From an uncultured Chloroflexia bacterium (GTDB taxonomy: Bacteria; Chloroflexota; Anaerolineae; Aggregatilineales; Phototrophicaceae), in contig CAWJBF010000009.1 in the NCBI GenBank assembly GCA_963841085.1, positions 298,669 through 362,668 on the forward strand: a DNA stretch of 64,000 nucleotides, read 5' to 3'. Position numbers and translations under genes: made by a program. Below, piece by piece: positions 1 to 64,000 of this stretch. Every line of letters starts with the position of its first letter. Positions within the stretch are counted from its first letter, which is position 1. The notes under the pieces were generated by a model. It did no database searches. It worked only from the letters and a program-made list of their open reading frames with translations, and was not told the DNA's origin.

Positions 1-510
1 TTCACGGGGGTATCACCCGAGGAACGCACTAATCTCGAACGAGCCGCCTCCGTCGCCTGGGAGTTCGCGCAGCAGCCGCAAGACTGGCTGCTGATTATGG
101 GCAATTACGGCTCGGGCAAAACGCATCTGGCCGCCGCCATCGCCAACACGGTGCAGCAGCGCGGCAATTCGGTCATTTTTGTGACCGTGGCCGACCTGCT
201 TGACGGCCTGCGCCAGACCTTCAGCGCCGGCGCGACGATTAGCTACGACCAGCGCTTCCAATCGCTGCGCACCGCCCCGCTGCTGGTGCTCGACGACCTC
301 GGCTCGGAGGGCGGCTCGGCCTGGGCGAAAGAGAAGCTGTTCCAGATCATCAATCATCGCTATCTGGCGCGGCTGCCCACCGTCTTCACGACCTCGCGGC
401 CCATCGAGGACCTCGACCCGCGCGTGCGCACGCGCCTGCTCGACCGGCGGCGCTGCCGCGCGTACGCCATCACGGCCCCGGACTACGCGAGCCGCATCTA
501 CCGGAAGTGA
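1..510 (+). CDS. DnaC/IstB-like AAA+ ATPase (helicase loader type), 5' truncated by window edge
   Basis: Frame is open from base 1; Walker A GNYGSGKTHLAAAIAN, Walker B LLVLDDLG, and IINHRY..LPTVFTT typical of IstB_IS21/DnaC. Confidence 0.85.
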   Translation, partial: FTGVSPEERTNLERAASVAWEFAQQPQDWLLIMGNYGSGKTHLAAAIANTVQQRGNSVIFVTVADLLDGLRQTFSAGATISYDQRFQSLRTAPLLVLDDLGSEGGSAWAKEKLFQIINHRYLARLPTVFTTSRPIEDLDPRVRTRLLDRRRCRAYAITAPDYASRIYRK

Positions 511-1368
511 GCGTGCCCACTCTTACAATCACGGCCTATCAGCGCAAGCACCGCACCGCCGTGCAGGATTTGCTCGTACACAGCTACCATGTGCATACGC
601 ATCTCGACTGGCATGAGGTCGATGAGTGGCTGGCCGAGTTCGGGGTCATCGGTGCGCGTGGCCTATGCTGGCTCACGGTTAGCCGGTGTACTGGGCGTGT
701 CGGCGCCGCTGCACGGGGCCGCCTGGGTACGCCTCGCCGCCGTGCGCGACCGTCAGAATACAGCCGAGGTACTATGCGCCCTCTGGGAAGACCTGAAGCC
801 GGAACTGCGCGCGCTTGGGGCCAATCAGGCGGCCATCCTGCTGCTGCGCGATTGGCCAGCGCGTTTTCTACCCGCGCTGGGTTTCACTTTTCTGGAGAAC
901 ATCATCACGCTGCGACGCAGCGACCCGCGCGCCCCTGACGAAACGGCGCTGCCGGGCTGTATCGTGCGCCAGGCGCGAGAAGACGACCTGCCAAGTATCA
1001 TTGCGCTCGATCATGCCGCCTTTGACGCGCCGTGGCAGATGGGCGCGGCCGAATTAACCCGCGCCGAGCGTTCATCGGCGCAAAGCACGGTCGCCGTCAC
1101 CGAGACCGGCATGCTGCTCGGCTACCAGATGAGCACGCTCTATTTTGACGGCGCGCACCTGGCGCGGCTGGCCGTGCATCCGCAGACGCAGGCACGCGGC
1201 GTGGGCACGCTGCTCGTCGCCTCGATGCTGCACCAGTTCCAGCGGCGCGGGGTGTATGGCGTTTCGGTCAACACGCAGGAAAGCAACATGGTTTCGCAGC
1301 GACTGTATACGCGGCTGGGCTTTACACGTAACGGCTACGACCTGCCGGTGTGGAGGACGGGGCTATAG
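507..1368 (+). CDS. GNAT acetyltransferase (tandem GNAT, RimI-like C-terminal domain); apparent frameshift near 640-650
   Basis: GTG overlaps the upstream stop; N-terminus in ORF 507, C-terminus in ORF 589 with LAVHPQTQARGVG and N..SQRLYTRLGF acetyl-CoA motifs. Confidence 0.75.
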
Positions 1369-1396
1369 TAAGTCGCGCCCCGTTTGAACGCGCCGC

Positions 1397-1861
1397 CTAC
1401 AGCCCATTCTCCAGCGTGTACAGCGCCTCGCGGAAGGCATTGGCTTCCTCGGGCAGCAGGTTTGCGTTGACCTGCAAAATCACATTCGCGTAGGGATACA
1501 CGTAAATGACATCACGTCGCGTCTCACGGTTGGCCCGCAGCGTCTCCACGAAGGCCAGCCACTCACCCATATCGGCCGGCGACTCGAAGATCAGAAACTG
1601 GCCGCCCAGCGGCGCGACGCGCGGAATCTCAAACACGTAGCGGTCGCTGTAGCTGTTGGGCGCGCCCCTGCCCATAAGCATATCGCGGGCGACATTGTCC
1701 ACCTGCAAGCCAGCCTGCCCAAAGCTGGCGACCACATCTTCAGCCGTGAAACGCGCAAATGGCACGGCCGTAGGTTCGGGCGCGAGTAACGGGATGCTCT
1801 CACAGCCTGCAACCAGCGTGGCAATTGCGAGGATAGCGACGAGCAGGTAATGTTTTGGCAT
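1397..1861 (-). CDS. Hypothetical lipoprotein
   Basis: MPKHYLLVAILAIATLVAGC signal peptide with lipobox. Confidence 0.7.
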   Translation of the reverse strand: MPKHYLLVAILAIATLVAGCESIPLLAPEPTAVPFARFTAEDVVASFGQAGLQVDNVARDMLMGRGAPNSYSDRYVFEIPRVAPLGGQFLIFESPADMGEWLAFVETLRANRETRRDVIYVYPYANVILQVNANLLPEEANAFREALYTLENGL

Positions 1862-1906
1862 TCCGGTTTTCCTCCCACATGTGATTATACAGGCAAGGCG
1901 ATAACC

Positions 1907-2923
1907 GTGGTCTATCATGAAGCAGACGGTAATTTAGGCGTGCTGACTGGCAAGCAGGTAGCCGTGATTGGTTACGGCAACATGGGCCGACCGATTGCCC
2001 TTAATCTGCGCGACAGTGGCGTCTCCGTGCTCGTCAGTGAACCCAGTATTGATCGCCAGCTTCTGGTGCAGGCGGAAGGCTTCGCGGTCACACCCATCTC
2101 CGATGCCGTGCGCGCGGCCGACGCCGTGCTGCTGCTTGTGCGTGATGAGCATATGCCGGCGCTCTACCTGGAGCAAGTTTCGCCCCATCTTCGGCGCGGG
2201 CAGGCGCTGATTTTTAGCAGCGCCTACAACGTGACCTTTGGCTTCATTGAACCGCCGCCGTTTGTGGATGTCGGTCTGGTCTCAGCCAAAACACTCGGCG
2301 CAGCCGTGCGCGAACGCTTCCTCAGCGGCGAGGGCTTCACCAGCTTCGTCGCGGTCGCCCAGGATGCCAGCCGCAGCGCCTGGGGTGTCGTGCTGGCGCT
2401 GGCAAAAGCCATTGGCGCGCTGCGCGGTGGCGCGGTCGAAATTCAGTTCGAGCAGGAAGCCGAACTGGACTTGTTCGTACAGCAGGCGCTGCTGCCGTTG
2501 TTTCATCAGGCCATGACGACCGCTGCGCGCCTGCTCATCGAGCGTGGCTTTCCGCCCGAGGCGGTATTCACCGAACTGTACCTGTCTGGTGAAGTTTCCG
2601 ACTATCTGCATATCGCCGCCGAGCGCGGCCTGATGAATGCGCTCGATGCCCAGGGCTTGACGGCGCAGTACGGCGTACTTAGCCGGCTCGACCGCTACAG
2701 TGATCTCAAGATCGAGCGCCTCATGGAGCAGACTTTAAGCGAAGTTCGGGAAGGCAAATTCGCGCAGGAGTGGTCACGCGATTACAACGCCGACTACCCG
2801 CGCCTGCGCCAGCTACTCAAACAGCGGCAATCGCTCGACTTGTGGGTGCTCGAACAGCAGGCGCTGGCTGAATTAAAGGGCAGTGAGACAGATGTAAGCC
2901 CGGCGGCCGACGACGCATCCTGA
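1907..2923 (+). CDS. Ketol-acid reductoisomerase-like protein (divergent IlvC paralog)
   Basis: VAVIGYGNMG..ALNLRDSG Rossmann motif and class I KARI length; active-site motif reads DLFVQQ instead of DLFGEQ. Confidence 0.8.
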   Translation: MVYHEADGNLGVLTGKQVAVIGYGNMGRPIALNLRDSGVSVLVSEPSIDRQLLVQAEGFAVTPISDAVRAADAVLLLVRDEHMPALYLEQVSPHLRRGQALIFSSAYNVTFGFIEPPPFVDVGLVSAKTLGAAVRERFLSGEGFTSFVAVAQDASRSAWGVVLALAKAIGALRGGAVEIQFEQEAELDLFVQQALLPLFHQAMTTAARLLIERGFPPEAVFTELYLSGEVSDYLHIAAERGLMNALDAQGLTAQYGVLSRLDRYSDLKIERLMEQTLSEVREGKFAQEWSRDYNADYPRLRQLLKQRQSLDLWVLEQQALAELKGSETDVSPAADDAS

Positions 2924-2963
2924 GTTCAGGCAGCATCGAACCCCAATCAGGAGTCAGCCGATC

Positions 2964-3281
2964 ATGAAATATATCGTGAAGGAACGCGCCAACGGATCCG
3001 TATTGGCCGAGGGTGTGGAAGGCGAAACCGTGCGCGCGTTTGAAGGCAACCTCTATTTTGCGCCGGAAGCCGTGAACACCGAACATCTCGCGGTCACTGA
3101 CCGTATCTATACCTGCCCTTACAAAGGCGTGTGCTACTGGATCGATCTGATCAGCCCGGCCGGCCGCGCGCAGAATGTCGCCTGGGTCTACCGCGAACCC
3201 AAAACCGGCTACGAGTTCATCAAGGATCAGTGGGCCTTCTACAACCGCGATACGTCCGGCACACAGGCTGTACAAGAATAA
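2964..3281 (+). CDS. DUF427 domain protein
   Basis: EGNLYFAPEAV, TCPYKGVCYW and AWVYREPK motifs; AGGAG Shine-Dalgarno. Confidence 0.85.
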   Translation: MKYIVKERANGSVLAEGVEGETVRAFEGNLYFAPEAVNTEHLAVTDRIYTCPYKGVCYWIDLISPAGRAQNVAWVYREPKTGYEFIKDQWAFYNRDTSGTQAVQE

Positions 3282-3431
3282 CGAAACCTGTCAAGGTGGC
3301 TTCAGCCCCTTGTTAACGGTGGTTCAGCAGCAATGGGCGGAAGCAAGTTGTCTTACATGGTAAGTGAAGAAGTGGCGGCCTGACAGGGCCGCCGTTTTCT
3401 TTTACGGTCCGCGTGCGTACAATGCCGGCCC

Positions 3432-4433
3432 ATGAGCGCACACATCCAAACCCGCAAACTGAGCGCGCTGGCCCTGCCCTGGCCCGTCGATTGGGCGATG
3501 ATATTCGGGGAAGCGCGGCCGCTCATCGTCGAAATTGGCTTCGGCAGCGGCACGTATTTGCGCCATCTGGCGCGCCAGCACCCCGGCAACAGCGTCATCG
3601 GCCTCGAAATCTCGAACCAGAGCTTGCTCAAAGCCGAGCGTGCAGTCGTTCGCGAACAGCTTGCCAACGTGCGCGTCATTCACAGCCGTGCCGAAACCGC
3701 GCTGGCGCACCTGTTCGAGCCGGGCAGTCTCTGCCAGGTGCACATCAATTTCCCCGACCCGTGGTTCAAGCGCGGCCACCAGCACCGCCGCCTGATGCAG
3801 CGCGATACGCTCGACGCCATCGTCAGCCGTATGCAAACGGGCGCGCAGTTGTTTCTGGCGACCGATATTCGTGAGTACGCCGAAATGAGCGCCGAACTAC
3901 TGGCCGCAACGCCCGGCCTCACCAACCTGCTGCCACAAGCATGGGCCAGTGACATACCCGGCCGTACTGCCACCAAATACGAAGCGCGCGCGCTGGCCGA
4001 AGGCCGCGCATGCCACTACTTCGCCTATGAGCGCAATGACCAGCCTGCCCCGGCCGTGCCGGTCGTCAAGGAACTGCCCATGCCGCACCTGGTTTTCGCC
4101 ACCCCGCTAACGCTGGATGAAATGCTGGCGGCGTTCAAGCCGTTTCACGCCCACGAAGGCGCTATCCACATCGGCTTTGTCGAGGCCTATCGCGGACGCA
4201 AGACGCTGCTGTTCGAGATTCATGTGAGCGAACCCACCATCGAGCAGCACACTGGGCTGATGCTGGTGCCGCACAATCCCGGCGAATACACGCTGCAAAT
4301 GAGTACGCTCGGCCATCCACGGCCCACAGAGGGTATGCAGGTGGCTGTGCGGGCACTGGGCGAGTGGCTCGTCAATCTCTCGCCCGATGCGCGGCTCTTG
4401 CAGGCCAGCCTCAGCGGAGAAAAGCTTGAATGA
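3432..4433 (+). CDS. trmB: tRNA (guanine-N7)-methyltransferase with C-terminal extension
   Basis: VEIGFGSG, INFPDPWFK..HQHRRL, LATD, TKYE motifs. Confidence 0.92.
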   Translation: MSAHIQTRKLSALALPWPVDWAMIFGEARPLIVEIGFGSGTYLRHLARQHPGNSVIGLEISNQSLLKAERAVVREQLANVRVIHSRAETALAHLFEPGSLCQVHINFPDPWFKRGHQHRRLMQRDTLDAIVSRMQTGAQLFLATDIREYAEMSAELLAATPGLTNLLPQAWASDIPGRTATKYEARALAEGRACHYFAYERNDQPAPAVPVVKELPMPHLVFATPLTLDEMLAAFKPFHAHEGAIHIGFVEAYRGRKTLLFEIHVSEPTIEQHTGLMLVPHNPGEYTLQMSTLGHPRPTEGMQVAVRALGEWLVNLSPDARLLQASLSGEKLE

Positions 4434-4492
4434 ATCGCCAGGACGCCAAGGGTTTTCTCTCGAAAGCTCTCTTGGCGTTCTGGCGGTTCAAC
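4431..4492. repeat. Imperfect palindrome of the (A)ACCGCCAAGnnCGCCAAG...CTTGGCG family; possible bidirectional terminator
   Basis: tgaatcgccaggacgccaag...cttggcgttctggcggttca between convergent genes; relatives at 39343-39415 and 60594-60682. Confidence 0.6.
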
Positions 4493-4507
4493 TTGGTTTT
4501 TGGCGTG

Positions 4508-5185
4508 TTATGGGATGAGCGGAAGTAAAATCAGCCCCGGCTCTGTGAACAACACGGCGATGCTCTGGCCCGCGACCACCACGCCCACCGCAACGGCCGC
4601 GAAGTAGACAGCCGTCAGCAGGTTGAGCAGGTAGCCCAGCAGAATCATCAGCCCGTCGTGCTGAAGCATACCAATGGCCAGAAACAGAATCCCGTAGCCT
4701 GGAATCATGTTCGACAGCGGGATGAACGGGATCGGCAGAATCAGCAGGAAGCCGCCCAACAGCAACACGAAGCCATTGAGACGGTTGACCGTAATCGTGG
4801 CCGACAACATCCGCATACGCGGCTTGATGAAACGCTCGATTTTCGCCGATAGCTTCGAGCCGCGCTTCATCACCGCGCCCAGATGTTCGCTGGAAATGGG
4901 CCTGTCCAACACCTGGCGTGGCAGCCAGGGCACCCGATTGAGGATGATCCCCAGCGCGATCAGCATGATCATCAGGCCAAAAACAGTGCTCACGCCCGGC
5001 AGTGGTAGCGGCGTGAGGAACGGGATCGTCAGGACGATGCACAGCAGGAGCATCGAATGCTCGCCCACGGTGGAAAACAGATAGCGCACAGACACATTGC
5101 CTTCAGGCAGCGCGTCGGCGACATTGTGCAGGGTGGCGGACAGGCTGTCCTGAGTATCATGAAATTCAACCGACGTGCTGGTCAT
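4508..5185 (-). CDS. Exopolysaccharide synthesis ExoD-family membrane protein
   Basis: PLPLPGVSTVFG, PWLP, LPIPFIPLSNMIPG, HDGL motifs. Confidence 0.85.
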   Translation of the reverse strand: MTSTSVEFHDTQDSLSATLHNVADALPEGNVSVRYLFSTVGEHSMLLLCIVLTIPFLTPLPLPGVSTVFGLMIMLIALGIILNRVPWLPRQVLDRPISSEHLGAVMKRGSKLSAKIERFIKPRMRMLSATITVNRLNGFVLLLGGFLLILPIPFIPLSNMIPGYGILFLAIGMLQHDGLMILLGYLLNLLTAVYFAAVAVGVVVAGQSIAVLFTEPGLILLPLIP

Positions 5186-5266
5186 AACCGGCAGGCTCTC
5201 CTTGATTACGGCATCCAGCCATAGTGTTATAAAAGGCCCTCATCTGTCAATAGGATGTCCGCGTAA

Positions 5267-6019
5267 ATGGCCGGAATTCACACGATTTCAGGAAATTTAT
5301 GGGCGGCGGTTGGGCCGAAGAAGCCCGGATCGCCGACTCTCGTGCTCATACACGGCGCGGGCGGCAGCCATCTCGACTGGCCGGCTCCGCTTAGGCGGCT
5401 GCGCTCTGCGCGCGTCATCGCCTACGATTTGGCCGGTCATGGTCGCAGCGACGCCCCGCTTCACCAGACGATCGCCGAACACGCCGCCGACCTGATTGGG
5501 CTGCTCGATGCGCTGGAAATACCGTCCGCCGTGCTCCTCGGCCACAGCATGGGCGGTGCTATTGCGCTGCAATCCGCCCTCGATGCGCCCGATCGCGTTC
5601 AGGGCCTTGTGCTCATCAGCACGGGCGCGCGCCTGCGCGTGAGCCGCGCCATCCTGCAAGCGACCAGCAACCCGCCAGCGTTGGCAACCACCCTGCGCAC
5701 GCTGTTCTGGGGCGACGGCGTGCCGGACGCGCTCAAGGACGCCGCCGAAGCGCGCATCGCTGCGGCCGACCCCGCCGTGCTGAAGGCTGATTTCGAGGCC
5801 TGCAACGCCTTTGACATTACCAGCCAACTGAGCGAAATCAACGCGCCTGCGCTGGTCCTGTACGGCGATGCCGACGTAATGACCACGCCAGCGCTGAGTG
5901 AGGAATTGGCGGCTGAACTGCCTACCGCCAAGGCCACGTTCTTTCACGGTGCGGGTCACCGCCTGCCAGACGAGCGGCCCCAGGAGATCGCTCGGACGAT
6001 TGAACTGCTGGCTGCGTGA
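5267..6019 (+). CDS. Alpha/beta hydrolase
   Basis: IHGAGG oxyanion loop, GHSMGG nucleophile elbow, GDAD, GAGH. Confidence 0.9.
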   Translation: MAGIHTISGNLWAAVGPKKPGSPTLVLIHGAGGSHLDWPAPLRRLRSARVIAYDLAGHGRSDAPLHQTIAEHAADLIGLLDALEIPSAVLLGHSMGGAIALQSALDAPDRVQGLVLISTGARLRVSRAILQATSNPPALATTLRTLFWGDGVPDALKDAAEARIAAADPAVLKADFEACNAFDITSQLSEINAPALVLYGDADVMTTPALSEELAAELPTAKATFFHGAGHRLPDERPQEIARTIELLAA

Positions 6020-6109
6020 CCTTGCTCCCATGTAATTCGCAAGGTGTCACGGTTGGCCGGTTCGGTCTACAATCCAACCTTAATCACACAGTCCCGCATC
6101 GGAGAGCGT

Positions 6110-6544
6110 ATGCAGCATCTATCGAAGCTCACCCAATTGATGTCGGCCGCGGCCGCCGTCAGCGAGATCGCGGTGAAGGCCCAATCACATCGCTTCGGCG
6201 TGCCCGGCCCGGTCACGCTGTATGCGCACCTGGAAGGAGCGGACGTGTCGGTCGAGCGCCGCGCCCTGCCCTACCTCGAAGTCGCGGTGCAATTGCAGGC
6301 CCCGTTCGCCTGGCGCATCGCCTTCGATCAGGACGATGCAGGCGTGTATGTGGTTGCCCATCGGCGCACGCTCGTCGGCGAACTGGGCGGCGGCTCATTC
6401 AAGCTGATCGTCCGCCCGGACACTTACCTGCATCTTCGCCTCGAAGGCTGCAAACTCATCCTGCACGACCTCGACACCACGGTCGAGCTGCCACCCGACG
6501 GCACACTGCGGACAGACCCCAATCCGCCACAACCAGGCGGTTGA
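6110..6544 (+). CDS. Hypothetical protein (possibly DUF4097/adhesin-like beta fold)
   Basis: GGAG Shine-Dalgarno, typical codon usage, beta-rich sequence. Confidence 0.55.
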   Translation: MQHLSKLTQLMSAAAAVSEIAVKAQSHRFGVPGPVTLYAHLEGADVSVERRALPYLEVAVQLQAPFAWRIAFDQDDAGVYVVAHRRTLVGELGGGSFKLIVRPDTYLHLRLEGCKLILHDLDTTVELPPDGTLRTDPNPPQPGG

Positions 6545-6614
6545 TCGCCACCTGCTGAACCGTTACACTCACCACTCCGTATCGTAAGTTTTCTAGCGGA
6601 AAAGGTGACTTCCA

Positions 6615-7477
<863 letters not shown>

Positions 7478-7481
<4 letters not shown>

Positions 7482-7933
7482 GCGCCATGACCGAAATACC
7501 CAGCGCGCTGGCGGAACTGCTAACAGACTTTGAGACGATCACCGACCGAAACGAGCGCGCCGAGTTGCTGATTGAGATGGCGGATCGCTTCCCGGAAGTA
7601 CAGGTGTCACCGGAAACCGCGCAGCCGCCCTACCCGGACGAGCGCCGCGCGCCCGCCTGCGAATCCGAAGCCTACGTCTGGGCTGAAGACCTGCCCGATG
7701 GCACACTGCGCTACTCGTTCGATGTGCTCAACCCGCAAGGGCTGTCGGCTATGGCGTTCTCAGTTGTCGCCGGTGAAACGCTGTCCGGCGCGCCGCTGGA
7801 ACAGGTCGCCGCTGTGCCGGATGACATCGTGTTTCAGTTGTTCGGCAAGGAACTGACGATGGGCAAGGGTGCGGGGCTGATGGGCATCCTCACACTCGTG
7901 CGCCACGAGGCGAAGAAGCGGCTGAAGGCCTGA
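7478..7933 (+). CDS. SufE-family sulfur acceptor protein
   Basis: [10 protein letters not shown] Cys motif; translationally coupled to the rhodanese (known sseA-sufE pairing). Confidence 0.85.
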
Positions 7934-7947
7934 GCTTGATCCAGGTC

Positions 7948-8052
7948 CGCCTGAGGCTGAAGCCATGCGTTAAGCCTGCGTCCCCGTGAAGGGAGCTTTT
8001 GAAGCCCGCTTCAGCGGGCGCAGCTATAGCCTGATGGCTTCAGCCTCAGGCG
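7948..8052. repeat. REP/REPIN-like composite palindrome
   Basis: 19-bp perfect inverted repeat cgcctgaggctgaagccat / atggcttcagcctcaggcg with inner hairpin gcccgcttcagcgggc; homolog at 36956-37060. Confidence 0.8.
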
Positions 8053-8180
8053 CTAACCGGGGCGTAGTCGCTTAATCTAAGCAGCCACCGCCATACTCTG
8101 TTTCTCCGGTTTCATTTGTTAAAGAGCATTAGTCCGCCGCAGCATTGTCCTAAGCGCCCGCGCCTGGCTTGAGCGTTGGC

Positions 8181-9152
8181 CTACTGCGACCACTCGGTCG
8201 GCTTGCGATCCCAGCGGTGCTTGTCCAGTTCGGCCACCAGCGCAGGCGGCAACCACTTGTCGTCGCTGGTAGCGATATTGGCCTCGACGTGCTTTAGCTT
8301 GCGCATGCCGGGAATAACTGTCGCCACGCTGTGGTTGTAGAGCACATAGCGCAGCGCCATCTCCGCCATCGTCATGCCCTGGGGGATCAGCGGGCGCAGC
8401 GCTTCGGCACGGTCGACCGATGCGTTCAGGTTAGCCGGCACAAAATAGCTGCTGCGCCAGTCATCGGCCGGCCATGTGCTGTCCTTCGTCAGCGTGCCCG
8501 TGAGCGTGCCCTCGTCGAGTGGCACGCGCGCGATGACGGCGATGTTGAGGCCATCCGTCAGCGGGAACAAGTGATCCTTGGGCGCCTGGTCGAAGATATT
8601 GTAGATGACCTGCACGGCGTCGATCTTGCCAGTACGCAGCGTCTCAAGCACGTTGTCTGGTTCCCAGCGGTTCACGCTCACGCCAAAAGCTGCCACCTTG
8701 CCCTCGCGCTTCAGGTCTTCGCAGGCGCGCTGCCAGCGTTCATCCTTAGCCCAACTATCTTCCCACACATGAAATTGCATCAGGTCGAGCTGTTCGACGT
8801 CCATATTCTTAAGCGACTGCTCGGTCGAGCTGCGAATGTAGTCGGCAGGAAACACGTCATCCAGCAGCGCGCCGCGCCGTGACGGCCACTGGCCGTTCTT
8901 GGGCGGAATTTTCGATGCGGTGTACAGGCGCTCGTTTGGAAATGCGCGCAGCAGCCGGCCCAGCAGCACTTCGCTGTGTCCGTTGCCATAGGCCAGCGCC
9001 GTGTCGAAGAAATTGACACCCAGTTCGACCGAGCGCACCAGCGACACCATGGTCTCGGTGTCTTCCGAGCCTGTCCAGCCGGCCAAACCCCACATGCCGT
9101 AGCCAACCTCGCTCACTTTCCAGCCCAGCCGCCCAAACGGTCGATATTCCAT
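8181..9152 (-). CDS. Aldo/keto reductase
   Basis: VSEVGYGMWG, FFDTALAYG.G.SE, LDLMQFH, VQVIYNIF motifs. Confidence 0.93.
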   Translation of the reverse strand: MEYRPFGRLGWKVSEVGYGMWGLAGWTGSEDTETMVSLVRSVELGVNFFDTALAYGNGHSEVLLGRLLRAFPNERLYTASKIPPKNGQWPSRRGALLDDVFPADYIRSSTEQSLKNMDVEQLDLMQFHVWEDSWAKDERWQRACEDLKREGKVAAFGVSVNRWEPDNVLETLRTGKIDAVQVIYNIFDQAPKDHLFPLTDGLNIAVIARVPLDEGTLTGTLTKDSTWPADDWRSSYFVPANLNASVDRAEALRPLIPQGMTMAEMALRYVLYNHSVATVIPGMRKLKHVEANIATSDDKWLPPALVAELDKHRWDRKPTEWSQ

Positions 9153-9233
9153 TGTCGTCTCCCAGAGTTCTGCGTCGTATCAACGCGTGAAGTGTAGCGC
9201 GGCCCGTGCAGTCCATGCGAGTGCCAAATAGCC

Positions 9234-9440
9234 TTACAGTTCGCTGCAATCCCACATGAATCCGCAGCGGTCGCAGCGCACTTTGCACGCGCGGCGCACA
9301 GTTGGCGCACCGCAGCCCGGGCACTCGGTCGAGAGCGTGTAGTTGGGGAGCGGGCCTTCCACGCGCGGGGATAAGTGCGGCGCTTGAGAAGGAACGCTGG
9401 AGGATGCCGATTGGGAGGGCGTACGCGGCTCGTCGGACAT
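9234..9440 (-). CDS. Small Cys-rich zinc-finger protein (CPxCG...CxxCG)
   Basis: CPGCGAPTVRRACKVRCDRCGFMWDCSEL; GAG Shine-Dalgarno-like site upstream. Confidence 0.65.
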   Translation of the reverse strand: MSDEPRTPSQSASSSVPSQAPHLSPRVEGPLPNYTLSTECPGCGAPTVRRACKVRCDRCGFMWDCSEL

Positions 9441-9495
9441 GGTGCAATCTCACGGCTAACAAAAACAGGTACCCTGATAAGGATACCTGAAAGAG

Positions 9496-9566
9496 AGGCG
9501 ACGACCAGATTCGAACTGGTGATCAAGCTTTTGCAGAGCTTTGCCTTACCCCTTGGCCACGTCGCC
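9496..9566 (-). tRNA. tRNA-Cys(GCA)
   Basis: Reverse complement GGCGACGTGGCCAAGGGGTAAGGCAAAGCTCTGCAAAAGCTTGATCACCAGTTCGAATCTGGTCGTCGCCT folds into a cloverleaf; anticodon GCA, U discriminator, no encoded CCA. Confidence 0.97.
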
Positions 9567-9577
9567 GAATGAGGGGC

Positions 9578-9606
9578 ATTATAGCGGCAGGCACGGGGCT
9601 GAACAA
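9578..9606 (-). promoter_or_regulatory. sigma70-type promoter of tRNA-Cys
   Basis: TTGTTC-N17-TATAAT on the minus strand, -10 box 11 nt before the tRNA. Confidence 0.75.
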
Positions 9607-9625
9607 GGGCAGGCGGAGCATGAAT

Positions 9626-10006
9626 CAGGGCTATCGCATCAAAATTGAGCATCACGTACGAACCTATCCCCAGACCCGCAACGCGCCCGCACCTCGCTTA
9701 TCCGCGACCACCCGATCCACCACAACGTCGCCTGCAGCGCGCGCACCTGTTCTATGATGAAACCGTGCCCCATTGCCACGCAGGACGATTGCAAACCACC
9801 ATGCCCCGCCGCTGTGCATCCAGTGTCCTGTATTCTGTCCGTTTGTCCGGCTCGTTTTCCCCTCAGAGGTGTCCCACTGTCTTAAATCTGTCTCGCTGTC
9901 CGGCTCCGCCAAAAGCTCACAACAAGGCCCCCCGCATCTTCCACGCGCGGTAAGGGGGTTCGGGGGTCAGGTTTGTACCTGAGCCAGTTTTGAGGCAATC
10001 GCCCTG
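9626..10006. mobile_element. Non-autonomous ISAs1-like element (MITE), copy A, 381 bp
   Basis: Terminal IRs cagggctatcgcatcaaaa / ttttgaggcaatcgccctg; perfect 10-bp target duplication GAGCATGAAT (9616-9625 and 10007-10016). Confidence 0.92.
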
Positions 10007-10142
10007 GAGCATGAATGAGCCGATTACGGCGGCGCGACAAACACATGGAGTCACTCTGTGGAACGGGTAAGTTTTGAGCACCATGTAACGGTAATCACCC
10101 TGCTCCTTGCGCGCACGCGCCAGAATCGGCACAATCGGAGGT

Positions 10143-11261
10143 ATGGACAACGACGAAACACGCGACCCCATTGAAGACGCTCCCGGGCCTTCAGAAGCCG
10201 TAGAGGTTCCGGCAGACGACATGCATGAAGCTGCCTCGCCCGAACCGGCGATGGCGGATATGTTCAGTTCACTTGACGAGCCGGTTCAGGCTGAGACAGA
10301 AGCTGCGCCGCCTGAAGCAGTCGAACCGCCGGATGAAGTGGACGCAACGGCTGCCGAACCTGACCCGTCAGAAGCAGAGGCGGAAGCAGACACCGGGGCG
10401 ACCGACGAACCGAAGCCGGAAGCACAAGCGGATGAGGTAATCGAGGGTGTCTCTATCTCCGAGTCCGAGGCACACGCCGAGCCTGAGGCAGAAGCCGCAT
10501 CCGAAGAGTCTGATCAATACGAAGACTCGGAGATAGCCGAAGAAGAGCCTGAAGTTGCGGTCAGCTACGACCTGCCGCAGGCATTGTTCGACGCCGGCAT
10601 CGATGTAGACGCCGCCCTTGGTGCGCTGTCATTCGAACTGGCCTCAAGCAGCTATGACGAAGACCACGCGGCCGCGTCCCGGCTGCCGCCGTTCTCACCC
10701 CCGGACTATCACCCGAAGCTGCGTATGCCATCCGCGATCAGGCTGCGCCGCGGGCAGATCGGCTCGGTGGTTCCGGCGCTGATCCTGATCGGGCTTGGCG
10801 CATGGATGACGCTGTCCAACGCCGCCGGCGCGCCACTTGACCCCATGTTGGTCGGCATGATCCTCGTGGGCGGGCTGATGGTGTCGTTTGCCGCCGAATG
10901 GCTGTTCAGCGGCCGCTGGGCACGCGGCCTGCTGCTGGTGGCCTTGCTGGCGCTGTTTGCCGCCGGTGGCTCAGCGCTTGTGTTGCAGTCGGGCGCAGAT
11001 AATGCCCTGGTCGCGTATCCGCTGCTGCTGTCGGCGCTTGGCATCGCCATCATCCTCAGCGGGCTGCTGGCGCGGCCGGTGGAGCGCGTGATGCTCGGGC
11101 CGGGCATGGTCTTTATCACGGCGGGCATCGTCGGCTTTCTGGTGCTCGACGGCGTTATTCCGGCCACGGTGCTGTCCACCGCCGCCGCCTATTGGTTTGT
11201 GCCGGCAACTATCGTCCTGCTGCTTGTGCTGCTGCCGCTGATCTTCCGCAAGCCGTCGTAG
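10143..11261 (+). CDS. Membrane protein with long acidic disordered N-terminus and about 6 TM helices
   Basis: GGAGG Shine-Dalgarno; E/D/A/P-rich first ~170 aa, hydrophobic C-terminus. Confidence 0.75.
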   Translation: MDNDETRDPIEDAPGPSEAVEVPADDMHEAASPEPAMADMFSSLDEPVQAETEAAPPEAVEPPDEVDATAAEPDPSEAEAEADTGATDEPKPEAQADEVIEGVSISESEAHAEPEAEAASEESDQYEDSEIAEEEPEVAVSYDLPQALFDAGIDVDAALGALSFELASSSYDEDHAAASRLPPFSPPDYHPKLRMPSAIRLRRGQIGSVVPALILIGLGAWMTLSNAAGAPLDPMLVGMILVGGLMVSFAAEWLFSGRWARGLLLVALLALFAAGGSALVLQSGADNALVAYPLLLSALGIAIILSGLLARPVERVMLGPGMVFITAGIVGFLVLDGVIPATVLSTAAAYWFVPATIVLLLVLLPLIFRKPS

Positions 11262-11276
11262 CGGCGGGCGTGGCCT

Positions 11277-12365
11277 GTGCGCATCGCCATCGACGCCAGC
11301 CGCACCACCGCCGCGCGCGTAACCGGCACGGAACGCTACGCGCTTGAGGCGATTCGCGCGCTCATCCGGCTCAACACAAGTCACGAAATCACCCTGTATT
11401 TCCGCGATGCTCCGCCGCCTGATCAGTTTCCGCCGTCAGCGCAGGTCATGCAGCGCGTCATACCCTTTCGTCGCGCATGGACGCATCTTCGCTTTGCGGC
11501 TGCGCTCACGGCAGATCGGCCGGATATCGCCTGGGTGCCCGCTCATACCCTGCCGCTGCTGTTTCCCGGCCGCGCCGCTGTCACCGTACACGACCTCGGC
11601 TACAAGCTGTTCCCCGAAGCGCATCCGCTGCGCCAGCGCCGCTATCTCGACTGGACGACCGCGCACAGTGCCCGGCGCGCTGCCGTCGTTTTTGCCGACA
11701 GCCACGCCACAGCCCGCGATCTGACGCACTTCTACGGCACGCCGGAAGCGAAAATCCGCGTCGTCTACCCGGGCGTGGACGCCCCGCCCGTTGGTGACAT
11801 TCAAGCCGTGCGGGCGCGCTATCGGCTTCCCGAGCGCTATTTTCTGTTTCTCGGCACGCTTCAACCGCGCAAGAACATCGAACGTATCGCACGGGCCTAT
11901 GCCCAGTGGCGCGCGACCCACTCGGGTGAGGACGTGGGGCTGGTGCTGGCCGGCGCGCAAGGCTGGCTGTTCGACCCCGCCTGGACGGCCGGCGTTGAAG
12001 GCATCACCCTGACAGGCTACGTCGATGATACTGACCGGGGCGCGCTGTACGCCGGGGCGCTGGCGCTCGTGTTTCCGTCGCTCTACGAGGGCTTCGGCTT
12101 TCCAGCGGTTGAAGCCATGAGCTGCGGCACGCCGGTGCTGGCCAGCAGTACATCCAGCCTGCCTGAGCTGGTGGGCGACGCCGGTTTGTTGGTCGATCCA
12201 CTCAATACTGATGAGATCGCAAACGGCATGGCGCAGTTGAGCGACGATTTGACGATACGACAGCAGTTCGCCGAACGCGGACGAGCGCAGGCGGCACAGT
12301 TCACCTGGGAGGCGGCCGCACGGGGGATTCTGGCGGGGCTGGAAGGGGCAGCTCAGGCGCCTTGA
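11277..12365 (+). CDS. Glycosyltransferase family 4 (GT-B)
   Basis: MRIAIDAS, TVHDL, GTLQPRKN, FPSLYEGFGFPAVEAMSCGTPV. Confidence 0.95.
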   Translation: MRIAIDASRTTAARVTGTERYALEAIRALIRLNTSHEITLYFRDAPPPDQFPPSAQVMQRVIPFRRAWTHLRFAAALTADRPDIAWVPAHTLPLLFPGRAAVTVHDLGYKLFPEAHPLRQRRYLDWTTAHSARRAAVVFADSHATARDLTHFYGTPEAKIRVVYPGVDAPPVGDIQAVRARYRLPERYFLFLGTLQPRKNIERIARAYAQWRATHSGEDVGLVLAGAQGWLFDPAWTAGVEGITLTGYVDDTDRGALYAGALALVFPSLYEGFGFPAVEAMSCGTPVLASSTSSLPELVGDAGLLVDPLNTDEIANGMAQLSDDLTIRQQFAERGRAQAAQFTWEAAARGILAGLEGAAQAP

Positions 12366-12434
12366 GACCTTACGAGCACAAACGCGTACTTCAACGTATC
12401 ATTGACTGCAATCTTCTCAAGACATCGGTGTGTT

Positions 12435-12833
12435 GTGCCAACTGTGACCGCTCTGCCCATCGAAGGACGCCGTGCCCTGCTGATGAAGTGGGAGCGTGAG
12501 CCGGACAGCCGCGATGTGCGCAACGCCTTCGTACACATGACGACTGTGCTCAACGCGCAGCAGCGTCCGCACTGGATCGTCGTAGACATCAAGTCCAATC
12601 CGGCTTTTCCGATGGTCGAAACGATTGCCGGTGCATTCTGGGGGCCATCGCGTAGCCCGGCATTTGCCGAGTGGCTGGTGGTCGGTTCATCCACTGCCGC
12701 GCGAACGATTGGCGGCACGCTCAGCCGCATCGCCAAACGGGATAATATCCGCTGGTTCAGCACCATGGACGAGGCGCTAGGCTATCTGGCTCACGCCGAG
12801 TTAACCACGCCCGCGTCAGAAACGCCCTTGTGA
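12435..12833 (+). CDS. Hypothetical protein (STAS/SEC14-like small alpha/beta domain)
   Basis: WIVVDI.. and C-terminal F.TMDEALGYL pattern. Confidence 0.55.
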   Translation: MPTVTALPIEGRRALLMKWEREPDSRDVRNAFVHMTTVLNAQQRPHWIVVDIKSNPAFPMVETIAGAFWGPSRSPAFAEWLVVGSSTAARTIGGTLSRIAKRDNIRWFSTMDEALGYLAHAELTTPASETPL

Positions 12834-12895
12834 GCGCGCCGCTTCAGCGCCGATAATGGGCCGCTGAATTCGCCGCACCGTTCGAGGGTCTACTG

Positions 12896-14791
12896 CTGTC
12901 CACGCCCGCTCCACACCGCCTGCTCGTCGTTCAGCTTGCCGACATCGGCGACCTGGTGCTGTCTACCCCGGCGCTGGCGGCCCTGCGTGAAGCTCACCCG
13001 TCCATGCACGTCGCGCTGCTGACCACACTGGCGGCTGCGCCTGTCGTGGAAGGCGGCCCGCTGGTCGATGAGGTGCTCACCAGTTCGCGCGCTGTCCTCA
13101 ATCCGCGCCATCCCTCACTCACGGATACGTGCGCTGCGACAGCGCTGATGCGCAAACTGCGCGCCGGCGCGTACGACACCATCCTCTTTCTGCACCATCT
13201 CACCACACAGGCGGGCGCACTCAAGTTGGCTGCATTCGCGGCCGCTGCCAGCAGCCCGCGCCGCGTCGGCCTCGACAATGGACGTGGCTTCTTCCTCACG
13301 CACCGGCTGGAAGATCAGGGCTTCGGCGCGCGCCATCAGGCGAAGTACTGGCTCGATCTGGCGGCGCTGCTCGGCGCTGATCCAACCCCGCGCCCAGCGC
13401 AAGTGTTCATCAGCGCCGCCGACCGCGATTGGGCTACTGAAAAACTCCAGTTTGAGCCCTCACCCCCTGCCCCCTCTCCCTCAGGGAGAGGGGATCGATT
13501 TGCCGTCATTCACGCTGGCAGCGGCGGCTACAGCCGCGCGCGCCGCTGGGAGCCCACAAAGTTTGCGACCGTCGCTGACCGACTTGCCCGTGAGCGCGGC
13601 CTGCGGCTGGCGTTGGTGGGTGGCCCAAGCGACGATACCGCTGCTGTTCAGGAGGCACTCACAGCTTCGGCTCTCGATCTCAGCAGCCAAACATCCGTTG
13701 GCCAGTTGGCGGCCGTACTCGAACGCGCATCCGTGTTCATCGGCGCGGATAGCGGCGTGATGCATCTCGCGGCGGCCGCCGGTGCGCCGATCGTGGCTGT
13801 ATTTGGCCCGAGCAATCACGAAGCCTGGGGGCCGTGGACGCCTAACGGCCGCCCCTTCGTCGTGCGCAGCGCCCCGGAATGCAGCCCGTGCAGCTATACC
13901 GGTCACAGCGTAGGCCTGCGCGAGGGCTGCGCCGCCCGCACCTGTATGAGGCTGATCACTGCCGATCATGTGGCCGAAGCGGCATTCGCCCTGCTCGATG
14001 ACCAGCCTCCACCAACATCCGCCCCGCCAATCGATACAGACCGCTGGACGCGCACGGTCTCGCTGCTCAATCTGCCTGTCAGCGCCATCACGTATGACGA
14101 CTGGCTGGCACAAATTGGTGGCTGGGTGCGTGAAACACCGCGCCAGTTTCATCACGTATGCACCATCAACCCCGAAATGGTAATGATCGCGCAGCAAGAC
14201 GCGAACTTCCGCCATATTCTGCAGCGCGTCGATTTGACAGTGCCGGATGGCATCGGCCTGCTTTGGGCGGCGCGGCGGCGCGGCCAGCCACTGCCCGAGC
14301 GCGTAACCGGTTCGGATGGCGTGCCGATCATCGCCGAACGCGCGGCGCGTGAAGGCTGGCGGCTGTTCCTCCTCGGCGCAGCGCCGGGCGTCGCGGAAAA
14401 AGCCGCCGCCGTGCTGTGCGCCCGCTTTCCGGGTCTGCAACTCGCTGGCACATTCAGCGGCAGTCCATCGCCCGAGCAGGAAACCGAACTGTGCGCGCGG
14501 GTCAACGCCAGTAGGGCCGATGTGCTGTTCGTGGCTTACGGCGCGCCCGAGCAGGACAAGTGGATCGCCCGCAACAGCCCGCGCCTGAACGTGGCGATGG
14601 CGATGGGCGTGGGCGGCTCGTTCGACTTCATCGCCGGTATCGTGCCGCGCGCCCCCCTGTGGCTGCGCCGTGCCGGGCTGGAATGGCTCTACCGGCTGTA
14701 TTTGCAGCCTTGGCGCATCAAGCGTATGCTGCGCCTGCCGCGTTTCGTGCTAGCCATCCTCACTGAACGGACTTCACCTCATGAACGCTGA
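12896..14791 (+). CDS. Fusion of GT9 heptosyltransferase-like and WecB/TagA/CpsF (GT26) glycosyltransferases; probable CTG start
   Basis: N-terminal LLVVQLADIGDLVLSTPAL, DSGVMHLAAA and VFGPS; C-terminal TINPE, PDGIG, RVTGSD, GAPEQDKW, GVGGSFD, GLEWLYRL. Confidence 0.9.
   Translation: MSTPAPHRLLVVQLADIGDLVLSTPALAALREAHPSMHVALLTTLAAAPVVEGGPLVDEVLTSSRAVLNPRHPSLTDTCAATALMRKLRAGAYDTILFLHHLTTQAGALKLAAFAAAASSPRRVGLDNGRGFFLTHRLEDQGFGARHQAKYWLDLAALLGADPTPRPAQVFISAADRDWATEKLQFEPSPPAPSPSGRGDRFAVIHAGSGGYSRARRWEPTKFATVADRLARERGLRLALVGGPSDDTAAVQEALTASALDLSSQTSVGQLAAVLERASVFIGADSGVMHLAAAAGAPIVAVFGPSNHEAWGPWTPNGRPFVVRSAPECSPCSYTGHSVGLREGCAARTCMRLITADHVAEAAFALLDDQPPPTSAPPIDTDRWTRTVSLLNLPVSAITYDDWLAQIGGWVRETPRQFHHVCTINPEMVMIAQQDANFRHILQRVDLTVPDGIGLLWAARRRGQPLPERVTGSDGVPIIAERAAREGWRLFLLGAAPGVAEKAAAVLCARFPGLQLAGTFSGSPSPEQETELCARVNASRADVLFVAYGAPEQDKWIARNSPRLNVAMAMGVGGSFDFIAGIVPRAPLWLRRAGLEWLYRLYLQPWRIKRMLRLPRFVLAILTERTSPHER
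13457..13493 (+). repeat. Palindromic CCCTCACCCC...CCCTCTCCC/GGGAGAGGGG repeat inserted in frame in the GT9 linker
   Basis: Perfect 10-bp stem cccctctccc-tca-gggagagggg translated as PSPPAPSPSGRG; same motif intergenic at 63782-63820. Confidence 0.8.
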
Positions 14792-15779
14792 TCTCAAGCG
14801 CTGGATTCCCGCGCTGGCCGGGCTGAATGTCCTCGTCGTGGGCGACCTCATTCTCGACGAATATCTGATTGGCAGCGCCACGCGCCTCAGCCGGGAAGCG
14901 CCGATACCCGTGCTTGAGTTTGAGGAGCGACGCCTGATTCCGGGGGGAGCCGCTAACCCAGCCGCCAATATTGCCGCGTTGGGCAGCACTGCCGTACAGT
15001 TGGGCGTGATCGGCGCGGACGCCGACGCCACTGCGCTGCGCCAGGTATTGCAGGCGCGCGGCATTGATACCTCGGCGCTGGTGATCGACGCCGCCCGCCC
15101 CACCACCGTCAAAACGCGGGTGATGGCGCATATGGGCCTGCGCTATCCGCAGCAGGTGGCGCGCATCGACCGCGTTTCGCGCGCGCCGCTGCCACTGGCC
15201 GTCGAGCAGCAGATTCGCCACCACCTTCACCATCACACGCCGAAGGTGCAGGCCGTGTTGTTCTCCGACTATCACGCAGGCCTACTATCGCTTGGATTGG
15301 TCGAAGCAGGTCGCAATCTTGCCCGCCAGTCTGGGGCGCTGCTCGCCGCCGACGCGCAGGGTGAGCTGCAAAAGTACGCGGGCTTTGATGTGGTGAAATG
15401 CAATGCCGACGAAGCCCGCGCGTTCCTGCGCCGCGCGCTCAGCACCGACGCCGATTTCGCCGCCGCTGCGCGTGAACTCACCGCGACCCTGCACGTGCGC
15501 CGCGCTGTCGTCATCACACGCGGCGCAGACGGCGCAACAGTCGCCCTGCCCACCGAAGGCGAACATCACTGCCCGGCACCGCAAACGACCGAGGTTTTCG
15601 ACACGGTTGGTGCAGGCGATACCGCGATTGCCGTGCTCTCGCTGGCGTTGACGGCGGGCGCAACTCCAGTCGAGGCGGTCATACTCGCCAATATCGCCAG
15701 CGGACTGGTCGTGCGCCGCGTGGGTAACTACGCGCCCAGCGCCGATGAGCTGCTCGAAGCGCTAAAAACGACTGATTGA
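14781..15779 (+). CDS. D-glycero-D-manno-heptose-7-phosphate kinase (HldE/RfaE domain I, HldA-like; PfkB family)
   Basis: VLVVGDLILDEY..G..TRLSREAPIPV, GGAAN.A.N, T.KTRV, DTVGAGDT. Confidence 0.88.
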   Translation: MNADLKRWIPALAGLNVLVVGDLILDEYLIGSATRLSREAPIPVLEFEERRLIPGGAANPAANIAALGSTAVQLGVIGADADATALRQVLQARGIDTSALVIDAARPTTVKTRVMAHMGLRYPQQVARIDRVSRAPLPLAVEQQIRHHLHHHTPKVQAVLFSDYHAGLLSLGLVEAGRNLARQSGALLAADAQGELQKYAGFDVVKCNADEARAFLRRALSTDADFAAAARELTATLHVRRAVVITRGADGATVALPTEGEHHCPAPQTTEVFDTVGAGDTAIAVLSLALTAGATPVEAVILANIASGLVVRRVGNYAPSADELLEALKTTD

Positions 15780-15826
15780 ACTACTGAGACACGGAGAGAT
15801 ACATTTGAACCGCCAGCGGTTCAAGT

Positions 15827-16543
15827 CTATCTTCGTAGCACGCGGTAGGCGTTCAGGTCGCCGGTTTCGCCGTCAGCGCGATACGCATCGGCCAGCGCTA
15901 AACCGCTGGCCGCCACCAGCGCGTCGAGTTCTGCGTCATCGGTGTGGTGGCAGTAGCGCAGCGCCGGTGTATCGCCGGCGCGCCAGTCGAGCAGATATTC
16001 GTTGTCCTCAAGCGTGAGTCCGGCTGGCGGCTGCACAATCCGCTGACGGAAGCGCTCGTATTCCCGGAAGCGCCACGCAGTAAACGTCAGCAAGCCGCCC
16101 GGAGCCGTCCGCGCCGCCAACGCCGTGACTAACGCCTCGCGCCTCAATGCGCCCGGCACGTGGTGCAGCACGCCGAACAACGTCACCAGATCGAACTGCC
16201 CGGCCGGCAGCGCATCCACATCCATGATGAAGTCCGCCTCGATCCAGGTGGCGGTCACAGTCGTATTGTCCGCCAGTGCGTAACGGCCAGCCTCCAGCAG
16301 CGCCGGACTGCTATCGACGCCTGTGTAGTCCAGCGCCACCCCTTCGCGCGCCAGAAACAGGGCGAGTCGGCCGTTGCCACAACCTGCATCCAGCACCCGC
16401 AGCGGCCTTACGGGTGGCAGATGGTTCAGCAAGCGCCGCCAGCCCGGCCATGCAGACTGCCTGGACTGGTCGAAGTCTGCCGACACCGACTGGTAGAATT
16501 GGCGGTTGAGATCGTTCAGGCGCAGCGCCGTAGCTTCATCCAC
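15827..16543 (-). CDS. Class I SAM-dependent methyltransferase
   Basis: LRVLDAGCGNGR, FGVLHHVPG; FYQSVSADFDQSR resembles Trm9/ALKBH8-like N-termini. Confidence 0.85.
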   Translation of the reverse strand: MDEATALRLNDLNRQFYQSVSADFDQSRQSAWPGWRRLLNHLPPVRPLRVLDAGCGNGRLALFLAREGVALDYTGVDSSPALLEAGRYALADNTTVTATWIEADFIMDVDALPAGQFDLVTLFGVLHHVPGALRREALVTALAARTAPGGLLTFTAWRFREYERFRQRIVQPPAGLTLEDNEYLLDWRAGDTPALRYCHHTDDAELDALVAASGLALADAYRADGETGDLNAYRVLRR

Positions 16544-16569
16544 CGCCTGCCCTGCCTTTGGGAGCACGA

Positions 16570-17400
16570 ATGCCCATTCCACTCGCCTTCAACTATTCTC
16601 GCGAAGCCGCCGCGTTGCTCGAAGCGGGCCTGATCGCGATTGATCGCTGGAAATGCCCGCCGTGGCCCGAACTCATTGCCGAAGCACGCCAGTCGCGCCC
16701 GGTCTACGTCCATTTTGACCTGTATGCCGGCGGCGGCCACATGGAAGCCATAGACTGGAGCGTGGTTGAGCGCATGATGGACGAGACCAGCACGCCGTTC
16801 GTCAACCTGCATCTCACACCCACCCTTGCCGACTTCGGTTTCAGCAATGAGCCGCTGACAGCGGCGCAGAACGCGCAGGTTCTGGAAACCATGATGCGCG
16901 ATGTGGGCTTCGTCGCGCGCCGCTTCGGTTCCGAGCGCGTCATTGTCGAGAATATCCCCTATCGCGGAAAACCGGAACGTAACGGCTGGGAGTTCGTACG
17001 CGCCACTGTCGAACCGGCCGTTTTCACGCAGGTGCTGACCGAAACAGGCACGGGGCTGCTGTTCGATATTGCCCACGCCACCATTACCGCCAATACGCTG
17101 AATATCAATGTACGCGATTACATCACCGCGCACCCACTGAATCGGCTGCGCGAACTGCATATTGGCGGCGTGCGAAGCCATCAAGGCGATCTGGAAGACC
17201 ACTTGGCGATGACGGACACTGATTGGCGTCTTTTCGAGGAGATGCTTGGCTTGATCGCTGTGGGCCGCGCCGCCAAACCGTGGCTGGTGGCCTGCGAATA
17301 CGGCGGGCTGGGCGAAAACTTCGCATGGCGCAGCGAAACGGTGGTGATTGCCGAGGACGCGGTGCGAATGAAGGCGATGCTAGAATTTGCCAGCCGCTAA
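16570..17400 (+). CDS. DUF692-family multinuclear non-heme iron enzyme (MNIO-like TIM barrel)
   Basis: Metal-ligand pattern VNLHL, VENIPY, LLFDIAHA, ELHIGG, EDH, CEYGG. Confidence 0.75.
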   Translation: MPIPLAFNYSREAAALLEAGLIAIDRWKCPPWPELIAEARQSRPVYVHFDLYAGGGHMEAIDWSVVERMMDETSTPFVNLHLTPTLADFGFSNEPLTAAQNAQVLETMMRDVGFVARRFGSERVIVENIPYRGKPERNGWEFVRATVEPAVFTQVLTETGTGLLFDIAHATITANTLNINVRDYITAHPLNRLRELHIGGVRSHQGDLEDHLAMTDTDWRLFEEMLGLIAVGRAAKPWLVACEYGGLGENFAWRSETVVIAEDAVRMKAMLEFASR

Positions 17401-17428
17401 TGCAGGCTGAATATTCAAGCTGGTAAAC

Positions 17429-17495
17429 GTGGGCGCAACACGCTGTGCCCCTACAGGTGTGTGTTTTGTAGAGGCAAGGCATGCCTTGCCCCTAC
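17429..17495. repeat. GTAG-type REP doublet
   Basis: gtgggcgcaacacgctgtgcccctac followed by gtagaggcaaggcatgccttgcccctac. Confidence 0.75.
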
Positions 17496-17626
17496 CCGGC
17501 GGCCGTTTACCATCCTAAACAGGAAAATTGCATAAGCGGCCGGCTGCCAAACAGACTAGGCCTCTCCGAGGACAAAAGCTGCGGGCGCACACACCAATTC
17601 AGCCTCTGCAAGAGGCTTGTCAGTAT

Positions 17627-17656
17627 GGTAGCCGGAGCGTAAACGCTCCGGCTACC
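17627..17656. repeat. GTAG-type palindrome; probable terminator of the ugp-like operon
   Basis: 14-bp perfect stem ggtagccggagcgt-aa-acgctccggctacc. Confidence 0.65.
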
Positions 17657-17685
17657 GGCATCCAGTCTGTTAGGGGTGAGGTTGG

Positions 17686-18557
17686 TTACTTATCCCTCGT
17701 CAGCGCGAACCCGCTCATGAACTGCTTCTGCAGCAGGATGAACACCACCAGCGGCGGGATGGTTGCCAGCACCGCGCCCAGCATCATCGGCCCGTAGCTC
17801 GTGGCGATGTCGCCGCCCACCAGCGTCCGCAGGCCCACCTGCACCACCTGTTTTTCCGGCCCCTGAATGATCAGCACCGGCCACAGGTACATATTCCACA
17901 CGTACACGAACTGGATCACGGCCAGCGCGCCGATCGTGTTCCAACTCATCGGCACCAGCACCCGCCACAGGAATTGCAGCGGCGTTGCGCCGTCTAGCTG
18001 GGCCGCTTCCGAGAACTCGGCCGGAATGTTGGCGAAATGCTGGCGGAACAGGAACGCTCCCGTCGCGCTGGCAATGAACGGCACGATCAGCGCGCCGTAG
18101 GTGTTGCCGAGGCCGATCAGATTGACGAAGCGGAACAGCGCGATGACGAGAATTTCCGTTGGCATCATCAGCGTGATCAGCACAAAGAAGAACAGGATCC
18201 ACTTGCCCGGAAAGCGGAAGTAGATGAACGCCAGTCCGGCCAGCAGCGACAGAACCGTCTTGCCAATGGTCACCAGCACCGCCACGAACACGCTGTTGAC
18301 CATGTAATGGCCAAGATTGTTCAGGTTCATGGCGATATTCCAGTTGTCCGCAAACGCACCGCCGGGCGTGAACTGATAGGCATACACCTGCGCGTTGGTT
18401 TGCGTACTGACAAGAATCGCGTAGAACAGCGGAAAGCCGAGAATGATGCAGGCGATTACCAGGAAGATGTGCGCCCACCAGCGTTTCGGCAGCCAGCGGA
18501 CGTCGCGTCTGGCCGTGCTGCGATGGCGACAGCCGAGGCATGTTCCATCGTCGTCAT
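17686..18557 (-). CDS. ugpE: Carbohydrate/glycerol-3-phosphate ABC permease, UgpE-like (frameshift near 5' end)
   Basis: EAA loop EFSEAAQLDGA, F.YVWNMYLWP, LQKQFMSG. Confidence 0.75.
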
Positions 18558-18560
18558 GGC

Positions 18561-19758
18561 CTACGCTCCATACGTCACCGCCCGCGCAGAGGTTCGGAAT
18601 TGCAGCAGCGTGAAGCCGATCACCATAACAAACAGCACAATCGACTGCGCCGCCGCCTTGCCGAGATCGTTGTTGGTGAAGCCCACGTCGTAGATGCGAT
18701 ACATCAGCGTGGTCGTGCTGCCCAGCGGGCCGCCGCCGTGAGCGTATCAATCGTGCCGAACGTCTCGAAGAAAGCGTAGGTCATGTTGGTGATCACGAGG
18801 AAGAACGTGATCGGCGACAGCATGGGGAACACCACGCTCCAGAAGCGCCGCCAGGCGTTCGCGCCGTCAATCGCCGCCGCTTCCACAAGGTCACCGGGCA
18901 CGTTCTGCAGGCCCGCGATGTAGAACAGGATGTTGAAGCCCATGCTCTTCCACACGCTGGCGATGATTACCGCCCACGGCGCGAACACCGGGCTGTTTAG
19001 CCAGGGAACGCTCACGCCGAATAACATCTCAAAGAAGTGGTTGAAGATACCGCGCCAATGGGTTGAAGATCAGCAGGAAGATGACGCCCGCCACCACCGG
19101 CGAAATTGCATACGGCCAGATCAACAGCGTGCGATAGATGCGCGCACCCTTGAGTGGCAGGTAAGCCACCAGCGCGATCATGAGCGACAGCGCCATACTG
19201 AAGAAGACCACCGCCGCCGAAATCAAAATGGTGACGCCGAGCGCCTTGGCATAGGCCGGGTCATTGACAAGCGACGTGAAGTTATTGACGCACACGAACG
19301 CCGTTCGTGGAATGCCCAGCCGCACCAACTGCGTCGAGAGGCTGAAGGTATCGAGCGCCGGATAGTACAGAAACATCAGCAGAATAATCACGGTTGGCCC
19401 GAGGAAGATGTAAGCCAGCCAGCCGTGCCTGAATGCGCCCGGGGTGTGCTCGGCCGCAAACAGGCTGTGCCGCTCGAACAGGGCGCGCAGCAGCCAGCGG
19501 GCGATCAACACGGCGGCGAGAATGCCAATGAGCGATCAGAATAATGCCAAAACTGAAGTCGATGGCTTTGCGCTCAGGCTCGAAGGTGCAGAAATTCAGC
19601 GGCAGCATGAACAGCAGCCCACCTGCGATACCTGCGCCCGCGCCCACCAGCGCTGCCAGCGCGGCTGCCCGCGCGGATTGATGGAAGATCAGAACCAGCA
19701 GGCCCGCCCCCACCAACGCCGAAACGCCTACCACCAACACCGGAATGATCGGATTCAT
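18561..19758 (-). CDS. ugpA: ABC permease UgpA-like with extra N-terminal TM helices (about 3 frameshifts)
   Basis: Pieces in ORFs 19282-19758, 19029-19511 and 18704-19027; LIWPYAISPVVAG, EAAAIDGA..WRRFW. Confidence 0.7.
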
Positions 19759-19805
19759 CCGCCCCCGCTCCTCACGCGGCCCCCAACCAAATTGCCCTGC
19801 AAACA

Positions 19806-19836
19806 GGCAGGGGCGACTTTTACGGTCGCCCCTGCG
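19806..19836 (-). terminator. Intercistronic hairpin after the solute-binding protein gene
   Basis: gcaggggcgac-tttta-cggtcgcccctgc. Confidence 0.55.
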
Positions 19837-19860
19837 CTACTTATTGCATGCTCGAAGCGC

Positions 19861-21216
19861 CTACTCTGCGTTGAGCAGGTTGTACTCTTCGATCATGACG
19901 TTGGCCGCCGCAGCGGTTTCTGCCAGAACATCTGCCGGGGCAGCGTCTGACAGCAGCACCGTGTCGATGGCCTGCGTCACCAGATTGCGGATGGCCGGGA
20001 AGCTGCCCAGCAGCGCGCCGCTGGTCGCCGGTGTCACGGCGCTCTGGGCGAGCTGATCAAATGCCACGGTCGAATTCGGGTTTTCGTCGAACCAGCCTTC
20101 GCCCTGCAGCATTTCCACCGAACTGTTGCGCAGCGGAATGTAGCCGGTCGTCTGGTGCCAGGTGGCCGCGTTCTCGGTGTTTGTGAAGAAGGCCAGGAAC
20201 GTCAGCGCGCCGTCTTCCACCTCAGGCGCAAGCCATCGGTCAGCCACAGGCTCGCGCCGCCGATCAGGTTGCCCGTCCAGCCAGTCGCGTCGTTGTAGGG
20301 CATGAACGATGCCACCACGTCGAAGCCGTTGTCCACGCCCAGTTGGGTGTAGTAGGTCGTGTCCGAGCTGCTGTAGACGGCCATCGCCACTTCCTGCGCG
20401 CCGAAAGCCTGGTCGACCGTCGCCCACGAGTTGCCACCCTGCGCGCCGCTGTAGTACAGGTAGCCCTTGTTGTACTGATCCTCGAGGAAATTCAGGATCG
20501 CCAGGCCAGCGTCGCTGTTGAACATCGACTTCGGTGGCAGCAGCATCGCGGCCATTGCCGTTATTGGCAAACAGCGCGTCCTGCTGGGCCAGCCACTGCT
20601 CGAAGAACCAGCCATGATTCGGCCAGGTCCAGCAGTACGCCGGCGCAGTGTCGAGCGCCATGATGGCTTCGCAGGCGGCATCGACTTCGGCCCATGTCGC
20701 TGGCGGGGTGTCGATGCCAGCGGCGCTGAGATAGCCCATGTTCGAGAACATGATGGCCGACGAGGTGTTCCACGGCATCGAGGTGAACTCGCCATCGAGC
20801 GTGTAGTAGGCGGTCACGGCCGGGTTGAAGTCCTCAAGGTCGAAGGCCACGCCATTGACCTCGGTGCGGTCGCCCAGCGCCTCGCCAATCGCGCGGAAGT
20901 AACCGCTGTCGCGTGCGTTCTGGGTCGCCACTTCGAAGTACTGCACAATCGCGGGCAGGCTGCCCTGCTCGGAGGCCAGCGCCGTTTGCGTGAACAGTTC
21001 CTCGTAATTCGGATAGCCGGTGATCACGACGTTGTACTGCGGGAACATCTCATTGAACTCGTCTGCGCGTGCCTGCGACCAGCCCAAACGCGAATCATCG
21101 GTAAACGCGATCCACACGGGGATGTCCGTCACGTCCTGCGCGAACGCAGGCACGACTGCCACCACCACGAGCATCAACGCTACCACCAACATCAATACGG
21201 TGAAACGAGCCTTCAT
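19861..21216 (-). CDS. ugpB: ABC solute-binding protein UgpB-like (compensating internal frameshifts)
   Basis: Signal peptide ..PAFAQD, MPWNTSS, IGGASLW (in the alternate frame 20202-20795), WHQTTGYIP. Confidence 0.75.
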   Translation of the reverse strand: MKARFTVLMLVVALMLVVVAVVPAFAQDVTDIPVWIAFTDDSRLGWSQARADEFNEMFPQYNVVITGYPNYEELFTQTALASEQGSLPAIVQYFEVATQNARDSGYFRAIGEALGDRTEVNGVAFDLEDFNPAVTAYYTLDGEFTSMPWNTSSAIMFSNMGYLSAAGIDTPPATWAEVDAACEAIMALDTAPAYCWTWPNHGWFFEQWLAQQDALFANNGNGRDAAATEVDVQQRRWPGDPEFPRGSVQQGLPVLQRRAGWQLVGDGRPGFRRAGSGDGRLQQLGHDLLHPTGRGQRLRRGGIVHALQRRDWLDGQPDRRREPVADRWLAPEVEDGALTFLAFFTNTENAATWHQTTGYIPLRNSSVEMLQGEGWFDENPNSTVAFDQLAQSAVTPATSGALLGSFPAIRNLVTQAIDTVLLSDAAPADVLAETAAAANVMIEEYNLLNAE

Positions 21217-21444
21217 TATGACCTCCTGAATTCAGAACCCAGCTCAATAATCTAGCGCCCTTCTGTTAACAAATATACCGTGCCTCGTTAAGGCCATGCA
21301 AAACATGGGCGGAAAGTGGCCAAGCATTTTGTGCAGTTCGTATAACGAATCAGTTAAATGCTGCCCAAACTGGCCCGGCACTCGCTCCATCGAAATCAGC
21401 CCACCCCCTAACCATTGGGGGGAACGCCCTCCACAAATGGGTCG

Positions 21445-21490
21445 TATACTGCATTCTTGGACGATTGACCACTTTCGCACTTTCGGTCAA
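21445..21490 (+). promoter_or_regulatory. Promoter -10 box and putative TetR operator
   Basis: TATACT at 21445-21450 followed by inverted repeat TTGACC-N14-GGTCAA at 21465-21490. Confidence 0.65.
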
Positions 21491-21525
21491 GGCGTCATTG
21501 ACATTGAATACGGAGGTTTGGGAGA

Positions 21526-22239
21526 TTGGACGAAGGCGACTCGCGCCAGGCGCAGCGCGCCGAACGAATTCTGGAAGCCGCCAGCGACTTGTTCGCCCAC
21601 TACGGCTACGACAAGACGACGATGGAAGATATCGCGCGGGCCGCTGGCGTATCGAAAGGCGCAATCTATCTGCACTTCAGAGGCAAGGAAGATCTGTTCG
21701 ATGCGCTGATCGCACGCGAGAGCGACATCCTTCAGTTGCTCATCATGCAGCGGCTCGAAGCCGAACCCAGGCTCAACATCTTCAGCCTGTACAGGCACTC
21801 GATTGAAGCTGCGCTGGAACGGCCCGTGATGCGGGCGCTGATGATCAGCGACAACCGCGTGCTGGGCGATTTCATGCGGCGCATGAAAAGCGCGCCGCAG
21901 TATGAAGAAACGATGGGCTTCCGCACCGACTTTGTGCAGCAGCTTCAGCAGGCGGGCATGATCCGCGCGGATGTGGACCCCGAAGCACTGTCGGCCGTGC
22001 TAATGGCCATCAAGTTTGGCTATCTCAGCCTGCCCGACCTGCTCGACAACGCGCCGCCGCCGGAAGTGACCGGCGCTGCCATTGCAGACATGCTGCAGCG
22101 GGCCTACGGTACCGAATTTGGCGATAGCGAGGCCGGGCGCGCCGTCATGCGCCAGTTGTTCGAACGCGGGCGCGAATTCATGCAGGCCATGCGCGAGGAA
22201 CGCAGGAAGCCCCATGCCCCATTATCGAAGTCCATGTGA
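21526..22239 (+). CDS. TetR/AcrR-family transcriptional regulator
   Basis: RILEAA..LF...GY.KTTMEDIARAAGVSKGAIYLHF.GKEDL. Confidence 0.95.
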   Translation: MDEGDSRQAQRAERILEAASDLFAHYGYDKTTMEDIARAAGVSKGAIYLHFRGKEDLFDALIARESDILQLLIMQRLEAEPRLNIFSLYRHSIEAALERPVMRALMISDNRVLGDFMRRMKSAPQYEETMGFRTDFVQQLQQAGMIRADVDPEALSAVLMAIKFGYLSLPDLLDNAPPPEVTGAAIADMLQRAYGTEFGDSEAGRAVMRQLFERGREFMQAMREERRKPHAPLSKSM

Positions 22240-22256
22240 ACCACGAGGAGGGAACG

Positions 22257-23207
22257 ATGGACGTACCTGTGTTGCAAACCGAACATCTCACCAAAAGCTA
22301 CGGCAAAGGCATCAAGCAGCTTGCCCTGAATGACCTGTCGCTGACGGTGAATCACGGTGAAATCTTCGGCTACCTGGGCCCTAACGGCGCCGGGAAGACG
22401 ACCACCATCAAGCTGCTGCTCGACCTGATTCGGCCCACCAGCGGCAGCGCCCGGATTTTCGGGCTGGACGCTAACGCGCAAAGCATGGCCACGCGCAAAC
22501 GCATGGGCTACCTTCCCGGTGAACTTGCGTTGTGGCACGGGCAAACGGCCAAACACGTGATTGGCTACTTCGCCAGCCTGCGTGGAGGCGTAGACGCGAC
22601 GTTTTTGGACAGCCTGATCCAACGTCTGGAATTCGACCCGGGCAAGAAAATCCGGGAGTACTCGTCAGGCAACAAGCGCAAACTCGGCCTGGTGCTGGCG
22701 CTCATGCACCAGCCCGAACTGCTGATTCTGGACGAGCCGAGCAGCGGCCTCGACCCGCTGGTGCAACAGACGTTTATGCAGCTCATGCGTGAAGCGCGCG
22801 CCAACGGCCAGACCGTGTTCCTGTCGTCGCATGTCTTGGCCGAAGTGCGCGCGATTTGCGACCGTGTGGGAATCCTGCGCGAAGGGCGGCTGGAAGAAGT
22901 CAAGCGGGTGGACGCCCTGATGAAACAGGACTACCGCGTGGTCGTCACCCGCCTGCGCGAACCCGCGCCGGAAACCGTGTTTTCGGCCGTGCCGGGCGTC
23001 AGCAGCATTCAGATCAACGGGCGCGAGGCGACGTTCAATCTGGCCGGCGACTTCAACCCGCTGTTGGATGCCCTGCGCGGAATCTATGTCGAAGACATGT
23101 ACGTGGTCGAGCCGTCGCTCGAAGACATCTTCCTCACCTACTACGGCGATCATCCCACCAATGGCAAGATGCCGAATACACAGAAGACGCAGGAGAAAGC
23201 ATCATGA
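22257..23207 (+). CDS. ABC-2 exporter ATP-binding protein
   Basis: GPNGAGKTT, YSSGNKRK, LILDEP, SSH. Confidence 0.95.
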   Translation: MDVPVLQTEHLTKSYGKGIKQLALNDLSLTVNHGEIFGYLGPNGAGKTTTIKLLLDLIRPTSGSARIFGLDANAQSMATRKRMGYLPGELALWHGQTAKHVIGYFASLRGGVDATFLDSLIQRLEFDPGKKIREYSSGNKRKLGLVLALMHQPELLILDEPSSGLDPLVQQTFMQLMREARANGQTVFLSSHVLAEVRAICDRVGILREGRLEEVKRVDALMKQDYRVVVTRLREPAPETVFSAVPGVSSIQINGREATFNLAGDFNPLLDALRGIYVEDMYVVEPSLEDIFLTYYGDHPTNGKMPNTQKTQEKAS

Positions 23208-24016
23208 CGGGCAAAATCTTCGCGGAAACGCTGGGCCGGGGCTGGCGCAACATGCTCTACTGGGGCGTGGGCATGGCCTTCTATTCGCTCGTAATAACCG
23301 TGGCCGTGCTCGATGACCAAACACTCGAGCAAATGCTGTCGCTCATCAACTCGATGCCCAGCTTCCTGATGCAGGGCTTCATGGGCAGCGCCGATATCGC
23401 CTTCATGACGACCGCCAACGGCTATTTTGCCACCAAGTACTTCACGACCGGCCTGCTCATCTTCAGCGCCTACGCCGTGATGGCTGGCATGTCGGTGACC
23501 GCTAACGACGAGGACTCTGGCATTCTCGACAGCTTCCTCAGCCTGCCGATCCAACGCTGGTCGGTCATCATCGAGCGCGGGCTGGCGCATGCCCTGATGC
23601 TGCTCGGCGTGCTGCTGATCGCGTTCCTGGGCGTCGCTATCGGCACCGTGTTCGTGCCACAGATGTCCTACGACCTGGGCGGTATCATCGTCGGCATGTT
23701 CAACATGCTCCCCAGCTTGCTGTTCGTGCTGGCCGTCACCATCTTGTTCGGCGTACTGTTCCGCCGCCGCTCGGTGGCGCTGGGTGCAGCCTCTGCACTG
23801 GTTATCTCCAGCTACATGCTGGCCTTCGCAAGCAACGGAGCGCCCAATTCGGCAATCGCTATTCTCGGTCGGCTGTCGTTCTATCATTACTACAACGGCG
23901 TTGGCGTGATGCAGTTTGGCCTCGACTACGGCAATGTGGGGTTGCTGGTAGCCGTAGCCGCGTTGTTTGCCGTCCTGTCGGTCTGGCGCTTCCAGCGGCG
24001 CGACATTGGGCTGTAG
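23204..24016 (+). CDS. ABC-2 exporter permease
   Basis: ATGA overlap with the ATPase; 6 TM helices, DEDSGILD..LSLP..R, WRFQRRDI. Confidence 0.9.
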   Translation: MTGKIFAETLGRGWRNMLYWGVGMAFYSLVITVAVLDDQTLEQMLSLINSMPSFLMQGFMGSADIAFMTTANGYFATKYFTTGLLIFSAYAVMAGMSVTANDEDSGILDSFLSLPIQRWSVIIERGLAHALMLLGVLLIAFLGVAIGTVFVPQMSYDLGGIIVGMFNMLPSLLFVLAVTILFGVLFRRRSVALGAASALVISSYMLAFASNGAPNSAIAILGRLSFYHYYNGVGVMQFGLDYGNVGLLVAVAALFAVLSVWRFQRRDIGL

Positions 24017-24167
24017 CTAGCTGGCACAGTGCGCCAATCTTTCAAAGCCGGTTCATCAAATGGCCCTCCAAATTGGAGGGCCAATCAGTTTTGGATGTGC
24101 TATACTCTGGCAATCTTGCGCAGCCTTAGGCGCATGGTTGTATCCAAGTACAGGAGGCTTTCCCGCT

Positions 24168-25244
24168 ATGTCTCGTAAAGCACTGTTTTTGCTCGTGGTA
24201 GTCGCCCTGATCGGTTGTTCCGTTTGTAGGGATCGCTGCTCAGGATCCCCTGATCGAATCCGTCTGCTTCGTGACCGACGTCGGCAAGCTCAATGATGGC
24301 ACCTTCAACCAGAACACGTACGCGGGCCTCACCCGCGCCTGCCGAAGACTTCGGCCTCGATACCACTTTTATCGAGACGCAGGCCCCAACCGACTATGAG
24401 GCCAACATCAGCACTTGCTTGACTGAAGGCTACGACGCCGTTCTGACCGTAGGCTTCCTCATCACCGATGCCACGCGCGCGGCCGCCGAGGCCAATCCGG
24501 ACACCTATTTCATCGGCGTCGACCAGTTCTTCGCCGACCCGCTGCCGAACCTGGTGGGTGTGAAGTTCCGCGAAGACCAGGCTGGTTTCCTCGTCGGCGT
24601 GATGGCGGGCCTGATGACCGAGAGCAACACGGTCGCTGGTGTATACGGCATCGACATTCCACCGGTCGTGAAGTATCGCAACGGCTTCGAGGCAGGGCCT
24701 TGCCTATAGCAATCCGGACGCGACGACCCTCGGCGTGTACATCGACAGCTTCGTTGCCCCGGATCGCGGTGCGGCGGCTGCCGAGCAGTTCATCGGTGAA
24801 GGCGCAGACGTGATCTTCGGCGCTGGCGGCCCCACTGGTTCGGGCGGCATCACATTCGCGGCCCAGAATGGCGTGTACCTGTCATTGGCGTTGACCAGGA
24901 TGAGTACTTCACCACCTTCGGCGGCGGCGAGACCCCCGGCGCTGAGAACTTGATCACCAGCGCTCTCAAGCGTCTGGATGACGGCGTGTACCAGATGATT
25001 GAAGCGCTGGTCAATGGTGGTGAAGGCTGGCCGACCGACGCGAGCATCTACGTCCTCGATGTGGCCGAGAACGACGGCATCAGCTTCGCGCCCGCGCACC
25101 GACGCAGACGTGCCGGAAGAAGTGACGGCTGCCGTTGAGGCGGCTCTCGCGGGCCTGATCGATGGCTCGATTGAGACAGGCGTGGACCCGGTCACGGGCG
25201 CGCTGCTGAGCGAGATGGAACCAGAAGCGACCCCCGCGTCGTAA
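24168..25244 (+). CDS. BMP/PnrA-family nucleoside ABC substrate-binding protein (multiple frameshifts)
   Basis: AGGAGG Shine-Dalgarno; CFVTDVGKLNDGTFNQ, FREDQAGFLVG, GADVIFGAGG.TG, TSALKR spread across several frames. Confidence 0.8.
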
Positions 25245-25276
25245 CTCCGGCAAGTTCTCCACAGCCTTAGTACCAG

Positions 25277-25309
25277 TCGGGGCCGGTCAAATTGACCGGC
25301 CCCTGTTTA
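25277..25309 (+). terminator. Rho-independent terminator-like hairpin
   Basis: ggggccggtcaa-a-ttgaccggcccc followed by tgtttatt. Confidence 0.65.
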
Positions 25310-25390
25310 TTGTCGAATTGACCGCACAGCCCTTCCCCACTGCGATAGGTCCAAACCCGGCGACGCACGAAAGAATTTGAGAACAATCTG

Positions 25391-25500
25391 CCGACAGGGG
25401 ATAAATCCCCCGTCTGGAAAAACCAAATCCGCTAAAGGGACTACAAACAGTCTCTTTAGCGGATTTGTCGTATCCTGCTGCCGGACTGAAGTCCGACGCA
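25391..25500. repeat. REP/REPIN-like composite palindrome
   Basis: ggggataaatcccc, aaatccgctaaagggac...gtctctttagcggattt and cggactgaagtccg; same architecture as 7948-8052. Confidence 0.65.
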
Positions 25501-25576
25501 GATCCAGCCGCAGAGCCTTAGCCTGCGTCCTGCCAGGGCACATCTCCACTCGCTGGTTACTCACCGCGAGTCGCCG

Positions 25577-25612
25577 AAAAGAAAGAGGCGCGCCACGGTG
25601 GGCGCGCCTCTT
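25577..25612 (-). terminator. rny intrinsic terminator
   Basis: aagaggcgcgcc-caccgt-ggcgcgcctctt followed by a T-run on the minus strand. Confidence 0.8.
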
Positions 25613-25640
25613 AAGTGTCACCGTCGTTGGAAACCCGGGC

Positions 25641-27179
25641 CTAACGCGCGAACTCGACTGAGCGCGTCTCGCGGATGACCTGCACCTTGATCTGGCCCGG
25701 ATACTGCATGCTCTCTTCGATCTTGCGGGCAATATCCCGCGAAAGCTGAAGCGCCTTCAGATCGTCCACCTCGTCGGGGCGCACAATGATACGCACCTCG
25801 CGGCCCGCCTGCAGCGCGTAGCTTTGTTCGACGCCGGTGAAGCTGTTGGCGATCTCTTCGAGCGTGCGCACGCGCCGCACATACGATTCGAGGCTTTCAC
25901 GGCGCGCACCGGGCCGCGCACCCGAGATTGCGTCCGCCGCCTCAACGATGTACGACTCCACGTATTCCTGTTCAACTTCATGATGATGGCTGCCAATCGC
26001 ATTCACCACCTTGGGATGCAGACCGTAGCGTTTGGCGATCTCCGCGCCAATCTGTGCGTGTGTGCCTTCGACTTCATGGTCAATTGCCTTGCCAATGTCG
26101 TGCAGCAGCGCGCCGGCCTTGGCAACCATCACGTCGGCGCCCAGTTCAGCGGCGATCATGCCGGCGATGTGCGCGCTCTCTATCGCGTGCGCGTGCATAT
26201 TCTGGCCGTAGCTGCTGCGGTATTTGAGCCGCCCGAGCAGCTTGATGATTTCGGGGTGCAAGCCGGGCACGCCGACTTCAAAAGCCGCGCGTTCGCCTTC
26301 CTGGCGAATGACCGCGTCCAACTCGGCCCGCGAGTCTTCGACCAGCTTTTCGATACGCGCCGGATGAATGCGGCCGTCCACGACCAGCTTGGCCATCGAA
26401 CGCTTGGCGACTTCACGACGGATCGGGTCGAAGCTGCTGATGGTAATTGCCTCGGGCGTGTCATCGACGATTACATCGACACCGGCGGCCATTTCGAAGG
26501 CGCGAATGTTGCGGCCATTGCGGCCAATGATGCGCCCCTTCAACTCGTCGGAAGGTAGCGGGATGACGCTGACGGCGATTTCCGACACCTGCTCGGACGC
26601 CAGCCGCTGCACGGTCATGGAAATGACCTCGCGTGCCCGCGATTCGGCCTCTTCCTTCGCTTCAGCCTCCACCTGGCGGATGATGCGCGCCACATCATTG
26701 CGCGCTTCCTGCTCGGCAAGCAGCATCACCTCGCGCTTGGCTTCGTCGATGGTCATCTGGGCGATGCGCTGCAATTCGGCAGCGCGTTCCTCTTCCAGCA
26801 GGGCCAGGTCGGCCTGCTGTTTGTCCAGGCGGCTCTGGCGCTTGTTGAGCGTTTGTTCGCGCAGATCCATCCGCTCGAAGCGCTTGTCGAGGTCTTCGCG
26901 GCGGTTCTGCATCCGCTCGTCCTCACGGTCCAAATCGCGGCGGCGGCGCAGCGCAGTTTCATTGGCTTCGTCCAGCACCGACTTGGCTTTGTCGGCCGCG
27001 TCGCGCTGAACCTCCTGTGCCTTAAGCTGTGCCGTTTGGAGCGCCGACTGCGCCTCCTGTTCGGCGCGCTGACGGCGGCCGCTGATGCGCTGATTATCAA
27101 GGTAGTACATAACGCCGGCGCCAATGGCTAATCCAGCCACCAGCGCGACGAGGACACTGACTAGACTTCCTGCGTCCAT
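25641..27179 (-). CDS. rny: Ribonuclease Y
   Basis: N-terminal TM helix, coiled coil, KH domain KGRIIGRNGRNIR, HD domain LLHDIGK, ADAISGARPGAR. Confidence 0.98.
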   Translation of the reverse strand: MDAGSLVSVLVALVAGLAIGAGVMYYLDNQRISGRRQRAEQEAQSALQTAQLKAQEVQRDAADKAKSVLDEANETALRRRRDLDREDERMQNRREDLDKRFERMDLREQTLNKRQSRLDKQQADLALLEEERAAELQRIAQMTIDEAKREVMLLAEQEARNDVARIIRQVEAEAKEEAESRAREVISMTVQRLASEQVSEIAVSVIPLPSDELKGRIIGRNGRNIRAFEMAAGVDVIVDDTPEAITISSFDPIRREVAKRSMAKLVVDGRIHPARIEKLVEDSRAELDAVIRQEGERAAFEVGVPGLHPEIIKLLGRLKYRSSYGQNMHAHAIESAHIAGMIAAELGADVMVAKAGALLHDIGKAIDHEVEGTHAQIGAEIAKRYGLHPKVVNAIGSHHHEVEQEYVESYIVEAADAISGARPGARRESLESYVRRVRTLEEIANSFTGVEQSYALQAGREVRIIVRPDEVDDLKALQLSRDIARKIEESMQYPGQIKVQVIRETRSVEFAR

Positions 27180-27257
27180 GCTCGATTGTGCGTGCAACCA
27201 GGCTCACGGCCCGGCGGCGGCGCAACCCTCCTTTCATTCGGGTGGATAGTGATTGTC

Positions 27258-27944
27258 CTAGCTGTCATAGTCCTCCAACATGTCCTCAGCGGGTCCATCG
27301 GAGAGCAGCCCGTCAGCTTCCAGTTCGTCCAGCAGTCGAGACACCGCTTCCCGGCTCAAACGCGGCGAAAAGCCACGGCGGGCGAGGAACATCATCAGCT
27401 TCTGGCGCAGTTCGGCCCGTTCGGTGCTGCGAATCCGGCGTAACTGGGATTGCGCGGCGCGATAGGCGTCATCATCTTCATCCTGCGTTTGAAGCACATC
27501 GTCAATGATGTCAGCAGCGATGCCCTTCTGCCGCAGCTCGTAACGCAGCGCGCGGGCGCTGAGCGGTTTGAACTGACGGCGGTTGTTCACCCAGAACTCG
27601 GCAAAGGCGTGGTCATCAAGATAGCCGAGCGCGCGCAGCCGTTCCATCGCACTGTCGATGGCGGGCTGCGGAACGTCTTTTTGGGCCAGCGAACGGCGCA
27701 CTTCCTGCTCACTGCGCGGACGAGTAGCGAGAAAGCGGACGGCGCGATCCACCGCGCGCGACACTTCATCGTCCCCGCGCAGCTTCGCAATATCTGCGTC
27801 GCCTAGCGCCTGACCCTTATGCAGTTTCGCCGCTTCGTCGAGGCTCAGACTGAACGCGAACGTATCGTTCACAAACACATTGACGCGCTTCACATTGCGC
27901 TTCTGCGTTTCCAGCCCGGTGATGATGTGGGTATTATCGCCCAT
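27258..27944 (-). CDS. recX: Regulatory protein RecX
   Basis: RVNVFVN, A.RFLA.RPRSE.EVR, GYLDD.AFA, LRYELRQKG, FLARRGF. Confidence 0.92.
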   Translation of the reverse strand: MGDNTHIITGLETQKRNVKRVNVFVNDTFAFSLSLDEAAKLHKGQALGDADIAKLRGDDEVSRAVDRAVRFLATRPRSEQEVRRSLAQKDVPQPAIDSAMERLRALGYLDDHAFAEFWVNNRRQFKPLSARALRYELRQKGIAADIIDDVLQTQDEDDDAYRAAQSQLRRIRSTERAELRQKLMMFLARRGFSPRLSREAVSRLLDELEADGLLSDGPAEDMLEDYDS

Positions 27945-28125
27945 ACGCCCCGCCGACACAGCTTGCTGCGGCCGTTACCCACAGTTGGGAAACGGTCTCA
28001 AGCAACCATGCACCTGATTCGGTGGGGTGGTGCGATCAAGGAGTTGTGATACGCGCACGAATCCGGCCAGCGGCCGGCTGAAGTCGAGCGAGTGCGTTAT
28101 CCGGACTGAATAAGTTCTATTCCGG

Positions 28126-28330
28126 GTTGGATGATAGCCAGTTTCTCAGATCGCTTCATCGTAATTCGCCAAATCGCGCGCCGCAGCAAATGCCGCGTGC
28201 ACAGCTCTTTTGTCGCGTCCTCTCACCGGACGTTGGGATGGTGTGCGCCCAACCGGCGCTATTAGCGCGCCTCGATGGGTTGAGTGTCGTTTTCCGTATC
28301 TGCAAGCTTCGGCCAAATCAATGACCAACT
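28126..28330 (-). ncRNA. Candidate ~205-nt rod-shaped structured RNA (6S-like or novel)
   Basis: Nested 5'/3' pairings GUUGG/CCAAC, UGAU/AUCA, GGCCG/UGGCU, CAGAU/AUCUG, CAUCG/CGAUG, CGCUAA/UUGGCG, GCGCCG/CGGCGC; the promoter places the start at the 5' end of the stem. Confidence 0.55.
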
Positions 28331-28336
28331 GTTCAT

Positions 28337-28365
28337 ATTATGCATGGATGAAGGCGTTTTCACAA
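28337..28365 (-). promoter_or_regulatory. sigma70-type promoter for the ncRNA / recX-rny transcript
   Basis: TTGTGA-N17-CATAAT on the minus strand. Confidence 0.6.
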
Positions 28366-28444
28366 CTCTTTGGTTATGCGCGGTTTACGCCGCAAGCTCA
28401 ACCGGATAGAATCCAGCCCGTTGCCCTGCCTGAGCGAATACTGA

Positions 28445-29248
28445 ATGAGCACACCCGGCCCCAAGCGACAGCGCATACTCGTCACCGGCGGCGGCACGCT
28501 GCTGGGCGATGCGATCGCGGCGGCGCTGCTGGCGGAGGGCGCGGAAGTCACGCTGCTGATACGGCCCGGCGTGGAGAACCGCCTCGGCGCGCTCGGCCAG
28601 CGCGTGCGTGAAGTCAGCGCCGATGTGTGGGAACCGTCCTCACTCAAGGGGCACGCGCGCGGAATGGCCGCCGTGATTCACACCGTGGGCGGCATGACCG
28701 CCGACGCCGCGCACGGGCTAAGTTACTCCTACCTCAACATCGTCTCGGCGCGCAATGTGGCGAACATGGCTGTCAACGGCGGCGCGCCGCGCATGGTGCT
28801 GCTCAGTGCGGTGGCCGCGCCGTGGGTGCCGCGCGGTTATGTGCACGCCAAACGCGATGCCGAGCAGTATCTCGAACGCATCGGCCTGCGAGCGACCATC
28901 ATCCGCGCCCCGATTGTCTACATTCGCGGCAGCAAACGGCGACTGTTCTATCGCGCCATTTCCGGGCTGGGTGATTTTCCGCTCACGGGGTGGATGGGTT
29001 TTCGCGCGCTGGCCCCACTGCCGCTGGATGTGGTCGCGCGCGGAGTCGCCCGCATCACGCTGGCCCCACGCACCGAGAAGCTCATCTATGGCGCGAAAGA
29101 CCTGCGCAACCACAACTCAGCACGTGAGCTTCGGCGCGGGATGACTGGCGATGGCCGGACGATTGACGACGTTCTCGCGCCCGCCTCGACGATTCAACTG
29201 CTGGATGATGAAATTCCGTTTGGCTGGACGCCCGGCGAGCCAGAATAG
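28445..29248 (+). CDS. Atypical SDR / NAD(P)H-binding protein (NDUFA9-like)
   Basis: ILVTGGGTLLG, YVHAKRDAE. Confidence 0.8.
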   Translation: MSTPGPKRQRILVTGGGTLLGDAIAAALLAEGAEVTLLIRPGVENRLGALGQRVREVSADVWEPSSLKGHARGMAAVIHTVGGMTADAAHGLSYSYLNIVSARNVANMAVNGGAPRMVLLSAVAAPWVPRGYVHAKRDAEQYLERIGLRATIIRAPIVYIRGSKRRLFYRAISGLGDFPLTGWMGFRALAPLPLDVVARGVARITLAPRTEKLIYGAKDLRNHNSARELRRGMTGDGRTIDDVLAPASTIQLLDDEIPFGWTPGEPE

Positions 29249-29411
29249 CCGAAAGACCTCTCGGCCCATGCCCCGTTTGAGCGCGGTTCTATTGGGGTGG
29301 ATGATGTGATATCAAGCGGACGCGCAGTTGCGCGTCCGGCTTCCAATATCACGAAGAGTTGAGCCGCACTATCCTCTGGTGGCCCCGGAGACACCCGCTT
29401 CTTCTACCAGT

Positions 29412-30107
29412 TCAGGCGCTCACATCCCGTATCGTCACTGGCGTGCCATAGGCGGCCAGCGTTGAATCGGCCGTGTCGCTCACTGGCACATCGGCGTACA
29501 GCCCGCCGCACGGCTCGATCTCGTAGCCGGACTCGTCGCTCTGGAACAACTGCACGCGCAGACGAGTATGCGTGTACGCGCCCACCGTTACCTGAAACTG
29601 CTGCTGCACCGGCCGGTTCTCGACCTGCATAGTGATTTCGGCCGGCGAACCTGCGTCGCCATGCACGGCGCTGAAACGCACCACCACCGGCGCAGGACCG
29701 GACAGCAGTTCGTCGTCCTCAGCGCCTTCAAAGCCCACGATCACCGAAGCGGCCGCGCCCGATTTCAACATGCGCGGCGCAACCAGCACCAGCCGCCGCA
29801 GCGCCGACCCCACGCTCACGCTGATGGCGGCCGCGCTTTCGCGCTCTTCGGGCGGCGTCACCAGATCGTATTCGAGCATATCGGCCACGGCGCGGCGGCC
29901 CGAGTCGGACATGCGGTAGACTTGATCGCCATCCATGATCAGATAGCCCTTGGTCACGAGGCGGCGGATCGCTTTGCCAAACGCGCGGTCGCTTAAATCA
30001 GCGCGGTCGGTAATCTCGTCGGCATGCGCCGAAGTCTGGCCAGTTGCGCCAAAAAAGCGCAGGACATCAAGCGCCTCGGGCGGAAGTGACTGCAAATTCA
30101 GTGGCAT
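29412..30107 (-). CDS. Hypothetical protein with N-terminal winged-helix-like domain
   Basis: LSDRAFGKAIRRLVTKGYL..Y.MS..G resembles a wHTH; C-terminal beta-rich domain. Confidence 0.6.
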   Translation of the reverse strand: MPLNLQSLPPEALDVLRFFGATGQTSAHADEITDRADLSDRAFGKAIRRLVTKGYLIMDGDQVYRMSDSGRRAVADMLEYDLVTPPEERESAAAISVSVGSALRRLVLVAPRMLKSGAAASVIVGFEGAEDDELLSGPAPVVVRFSAVHGDAGSPAEITMQVENRPVQQQFQVTVGAYTHTRLRVQLFQSDESGYEIEPCGGLYADVPVSDTADSTLAAYGTPVTIRDVSA

Positions 30108-30150
30108 TTCCACGGCGTCTACCCTCCTGCACCTGCTCGACGTGATGTAT

Positions 30151-31464
30151 TTACAGCGCTTCGATGCGCGCCGCGCCCTGTTTGCCCGCGGTCGCGTTGC
30201 GCGTATCGACGACCAGCTTACTATGATCGAGTACGTGCTGCCAATCAAAGATGCTGTGGTCGGTCACAATGACGACGCAGTCTGCGCCGGCCAGCAGTTC
30301 GGCCGAGTACGGCGTGCTGTTCATAGTCGCGTCGCCTTCCAGCCGCACCGATGCCACGTATGGGTCATGATAGACCACTTCCGCGCCGCGCTGCTCCAGC
30401 AGTTGAATGACATCCAGCGCCGGGCTTTCACGCACATCGTCAATATCGCGTTTGTAGGCTACGCCCAGCACGACGATCTTCGAGCCGTTGACCGATTTGC
30501 GGTCGTGATTGAGCGCCCCGGCCACCTTCTCGGTCACGTACAGCGGCATCGAGGTGTTGATTTCGCTCGCCAGTTCAATGAAGCGCGCGTTGTAGTTAAG
30601 CGTCTTCAGCTTCCAGCTCAGGTACAACGGGTCAATCGGGATGCAGTGCCCACCCAGCCCGGGCCCGGGATAGAACGGCATGAACCCGAACGGCTTGGTG
30701 GAAGCGGCGCTGATCACTTCCCACACATCCACGCCCAGCTTGTCGCACATCAGCGCCATTTCGTTGGCAAGGCCGATGTTGACGGCGCGGAAGGTGTTCT
30801 CCAGCAGCTTGACCAGTTCGGCGGTCGTGGGGTCGGCAACCGGCACCACATGCTCAACCGCCTTGCTGTAAAGCGCGACGCCCACTTCGGTGCTGGCCGG
30901 ATTGACGCCACCCACGACTTTCGGCGTATTGCGCACGCCGTACTTCTTGTTGCCGGGGTCGATACGCTCGGGCGAAAAAGCGATGAACACGTCTTCGCCA
31001 GCGCGATAGCCCTGTGCTTCGAGCTTGGGCACCACCAGTTCGGTGGTCGTGCCCGGATAGGTGGTGCTTTCCAGAATCACCAGCATGCCCGGGTGCGCGA
31101 TTTCGGTCACGGCGTCCACGGCCTGAATCACATACGACATGTCCGGGTCTTTGGTCTTGCGCAGCGGCGTAGGCACAGCAATGCTGACCGCGTCCGCCTC
31201 GTGCAGTTCGCTGTATTGTGTGGTGGCGCGCAGGCGGCCGTCGGTCACCAGCCGCTTGATGGTTTCGGATGAAATATCGGGGATGTAGCTTTCGCCCCGG
31301 TTTAGCGCATCAACTTTGGCGGCGCTGATGTCGAGACCAATGACGCGGAAACCGACTTCGGCAAACTCGACCGCAAGCGGCAGACCAACGTAGCCGAGGC
31401 CGACAATTGCCACCAGCGCATCGCGGCTTTCAATCCGGTCGAGCAGCGTTTGTTTGAGGCTCAT
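30151..31464 (-). CDS. UDP-N-acetylhexosamine 6-dehydrogenase (WbpA/WecC/TviB family)
   Basis: VGLGYVGLPLA, VPTP, LESTTYPGTT, SPERIDPG, GGHCIPIDP, AYK.D.DD.RESP. Confidence 0.95.
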   Translation of the reverse strand: MSLKQTLLDRIESRDALVAIVGLGYVGLPLAVEFAEVGFRVIGLDISAAKVDALNRGESYIPDISSETIKRLVTDGRLRATTQYSELHEADAVSIAVPTPLRKTKDPDMSYVIQAVDAVTEIAHPGMLVILESTTYPGTTTELVVPKLEAQGYRAGEDVFIAFSPERIDPGNKKYGVRNTPKVVGGVNPASTEVGVALYSKAVEHVVPVADPTTAELVKLLENTFRAVNIGLANEMALMCDKLGVDVWEVISAASTKPFGFMPFYPGPGLGGHCIPIDPLYLSWKLKTLNYNARFIELASEINTSMPLYVTEKVAGALNHDRKSVNGSKIVVLGVAYKRDIDDVRESPALDVIQLLEQRGAEVVYHDPYVASVRLEGDATMNSTPYSAELLAGADCVVIVTDHSIFDWQHVLDHSKLVVDTRNATAGKQGAARIEAL

Positions 31465-31613
31465 GCTCAAGCACTCTTTCACTATGACGGATTCGATTAC
31501 GGAGAACGGCGGCTATTATACTAGGCAGTCAAAGGCATACAAGCATGACAAACGGCCGCGCCCGATGGGGGGAGCATCGGGCGCGGCGAATATAGGGGGA
31601 CTGCGAGTTCAGT

Positions 31614-32960
31614 TCAGGCAGCAGCGCCAGACGTTTCGGGAGTGGCTTCCGGCTGGGCTGGCACACTCGGGTGACCGGGGGGCAGTTGCTGCCCGTTCTG
31701 AGAGCCTTGACCCTGCTGACCCCGTCCGCTCTGGGAACCAGAACCATAGCCGCCCTGCCCGTGCGGATTCATCATGCCCGGCGCCATCGGCACCTGGAAC
31801 ATCTGGCCCATGCCAGCCTGCAGCGTCGGCTCACCTAGCGTCACTTCGATCTGCTGTTCGTCGCCAGAGCGAACGACTGTCAGCATCAGCACATCGCCGG
31901 CTTCGTAAGCGATCAGGCGGTCACGCAGCGTGTGTTCAGCATCCACAGGCTCACCATTCACAGCCGTGATGATGTCGTCGGCCTGCAGGCCAGCCGCAGC
32001 AGCGGGCGAGTTGGCCACGACTTCTACGACCAGCGCGCCGTCGCTCAGGCTTGCGCCACTCTCCGCCGCAACGGTCTCATCGAGCGTGACGAAGCTCACG
32101 CCGAGATAACCGTTCTGGTTCTGGCCCTGCTGTCTGAAGAACTGACCAAACGGCATTTCCTGCATGTTGCCGAAGGGCATACCCTGTGGCATCTCACCAA
32201 ACGGCATCATTCCGTCGCGCCGGTTCATCATGCCCTGCCCCATCATGCCGCCCGCCAAAAAGTCAATTGCGGGCACAGTCACTTCAATCGTCTCGCCATC
32301 GCGCACGACTTCAAGCGTCAGATTGGCGTCACTGCCCAGGCCAGCAACGTAGCCCAGCAGCGCCATTGGGTCGTACATGCTGCCATCAATTGCCATGATC
32401 AGGTCGCCCGAGCGCAGGCCATCGGCATACAGCGGCGCATCTTCAGACAACTCGACGACGCCCCATGCCTGGTCATCGGCATTGAAGCGCAACGTCACAT
32501 CGCCGCCAACACGGAAGAAGGGTCGCTCGCTCGCGCCCGCGGTGTCCTCGCCGGTGACTGGCCGTGCCGCCAGTGTGGCGGTCACATCAACGATTTCGCC
32601 GTCGCGCTCCAATGTCAGCGACACTTCATCGCCGGCCATCAACAGGCTAATCGCCTCTGCAACTTGCGCGGCGGTTGTCAATACCTCACCGTTGACTGCC
32701 GTGATGACATCATCGACGGCCACACCTGCCGCTTCGGCCGGCGAGCCAGCCAGCACATCGACAACCAGTGCGCCGTTATCGGCGTCGCTAATTTGCACAC
32801 CCAGGAATCCAGGCGCAGCCTGCTCGGTCACTTCGGTCGGCGCATCGGGCACTGCGGTGGCTTCCTGCGCCGAAACAGCCGCTATCGCCGAAAGCGACAG
32901 CGCGCTGACGAGCGCGCCGGTGATGAATACCCGCTTAAGTGGTGAATTTACGTTGGTCAT
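31614..32960 (-). CDS. Secreted multi-PDZ protein lacking a protease domain
   Basis: Signal peptide ..VSAQE; PDZ motifs GFLGV, SPAEAAGV..DDVITAVNG, GLRSGDLI, GYLGV. Confidence 0.8.
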   Translation of the reverse strand: MTNVNSPLKRVFITGALVSALSLSAIAAVSAQEATAVPDAPTEVTEQAAPGFLGVQISDADNGALVVDVLAGSPAEAAGVAVDDVITAVNGEVLTTAAQVAEAISLLMAGDEVSLTLERDGEIVDVTATLAARPVTGEDTAGASERPFFRVGGDVTLRFNADDQAWGVVELSEDAPLYADGLRSGDLIMAIDGSMYDPMALLGYVAGLGSDANLTLEVVRDGETIEVTVPAIDFLAGGMMGQGMMNRRDGMMPFGEMPQGMPFGNMQEMPFGQFFRQQGQNQNGYLGVSFVTLDETVAAESGASLSDGALVVEVVANSPAAAAGLQADDIITAVNGEPVDAEHTLRDRLIAYEAGDVLMLTVVRSGDEQQIEVTLGEPTLQAGMGQMFQVPMAPGMMNPHGQGGYGSGSQSGRGQQGQGSQNGQQLPPGHPSVPAQPEATPETSGAAA

Positions 32961-33041
32961 GGACTACTCCTTCAAGGATTGCAGTTCGGAAACGGCCAAT
33001 GCCTGAACTGCGCGTTCTGACCTATATCGTGCACGGCAAAC

Positions 33042-33080
33042 GTAAACCGGCCGTACACGAGGTGTAAATTGTCTGTAAAC
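33042..33080 (-). promoter_or_regulatory. Four direct repeats GTA(A/C)A at 11-bp spacing; putative OmpR-family response regulator site
   Basis: GTAAA at 33042, GTACA at 33053, GTAAA at 33064, GTAAA at 33075, upstream of the PDZ gene. Confidence 0.6.
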
Positions 33081-33110
33081 TCGCCCGGCCTTCATCGTCC
33101 AACGCGTCGC

Positions 33111-34136
33111 CTAGTCCTCGTCATCCTTACCACCGCGCAGGCGGCGCGCCAGATAGCCGCCCAAAAAGCCGCCCATGACGGCGTCCACCGGAGAGGTGCG
33201 CTGCTTCTTTTCGTCGTTATCGCCCCAACTATTGATCGTGCGCCGCGCCAGCCAATCATTGTAGGCGTCAAACGCGCCATCCAGCGCTTCGGCCAGCGCG
33301 TGCGCATCATTGGCTGCGATCACCTGCCGGAACTCCTCAAGCACGGCCAACTCTGCATCGATCACGCGCAAAGCCGCATCACGGTCGTTGAGCAGCAGCT
33401 CACGAATGTCATCCGGATGCGCATCCGCCAAAATGTGAGTCAACTTGCCAAAATTCGGGTTGCCGGTCCGCTGCGCATCATCCCACCCCACCGTCGACCG
33501 CGCGGCCATAAAGCCAGTCACGCCCAGCATAACGGGCAGCAGTTCAACCACACCCATCCAGCCGTCATGCTCATACGGATCGACGAAGCGCGGCGGCGCG
33601 CCCAACACGGCCGCGAAGTCGGTCGCCAGTTCGACCGCGTCGGGGTGTGCGCTGGCCGACGGCGACAGCAGCATATTGCCGCCCTCGAACAATTCGGCGG
33701 CGGCATGGCGTGGGTCATCGCGGCCATCAAACAGATAAGCTGCGTTCAATACAGCCGTCACGCCCACCTGATGACTTTCGTCCTTCGCCAACACCTGCGC
33801 CCATGAAATCGAAGGTACGGACAGCGTCGAGAAGTCAAGCACGACCGTGCCGGGCTTGAGTTCACCTGCCATCAGGCTGTAGGCGTCCTTCACGTCAGCA
33901 TACGGCAGCGTCAGCACGACGATGTCCTTCTGGCGCGCTACCGCCGCCAGTGAGCCGGAAATATCGTCGAACGCCTCGCGCGTTTTCGCCGCCTTGACCA
34001 TGTCGGTGCGCACGTCAAAGCCCGCCACAGTGAACTGCTGGCGATTGGCCGCGCCCTGCTGATAGCGTTTGACGGCCAGCGCCACCGACACGCCCACCTG
34101 TCCCAATCCGATGACACCCACACTGATGATGCCCAT
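33111..34136 (-). CDS. Prephenate/arogenate dehydrogenase-like protein (divergent TyrA)
   Basis: VIGLGQVGVSVALA, VLDFST, ELFEG, EHD; lacks the HPMxG motif. Confidence 0.7.
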   Translation of the reverse strand: MGIISVGVIGLGQVGVSVALAVKRYQQGAANRQQFTVAGFDVRTDMVKAAKTREAFDDISGSLAAVARQKDIVVLTLPYADVKDAYSLMAGELKPGTVVLDFSTLSVPSISWAQVLAKDESHQVGVTAVLNAAYLFDGRDDPRHAAAELFEGGNMLLSPSASAHPDAVELATDFAAVLGAPPRFVDPYEHDGWMGVVELLPVMLGVTGFMAARSTVGWDDAQRTGNPNFGKLTHILADAHPDDIRELLLNDRDAALRVIDAELAVLEEFRQVIAANDAHALAEALDGAFDAYNDWLARRTINSWGDNDEKKQRTSPVDAVMGGFLGGYLARRLRGGKDDED

Positions 34137-34225
34137 GCTGCGGCCTCCACTAAAAAATTCAGGTTGACGGGTAATGCAGGGATTTCGCCTCTATCCCTGG
34201 GGGAGAGAGATGAACGCTGAACGCA

Positions 34226-34753
34226 TTAGTTCGCGTCATCGGCCGCTTGCAGGCGAACGAGCAGCGGAACCAGCGGATGACCTTGCCACCGCGCAGGATT
34301 ATCGGCATGGTGGCGCACCAGCCATACCACGTCCTCAGGCGCACCCGCCGAAGCCACCATCTGCGCACCCCACTCTGGATGATGCAGGTAGACGACGAAC
34401 CCACGTGACCACGCGGCTTTGGGGTCGCGCGCGCTCAAACGCATGACCAGTTTCTGCGAGAGCGCGCCAACCAGCACCGGCAACGTGCGCTGCCACAGGC
34501 GCAGCGGATAACGGCTCTTGCCCACATCATGCAGCAGCGCCGCCATCGCAAGAGCGGACGAGTTATCCGCATGCGCGCTGTCCAAGACGGCCAGACTGTG
34601 CAACTGCTCACTGCGGGCCATACACCGAAACAGAGTCAATAGTTCCGGCGATAGCACTGCCGAGGCACGTTCAATCTCGACCGGGCGCGCGAATGCGGCC
34701 AGAGCGCGCACACCCTGCTTCATGCGCAGCGCAGGTGAGGACCGTGCGGTCAT
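34226..34753 (-). CDS. HD-domain phosphohydrolase
   Basis: EQLHS, ALLHDVGK, HPEWGA, VRHH, ADD. Confidence 0.85.
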   Translation of the reverse strand: MTARSSPALRMKQGVRALAAFARPVEIERASAVLSPELLTLFRCMARSEQLHSLAVLDSAHADNSSALAMAALLHDVGKSRYPLRLWQRTLPVLVGALSQKLVMRLSARDPKAAWSRGFVVYLHHPEWGAQMVASAGAPEDVVWLVRHHADNPARWQGHPLVPLLVRLQAADDAN

Positions 34754-35433
34754 ATGCCCAGCAGAAACCCGCCCAACGCGCTGGTTGGCTGCGTAATCAG
34801 CAGGCTCAACGGGCTGGGAAGGCCGGGCAGCCGGAGGATGCTGAGCAGGATCAGGCCAAAGAACAGATAGTACGTCACCTGCTGATAACGCTGCCAGGTG
34901 TAGGCCAGGTTGGGCGGCAGCAGCGCCAGCACAATCTGCCAGCCATCCAGCGGATACAATGGAATCAGGTTGAAGAAGAACAGCACCAGATTGAGATACA
35001 CGCCTTGCACTAGAATGAGCACAATTATGCTGACGGCGAGGTTATCCGAAAATAGAAACCCCGTCGAAGACAGCAGACGAAACACCAGCCCAAACAGCAC
35101 CGCCAGGATCAGGTTCGATACCGGCCCGGCAGCCACAGCCGCCAGCCAGCGCCAGCGCCGGTTCTGTACCGGCATGCGGTACGGCGAAATCGGCGCCGAG
35201 CCCAGAATGCCGAAGCCGATGAGCGCGAACATCAACCAGCCGATCCAGTTGATGTGCACGAACGGATTGAGGGTCAGGCGGCCCTGAATCTGCGGCTCAG
35301 GGTCGCCCATGCGCCACGCGACGTAATTGTGAGACCACTCATGGATAGTCATGCCGATCAGCAAGACCAGCATGTTGGCGACGAGCAGTTCGATTGATAG
35401 ATTGCCGCCTAGAAGCAACTTGTTGCTCCTCAA
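34750..35433 (-). CDS. Site-2 protease (peptidase M50)
   Basis: HEWSH, GDP, RLTLNP, AGPVSN, FNLIPLYPLDG. Confidence 0.93.
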   Translation of the reverse strand: MRSNKLLLGGNLSIELLVANMLVLLIGMTIHEWSHNYVAWRMGDPEPQIQGRLTLNPFVHINWIGWLMFALIGFGILGSAPISPYRMPVQNRRWRWLAAVAAGPVSNLILAVLFGLVFRLLSSTGFLFSDNLAVSIIVLILVQGVYLNLVLFFFNLIPLYPLDGWQIVLALLPPNLAYTWQRYQQVTYYLFFGLILLSILRLPGLPSPLSLLITQPTSALGGFLLGI

Positions 35434-35527
35434 ATGCGTATCGGATTCACAGGTTCGGCATTATAACATAGGGGAGTAGTTGACCATTTCGAAAATGCAT
35501 GAAAGACTAAGCTTTGGCGAGGCCTTC

Positions 35528-35743
35528 GTGACGGATTGGTTCGCCCCCAAACCCGGCGATCGGGTGCAAATGCGCAAGCCGCATCCGTGCGGCAGCAGCG
35601 AATGGGTCGTGTACCGCATCGGTGCCGACATTGGCCTGCGCTGCTCGGGCTGTGGACGGCGCATGCTCATGCCACGCAGCGCGTTCAATAAAGGCGTGAA
35701 GCGTATACTGCCGGCCGGTGTAGATGAGGAAACAACACCGTGA
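35528..35743 (+). CDS. DUF951 family protein
   Basis: [26 protein letters not shown]. Confidence 0.9.
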
Positions 35744-36942
35744 AACGAATAGTCTTCATTATGTCCGACACAGGCGGCGGTCACCGGGCATCAGCCGAGG
35801 CCATCCGCGACGCTATCCTCGAAAAACACGAAGCTCAGTTTGAACTGGTCGATCTCTTTAAGCAGTATTCTCCCTATCCCTTTAGCCAAATGCCCGAGTG
35901 GTATCCGCAGATGGTGTCGAAAGGGCGCGCGTCCTACGGTATGACCTACCGTCTGTCCAACACGCACAATCGCGCACGTGCCTATTCGCGGCTGATGTAT
36001 CTGACGATGGACAACCGCCTGCGCCAGATGCTGCGCGAACACCCGGCCGATGTATATGTGTCGGTGCACTCGGTACTCACCCGCATTACGGGCCACGCAC
36101 TGAGCGCGCAGGCCACGCGCGCGCCGTTCGTGGTGGTCGTCACCGACCTGGTGTCTACGCACATGCTCTGGTACGACCGGCGGGCCGACCGCACACTGGT
36201 TCCAACCGCACCAGCTTACGAGCGTGGGCTGCGGGCCGGGTTGGCCCCCGATCAGATGCGCGATACCGGCCTACCCGTCAATCCTCGTTTCATGCGCAAC
36301 CTGCCCGAAAAACATGCCGCGCGCGAGAGCCTCGGTTGGGACCAGACTATGCCCGCCATCCTGATTGTGGGCGGTGGCGAAGGCATGGGGCCGCTTTATG
36401 ACACAGCCCGTGCCGTTGACGAGCGCCGGCTTGGCTGCCAGATCGTCGTGATTGCCGGCAAGAATCAGGAGTTGAAAGCACAGTTAGAAGCGAGCGAGTG
36501 GCACTCGCCAACCCACATCTATGGCTTCGTCAACGACATGCCGCGCCTGATGGCCGGCGCGGATATCCTCGTCACCAAAGCCGGTCCGTCCACCATCTGC
36601 GAATTGGCCATCGCGGGCCTGCCGATGATCATCTATGACTTCATTCCCGGCACCGAAGACGGCAACGTAACCTATGTGGTCGACAACGAAGCCGGCATTT
36701 ACGCGCAAACTGCGCCCGAAGTCGCGGCGGCGGCGGCCTCGTGGCTGGCAAATGGCGGCGGACTGCTGCGCTGGTATGCGGCGGGAGCAGCGGCTATTGC
36801 CCGGCCGCATGCCGTCTACGATATTGCTGATGAGGTGTGGGCGCAGGCCAACGAGCCACGCATTCTCAACCCGAAACCGAGCCTGCTGCACCCGGCTACG
36901 CTGCGTGACCGGCTGCGCTCACGCGATTTTGACTGGCCGTGA
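35740..36942 (+). CDS. MGDG synthase/UgtP-like diacylglycerol glycosyltransferase (GT28)
   Basis: [36 protein letters not shown]. Confidence 0.92.
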
Positions 36943-36955
36943 CCAGCGCGTTGCA

Positions 36956-37060
36956 CGCCTGAGGCTGAAGCCGTCAGGCTAGAACCGCGCCCCGTGAACG
37001 GGGCTTTTTAAGCCGACTTTAGCGGGTGAAGCCTTAGCTGCATAGCTTCTACCTGCGGCG
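36956..37060. repeat. REP/REPIN-like palindrome, homolog of 7948-8052
   Basis: cgcctgaggctgaagccgtcaggcta..gccccgtgaacggggc aligns to the reverse complement of 7948-8052. Confidence 0.75.
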
Positions 37061-37181
37061 AAAAAGGCACATCAGCCACCGGTTTGTTGGAAGGCCAATC
37101 ACCCGAGTTCGGGTACACTGTTCCAGTCTCACCTTTCAACCTTCAACTTTGAACTTTCTGCCCGGTGTACTGGAGCCTTTC

Positions 37182-38594
37182 ATGATCTCAAGCGCACTGT
37201 TCAAGAAATACGACATTCGCGGGCGGGCGCTGGGCGACGACGCCCCGCTGACGCGCGAAACTGGCTATTTGATCGGTCGGGCGTTTGCGACGTGGCTGGC
37301 GCGCGAATATGACATCCATGAGGTCGTGTTGGGCCGCGACAACCGGCTCTCATCCTCGGCGCTATCCACGGCCTTCAGCAGGGGCCTGCGCGACTCCGGC
37401 TGCGTGGTGATCGACATCGATATTGTCTCGACACCGCTGGTCTACTGGCACGCCGTGCAGAACGACAATTGTGGCGGCGCGATGGTGACCGGCAGCCATC
37501 TCGGCCCCGATCAGAACGGCCTCAAGCTGTGCATCGGCGCGGTCAATGTGTATGGAGACCAGCTTCAGGAACTGCGGGCGTTGGCCGTGGCTGAAAACTT
37601 CGAGACTGTGCACAGCAAGGCCGCCGAGCGCCGCGATCCAACCGCCATTCGCACTTACAGCATGCTCACGGCCATGCGCGTGAAGATGCCACATTCGTTG
37701 AAAGTGGTCGTTGATGCAGGCAACGGCACGGCTGGCCTGATTGCGCCCGCTTTATTGCGAAGCTGGGGATTGGAGGTCGTGCCGCTGTTTTGCGAGCCGG
37801 ATGGCAACTATCCCAATCATCAGCCCGATCCGCAGTCACCGGAAAACATGATCACACTGGGCGAGCGAGTGCGCGAAACCGGCGCCGATCTTGGGCTTGG
37901 GTTCGATGGCGACGGCGACCGGCTGGGTGCAGTCGATGAGCACGGCGTGTATGTTTCGCCCGACCGCCTGCTGGCGCTGCTGGCGGTCGATATGCTCAGC
38001 CGGCGGCCCGGCGCAGCCGTGGTGGCCGATGTGCTCACCAGCCAGACGGTGTTCGACGCCGTGAAGCAGGCTGGCGGCCACCCGGTGATGTGGGCCAGTG
38101 GCCACGCGCTAGTGAAGGAGAAGATGCGCGCCGAACATGCGCTGCTCGGCGGCGAGGCCAGCGGGCACATGTTTCTGGCTGAAGACTACTATGGCTTTGA
38201 TGACCCGTACCTGGCGGCCGGGCGACTGCTGCGCTTGCTGGCGGCTTCTGATCAATCGCTGTCGGCGTTAGTGGCGGCGCTGCCCGCCTACTACAGCACG
38301 CCCGAATATCGACCACACTGCCCGGATGGGGCCAAGGCGCGGGTCATCGCCGGGGCGCGCTCCGTGCTGGAAGGTGACCCCGAGGTGCAAAGCGTAATTG
38401 ATGTGGACGGCGTGCGCATCCAGTATGCCGATGGCTGGGGATTGCTGCGCGCCAGTAACACCGAGCCGGTACTCAGCCTGCGCTTCGAGGCCAGCACGGA
38501 AGCCCAAGCGCTGACGCTGCGCGACCGTTTCCTGGCGGTGCTGGCGCAATACCCGGAAGTGGAAACCGTGACTGTCGATGGAATGGAGAACTGA
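37182..38594 (+). CDS. Phosphomannomutase/phosphoglucomutase
   Basis: FKKYDIRG, TGSH, FDGDGDR, GGEASGH, LLRASNTEP. Confidence 0.95.
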   Translation: MISSALFKKYDIRGRALGDDAPLTRETGYLIGRAFATWLAREYDIHEVVLGRDNRLSSSALSTAFSRGLRDSGCVVIDIDIVSTPLVYWHAVQNDNCGGAMVTGSHLGPDQNGLKLCIGAVNVYGDQLQELRALAVAENFETVHSKAAERRDPTAIRTYSMLTAMRVKMPHSLKVVVDAGNGTAGLIAPALLRSWGLEVVPLFCEPDGNYPNHQPDPQSPENMITLGERVRETGADLGLGFDGDGDRLGAVDEHGVYVSPDRLLALLAVDMLSRRPGAAVVADVLTSQTVFDAVKQAGGHPVMWASGHALVKEKMRAEHALLGGEASGHMFLAEDYYGFDDPYLAAGRLLRLLAASDQSLSALVAALPAYYSTPEYRPHCPDGAKARVIAGARSVLEGDPEVQSVIDVDGVRIQYADGWGLLRASNTEPVLSLRFEASTEAQALTLRDRFLAVLAQYPEVETVTVDGMEN

Positions 38595-38596
38595 TT

Positions 38597-39325
38597 GTGA
38601 CGTTGCCGCTTGAAGCGCCGCTTGCCCTGCCCTGCAAAATCCTGATCGTCGTGGCGCACCCCGACGACATCGAGTTTGGGGCTGGTGGCAGCGCGGCCGT
38701 ATGGGCCGCGCAAGGCGCAGAGGTGATTTACTGCATTGTGACCGACGGAGCTGGCGGCAGCAATTCCGCCGACATGACGCCCGACCGGCTGGTGGACATC
38801 CGGCGCGAAGAACAGATTGCGGCGGCGGCGCTCGTGGGTGTAACCGAGGTACATTTCCTCGGTTACCGCGACGGCGAACTGGTGGCGACAGTCGAACTGC
38901 GCCGCCAACTCACGCGCCTCATTCGCCAGCTTCGCCCGAATCGCGTCGTGATCATGGACCCAACCATCGTCATGATTTCGGAAGAAGGCTTCGACTACAT
39001 CAACCATCCCGATCACCGCGCGGCGGGCGAGGCGGCGCTATATGCGGTATTCCCCAGCGCCGGTTCGCGGCTGGTGATGCCCGAATTACTCACTGAAGGC
39101 TTCGAACCGCACAACGTGACCGAGTTGTATCTGGTGATGAGCGACAAGCCGAACATCGCCGTCGATATCACACCTGTCTGGGACAAGAAGGTGGCGGCGC
39201 TGCTCGAACACCGGTCACAGGTGGACGAGAGCGTGGCCGACGAGCTTCGCGCCTGGGCAACCGAATCCGGCAAGGCAGCCGACGTAGAACTGGCCGAGTT
39301 GTTCCGCGTGATGAAACTACAGTAA
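38597..39325 (+). CDS. PIG-L/LmbE-family deacetylase
   Basis: AHPDD.E, RREEQ, NHPDH. Confidence 0.92.
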   Translation: MTLPLEAPLALPCKILIVVAHPDDIEFGAGGSAAVWAAQGAEVIYCIVTDGAGGSNSADMTPDRLVDIRREEQIAAAALVGVTEVHFLGYRDGELVATVELRRQLTRLIRQLRPNRVVIMDPTIVMISEEGFDYINHPDHRAAGEAALYAVFPSAGSRLVMPELLTEGFEPHNVTELYLVMSDKPNIAVDITPVWDKKVAALLEHRSQVDESVADELRAWATESGKAADVELAELFRVMKLQ

Positions 39326-39342
39326 GCGACCAAGCGAAAATC

Positions 39343-39415
39343 AAACTGCAACGCAAAGGGCGCTAAGGGAATTCCCCTTCGTGCCCTTTGCGTCCTACGT
39401 GTTCTTTGCGTTGAT
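39343..39415. repeat. Imperfect palindrome (AACGCAAAG family) between convergent genes
   Basis: aacgcaaagggcgc...gtgccctttgcgt...ctttgcgtt. Confidence 0.55.
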
Positions 39416-39417
39416 TC

Positions 39418-40923
39418 TTACAGCGCGTAAATCTCGCCGTACTTGGCCTTGATGTAGTTGATCAGCGGCTCGACGCGCAGTGGGCCGCCCGTTACGCGCT
39501 GAACCAGCTCGGCGGCCGTGTATTTCGACCCATGCTGATAGATATTGTCTTTCAGCCAGCCGTGCAGCGTGCCGAATTGCCCTTGCGCGATCTCAACCGG
39601 TATCTCGGGGTGAGCCTTCAGCGCCGCCTCGAAGAACTGCGCGGCGAACAGATTGCCGAGCGTGTAGCCCTGGAACGCGCCGCCAATCAGCCCGCCGTAC
39701 CAGTGCACGTCCTGCAGCACGCCGTCGCGGTCGTCCGGCGCGACCACGCCCAGATCGCTTTGATAGCGCGCGTTCCACGCTTCCGGCAAATCCTTGATCG
39801 ACAGTGAGCCTTCGAGTAATTGCAGTTCGAGGTCGAAGCGGATCATGACGTGCAGGTTGTAGGTCACTTCATCGGCGTCGGTACGGATGAGTGACGGCTT
39901 GACCTTGTTGATTGCCCGGTAGAACACATCTTCTTCCACGCTGCCGAGTTGCTCGGGGAACACATCTTGCAGCTTCGGATAGTACTGGCTCCAGAATCCC
40001 CGGCTGCGGCCGACCTGATTCTCCCACGTGCGCGACTGGCTCTCGTGAATGCCCGATGACGTGCCGCCGCCCAGCGGCGTGCCGTCGTAGGCGGGGTTCG
40101 TGCCCTGCTCGTACATAGCGTGGCCCGCTTCGTGCAGCGTGCTGAACAAGCCATCGCCCAGATCATCCTCTTTGACGCGGGTGGTGATGCGGCAGTCGCC
40201 CCAGGCGAAGCGCGTCATGAATGGGTGGTGCGTTTTATCCTGGCGGCCCCGGTTGAAGTCGTAACCGTAGGCGCGAATGACATCGACGCCAAAGGCCAAC
40301 TGCTGCGCTTCGGGGTAGTGCTGGCGCAGCACCGAATCATCGACTTCCGGCTGCTCGCTGATGGCGCGCACAATTGGCACCAACTGTTCGCGCAGTTCCG
40401 CAAACACGGCCCGCACCAGCGTCGCGTTCATGCCGTAGTCGCTGAAGTCGATCAGCGGGTCGGCGATATGGCTGTAGCCCGGGAAACACTCAGCAGTGGC
40501 GATGCTGATCTGGCGCGTCTCTTCGAGGTCATCAGCCACGCCAGCGAAGTCGTTGGCCGGCCGCGCTTCGGCCCACTTGTTGTAAAGCATGGCGCTGTGT
40601 TCGCTTATCCGGCTGACCAATTCGGACGGGATTTGGGCTTCGCGCTCGTACTCGCGCCGGGTGACGCGAATAAGGGCGGCATCATCGTTGCCGTAAGGCA
40701 AGCTTTCCTCATACGGACGCAGTTCATCGAGCAGATGGCCCACGGCAGCCGACGTGAACTTCTCGTGCGACAGGCGTTGGAGTGTCGATAATGCGCGGCC
40801 ACGGGCTGGCGCGCCGCCCGGCGGCATGTAGGTAGACATGTCCCAGTGCAGAACGGCCGTCGCGCTGTTGAGGTCGGCCACTTCGTGCAAACGCTGCTTA
40901 AGCTCGTTGAGTTTGGCTTCCAT
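39418..40923 (-). CDS. Carboxypeptidase Taq (peptidase M32)
   Basis: HPF, HEAGHA.YEQ, IHESQS, IRTDADE, QDVHW. Confidence 0.96.
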   Translation of the reverse strand: MEAKLNELKQRLHEVADLNSATAVLHWDMSTYMPPGGAPARGRALSTLQRLSHEKFTSAAVGHLLDELRPYEESLPYGNDDAALIRVTRREYEREAQIPSELVSRISEHSAMLYNKWAEARPANDFAGVADDLEETRQISIATAECFPGYSHIADPLIDFSDYGMNATLVRAVFAELREQLVPIVRAISEQPEVDDSVLRQHYPEAQQLAFGVDVIRAYGYDFNRGRQDKTHHPFMTRFAWGDCRITTRVKEDDLGDGLFSTLHEAGHAMYEQGTNPAYDGTPLGGGTSSGIHESQSRTWENQVGRSRGFWSQYYPKLQDVFPEQLGSVEEDVFYRAINKVKPSLIRTDADEVTYNLHVMIRFDLELQLLEGSLSIKDLPEAWNARYQSDLGVVAPDDRDGVLQDVHWYGGLIGGAFQGYTLGNLFAAQFFEAALKAHPEIPVEIAQGQFGTLHGWLKDNIYQHGSKYTAAELVQRVTGGPLRVEPLINYIKAKYGEIYAL

Positions 40924-41008
40924 ATCCGCCTCCGGCAGAATCACATCAAGTTCCGATAAACTATACAGCAGCAGGCGCATTCCAGTTCAATCCACCGCCA
41001 GGGGGACG

Positions 41009-41479
41009 ATGATCATGGCCAATATTGCGGCGCTGCCCGATCCGCAGGCGTATATGGAACAGGTATGGGAGATCGTGCGCCAGGTGCCGCCGGGTGAAGT
41101 GACGACCTTCGGCCAGATCGCCAGTATGATCCCGCCGCCTGCTGGCGTGGATGAGCGCGATTACGACAAGCTGGCCCCGCGCTTCGTTGGCGATGCCATG
41201 AACGCGGTGTCGTGGCGCGATGAAGCGACCGTGCCCTGGCACCGCGTCATTAACGGCAAAGGGGGCATCAGCCTGCCACCGGAGAGCAAATCGGCGGCGC
41301 TGCAGCGGGCACGCCTGCGCCACGAGGGAACGCTGGACGGCGATTCGGAAATCGTCGATCTCGCGCGGCTGGGTTGGGAAGGCCCACCCGCTGCGTGGCT
41401 GACCGAACATGGTCTGAATGTGCCGAAACCGCTGCGCCGCCCGCCGGATAATCGGCCAACGCAGTTGGCGCTATTTTGA
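41009..41479 (+). CDS. Alkyltransferase-like (ATL) protein, MGMT family
   Basis: VRQVPPGEVTTFGQIA; VPWHRV (Trp in place of the catalytic Cys). Confidence 0.88.
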   Translation: MIMANIAALPDPQAYMEQVWEIVRQVPPGEVTTFGQIASMIPPPAGVDERDYDKLAPRFVGDAMNAVSWRDEATVPWHRVINGKGGISLPPESKSAALQRARLRHEGTLDGDSEIVDLARLGWEGPPAAWLTEHGLNVPKPLRRPPDNRPTQLALF

Positions 41480-41514
41480 AGTGGCACATCCGAAGGACTG
41501 ATTGAACCGCAAAG

Positions 41515-41924
41515 CATACAAACCTCAACCCCCAACCCCCTCATCCACGCGCGGGGAGAGAGGTGACTTGTTGTGAGCCTTTGGCGGAGCCAGACAGCGA
41601 GACAGAGAATCGAAGCTAACAGACATCCTCTGAGGGGAAAACGAACCGGACAGCCGGACAGAATACAGGACACTGGATGCACAGCGGCGGGGCAAGCTGG
41701 TTCGCTATCGTCCTGCATGGCAATGGGGCACGGTTCCATCGTAGCATGGGTGCGCTCCGTGCAGGCGACGTTGTGGTGGATCGGGTGGTCACGGATAAGC
41801 GGGGTGCGGGGCATCAACGGTGCGCCCGCCTCCTTCCCATGTTTAGGGAAGTGGCCGGGCGTGATGCAGGAGGGCTTGGGGGTGTGGTTGGTACGCGATG
41901 CCCAATTTTGATGCGATAGCCCCG
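41515..41924. mobile_element. ISAs1-like MITE, copy B (inverted; left terminus truncated)
   Basis: Colinear with the reverse complement of copies A and C; right IR ttttgatgcgatagccccg; outer part of the left IR and the target duplication are missing. Confidence 0.85.
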
Positions 41925-41943
41925 GATAAGCGTATGGCTGAGG

Positions 41944-41972
41944 TTGACCGCGTGCAGTGTGTAACATATACT
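41944..41972 (+). promoter_or_regulatory. sigma70 promoter of the ABC-F leader
   Basis: TTGACC-N17-TATACT. Confidence 0.8.
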
Positions 41973-42049
41973 GTTGAGTGGCCCGGCTGCACACGTTCTG
42001 AACCTCTGCGCCCCCGAGTTTTTCAACCGCCTGAGTGAAGTGAGTGGAC

Positions 42050-42175
42050 ATGCGCACCAGCACCCGTCAACTGTTCCGATAGTTCTGCGGACTGACCTGC
42101 TGCACTGCGCTGGCTGATCGATCAGCCTTGATAGAGTGCCGCTGTGGGCCTGTCCCGCGGCGGCACTCTTGATTC
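42050..42175 (+). promoter_or_regulatory. Putative attenuator: leader peptide MRTSTRQLFR* (42050-42082) plus a strong hairpin (42133-42169)
   Basis: uORF in a ~270-nt leader; hairpin agagtgccgctgtggg/cccgcggcggcactct followed by tgatt. Confidence 0.6.
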
Positions 42176-42251
42176 GCATCCAGAGCGCCGCGCCGTTGGA
42201 GTTTGTTCTCCATCGCTCTTACTCTCGACTGCACGCTCAGGCGGATTCCCC

Positions 42252-43938
42252 ATGTTGTTTTCCATGCAAGACATCAGCAAGACCTACGACTATCGCGCCA
42301 TCCTCGATGCGGCTGCGCTGTCATTGGCACGCGGCGACCGGATCGGATCTGGTCGGCGCTAACGGCGCGGGCAAATCGACCCTACTCAAGATCATCGCAG
42401 GCGTGCTGGAAGCGGATCGCGGCGTCCGCACGATTGCAGTGGGCGTGCGTTTGGGCTATCTGGCGCAGGGGCCGGATGATGACGGCACAGATACGATTGA
42501 TGAGGTGATTGCCTCGGCGCTCGCTTCCGTTCGTGCGCTTGAAACCCGGATGCGCACACTGGAGATGGCGTTGCCAACCCTGCAAGGCGATGAACTGGAT
42601 GCGGCGCTGACCGAGTATGGCGATATAAGCGATCACTTCGAACGCGCAGGCGGCTATGAGCTGGCGTCCCGCGAGGCGCAGGTGCTGGCCGGTTTGCGGC
42701 TCGATCATCTGCCGCGTGATCGGCGTGCCAGCACGCTCTCAGGCGGCGAACGGGCGCGGCTGGGGCTGGCGGCCCTGCTGCTGCAAGCGCCCGATGCGCT
42801 GCTGCTCGATGAGCCGACCAATCATCTCGATCAGGCCAGCCTGAACTGGCTGGAAACATATTTGGCTGCGTATGCAGGCGGGGTGGTGATCGTCTCGCAC
42901 GACCGCGAGTTCTTGAACCGCACCGTGAACGCCATCGTCGAAATCGATGAGCATACGCACCAAACGCGGCGCTTCACCGGCGATTATGACACCTACGCCA
43001 TGGCCAAAACGCGCGAACGAGCGCAGTGGGCAGCGGACTATGCGCGCGAACAGGACGAAATCCGCGCGCTGCGGCTGGAGATGAAGGAGACGGCGCGCCG
43101 CAACAGCTTCAAGCCGCCAACCGATAACGACAAGTTCGTTGTTTACATCAAGAAGCAAACGCATGCCGCAACCGTTTCCAAGAATGTGCGCGCCGCCGCC
43201 GAGAAGCTCAGCCGAATCGAAGACAACCCGATTCCGAAGCCACCCAAGGATCTGCGCTTTGGCGCGGACTTCGACCCGGAAGCATTGGCAGGCCGCCTGC
43301 CCCTGACAGTCAGCAACCTGCATAAGGCCTATGGTGAGCGCGTGATTTTGAACGGCGTGTCGCTGGCGCTGGGCGCGCGCGGCCGGATGGTGTTGGTGGG
43401 GCCGAACGGCAGCGGCAAGTCGACCTTGCTGCGCCTGCTGGCTGGCACTGAAGCGGCAGATGCTGGCGAACGAATGCTGCATCCCGCCGCGCGCATCGGC
43501 TATCTCGATCAGGATGGCGCCGCGCTCGACCCCGCGCAAACAGTATTTGAGGCCTATCGCGCCGAACTCGACGGCCCGGATCAGGTGTGGAAATCGACCC
43601 TGATCGAGAGCGGCATGTTCCGCTATGACGACCTCGACCTGCGCGTGAGCGCCATTAGCAGCGGCCAGCGACGCAAGCTGCAAATCGCGCGCCTGATCGC
43701 GCAACGGGCAAATCTACTGATTCTGGATGAGCCGACCAACTTCATCAGCTTCGATGTGCTGGAGTCTTTCGAGGCGGCGCTGCGGCTGTTCCCCGGCCCG
43801 GTGATCGCAGCTTCGCACGACCGGCGCTTCATCCGGCAGTTCGGCGGCGACTTGTGGCAGGTGCAAGGCGGGTCGCTGCGCCAGTGGATCGGCACAGCGG
43901 ATGAGTACTTTGCGGCCCTGGAGGCGACTGAGGCATAG
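42252..43938 (+). CDS. ABC-F ribosomal protection protein, TlrC/CarA/OleB/SrmB-like (frameshift near 42345)
   Basis: Two NBDs (GANGAGKS, LSGGE, LDEPTNHLD; GPNGSGKS) and no TM domain; extended linker PTDNDK...SKNVRAAAEKL. Confidence 0.85.
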
Positions 43939-43971
43939 ATTTGAGAACAGCGGTTTAAGCTGCGTTGTTCG

Positions 43972-44514
43972 CTACATTTTGTACTCGTCGATGTAGCTAA
44001 ACAGCGCCGGCACATCGGGCACGAATCCGAGCAGGTCATCCAGCGAAGTACGCAGGAACTGGGCGGCCTGCATATGCTCCAGAAGCGCGCGCAGCGGGTT
44101 GTAGAAGCCGCCCTGATTGAGCACGACCAGCGGTTTAGGCGTGATTTTAAGCTGGCGCAGGCTGAGAATTTCAAACACCTCATCGAGCGTGCCGATGCCG
44201 CCGGGAAGCGCCACGAACGCATCGGCGCGGCTCTCCATCTCCGCCTTGCGCGAGCGCATGTCCCTCGTCACGATCAATTCATCGGCCAGATGATAGGCCT
44301 GTTCGCGGTCAACCAGCGCCTGAGGAATCACGCCGCACACATGTCCGCCGCCGGCGTGGATGCTGCGCGCGATCTCGCCCATCAGCCCGAGATTGCCGCC
44401 GCCGTAGACGAGCGTATCACCACGGGCGGCCATCTGGCTGCCAAGATCGGCGGCGGCGCTGTGAAATTCTGGGTCCAGCGTGATGCTGGCCGAGCAGTAG
44501 ACGCAGATATTCAT
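43972..44514 (-). CDS. LOG family protein (TIGR00730)
   Basis: ICVYCSAS, LVYGGG..GLMG, RK..M, LPGGIGTLDE. Confidence 0.95.
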   Translation of the reverse strand: MNICVYCSASITLDPEFHSAAADLGSQMAARGDTLVYGGGNLGLMGEIARSIHAGGGHVCGVIPQALVDREQAYHLADELIVTRDMRSRKAEMESRADAFVALPGGIGTLDEVFEILSLRQLKITPKPLVVLNQGGFYNPLRALLEHMQAAQFLRTSLDDLLGFVPDVPALFSYIDEYKM

Positions 44515-45014
44515 GTGCGAACCGTTCTCGGCGTAGTCGTCAAGCCCAGCGCGTAGGCCACGTCGGCCGTGTGATCCTTCTGGTGGCGGGCAATGACGCG
44601 AATGTACATGTCAATCGGGATCATGCCGATGACCGGATGACGGCCCACCTTTTCCAGGTCAGCATCTGTCAGCGTATCGAGCCATGCCATCAGTTCGGCG
44701 CGGGTGGCAGCCTGGGCGGCAAGCGCCTCCGGGCCAGTCATCGCGTCGCGCTTTTCGACCGACCGCATGTTGTAGCGATCCACATCGAAATCTTCGGGAA
44801 CGGTACTCACGCCCGTGTTGACGATGGACTGCATCTGCCCAAGCAGGCCTCGTTCGGCCTCGGCAAGATGAATGGCGACCTGGCGAACATTCCATGCTGG
44901 GCCATCGGCATACACCGGCGTATCCCAGCGGCCGTCCGCCTGCCCAAAGACAGAGTCCATTTCGACCTGCGCGGCCACAAGCCGTTTCTTCAAAAACTCC
45001 GTGCGCTCAGACAT
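44511..45014 (-). CDS. DinB-family protein
   Basis: WNVRQVAIHL, GRHP, H..DH. Confidence 0.85.
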   Translation of the reverse strand: MSERTEFLKKRLVAAQVEMDSVFGQADGRWDTPVYADGPAWNVRQVAIHLAEAERGLLGQMQSIVNTGVSTVPEDFDVDRYNMRSVEKRDAMTGPEALAAQAATRAELMAWLDTLTDADLEKVGRHPVIGMIPIDMYIRVIARHQKDHTADVAYALGLTTTPRTVRT

Positions 45015-45021
45015 GAAGACC

Positions 45022-46095
45022 TTACATCTGCACGTAACTGTTTTCGGCCAAAATCAGGCGGTGTACCGATGGGCCACCGCTGGAAGCCGCAACGGTTGAA
45101 TTGTCGGCGATCAGGCTGCTGTCGATGCGGCCGGAAATGCTGCGGATAGTGCAGTCTTTCATGATGATGCTGGCGTCAATTTCGGCGTTCTCAACCACCA
45201 CGTTGTTGCCCAGCGACGTGTAAGGGCCAATGTAGCTGTTCTGAACCGTGACGTTGCGGCCGATAATCACCGGCCCGCGCACGATGCTGTTGACAATGCG
45301 GCTGCCCTCGCCAATTAGTACGCGCGGTGATACGTCTGAGGTGCCCATGATGATGGTGGGATCATCGGGATGCGGTGAGTAGGGTAAATCACCCAGCACC
45401 AGTTGATTGGCATGGATGATCGAGTCCGGCTTGCCGGCGTCGATCCACCACCCCTGCAGGGTGTATGGATGCACTTCGGCGCCGCTGCTGATGACATACT
45501 GGATGGCATCAGTGATTTCCAGCTCGTTGCGCCACGACGGCTTGATATGGTCGATAGCGTCAAAGATCGAGCGGCGGAACAGATATGCGCCGGAAATGGC
45601 GAGGTTGGACGGCGGCTCTTTCGGCTTCTCAACTACGCGGGCGATTTTGCCGTCGATGATCTCGGCCACGCCAAAACGCTGCGGGTCGGGCACTTCGATG
45701 AGGGCGATAGCCAGTTCAGCCGATGAGGCAGGGAAGCCGCGCAGCAGCCCCTCCATCTTGTCCTGAAAGATGTTGTCGCCCAGCAGCACGCAGAACGGCT
45801 CGTCGCCCACGAAGTCGTGGGTGAGGCGAATGGCGTGGGCCAGCCCCTTCTGCTCGCGCTGAACGATGTAATCGAGATGGACGCCATAGTCCGCGCCACT
45901 GCCTAACTGCGCGACGATGGGCGAGTCAAGATCGTTGACGACGATGCCGATTTCTTCCAGCCCAGCGTTGTGCAGCACGTCGATGGCGTAGCCAATCAAC
46001 GGCTTGTTGGCGACGGGGACTAGCGGTTTGGGCATGGTTAGCGTAACGGGGCGCAGGCGCGTGCCCTGCCCGGCTGCCAGAATGACTGCCTTCAT
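45022..46095 (-). CDS. Glucose-1-phosphate thymidylyltransferase, long form
   Basis: LAAGQGTRLRP.T...PKPL, GLAHA, LGDN, EKP, ELEITDA, C-terminal beta-helix. Confidence 0.92.
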   Translation of the reverse strand: MKAVILAAGQGTRLRPVTLTMPKPLVPVANKPLIGYAIDVLHNAGLEEIGIVVNDLDSPIVAQLGSGADYGVHLDYIVQREQKGLAHAIRLTHDFVGDEPFCVLLGDNIFQDKMEGLLRGFPASSAELAIALIEVPDPQRFGVAEIIDGKIARVVEKPKEPPSNLAISGAYLFRRSIFDAIDHIKPSWRNELEITDAIQYVISSGAEVHPYTLQGWWIDAGKPDSIIHANQLVLGDLPYSPHPDDPTIIMGTSDVSPRVLIGEGSRIVNSIVRGPVIIGRNVTVQNSYIGPYTSLGNNVVVENAEIDASIIMKDCTIRSISGRIDSSLIADNSTVAASSGGPSVHRLILAENSYVQM

Positions 46096-46199
46096 AGTGA
46101 GCCTCTTTAAGCGGCGAGCTAACGGTAACGTTTATACACGCGCCAGGATGGATTTGCGAACCGAACGACTTAACCTCACTCCCGGCCATTCTCTATGTA

Positions 46200-46232
46200 A
46201 AAAGGCGGACCACAAGGGGCCCGCCTTCTTTA
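46200..46232 (-). terminator. Intrinsic terminator of the S41 peptidase gene
   Basis: aaggcggcccc...gtccgcc followed by a T-run on the minus strand. Confidence 0.6.
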
Positions 46233-46257
46233 TCGCTCGTGTGACCGAGTTTATTGC

Positions 46258-48643
46258 TTACTCGGCTGCTTCCACGCTGAGCGTGAACGCACCAGCGGAC
46301 GAGTTGTCGTACGTACCGACTTCGATGATGATGGTCTGTCCAGCCGTGAGTTCCAGCCCTTCGATGACCGAGTTGATGGTCACGCCCAGCTCGATATCGT
46401 CGTTCTCGGCCAGCAGGTTGCCGTCGGCGTCATACACGCGCAGGTAGCTGTCGAACTCGCCGTCAGGGTCGGTCACGCTGATGTTGACGGTTACGTCTGT
46501 TTCGGGAGTTCAGCGTGAACTGCACGCGCTCGCCCACATTCAGACCATCAGAAACTCCCGCGCCCACCTCAATGGGGCCGCCGTCAATGATGACCAGCTC
46601 GACCGGTTCACTGCTGATGCCGAGGAGGCTGTTGAGGTGCGACACAGCCGCATTCAGCACCGAGTCGCCACCACCCAGGTCGTTCTGCAGATTGTCGAGC
46701 GTGACCGGTACTTCGACGTTGGGAACGACACCGATGCCCTCGACGATGATTTCACCCTCGGGCGTCACTTCGCGCACAATCGGCATACGTACGTACTGAC
46801 CTTCAGGCATGGCGAAGTCTTCCACGCCGCCACCCAGCCCACCCGTGCTGTAATAACCCACCACGTCCGAGCGGTCAGCAAATGACGCGGTATAGCTGAA
46901 GAATTCGCAGGCACTGGAGCAGTTGGGGCCAACGAGCAGCGCGACTTCACCGCCAAAACGCAGCGATTCGTCCGGCAGGTAGATCACGCCCGGGCGCTCC
47001 TCATCGCGGTAGAACTCACCCTTGTCGGGGTCGAACTGTTCACCGTAGCTGATCACCATCGGCTCGTTGAACAGATAGGCAGCCATCTGATCGGCGAGGA
47101 AGCCACTGCCGCCGCCGTTCTGGCGCATGTCGATGATCAGGCCCGGGATGCCGTTTTCGTTGAGCGTCTGCATCAGGCGCTCCCACAACTGAACGGTGAG
47201 CACTTCATTATCGTCGAAGGCGTTGATGCTGACGTAGCCATAGCCGCTGTCGAGGATCTGGAAATTGACCGGCAGCAAAGCCTGCGGCGCGCCAAAGCGG
47301 AATGACGACACGCTGAAGCTATCGCCCTCGTCGGCCGAGGTGAGCGTCACCGTGGACGGTTCGGCGTCACCTGGATTCTGATAGGTCACTTCCACATCCG
47401 TACCGAGGGGTGCACGAGTCGCGTAGCGAAGCTGCTGAAGGCGCTCATTCTGCTCGATGCTGAAGGGCGCGGAATAGGCAATCGTGCCTGCAACGAACTC
47501 GTCAACTGGCAGGCCGCCAAGCTCGATAATGGACGCTCCCAACTCGATACCGGCTTCATCCGCCGGGCCGCCGGGCGTGAGATAGAAAACGTCTACGCCG
47601 AGAGGCGCGCCGGTTTCATCCTCAATATCGCGGATAGCCATGCCAAGCCCGCCCGATACGGCAGTCTGGAACTCCTGATCTTGCTCGGCGCTGCCGGGAT
47701 AGAAGGCAACGTGGCCGTCAGGAATGCTCCAAAGGAAGCCACGCAGGGCATTCATGTAGGCGCTGGGGTCGTTGTCTTTCTCAGCTTGGGCGAACAGCGG
47801 ACGAAACTCTTCCGTCAGCGCGTCCCAGTCCATACCCTTCTGGTCGGTGAACGGATACTGTTCGCGGAACTTGGCGACCATGGCATCGAAAGCGGCGGCA
47901 TAACCCATGCCCGAGAAGTCATCGAGCGCCGAACCCTCCGGCTCAACCAGGTCGATCACGCTTTCGCGCGAACGGTCGAAGGTGAATGGCGTTGTGTTCA
48001 GGTTGACGACCGTCCAGCCGGCGGGCAGCGTGACAATGGGGTCGTCTTCTGTGAACAGAAGGCCGTCGTCGCCGAAGCCAGACGGGAAACCCTGCTCATC
48101 ATCGGGGGAGTAGACGACGTAGAAACCGCCGTCAACCTCATCCTGCTGGTCTACTTCGCTGCGGAAGTGGGTGCCCGCGTAAGCGGTTGACCAGCCGCCG
48201 CCAAACAGATCGCGCTCTTCGAGGAACGGGTCACCGAAGATGTTGGTCCAGTAGGCGGGGGTGAAGATCTGAACGCCCACGTCTTCCATACCATCATTAT
48301 CCACATCGCTCGGTGTGCCCTGTGGCACCTGCGGCAGCGTGATGCTGAAGCCAACCGGCGAGCTGAAGAAATCGCTGGTCAACTGGCCCATCGTCTGTGA
48401 CGCGAGCGGCATCAGGAAGCCCTTGTCGCGCACGACGAAACCGGCCTGATCTTCGAGGATGACGACGGGTTGAGCCACACCACTGGTGAAGAGCGGGTTG
48501 GTGTAGACCATCACGCCACGGATGACCACGGGGCCACCCTCGTCATTGGTGATTTCGGCGGCGGGCGCATCCTGAGCGAAAGCTGGCAGCGCAAGCACGG
48601 CCAGCGCCATGATTGCCACAAGAGTTAGAAAGCGAACACGCAT
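46258..48643 (-). CDS. Secreted S41 peptidase with PDZ and C-terminal PPC domain (frameshift near 46490)
   Basis: Signal peptide ..PAFAQD; DGH, IIDMRQNGGG, SACE; PPC motif DSYLRVYDADGNLLAENDD in ORF 46258-46476. Confidence 0.85.
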
Positions 48644-48828
48644 AATTTATACTTCTCCTTCAATGCGAAGGCATTGAGTATACGACAAAACGAAACTGTT
48701 CAAGGCGCAGTTGTTAAGAATATTATGAAAAAATCGTTCAGCACAACTCTGCCGAATGGGAGTGACACCAGCGCGCTATTGAACTGGCATTGCCCGATGA
48801 ACAGGCGGAGTCAGTTCGGGCAAGGATT

Positions 48829-50115
48829 TCAACTTTCGATGATGACTATCTCCTGCTTCACATACGCTCGCACCTTCGCCGGCAAATCGTGGTGCACATG
48901 CATCCCGGGGCCAACCTGCGCACCTGGCCCGATCTTCACGCCCGGCATCGTCATCACATCGACGCCGAGAAACGCGCCTTCACCAATGACTGCGCCGAAT
49001 TTGTCGCGGCCGGTGTCGAGCTTGTTGCCTTTCACCGTGCTGAACACATGGCCGTGGTCGATGCGCAGATTGGCCGTCGTGCAGCCCGCCGAGAAGTTGA
49101 CGTGCGGCGCGAACACCGAATCGAGCACGCGGCAGGCATGCATGGCGCAGTGCTCGGCCACGTAGCTGCGCGCCACTTCGGTCGTGAAGCCGACCTCGCT
49201 GCGATCCAGCACCATCGACTGACGCACGAGCGCATTGTTACCAATAACGACGCCCGCGCCCACGTAGGCCGGCCCCACCACCGCCGCGCCCGGGAAAATC
49301 TTCGCGCCCGGCCCGATGAAGACATCGCCCACCAGTGTGGCCGTCGGGGCAATGAATGCCGATTCGTCCACCTGCTGGCCCTTGATCTGACCGAGAAACG
49401 CATTCATCACATCCAGCACATGCCACGGAAACTTGAGCGCCGCCCACGGCCCGCGATAAGGCGAGACCTTGAACACCATCGTCTTCATCAGCGCGTCCAT
49501 GGCGCGCTCGTAGTGGTCATCCGTCGTCAGATCGCGGGCATATTCCACGCGCAAGGCATCGAAAAGCGCGCGGCCACTGGGATACAAATGGATGACAATG
49601 TTGACCAGATTGCTGGGCCGGTTGTCTGCGCCCGGCTTCTCGACAATACCGGTGATGCGCCCTGCCCCGTCGACGACCAGATAGCCGCCCGGAAAATACT
49701 CGTCGCGCTCACTGCCAGCCACAAACGCGGCTTCGCGATCAGCCGCGTGCAGCGCCAGCATGTTCGCGTGTACGGATTCATCGACCACATCGTGGATCTG
49801 GTTAATATAGATCGACTGGTCGGGGTCGAGCACAGGCTCGGCCGCCAGAATCGCGTCGCCCATGCCTTTCGGCTCGGTTTGCACAACCACACGCACGCGC
49901 ATGCCAGTGACGTAGCTCGCCATCGCCGTAATATCGTCGGCGTTCTCCGGATTGCCAACCACCACCGCATCGGTGAATCCCAACGCCGCATATCGTTTGA
50001 GTTGAGCCACCAGCAGCGGTTCGGGGCCGAAGCGCAGCAGCGACTTCTCGCGGATCGGCCACATACGCGATGACGCGCCGCCGGCCAGCACAATCAGAGT
50101 GGGTGTTGAGGCCAT
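48829..50115 (-). CDS. Sugar-phosphate nucleotidyltransferase/acetyltransferase (archaeal-type GlmU-like)
   Basis: LAGGASSRMWP, EKPG, hexapeptide repeats, TANLR, KFGAVIG. Confidence 0.85.
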   Translation of the reverse strand: MASTPTLIVLAGGASSRMWPIREKSLLRFGPEPLLVAQLKRYAALGFTDAVVVGNPENADDITAMASYVTGMRVRVVVQTEPKGMGDAILAAEPVLDPDQSIYINQIHDVVDESVHANMLALHAADREAAFVAGSERDEYFPGGYLVVDGAGRITGIVEKPGADNRPSNLVNIVIHLYPSGRALFDALRVEYARDLTTDDHYERAMDALMKTMVFKVSPYRGPWAALKFPWHVLDVMNAFLGQIKGQQVDESAFIAPTATLVGDVFIGPGAKIFPGAAVVGPAYVGAGVVIGNNALVRQSMVLDRSEVGFTTEVARSYVAEHCAMHACRVLDSVFAPHVNFSAGCTTANLRIDHGHVFSTVKGNKLDTGRDKFGAVIGEGAFLGVDVMTMPGVKIGPGAQVGPGMHVHHDLPAKVRAYVKQEIVIIES

Positions 50116-50190
50116 GTGTAGGCGTCCTTTTCAGTGAACATCACCCCACGTGCGGAGAAAGGCCGGGGGTAAGGCTGGTTTGTTTGCGCC

Positions 50191-50219
50191 AGTATAAATC
50201 AGCCGACTCATAATGGCAC
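50191..50219 (-). promoter_or_regulatory. sigma70-type promoter of the GlmU-like gene
   Basis: GTGCCA-N17-TATACT on the minus strand. Confidence 0.6.
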
Positions 50220-50238
50220 AGGGATGCAGTCTCAGCCT

Positions 50239-50732
50239 CAGGGCGATTGCATCAAAAATGGATCACGTACAAACCTCACCCCAGTCCGCCTGCATCACGC
50301 CCAGCCACTTCACCAAATGTGCAAAGGAGGCGGGCGCGCCGTTGACGCCCCTCGCCCCGCCTATCCGTGACCACCCGATCCACCACAACGTCGCCTGCAG
50401 CGCGCGCACCTGTTCTACGATGGAAGCGTGCCCAGTTACCGCGCAGGACGGTCGGGAACCAGCTTAACCCGCCGCTGTGCATCCAGTGTCCTGATTTCTG
50501 TCCGGTTGTCCGTTAGTTTTCCCCTCAGAGGGTGTCTGTTAGCTTCGATTCTGTCTGTCTGTCCGGCTCGTTTTCCCCTGAAGGCTGTCTCGCTGTTCTG
50601 ATTCTGTCTGGCTGTCTCGCTCTGTCTGGCTCAGCCAAAGGCTCACAGCAAGTCGCCTTTCTGTGTGCACAGAGAGGGGGTTTGGGGGAGTGAGGTTTGG
50701 ACGTGATGGCAGATTTTGATGCGATAGCCCTG
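50239..50732. mobile_element. ISAs1-like MITE, copy C, 494 bp
   Basis: IRs cagggcgattgcatcaaaa / ttttgatgcgatagccctg; perfect 10-bp target duplication GTCTCAGCCT (50229-50238 and 50733-50742). Confidence 0.93.
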
Positions 50733-50864
50733 GTCTCAGCCTTACAGTGCATAGGCCTGAGCGGTTATAATGGACTTATCTGGACATACTTTTCGCCCCT
50801 GCGAACCCCTAGTCTGGAATTACGAATGGCAGTGAGCGCGAACAGCGACCAAGAGGATACCCTG

Positions 50865-51782
50865 ATGACAAATGGCAGCAGCGCCAATGGTAACAACAAG
50901 GCGGAAACCGGCACGTTTGCCCTAAAGGCCGGGCTGGCGCAAATGTTGAAGGGCGGCGTGATTATGGACGTGGTCACGCCCGACCAGGCCAAGATCGCCG
51001 AGGACTCCGGTGCAGCGGCGGTGATGGCGCTGGAGCGCATTCCGGCCGATATTCGCGCGCACGGCGGCGTGGCCCGCATGAGCGACCCCGACCTGATCGA
51101 GGGCATTATGGCCGTCGTCACCATTCCGGTGATGGCCAAGTGCCGCATCGGCCACTTCGTCGAAGCGCAGATTCTGGAATCGCTCGGTATCGACTATATC
51201 GACGAGAGCGAAGTGCTGACGCCCGCCGACGAGGCCAATCACATCAACAAGCACAAGTTCAGTGTGCCGTTCGTGTGCGGCTGCCGCAATCTGGGCGAGG
51301 CGCTGCGCCGCGTGAACGAGGGCGCGGCCATGATCCGCACCAAGGGCGAGGCCGGCACGGGTGATGTGGTTGAGGCCGTGCGCCACTCGCGCACGGTACA
51401 GGGCGAAATCCGCCGACTGACCAGCATGGACGAGGATGAGCTGTTCGCCTACGCCAAGGAAATCGGCGCACCCTACGATCTGGTCGTCGAGACGGCCAAG
51501 CTCGGACGCCTGCCGGTCGTCAACTTCGCAGCGGGCGGCGTGGCCACCCCGGCGGACGCGGCGCTGATGATGCAACTTGGCGTCGATGGCGTGTTCGTGG
51601 GTTCGGGCATATTCAAGAGCGGTGACCCGGCAAAGCGCGCCAAGGCGATTGTCGAAGCGGTGACGCACTACCAGAATCCCGAAGTGCTGGCCCGCGTCAG
51701 CCGCGGCTTGGGCGAAGCGATGGTCGGCATCAACGTGGCTGCCATGCCGGAAGCCGACCGGATCGCCACGCGGGGGTGGTAG
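50865..51782 (+). CDS. pdxS: Pyridoxal 5'-phosphate synthase lyase subunit
   Basis: [50 protein letters not shown]-terminus. Confidence 0.98.
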
Positions 51783-51796
51783 GAGCACGCTCCAAA

Positions 51797-51833
51797 AAGA
51801 GACCGCCGGCCACTACGGGTCGGCGGTTTACTT
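51797..51833. terminator. Terminator-like hairpin between convergent genes
   Basis: agaccgccggcc...ggtcggcggttt flanked by A and T runs. Confidence 0.6.
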
Positions 51834-51855
51834 TCAGGCAACCAGACTTGCTCGG

Positions 51856-52953
51856 CTACGTCCCCGTCACCGCATACACCCGCATGCGGCTGTCGTTGGT
51901 GAGGCACGGGTTCGGCCCCGAACTGAATTCCTGGCCCTGCAGGGTGATGAAGCCGCTGCTGTCGGGCCGCCAGATGATTTCCACCAAGATGGGATCATCG
52001 CTTGACCACGGTATCGGCGCATCCCGCCCATCATTCTTGCAGATGTTCAGGTTCTTCAGCGTCGAACGCGTGGGCAGCGACTGGCTGATCGCACCGGTCG
52101 CCAGTTCATACACGGCGAGGCTCTCGTGCTGGCCCCCCGTGGCGGCGGTATTCACCACCAGTAATTGTTCGTCCGGGCTGACCGAGTAGACCATGTTCGG
52201 AACCTCATAGCGTGCAAGTTCCTCACCACTCGGGATGTCATAAATCACGAGCGTGCTGGCCGGATTGTCATAATTGCCTGGCTCGGCGGGCAACCAGACA
52301 AAGAGATGACCTAACGGGCTGAGTTCCGCGAAGGCGTACTCGATGCTCTCTTCCGGGGTCACGCGCATCAGTTCGGCCCCGCTGGCCACGTCCATGACAT
52401 AGAAGGTCGTGTCGTCCTGAAGTAGTACCCGCGTGCGATCGCTGCTGTAGGTCAGATAGTCGGTGTAGCCGGTGAAATCGGGAAGTGCGGCATAGATCGC
52501 GTCGGCCGTCAGGAAGCGCGGTGAGTTCTCGACCGGCGTCACCGCGCTTGAGGCTGTGTCCACCGCGAACGAAGCCGTTGCGCCCGTCTCCCAGTTGATG
52601 AAATCGGCCGTCAATGTGCCATCTGCGTTCAGCACAATCGGCCGGTCAAAGCCGAATAATTCGATACCTGGCACATCCAGCGCGACCGGCTCGGAAAACT
52701 GGCCCGCGAGCGTACCATCCGCGACCGCAAGCGGTTGCAGTGAGGCAGCATAATCGCCAATGCAGTCCGTGACCAGTGTCCACAGGATAGTACCGTCCGG
52801 GCTGATAACCCCTGTAACCGGGCACACGTCACCCAGGTCAAACTCCTGCACCACTGAAAGCTGCGGGCCGCTGTCCTGCGCCGAGACAACTGCGAAAGAC
52901 AGCAGCAGAAGCGAAAGACTAGCAATTCGATTGACGAACCTGTGACGCTTCAT
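51856..52953 (-). CDS. Secreted hypothetical protein (beta-propeller-like)
   Basis: Signal peptide LLLLSFAVVSAQD; repeated SPDG/SSDR/SPDE turns. Confidence 0.7.
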   Translation of the reverse strand: MKRHRFVNRIASLSLLLLSFAVVSAQDSGPQLSVVQEFDLGDVCPVTGVISPDGTILWTLVTDCIGDYAASLQPLAVADGTLAGQFSEPVALDVPGIELFGFDRPIVLNADGTLTADFINWETGATASFAVDTASSAVTPVENSPRFLTADAIYAALPDFTGYTDYLTYSSDRTRVLLQDDTTFYVMDVASGAELMRVTPEESIEYAFAELSPLGHLFVWLPAEPGNYDNPASTLVIYDIPSGEELARYEVPNMVYSVSPDEQLLVVNTAATGGQHESLAVYELATGAISQSLPTRSTLKNLNICKNDGRDAPIPWSSDDPILVEIIWRPDSSGFITLQGQEFSSGPNPCLTNDSRMRVYAVTGT

Positions 52954-52998
52954 GGGTACTCCTCTGTTGGAGACGAAACGATGGACGCATTGAGTCAG

Positions 52999-53961
52999 TC
53001 ACAAACCGATAGCATTGAGCGGATGCAATTCCTCGGGGTGCAGGCGCAAATATCGCACGAGGTGGCGGCGTTTCTCAACGCCGCGCAAACCGCGACTTCC
53101 GCCATCGTCATCCAGTGGCAGAATTTCGGGCGCGGCCAAACTGACTCGCTCATACAGCACCAGCCATCGTTTCTTGACGGCTGAGAGCGACAAGTGGAGT
53201 ATTTCGGCAAGTTCCTCGTCGGTCAAGCCCTCCAACGCATGGGTGAGCATTTCCTGCTGAGTGGCCGTCAAACCTAGCCGCGCTGCTGTGTGGCTGAACA
53301 CATACCAGATGTGCGTTCCAAACCGGGACAAAGCTTCTTCGCGTGAAATCGAGGTGAGATATGGCCGGCCCAAGAGTGCGGCTTGCGCGCGATTCGCGGC
53401 CCACGACGCGGCCCAGTCCTGAGCCAATCTGACCCCACATGCCTGTGCCAGATCCAGCTGCGCCTCACCGAGACATTCCCACGTGAGGCTCCTGAGCTTA
53501 CACGCACGGTATGCGTACAACTCCTCTCCCCACCGTTCGTTGATCTCGATCAGCGCTGCCCCATCCAACCGCGGATCAGACACGGGAGCGGCAAGAAAGA
53601 ATAAGTGCAATCCATCGCCTCGATTGGCTGCTCGCGCCTCGGAGGGCCGCAGCACGACCAATTCCCCCGCCAGCGTGCGGCACACGAGGTCGGCGCGGAC
53701 GGATGGTTCCTCCGCGACTCGCGCGGATTGGTAGAACGATTCGCTCACAAAGACGGATGCTGCGACACCCACCGCGCAGCGAGTCTCCGAATCGGACATG
53801 TCCTCGTAGACGACCGCGGTCAGCGTGCCATCGTCATACCAGTCCATCCACAAGCGTGCAGCCGATGCCCGCAGGTCGAGAGGGTACAGCCACCGATCTC
53901 CGAAGCGGTCGAACAAAGCGGGAAGTTCGGATTGTTCGGCCGGGCGCAGACTAAGGTGCAC
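52999..53961 (-). CDS. Transcriptional regulator with C-terminal LuxR-like HTH and large N-terminal sensing domain
   Basis: LTATQQEML..ALEGLTDEELAEILHLSLSAVKKRW; GGAGGA Shine-Dalgarno. Confidence 0.75.
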   Translation of the reverse strand: MHLSLRPAEQSELPALFDRFGDRWLYPLDLRASAARLWMDWYDDGTLTAVVYEDMSDSETRCAVGVAASVFVSESFYQSARVAEEPSVRADLVCRTLAGELVVLRPSEARAANRGDGLHLFFLAAPVSDPRLDGAALIEINERWGEELYAYRACKLRSLTWECLGEAQLDLAQACGVRLAQDWAASWAANRAQAALLGRPYLTSISREEALSRFGTHIWYVFSHTAARLGLTATQQEMLTHALEGLTDEELAEILHLSLSAVKKRWLVLYERVSLAAPEILPLDDDGGSRGLRGVEKRRHLVRYLRLHPEELHPLNAIGL

Positions 53962-53982
53962 GCGTCCTCCTGGTGGATCAAG

Positions 53983-54001
53983 TGTGATCTTTCAGATCAC
54001 A
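53983..54001. promoter_or_regulatory. Perfect palindromic operator candidate
   Basis: TGTGATCT-ttc-AGATCACA between the divergent regulator and cupin genes. Confidence 0.65.
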
Positions 54002-54061
54002 TCTGTCACCGTCACACTCTACTATGATGTGGCCATCTGTTCAAATAAGTGAGGAATTCCC

Positions 54062-54526
54062 ATGATAGTCACATCCGAACAAGCCCGTCGCGCCTGGTGT
54101 TTTGGGGACCTGATGACCATTCTGGCTACAGGCGAGGAAACCGGCGGCACATATGCGCTGTGGATCGAGGAAGTGTGGCCAGGTGGCGGCACGCCCCCGC
54201 ACATTCATCATGCCGAGCAGGAAGTGTTTTACGTCCTCGAAGGCGAAATGACCTTCTACTACGAAGGGAAGCCCACGACCGCGAAGCCCGGCACGCTGGT
54301 GCACATTCCGAAGGACACCATGCACTTCTATCAGAATCGCAGCGCGCACAACGTGAAAATGCTGTGCATGGTCAATCCGGCAGGATTCGAGCAAATGCTG
54401 TTGGCGCTAAGTGAGCCAGTGGTAGAGGGGCAGCCGCGCCCCGGCGTGACGCCCGAAGTTATCGCACGCCTCACCGAACTGGCGGCGCAGTACCACATGA
54501 GCATGCCACAGGTTGAACCCACCTAA
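54062..54526 (+). CDS. Cupin-2 domain protein (QueD-like)
   Basis: TGEETGG.Y, PPHIH..EQE.FYVLEGE, IPK...H. Confidence 0.9.
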   Translation: MIVTSEQARRAWCFGDLMTILATGEETGGTYALWIEEVWPGGGTPPHIHHAEQEVFYVLEGEMTFYYEGKPTTAKPGTLVHIPKDTMHFYQNRSAHNVKMLCMVNPAGFEQMLLALSEPVVEGQPRPGVTPEVIARLTELAAQYHMSMPQVEPT

Positions 54527-54548
54527 TCCAAAACAGGCATGACACAAC

Positions 54549-54580
54549 AGAGGCCGTCCACGGACGGTCTCTTCGTTGTT
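54549..54580 (+). terminator. Cupin gene terminator
   Basis: agaggccgtcc-ac-ggacggtctct followed by tcgtt. Confidence 0.65.
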
Positions 54581-54591
54581 GGCTGACCGTA

Positions 54592-54729
54592 TCAGCCCAG
54601 GCGTGCGCCGATCCAGGCGAATTCATCTGTCACCTCAAGTTGCGGGGGCCGTCCTGCGCCAAGACAACTGCGAAAGACAGCAGAACGAACATAACCGCCC
54701 ATCATCTGAAAGTGCGCATGCGTAGCATG
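54592..54729 (-). pseudogene. Remnant of the 5' end of a paralog of the secreted protein at 51856-52953
   Basis: 54651-54683 matches 52873-52905 at 32/33 nt; translates as LLSFAVVLAQD..PQLEV.DEF with a stop and a frameshift. Confidence 0.7.
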
Positions 54730-54862
54730 ATGCCTCAATTCGTTCTTCATAACGACTGCAATGAGCATACTCGCAAAAAGCGATTCTTGCGCTGGAATTT
54801 CCGAGCGTCCCTCAATCACAAAAACGCTGTGGGCCTTGCCGCCATCGGCTACAATCAAACTT

Positions 54863-56260
54863 ATGAACCGTCTTGCGAAACTCTGGCGCTGGAGCTGGCC
54901 GCTGCTGGTGCTGTTTGCCGTCACGATCGGTGCGTGGGCGCTGCGCGAAACGCTCACCATCGCCAACGCCACCATGGTCTACATTCTGGTGGTGCTGGTG
55001 CTGGCGATCCAGCGCGGCACGCGCATCGCCATGGCCGCCTCGTTCGTCAGTTTCCTGTGCATCAATTACTTCCTCGTTCAGCCGTATTACACCTTCGGCG
55101 TGGCCGACCCGCGCGAGGTACTCGACCTGATCGTCTTCTTCATCGTCTCGGCGCTTGTGGGCCAGTTGGCCGCCCGCGCCCGTCAGGAAGCCGACAGCGC
55201 CCGCCAGCGCGCCTATGAGCAGGAAATTCTGTACCGACTGACGCGCTCGTTCAACCAGCTATCGACCCGTGAGGGCGTGCATGCTGCGCTGGTGGACGCC
55301 TTCAAGACCGACCTTGGCGCGCGCCAGGCGTGGGTACTGCCATACAAAAGCGAGGAAGTGCCGCCCGGCGCGACGGTTCATTACCTTCTGTTGCAGCCCG
55401 ATCAGACCGTGTACGGCACGCTCTGCGCCGCCTTCGATGTGCCGCCCACCCCCGAGAAAGTGCGTTTGCTCAACACATGCGCCACGCAAGCTACGATGGC
55501 TCTGAACCGCATCGAGCTGACCGAGCGCGCTCGCCGCAGCCAGCAGTATGAGGAAGCCGACCGCCTGAAAACCGCGCTCCTGCGGGCTGTTTCGCACGAT
55601 CTGCGCACGCCGATCACCATCATCAAGTCCTCGGCCAGCAACCTACGCACCCTCGGCGAACGCCTGCCCGAAGAGGAACGCGCCGAACTTTCGCACACCA
55701 TCGAGCAGGAAGCGGATCAACTAGACCGGCTGGTGGGGAATCTGCTCGATATGTCACGCTTGCAGGCGGGCGAGCTGATGCTCAGTCTTGCACCAAACTC
55801 GCTGGAGGAAGTGGCCGGTGATGTGGCCGCGCAGGTATTTCAGCGCCAAAAGGAAGAGCGGATACAAATCGATTTCGCCGATGATATGCCGCTGGTGAGC
55901 TTTGATTACGGCCTGATCCTTCAGGCGCTAACCAATCTGGTGGAAAATAGCCTTCGCTACGAACCTGCCGGGTCCTGCATTGTGCTGCGCGGCGCGATGG
56001 CTGATGGCGAAGCGCAACTGCGCGTGATCAATCATGGCGAATCAATTCCGGTGGCCGAACGTGACCAGATCATGCAGCCATTCTACACCGGCCAAAATGG
56101 GCATATTGGGCTTGGCCTGCCGATTGCAAAAGGCATTGTTGAAGCCCATCGCGGCCGGTTATGGGTGGAAGATACCCCCAGCACGGGCGCAACATTTGTC
56201 ATGGCCTTACCCATCCAGGAAGGAATGACCCATGTCACTACGAATTCTAGTGGTGGATGA
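54863..56260 (+). CDS. KdpD-like sensor histidine kinase (DUF4118 + GAF-like + HisKA/HATPase; no N-terminal KdpD/Usp domains)
   Basis: 4 TM helices with NYFLVQPYYTF.V; LL.AVSHDLRTP, NLLDMSRL, GLGL.I.KGIVEAH. Confidence 0.9.
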   Translation: MNRLAKLWRWSWPLLVLFAVTIGAWALRETLTIANATMVYILVVLVLAIQRGTRIAMAASFVSFLCINYFLVQPYYTFGVADPREVLDLIVFFIVSALVGQLAARARQEADSARQRAYEQEILYRLTRSFNQLSTREGVHAALVDAFKTDLGARQAWVLPYKSEEVPPGATVHYLLLQPDQTVYGTLCAAFDVPPTPEKVRLLNTCATQATMALNRIELTERARRSQQYEEADRLKTALLRAVSHDLRTPITIIKSSASNLRTLGERLPEEERAELSHTIEQEADQLDRLVGNLLDMSRLQAGELMLSLAPNSLEEVAGDVAAQVFQRQKEERIQIDFADDMPLVSFDYGLILQALTNLVENSLRYEPAGSCIVLRGAMADGEAQLRVINHGESIPVAERDQIMQPFYTGQNGHIGLGLPIAKGIVEAHRGRLWVEDTPSTGATFVMALPIQEGMTHVTTNSSGG

Positions 56261-56930
56261 CGAGCCGCAAATCCGCCGGCAGCTGCGCCTTGCTCTTAAC
56301 GGCTACGGATATGAAGTGCTCACCGCGACCAACGGACAGGATGCACTTATCACGGCTGCGCAGCAGCAGCCGGATATGATCGTCCTCGATATCTCGCTTG
56401 GCTCCGATCCAGACGGCATCGAGGTCTGCCGCCGCCTGCGCGAGTGGTCGAAGACGCCGGTGATCATGCTGTCGGTGCATGACGAGGAGAAAACCAAGGT
56501 CAGCGCCCTGAATGCAGGGGCCGACGACTACCTCACCAAACCGTTTGGCACCGATGAACTGAACGCCAGAATTCAGGCTGTGCGCCGCCGCGTGGCCGTC
56601 GAACCGGGTACGAACGCCCGAGCCGAGATCCGCGTCGGCAGCCTGTACATCAATCTGGTCAACCGTACGGTGAAGATCGATGACGATGAAGTGCATCTCA
56701 CACCGAAGGAATATGACCTGCTACGCCTGCTGGCCACCCATCCGGGCAAGGTCATGACACATCACGCCATCCTGAGCGCTGTCTGGGGCCCCGAATACGG
56801 CGATATGGATCATTACGTGCGCGTGTTCGTCAACCAGATACGCAAGAAGCTGCGCGAAAATCCATCGCGCAATATCCGCTACATCGTCAACGAGCCAGGG
56901 GTGGGCTACCGCTTCGTCAGCCCTGAATAG
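56232..56930 (+). CDS. kdpE: KdpE-like OmpR-family response regulator
   Basis: ILVVDDEPQIRR, GADDYLTKPF, HLTPKEY, HPGKVMTH, NEPGVGYRF. Confidence 0.88.
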   Translation: MSLRILVVDDEPQIRRQLRLALNGYGYEVLTATNGQDALITAAQQQPDMIVLDISLGSDPDGIEVCRRLREWSKTPVIMLSVHDEEKTKVSALNAGADDYLTKPFGTDELNARIQAVRRRVAVEPGTNARAEIRVGSLYINLVNRTVKIDDDEVHLTPKEYDLLRLLATHPGKVMTHHAILSAVWGPEYGDMDHYVRVFVNQIRKKLRENPSRNIRYIVNEPGVGYRFVSPE

Positions 56931-57029
56931 CGGTTGCCTGTCTTGACACAGAATTTACGCCCAGCGTAGTTTCCATTGTTCCAATCCTGATGGACCGCGC
57001 CACACACTGAAAATAAGCATCGTTCAGTC

Positions 57030-57515
57030 GTGAAGGCACTGCTCATGGGCGTGATACTGGTTCAGTTTGGCGAGGCCCAGTGGATGATACGGGCAATGCA
57101 TCTGGCCTGCGCCATGGCGCGCAGCAACGATGAGCGCGTGCTGCTGTTGGTGTTGAATCGCGCGCCCAGCCCGTTTCTGCTCGGCGCTGACTTCTGTATT
57201 CCGAATCCCACTGCGCGCGAACTGGCATTGCTCGATGACTGCGCACAAATTGCCGACGAATACGGTTTAGGCCTGACTCTGCAGCCGATGCAATACGACA
57301 CGCTCGGGGGTGCTATCGTCCAGGCCGTGACAGAATGCGAGGCGGCAGCCGCGTTTGTTCAGATGCCGCACAGTTGGATACCGTTCGCAGACCGCGTGGG
57401 GCGCTGGAGCCTGCAGCGCCAGCTTCAGGCCTGCGGCTGCAAACTGGTGCTTATTGATCCACCATCGCGGGCCGACGACTGGCTGCCGTCCATAAGCCTC
57501 AAGCGCGCACACTAA
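57030..57515 (+). CDS. Hypothetical protein, universal-stress-protein-like fold
   Basis: ILVQF....W..RAMHLA..MAR, AIVQAV...EA..AFV pattern resembles a USP domain. Confidence 0.55.
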   Translation: MKALLMGVILVQFGEAQWMIRAMHLACAMARSNDERVLLLVLNRAPSPFLLGADFCIPNPTARELALLDDCAQIADEYGLGLTLQPMQYDTLGGAIVQAVTECEAAAAFVQMPHSWIPFADRVGRWSLQRQLQACGCKLVLIDPPSRADDWLPSISLKRAH

Positions 57516-57765
57516 CGCCAGGGCCCGTGCCGTGCAAATAGATCGCCCTGTGCATGCTCCGATCTTGACAGTTTCCATATGCGAACGCAGCAACCTGTCG
57601 CACGATCCTGATGCCCCATCCACTAGGATGGATCTGATGCAAACTCGCTGAACGACAACCTTCGAATGATGACAACGCAACCCCGCAGTGGGCTATCACA
57701 AGCGTGGGCTTTTTTGCGTGCAAAGTTCGTTCGACCTTTCGGCCCGCACACTATGGAAGCCTAAC

Positions 57766-59718
57766 GTGAATATCAGTCACATTCTCATCGGCAAGCCCCT
57801 GCAAACGAAAGATCTGCCGCATCAAGCCATCAGCAAGCCCGTTGGGTTGGCGGTCTTCGCCTCCGATGCGCTTTCCTCCACAGCTTATGCGACGCAGGAA
57901 ATGCTGATCATCCTCTCGCTGGCGGGCGGCAGTGCTGCGCTTTTTGGCCTCTCTATCCCGATTGCAATTGCGATTTCCGCGCTCCTTGTGGTTGTAACGC
58001 TGTCGTATCGCCAAACCATTTTCGCCTATCCCAATGGCGGCGGGGCCTATATCGTGGCGCGCGACAATCTGGGCGAGCTTCCGGCGCAGATTGCAGGCGC
58101 CGCCCTGCTGACCGACTACATTCTCACAGTTGCCGTCAGCGTCTCGGCCGGCGTCGAGCAAATCACGTCCGGCTTTCAGGGCCTGATCCCGTTCCGCGTC
58201 GAGATTTCAGTCGGTTTGATCATCCTCATCACCGTCATCAATCTGCGTGGCGTGAAGGAGAGCGGGCGCATCTTTGCCGTGCCCACCTATTTCTTCCTCG
58301 GCATTATGTTCCTTACACTCGGCGTGGGCTTCGTGCAATACGTCACCGGCAACCTGAATGTGGTGCAAGGTGTTGAAACAATGCAGCACTCCGTGCTCGA
58401 GCCTTTGACACTGTTTCTGATCCTGCGCACATTCTCCAGCGGATGTACGGCGCTCACAGGCATCGAGGCGATCTCGAACGGTATCACCGCATTTAAGGTG
58501 CCGCGCAGCCGCAATGCAGCGATCACACTTGTGTGGATGAGCAGCATTCTGATTGCTCTGTTTTTGGGTATCACTTTCCTCGCTCATCAGGTGGCCGCAC
58601 AGCCCAGCGATGTCGAAACCGTCATCTCTCAGCTCGGGCGCGCAATTTTCGGCAATGGCAACATCCTGTACTTCATGCTGCTGGCGGGCACAGCGCTCAT
58701 TCTGCTCATGGCCGCCAACACCAGCTACGCCGATTTTCCGCGTTTGGCCGCCCTGCATGCCGGCGATGGTTTCCTTCCGCGCCAGCTCACATTTCGCGGC
58801 GGACGCCTGGTGTTTGCCTGGGGTATTCTGGTGCTCGCCGTGGCCGCCTCCGCGCTGGTGATTGTGTCTGGCGCCAACACCTCTGCGCTCATCCCGCTGT
58901 ATGCGGTGGGGGTATTCCTCAGCTTCACCATCTCGCAATCCGGCATGGTCGTACGCCTGCGTAAGGTGGGCAAGCTCAAGCCCGGAGAGCGTGTCGAGGG
59001 CATGGACACGGTGCTGGAGCATGACCCGCACTGGCGCAGGCATCTGGCCGTCAGCGCATTTGGCGCAGTCTGTACCGGGCTGGTCGTGGTCATCTTCACC
59101 GTGACGAAGTTTGTGAGCGGGGCATGGTTCGTCGTCATCTTGATCCCGGTGCTGGTGTTCATCTTTTTCCGTATTCATCATCATTACAAGGATGTCGCCC
59201 ACAGCCTCAGCCTTAAGGGGGCACGCCCGTCGGCCGTGCAGCGCCCTGTGCGTACGCTGATCCTGATTGATGACGTACACACCGAAACGGTGCGCATGGT
59301 GGACTTTGCCAAGTCGCTGGGTCAACCGTGGGAAGCCGTGCATGTGGCTGTGAGCCCGGAAAAAGCCGAATTGGTGGAGAAGAAGTGGAAGGAGCGGATT
59401 GGTGAAGGCACGCTTGTCGTCCTCGAATCACCCTACCGCACGCTGGCCGAGCCGATTCGGGAATTCATCGAAGATATGAAAAGGCAAACGCCTAACTGCT
59501 TCGTGCATGTCATTATGGGCCAGTTAGTGATGGACAGCTTCTGGGAACAGGCACTGCACCAGAACACCGCGCTGATCTTCAATCTGGCGCTCAGCCACAT
59601 GGAAGGAATTGCCGTCACCGCCGTGCCGTATCAGGTTCACCGTCATCACAAAGGCACGCAAACCAACGCCACCGAACAGGTGGAAACACCAGCCGAACAG
59701 GAGGAGCCCGCATGCTAA
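57766..59718 (+). CDS. KimA/YdaO-like K+/H+ symporter (APC superfamily)
   Basis: LIGKPL, VFASDALSSTAYA, SYRQTIFAYPNGGGAY, GCTALTGIEAISNG, LIPLYAVGVF, SPYR, LHQNTA. Confidence 0.92.
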   Translation: MNISHILIGKPLQTKDLPHQAISKPVGLAVFASDALSSTAYATQEMLIILSLAGGSAALFGLSIPIAIAISALLVVVTLSYRQTIFAYPNGGGAYIVARDNLGELPAQIAGAALLTDYILTVAVSVSAGVEQITSGFQGLIPFRVEISVGLIILITVINLRGVKESGRIFAVPTYFFLGIMFLTLGVGFVQYVTGNLNVVQGVETMQHSVLEPLTLFLILRTFSSGCTALTGIEAISNGITAFKVPRSRNAAITLVWMSSILIALFLGITFLAHQVAAQPSDVETVISQLGRAIFGNGNILYFMLLAGTALILLMAANTSYADFPRLAALHAGDGFLPRQLTFRGGRLVFAWGILVLAVAASALVIVSGANTSALIPLYAVGVFLSFTISQSGMVVRLRKVGKLKPGERVEGMDTVLEHDPHWRRHLAVSAFGAVCTGLVVVIFTVTKFVSGAWFVVILIPVLVFIFFRIHHHYKDVAHSLSLKGARPSAVQRPVRTLILIDDVHTETVRMVDFAKSLGQPWEAVHVAVSPEKAELVEKKWKERIGEGTLVVLESPYRTLAEPIREFIEDMKRQTPNCFVHVIMGQLVMDSFWEQALHQNTALIFNLALSHMEGIAVTAVPYQVHRHHKGTQTNATEQVETPAEQEEPAC

Positions 59719-59833
59719 GGGTATTTGCAGCGCAGTGAGGGCCAAGGTACAGCGGCCTCGATTTCCCCCGTCTTTTACGCCAGCGGCGAGGCGGGGGCAG
59801 AGGGTTGATGGCGAGGAATGTTCACAACACGCT

Positions 59834-60574
59834 TTAGCCCGTCACCGCCTTCACCAGCCCTTCACTCATCGTCTGCTGGATCATGTGGCCGGGCGGAACG
59901 ATCAGGAATTCATCCTCGGGCCATTCGCCATTGACGAGCATGCGCAGCATCCGGTTATTGCCCTGCATGCGCTCATAGACCCAGCCCTCGCGCTCAGCCT
60001 GATCAATCGCCATCTGTTCAAAGCGCGCGCCGTCACCCAACCCAGTGTCGATGAAGGCGGCGCGGGTATAGTGCTGCGCCCACTTACGCATCTCCTCGAT
60101 CAGCATGTCCGCCATTTCCTTGCCGAACTTGGTCACATAGGACTCGTACTGATCTTCCAGTTCAGCGATGCCAGTCGCGCCCAGAGCAATCCGGTTATTC
60201 GCGTCCTGCCGTTCCATGTAATCGACGCTATACCAATACGTGCCCGGGTTCGACTCGAATTCCTCTTGATAGCGCGCGTTCGAACCTAAATACAGCGTAA
60301 TACAATCGTGGGCGCGCGGCAGCACCAGTGGAATGTCGCGGGCGCGCAGGCCCAGAGTTGCGCCGCCGCACATGCCGTAGACCATCAGAATCGCGTCGGC
60401 GTCGTCCGCTGCCACGGCGTCGATCTGCTCCTGCAGGATGGCACGCAGGTTGCGCGGGTGGTTGTGCAGGCCCTGCTTGTACAACTGAATACTGACCGTA
60501 TGCTCGGTCTGGGCCGACAGCGCGTAAATCGTGCGCGCCAGCGCCTCACAGGTGAGCGCCGTAAACCGCTTCAT
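59834..60574 (-). CDS. DUF1638 domain protein
   Basis: CE.LAR, GLHNHP..L, YGMCG, PRAHDCITLYLGS, PGTYW. Confidence 0.88.
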   Translation of the reverse strand: MKRFTALTCEALARTIYALSAQTEHTVSIQLYKQGLHNHPRNLRAILQEQIDAVAADDADAILMVYGMCGGATLGLRARDIPLVLPRAHDCITLYLGSNARYQEEFESNPGTYWYSVDYMERQDANNRIALGATGIAELEDQYESYVTKFGKEMADMLIEEMRKWAQHYTRAAFIDTGLGDGARFEQMAIDQAEREGWVYERMQGNNRMLRMLVNGEWPEDEFLIVPPGHMIQQTMSEGLVKAVTG

Positions 60575-60593
60575 GATCACTCCTTGAGATCTT

Positions 60594-60682
60594 AAACCGC
60601 CAAGTCGCCAAGATCGCAGAGACAAAACGCCAAGTCGATTGAGTTCAAACCCTTGGTGATCTTGGCGACTAGACGATTCAAT
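60594..60682. repeat. AACCGCCAAG-family imperfect palindrome inside an operon
   Basis: aaccgccaagtcgccaagatcgc...gtgatcttggcgactagacgatt. Confidence 0.6.
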
Positions 60683-60691
60683 CCGTTTCTA

Positions 60692-61891
60692 TCACCTAAT
60701 CGACTCGACGGCCCAGTGGTCGCCCATGGCACGACGTCCCTGTGCCAAGCCCTCGCCCTCCGAGATTTGCCGGATGACATCAGGCCGCGCCAGCATTTCG
60801 TCACGCAAGTTCACACTCAGACCCGGCCCTTCCGGCACGCGCAAATGCCCCTGCTCTACTGTAACGGACATGTCCGACAGGATCGGGAAGTAGGTTTGGT
60901 AGAAGGCGCGCACCGATTCGACGTAGAACAGGTTCGGGATGTGCGCGGCCAGATGCATGCAGGCTGCGTGACAGATCGGGCCAGCCACGTTGTGCAGCAC
61001 CAGCGGCACGCCGAAGGCCTCGGCCATGACGGCGATCTTGCGCGTTTCGGCAATGCCGCCGTTCCACACCGGGTCGGTCATCAGAATCGGCGAGACGTGC
61101 TTCACCAGCCAGTCGCGAATCTGCCAGCGCGTCATCAGCAGTTCCGAGCCGATGATCGGGATGGTCGTGCGCTGCGACACAGTCTTAATCTCGTCGGGAT
61201 AGACCGCCGGCAGCACATCTTCAAGGAACAGGATGTCGTACGGTTCCAACGCGCGGGCGATGCGCTCGATGCTGGCGCGATTCCAGCGGAAATGGCACTC
61301 GATGCCGATCTCCATGTCACCGCCCACCGCGTCACGAATCTGGCGGATCGGCTTCAATCCCGCGTCGATATCCGCCAGGCTGATGTACTGGCCGAACGAC
61401 GCCTCGCTGAACTGGTCGAACGGCCAGATTTTCATGGCGCTGATGCCATCCGCCAGCAGGCTTCGCGCGAGCACACCGGCGTCCTCATGCCAGGCGGCGT
61501 AGTCCTGCACGTCACCAAAGCCGATGCAGGTGTTGTAGGTCGGGATGCGTTCGCGGGTTTTGCCGCCCAGCAGGTGATAGAGCGGCGCGCCGTAGTGCTT
61601 GCCCATGATGTCCCACAGCGCCACTTCGAGCGCGGACAACGCCCGGGTTTCTGCGCCGGCGAAGCCGTGGTACATGATGTTGTCCATCACGAAGCGCCAC
61701 AGGCCCTCGATATCGAGCGCGTCCTGGCCCAGCACCAGCGGCGCAATCGTGCCGTGCAGCGCCCCTTTCGCGCCCGGAATCTTATCGACCGTTTCGCCCA
61801 GCCCGACCAGGCCGGTGTCGGTATGCACGCGCACGACCATCAGGCGCGGGTATTCGGGCCACTGCAGCGATTCGATTGCGCTGATCTTCAT
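60692..61891 (-). CDS. Mandelate racemase/enolase-superfamily sugar-acid dehydratase
   Basis: [35 protein letters not shown]. Confidence 0.9.
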
Positions 61892-61893
61892 GC

Positions 61894-62787
61894 TCAAACC
61901 ACCTTGACGGAGTTCGTCAGCGTGCCAATGCCATCAATCGTAATCGTGCACCCGGTCACCAGCCGCAAGCGAGAAATCGACGGCAGGCACTATGCCGGTG
62001 CCGGTCATCAGCAGCACGCCGTCTGGAAAAGTCATGCTGCGGCCGAGATAATTCACCAGTTCATCAACGCGCCGGCGGATGCGGCTGGTGGAGCCTCATC
62101 CTGCACCACCGTCTCGCCTGCCCGTTCGATGGCAATGCGAATCGTCGTCTCCGGCCAGGATTCGACCGCGCCGAGCACCCACTGCGGGCCAAGCGCGCAC
62201 GAAGCGGTATAGATCTTGGCCTGCGGAAGATAGAGCGGATTTGCGCCTTCGATGTCGCGGCTGCTCATGTCGTTGCCGACCGTCATGCCCACCACTTCCA
62301 GCGCCGGGTTGATGACGAGCGCCAGTTCCGGCTCGGGCACATTCCACGCTGAATCAGCGCGAATGCCGACGGCGTCATGCGGCCCGACGACCCAACGTCC
62401 CTGCGCCTTGAAGAACAATTCGGGGCGCTCGGCGGCATAGACGCGCGCATACACATCGCCGCCGTCAACGGCTTCTTCCTGGCGGGCATCGCGGCTGCGC
62501 GCATAGGTCACGCCTGCTGCCCACACATCCTGATCATCGACTGCCGCCAGAAAATGATGTGCTCGCTCGTCGGGTGGATTATCGAGGGCCGCAAACGGCA
62601 GCGTAACCGCGCCCTGCAGCGCCGCCATTTCAAGATCGGCCAGCGCGTCGTTCAGGCGGCCCGCGCTGGCGCGCAGCCAGTGCCCGAGCGTGGGCACAGC
62701 TTCCGTCACATCATGCACCGTGTCGCCCATACGGACGCCCACGCGAACCCCTCTTTGCGGATCGTGGTAACGCAGCAGCGCGATCAT
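61894..62787 (-). CDS. Fumarylacetoacetate-hydrolase-family protein (XylX/KdxD-like; frameshifts near 3' end)
   Basis: [54 protein letters not shown]. Confidence 0.85.
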
Positions 62788-63746
62788 CGTTTGCTCCATG
62801 TCATCCGGCCCTCGGAATTGCGCGCCTGAGTGAGTTGGCCGCGCTCAGTCAGTTGGTTCAGATTGCCTAGCATCCCGTAGCTGAAGTCCTGATTGGCGCT
62901 CAACGGCCAGCCACCTAGCTTTGGCCCCAGTTCGTCGATGGCCTGGCGCAAGGTAAACGTCTGTTCATGTGCCAGCTCCAGCAGCCGGTCTTCGACATGC
63001 TGACAGTAGTCGCGGCTCTCACGCACGAACGCCATAACGGTATCCGTGCCGCGCTGCAGCGGCCAGTGCGCCGAAGCCATCAACTCAATGTCCATGCCCA
63101 GCAGCCGATCCTGCGTTTCGAGATAGGTATCGACGTAGCAGTAGGTCGGTGGCATGGCCGGCGTCCAGTCATCATTCGGGATGTGTGTGCTCATGGTCGC
63201 TTCGCCCGAGATCAACGTCTTACTGCGCGGATCGTAGACGGCGGTATGACCCCAAGTATGGCCGGGCGTGTGGACGAACTCGACTGTCCAGTCGGGGCCC
63301 AGCCGGAAAGTCTCGCTACCCACCAGCGTCATATCGACCGGGCAGCAGTCCAGGTCCACGCGCATGCCGGCCTTGCCCGCATCTCCGTAGCCGATGCCAT
63401 GATCGGCTTCGAACTGCGAATAGCGGCCGACGATCAGCGCCTCACCATCATCGATCCAAGGCTGATCAAGCGCGTGGCACATCATCAGCGCCTGCGGAGC
63501 AGCCTTCTTCATGGGCCGGTCGCCGCCCTGATGATCGACATCGGAATGCGTGATCAGGATGGCGTTCAGCCGTTTCGGGTCAAAGGCGATGCTGGCCATA
63601 TACGGCAGAATATCCTGCGCGGGGTTGTGCGCGCAGCCGGTATCGACCAGCAGCGACGCATCCTTCCCCACCAACAAATAGCAGAAAATCATGCGTGTGC
63701 CGCCGAACAGGCACTTGATCTGATGAATTCCGGGCGCGATTTCCAT
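62784..63746 (-). CDS. Metallo-beta-lactamase-fold hydrolase (possible lactonase)
   Basis: [27 protein letters not shown]. Confidence 0.88.
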
Positions 63747-63780
63747 TGGTTGCCTCCCGAGGCGCTAGTTGTCGTGACAG

Positions 63781-63883
63781 GCCCTCATCCCCCTTCCCCT
63801 TCTCCCTCAGGGCGAAGGGGTGAACTGCTTCCCAATCGGGTTTGCTTCCCTCGCCCTGAGGAAGCGGAAATAAGGGTGAGGGC
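63781..63883. repeat. CCCTCA.CCCC...GGGTGAGGG composite palindrome
   Basis: gccctcatccccc..cccttctccctcagggcgaagggg ... ccctcgccctgagg..gggtgagggc. Confidence 0.75.
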
Positions 63884-63885
63884 TT

Positions 63886-64000
63886 CTATATCTCCAGCAC
63901 CGACTCTTTCGCACCGCCAACATCCGCCGGGATATCCTGCGGTTGTTCGCCTTTGACGCCCAGCCCGCCATCGACTTCGTAGTTCGCTCCGGTCACAAAG
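63886..64000 (-). CDS. SDR oxidoreductase, C-terminal fragment (runs off window)
   Basis: Minus-strand translation [14 protein letters not shown]...*, a classic SDR C-terminus. Confidence 0.75.

Follow-up and report, generated by a model that had tools for sequence, protein, structure and literature searches.

ISAs1-type MITEs at a fixed distance upstream of predicted promoters, with a possible role for RNA polymerase in their placement

Three MITE copies beside predicted promoters

The 64-kb stretch of DNA analyzed here (the window) carries three MITE copies, A, B and C, each beside a predicted promoter, and the question raised by this locus is what brings an element to rest repeatedly at one distance from a promoter. 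An earlier note on this DNA had placed the element end 42 bp from the -10 hexamer in all three copies, with the -35 box 19 bp outside the end. Upon remeasurement in the sequence, the gaps were 42, 42 and 42 bp, and the -35 hexamers of A (TTGTTC), B (TTGACC) and C (GTGCCA) each began 19 bp from the element end. The promoter-facing end was of the same type in all three.

Copy A (9626..10006, 381 bp) retains both terminal inverted repeats and a 10-bp target duplication, whose promoter-side half (9616..9625) matches its partner (10007-10016) with 0 mismatches. Its motif-predicted -35 (9601..9606, minus strand) and -10 (TATAAT, 9578..9583, minus strand) precede a tRNA-Cys gene (9495..9566, minus strand). 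No joint across copy A was found in the reads over it. Copy B (about 41511..41924) has an eroded distal end; the promoter-side end alone remains, with 1 mismatch, and the target duplication is gone. The predicted -35 (41944..41949) and -10 (TATACT, 41967..41972), both on the plus strand, lie upstream of an ABC-F-type ATPase gene. Copy C (50239..50732, 494 bp) again has both terminal inverted repeats and a 10-bp duplication (50229..50238, partner 50733-50742, 0 mismatches), and its promoter-side junction was seen in sequencing runs X1 and X2. Here the predicted -35 (50214..50219, minus strand) is weak, and the predicted -10 (TATACT, 50191..50196, minus strand) lies upstream of a nucleotidyltransferase ORF (48829-50115). 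On the opposite side of copy C, 33 bp beyond the element, a divergent second TATAAT (50766..50771, plus strand) lies upstream of a SOR/SNZ (pdxS-like) gene.

Site B was also found without the MITE, on one contig of a related strain, where TTGACC-17-TATACT is kept. Since this allele and the window disagree at most of 39 letters, it does not provide a clean pre-insertion site.

Identity of the elements and their likely mobilizer

Judged by their sequence, the window elements are gene-less, non-autonomous MITEs of the ISAs1 family. The first 24 nt of copy A are identical (24/24) to the end of L147, a same-genus ISAs1 element whose transposase scored 410 bits on NF033564. The same end type occurs on most same-genus ISAs1 loci and on the published ISArsp11, an ISAs1-family element described with CAGGGC...GCA-type inverted repeats and a 10-bp duplication (PMC6305408), and elements bearing ends of this kind code for NF033564 proteins. 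The ISAs1-type ends claimed earlier were thus borne out by terminal inverted repeats common to autonomous ISAs1 elements. We counted 39 insertions in the genome, the two-ended copies spanning 178-645 bp, and 10 of 17 two-ended copies carry a 10-bp target duplication with 0-2 mismatches (one further copy has 11 bp, one has 9 bp, and 5 have none left). The elements are therefore short, multi-copy, non-coding, bounded by terminal inverted repeats and flanked by duplications, as MITEs are.

The earlier note had also mentioned an internal ORF, to which we could attach no meaning: the 6 internal ORFs of the MITEs gave no Pfam match, and tblastn of 88 ISAs1 transposases against the 17 MITEs and the whole genome gave no match. 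Copy C had no Rfam match. The MITE cores are 71-100% alike (median 82%), and sequence shared with autonomous elements is limited to the ends. A search for the MITE body in 40 relatives found it absent from 39, with one 25-nt weak match in the other.

NF033564, together with PF13808 + PF01609, defined an ISAs1 transposase; relatives L147 and L066 encode such a protein, and the MITEs do not. ISAs1 matches were present in 18/51 same-genus genomes, and in the MITEs' own genome (G000, 86.7% complete) both the family search and tblastn gave 0 matches to an autonomous ISAs1 element, so the putative partner is taken from relatives. From the shared ends, we infer that an ISAs1 transposase mobilizes the MITEs in trans. 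PF01609 matches in the MITEs' own genome were rejected as the partner, as they belong to other IS types. A PF06782 search of this genome was blank, and the profile gave no match in any control either. The modeled partner transposase is Tn5-like (pLDDT 92.7), with Tn5 as its first structural match (best E 1e-9), and shows no extra domain beyond the Tn5-like body; a sequence search for a solved ISAs1 structure found none.

A genome-wide peak at 42 bp

A sharp, strand-specific peak at 42 bp across the genome had been set in advance as the test of promoter-targeted insertion, and this peak was found. Of 70 scan hits, 14 that scored below 22 and lacked core homology were dropped. TAnnnT lay exactly 42 bp outside 21/56 of the remaining ends, with 5 at 41 and 2 at 43; elsewhere the mean was 0.33 per position. 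Null rates per site were 0.65-0.9% at 42 and 2.0-2.8% at 41-43, and measured against non-coding sites lying 50-200 nt upstream of genes, where the rate is 0.9%, 21/56 corresponds to a binomial p of 2e-28. The inward strand of the same 56 ends was flat. Counted by insertion, 28/39 have the motif at 41-43 (14/17 among two-ended copies) and 11/39 do not. It is thus very probable that ISAs1-type MITEs target promoters, as predicted from motifs.

These 28 phased sites were selected by their -10 alone, and a TTGACA-like -35 nevertheless arose at 19 without selection (T20 T17 G16 A10 C17 A10 at positions 19-24). Positions 0-18 outside the end had no consensus among them, in line with the earlier remark that the sites are not obviously accounted for by DNA sequence. 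The possibility that the promoter was carried along or duplicated was discarded, since the flank of copy B is unique in the genome and the flanks share no sequence at 0-18. An AT-rich target was likewise rejected (49% vs 43%). Downstream-gene direction was similar at phased (23/28) and unphased (21/28) ends and did not separate them. By eye, no such phase was seen in seven copies of a different IS that this genome also carries.

The fixed orientation proposed earlier stood for A, B and C, where the same end faces the promoter, and did not extend to the genome, where 15 insertions present one end type, 7 the other and 6 could not be assigned (15 vs 7 against 50:50, p 0.13). Orientation is therefore biased rather than fixed genome-wide.

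As to which box sets the distance, 14 sites have 16- or 18-bp spacers; 10 of these hold the -35 at 19, 2 hold the -10 at 42 and 2 hold neither, favoring the -35 as anchor (10 vs 2, p 0.04). Within G000 by itself, the -10 varies no more in position than the -35 does (sd 0.58 vs 0.70), and many phased sites, copy C with its GTGCCA among them, have a poor -35 and yet keep the -10 at 42.

The phase in other lineages

The phase recurs in related genomes, as the earlier note had suggested checking: 35/82 other Chloroflexota ends (from 14 genomes by hand count) have the motif at 41-43. In one Anaerolineae MAG, young identical autonomous copies are phased at 8/15 right and 2/14 left ends. These copies bear on the proposal that insertion is random or broadly intergenic and that selection then acts, promoter-breaking copies being lost and copies at -54 kept for aiding transcription. 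The MITEs are indeed old, to judge from their core divergence, and an IS1548 copy in front of lmb increases expression (PMC2875397). However, the phase is already present in the young copies, a promoter can be faced by either end, and purging predicts a plateau beyond 42 rather than a one-base peak, while counts elsewhere average 0.33-0.47; we consider this explanation very unlikely.

Beyond Chloroflexota, young identical autonomous copies are phased as well. IS1548-sized elements of a Lactobacillales genus were phased at 40-43 in 13/16 right and 3/16 left ends, after removal of 19/40 loci that had no paired ends, a single duplicate and 4/20 loci whose end call lacked the initial CA; a Lactobacillales-wide draw yielded only 2/251 genomes. 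An IS of the Gammaproteobacteria class (G358) had the motif at 40 in 4/8 left and 0/9 right ends. The -35 distance had its mode at 19 bp in Chloroflexota, and was 18-19 in the Lactobacillales set and 17-18 in G358. Against a family-wide habit, only 8/22 duplication-defined elements were at 41-43, and only 3/12 plasmid-borne ISAs1 copies at 40-41. We kept separate 34 non-Chloroflexota 18-mer matches; the motif lay at 40-43 in 5 of them, and many are probably no IS ends. G418, G598 and G840 are used for no claim, and G498 was left out of scoring.

A different register appeared in the Bacteroidota class (G877), for which 100/110 ends were read: TAnnTT lies at 30-32 in 22/100 ends, 14 of them at 31, against a background of 0.91, and only 1/100 is at 40-43 (78/100 are unphased). 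As the Bacteroidota promoter box TAnnTTTG spans -12 to -5 (PMC9723704), register 31 falls on this phylum's own predicted -7 motif. The register thus varies by lineage: 40, 41, 42, and 31 in Bacteroidota. Other ISAs1 elements were unphased (G557, 2/28 ends at 42; G343/G470/G377, 1/13 at 40), so the promoter phase is not family-wide in our sample, and some elements seem to be non-targeting.

The G877 flanks are nearly without G at position 25 (1/100), which implies a degree of sequence readout at a position removed from the cut. Together with the anchoring on -35, this might suggest that the transposase itself directly reads the -35/-10 sequence, remote from where it cuts. Poor -35 boxes at many phased sites where the -10 is still at 42 speak against such reading, as does a Bacteroidota element that follows a different host motif, and we give it less credence than any other explanation considered.

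Proposed placement by promoter-bound polymerase

Our best explanation, to which we assign a probability of about 0.6, is that an ISAs1 transposase acting in trans, docked by promoter-bound RNA polymerase holoenzyme, places the MITEs 19 bp upstream of the predicted housekeeping-sigma -35. A Tn5-like transposase dimer would bind the MITE ends and dock on the upstream side of the holoenzyme, at either sigma region 4 on the -35 or the alpha C-terminal domain; a 10-bp staggered cut would follow at about -54 to -45. The core promoter would be left intact, and the element would land in harmless intergenic DNA. The near-symmetric ends would allow both orientations, with a bias, and the Bacteroidota register (31) would lie about one helical turn closer than that of other lineages. 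Tethering to RNA polymerase is favored by the -35 anchoring and by the way the Bacteroidota element follows the motif of its own host, which is a different one, and on balance we infer a transposase-RNA polymerase contact, although a single conserved contact does not simply explain registers ranging from 31 to 42.

Indirect targeting would likewise account for the incomplete penetrance, for insertion in both orientations and for registers that differ by about one helical turn (42 vs 31). In this scenario the transposase would be guided by bent or exposed DNA at the upstream edge of the polymerase, or by another host factor there, without touching the polymerase itself. The modeled transposase, having no domain beyond the Tn5-like body, would fit this as well. 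The one-base sharpness (21/5/2) and the -35 anchoring are, by our reasoning, tighter than steric access usually gives, and we regard indirect targeting as rather unlikely.

Polymerase tethering leads to a broader proposal that we put forward tentatively, at somewhat less than even odds: ISAs1 transposases in at least four phyla may be RNA-polymerase-guided integrases, minimal Tn5-like enzymes that dock on the housekeeping holoenzyme and insert at a lineage-specific helical register in front of any promoter type their host employs. The strategy would then have been invented independently of Mutator-like TnGBS/ISLre2 and of yeast Ty3.

Relation to known systems

Fixed-distance insertion upstream of the sigmaA -35 is described in the main text of Guerillot et al. 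(2014, PMC3942029) for TnGBS ICEs, the ISLre2 family (p-MULT 3) and the ISKra4 group (p-MULT 4). As with the MITEs here, the right end of TnGBS/ISLre2 is usually promoter-adjacent, and both orientations occur with near-perfect inverted repeats (PMC3942029). That the transposase contacts RNA polymerase in its initiation complex is an idea of long standing and likewise only a proposal there (PMC3942029). The mode of action would thus be alike; however, TnGBS/ISLre2 have Mutator-like transposases and lie 15-17 bp from -35 (PMC3942029), whereas here the putative mobilizer is of the ISAs1 type (DDE_Tnp_1_assoc + DDE_Tnp_1, Tn5-like fold) rather than Mutator-like, with a register of 19 bp and a 10-bp duplication. 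That main text contains 0 mentions of ISAs1. In the literature searched (mostly open-access main articles), fixed-distance promoter targeting is published for Mutator-like transposases only, with no statement found of a fixed promoter distance for ISAs1. Flechard et al. reportedly noted in 2013 that IS1548 targets lie close to putative promoters.

IS1548 has repeatedly been found in promoter regions, namely those of lmb, scl1 and murB (PMC2875397, PMC5005324, PMC8744998). At lmb it is reported to lie 9 bp in front of the putative promoter (PMC2875397), a distance that would become 18-19 if counted outside the duplication. Unlike IS1548 and ISArsp11, the MITEs here lack a transposase, and the portions of the IS1548 and ISArsp11 reports covered describe single insertions or hot spots and no fixed-distance rule. 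In yeast Ty3, an analogy drawn in PMC3942029, the transcription initiation machinery also positions insertion, through integrase with TFIIIB/TFIIIC; Ty3 is, however, a eukaryotic retrotransposon using Pol III factors by a shown contact, whereas here a bacterial DDE transposase would act by a putative contact.

If true, a fixed-distance promoter rule would unite the scattered reports of IS1548 expression effects under one mechanism, and promoter homing would then have arisen outside the Mutator group. The proposed contact with RNA polymerase would become testable with a single 378-aa protein, and element ends would pinpoint promoters at single-base resolution in uncultured bacteria without transcriptome data. 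ISAs1 itself is widespread, with matches in 716 plasmid records and in 54/300 Gammaproteobacteria-class genomes.

Most MITE insertions lie at a fixed distance from predicted promoters

The earlier note placed the promoter-side ends of three ISAs1-like MITEs 42 bp from a -10 hexamer, and this gap, recomputed from the sequence, was the same for copies A (9626-10006), B (about 41511-41924) and C (50239-50732), with the motif-predicted -35 beginning 19 bp outside each element end. Copies A and C are bounded by two inverted repeats and flanked by a perfect 10-bp duplication; copy B has lost its far end. Downstream lie tRNA-Cys (A), an ABC-F-type ATPase gene (B) and a nucleotidyltransferase gene (C). 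Divergent genes flank many of the MITEs, which then have a second -10, 27-33 bp beyond the far end (including window 50733-50771).

One contig from sequencing run X1 lacks copy B and carries the same -35, 17-bp spacing and -10 at this site. In this MITE-free allele (window 41925-41966), the majority of the 39 intervening letters are unlike the window, while the flanks on both sides are >99% identical, which suggests a recombination patch rather than a simple insertion. The ABC-F-type ATPase gene (42136-43938) has a long leader (about 41980-42250) and is read in two frames split near 42349, where contigs from three runs have one base fewer than the window, so the window may hold an assembly error there.

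We scanned G000, the 4.5-Mb genome holding the window, with a weight matrix for MITE ends, and retained 56 of 70 end-like matches (score at least 22, or MITE core on the inward side), grouped as 39 insertions. The sharp, strand-specific peak at 42 that the earlier note had proposed to look for genome-wide was present: the -10-like motif TAnnnT, read outward, started at 42 in 21/56 ends, with 5 more at 41 and 2 at 43. Other positions averaged 0.33 and never exceeded 3, and there was no peak on the inward strand. Counting starts at 41-43 as phased, 28/39 insertions and 14/17 two-ended copies qualified. Random non-coding G000 sites gave 0.65% at 42 and 2.0% at 41-43, and sites upstream of genes 0.9% and 2.8% (p about 1e-28). 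Although the 28 phased flanks were picked by -10 alone, with no part played by the -35, their positions 19-24 were TTGACA-like; positions 0-18 showed no consensus. Promoter-phased MITE insertion is real and extends beyond the window. The fixed orientation proposed earlier did not hold up, since typed promoter-facing ends split 15 vs 7 across G000, leaving a bias at most. Downstream-gene direction did not discriminate phased from unphased ends (23/28 vs 21/28).

Selection after insertion could also be invoked to explain these positions; it expects a plateau, whereas we observed a one-base peak, and young identical ISAs1 copies are already phased, both of which argue against it.

The MITE core, which contains CTGT-rich tandem repeats (window 50495-50622), had 36 strong matches across G000, some without recognisable ends nearby, and in copy C it had no Rfam match. 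G000 encodes four RpoD-like sigma factors (L387-L390). It also carries a young seven-copy PF01609 IS of about 1.44 kb with ends CTGGACTTTATCCAA (C1, C5, C8, C9, C10, C11 and C14; L025-L030 plus one more). Inspection of its seven copies revealed no promoter phase of the MITE kind; they are located within purine/pyrimidine-skewed hairpin-like repeats, not at promoters, and a MITE lies about 110 bp away from one of them.

The MITEs share their ends with ISAs1 elements

Family and homology searches found no ISAs1 transposase in G000 (86.7% complete), and the internal ORFs of the MITEs had no Pfam match. The ISAs1 transposase model NF033564 matched in 18/51 same-genus genomes, whose ISAs1 elements have the same ends as the G000 MITEs; the copy A end is identical over 24/24 nt to that of L147, an autonomous element in a same-genus relative, and the ends are the only part shared. 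These transposases have DDE_Tnp_1_assoc and DDE_Tnp_1 domains, cluster with an Anaerolineae one in the transposase tree, and yielded a structure model (pLDDT 92.7) whose best match was Tn5 transposase. Exact end-motif matches came mostly from Anaerolineae and other Chloroflexota; together with the clustering in the tree, this makes a Chloroflexota host probable. In the published ISAs1 member ISArsp11, the ends resemble these and the duplication is again 10 bp long (PMC6305408).

Promoter-targeted transposition is already known; the variant here lies in the ISAs1 transposase family, for which none of the main texts searched states a fixed promoter distance. IS1548 targets near putative promoters or terminators were reportedly described by Flechard in 2013. 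The available part of PMC3942029, which does not mention ISAs1, establishes that the Mutator-like p-MULT 3 and ISKra4 target sites 15-17 bp upstream of the -35, with polymerase contact proposed, whereas the phased G000 MITEs lie 19 bp from the -35. IS1548 is reported 9 bp ahead of a putative promoter of lmb (PMC2875397) and within promoter regions of scl1 and murB (PMC5005324, PMC8744998), according to the accessible portions of these papers; those of PMC9208149, PMC10433421, PMC3281130, PMC10309648 and bioRxiv 2025.07.22.666184 contain no ISAs1 rule.

Promoter phase recurs, unevenly, in other lineages

The phase recurred in related genomes, where the earlier note had proposed to look: 35/82 ends in other Chloroflexota (14 source genomes, hand-counted) were phased, 10 at 41, 19 at 42 and 6 at 43 (background 0.66). 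One MAG with an autonomous ISAs1 copy had 8/15 right and 2/14 left ends phased (p 0.05). A Lactobacillales genus, probably Streptococcus, had 13/16 and 3/16, respectively, over the range 40-43; its elements are mostly 1305-1346 bp, and the published length of IS1548 is 1317 bp. A Gammaproteobacteria genome (G358) had TAnnnT at 40 in 4/8 left and 0/9 right ends. Lineages with promoter phase are dispersed across the ISAs1 transposase tree. Counting against generality are G557 (2/28 ends with the motif at 42), three further genomes (1/13 ends at 40), plasmid copies (3/12 phased) and duplication-defined elements (8/22 phased). G557 (L308-L346) also has a second ISAs1-ended MITE family, whose elements measure about 184 and 454 bp; the duplications are perfect, and there is no clear promoter phase.

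A Bacteroidota genome (G877) holds 55 copies of one ISAs1 element (L408-L477). Across 100 ends read, TAnnTT occurred 4, 14 and 4 times at 30, 31 and 32 (background 0.91) and in only 1/100 at 40-43; the peak at 31 was present on both element ends and with all four motif versions tried. The accessible text of PMC9723704 gives the Bacteroidota promoter box as TAnnTTTG (-12 to -5). If the transposase itself read promoter DNA sequence directly, it would have to accommodate this motif and the weak -35 boxes at phased sites, both of which fit poorly. Indirect structural readout at the promoter may set the distance, and the registers of lineages, about one helical turn apart, speak for it.

What may set the distance

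Phase, strand specificity, duplication length and shared ends are established here, and we put the probability of promoter-targeted insertion by these elements at about 0.9. The MITEs would be moved by an ISAs1 transposase supplied in trans, and promoter-bound holoenzyme would be the ruler that sets the distance; direct tethering of the transposase to promoter-bound polymerase, a contact we infer, is somewhat favoured. With a -10 at 42, the duplicated target would span about -54 to -45. This is the UP-element zone, which is within reach of the alpha C-terminal domain beside sigma region 4. Where the spacer was 16 or 18 bp (14 sites), the -35 stayed at 19 in 10, the -10 at 42 in 2 and neither in 2 (p 0.04), a split that points to the distance being set from the -35 side; G000 taken alone showed no -35 anchoring. 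In the G877 flanks, G occurs at position 25 from the end in 1/100 (counts of 11-25 at neighbouring positions), marking a contact with the target some 20 bp away from the centre of the cut.
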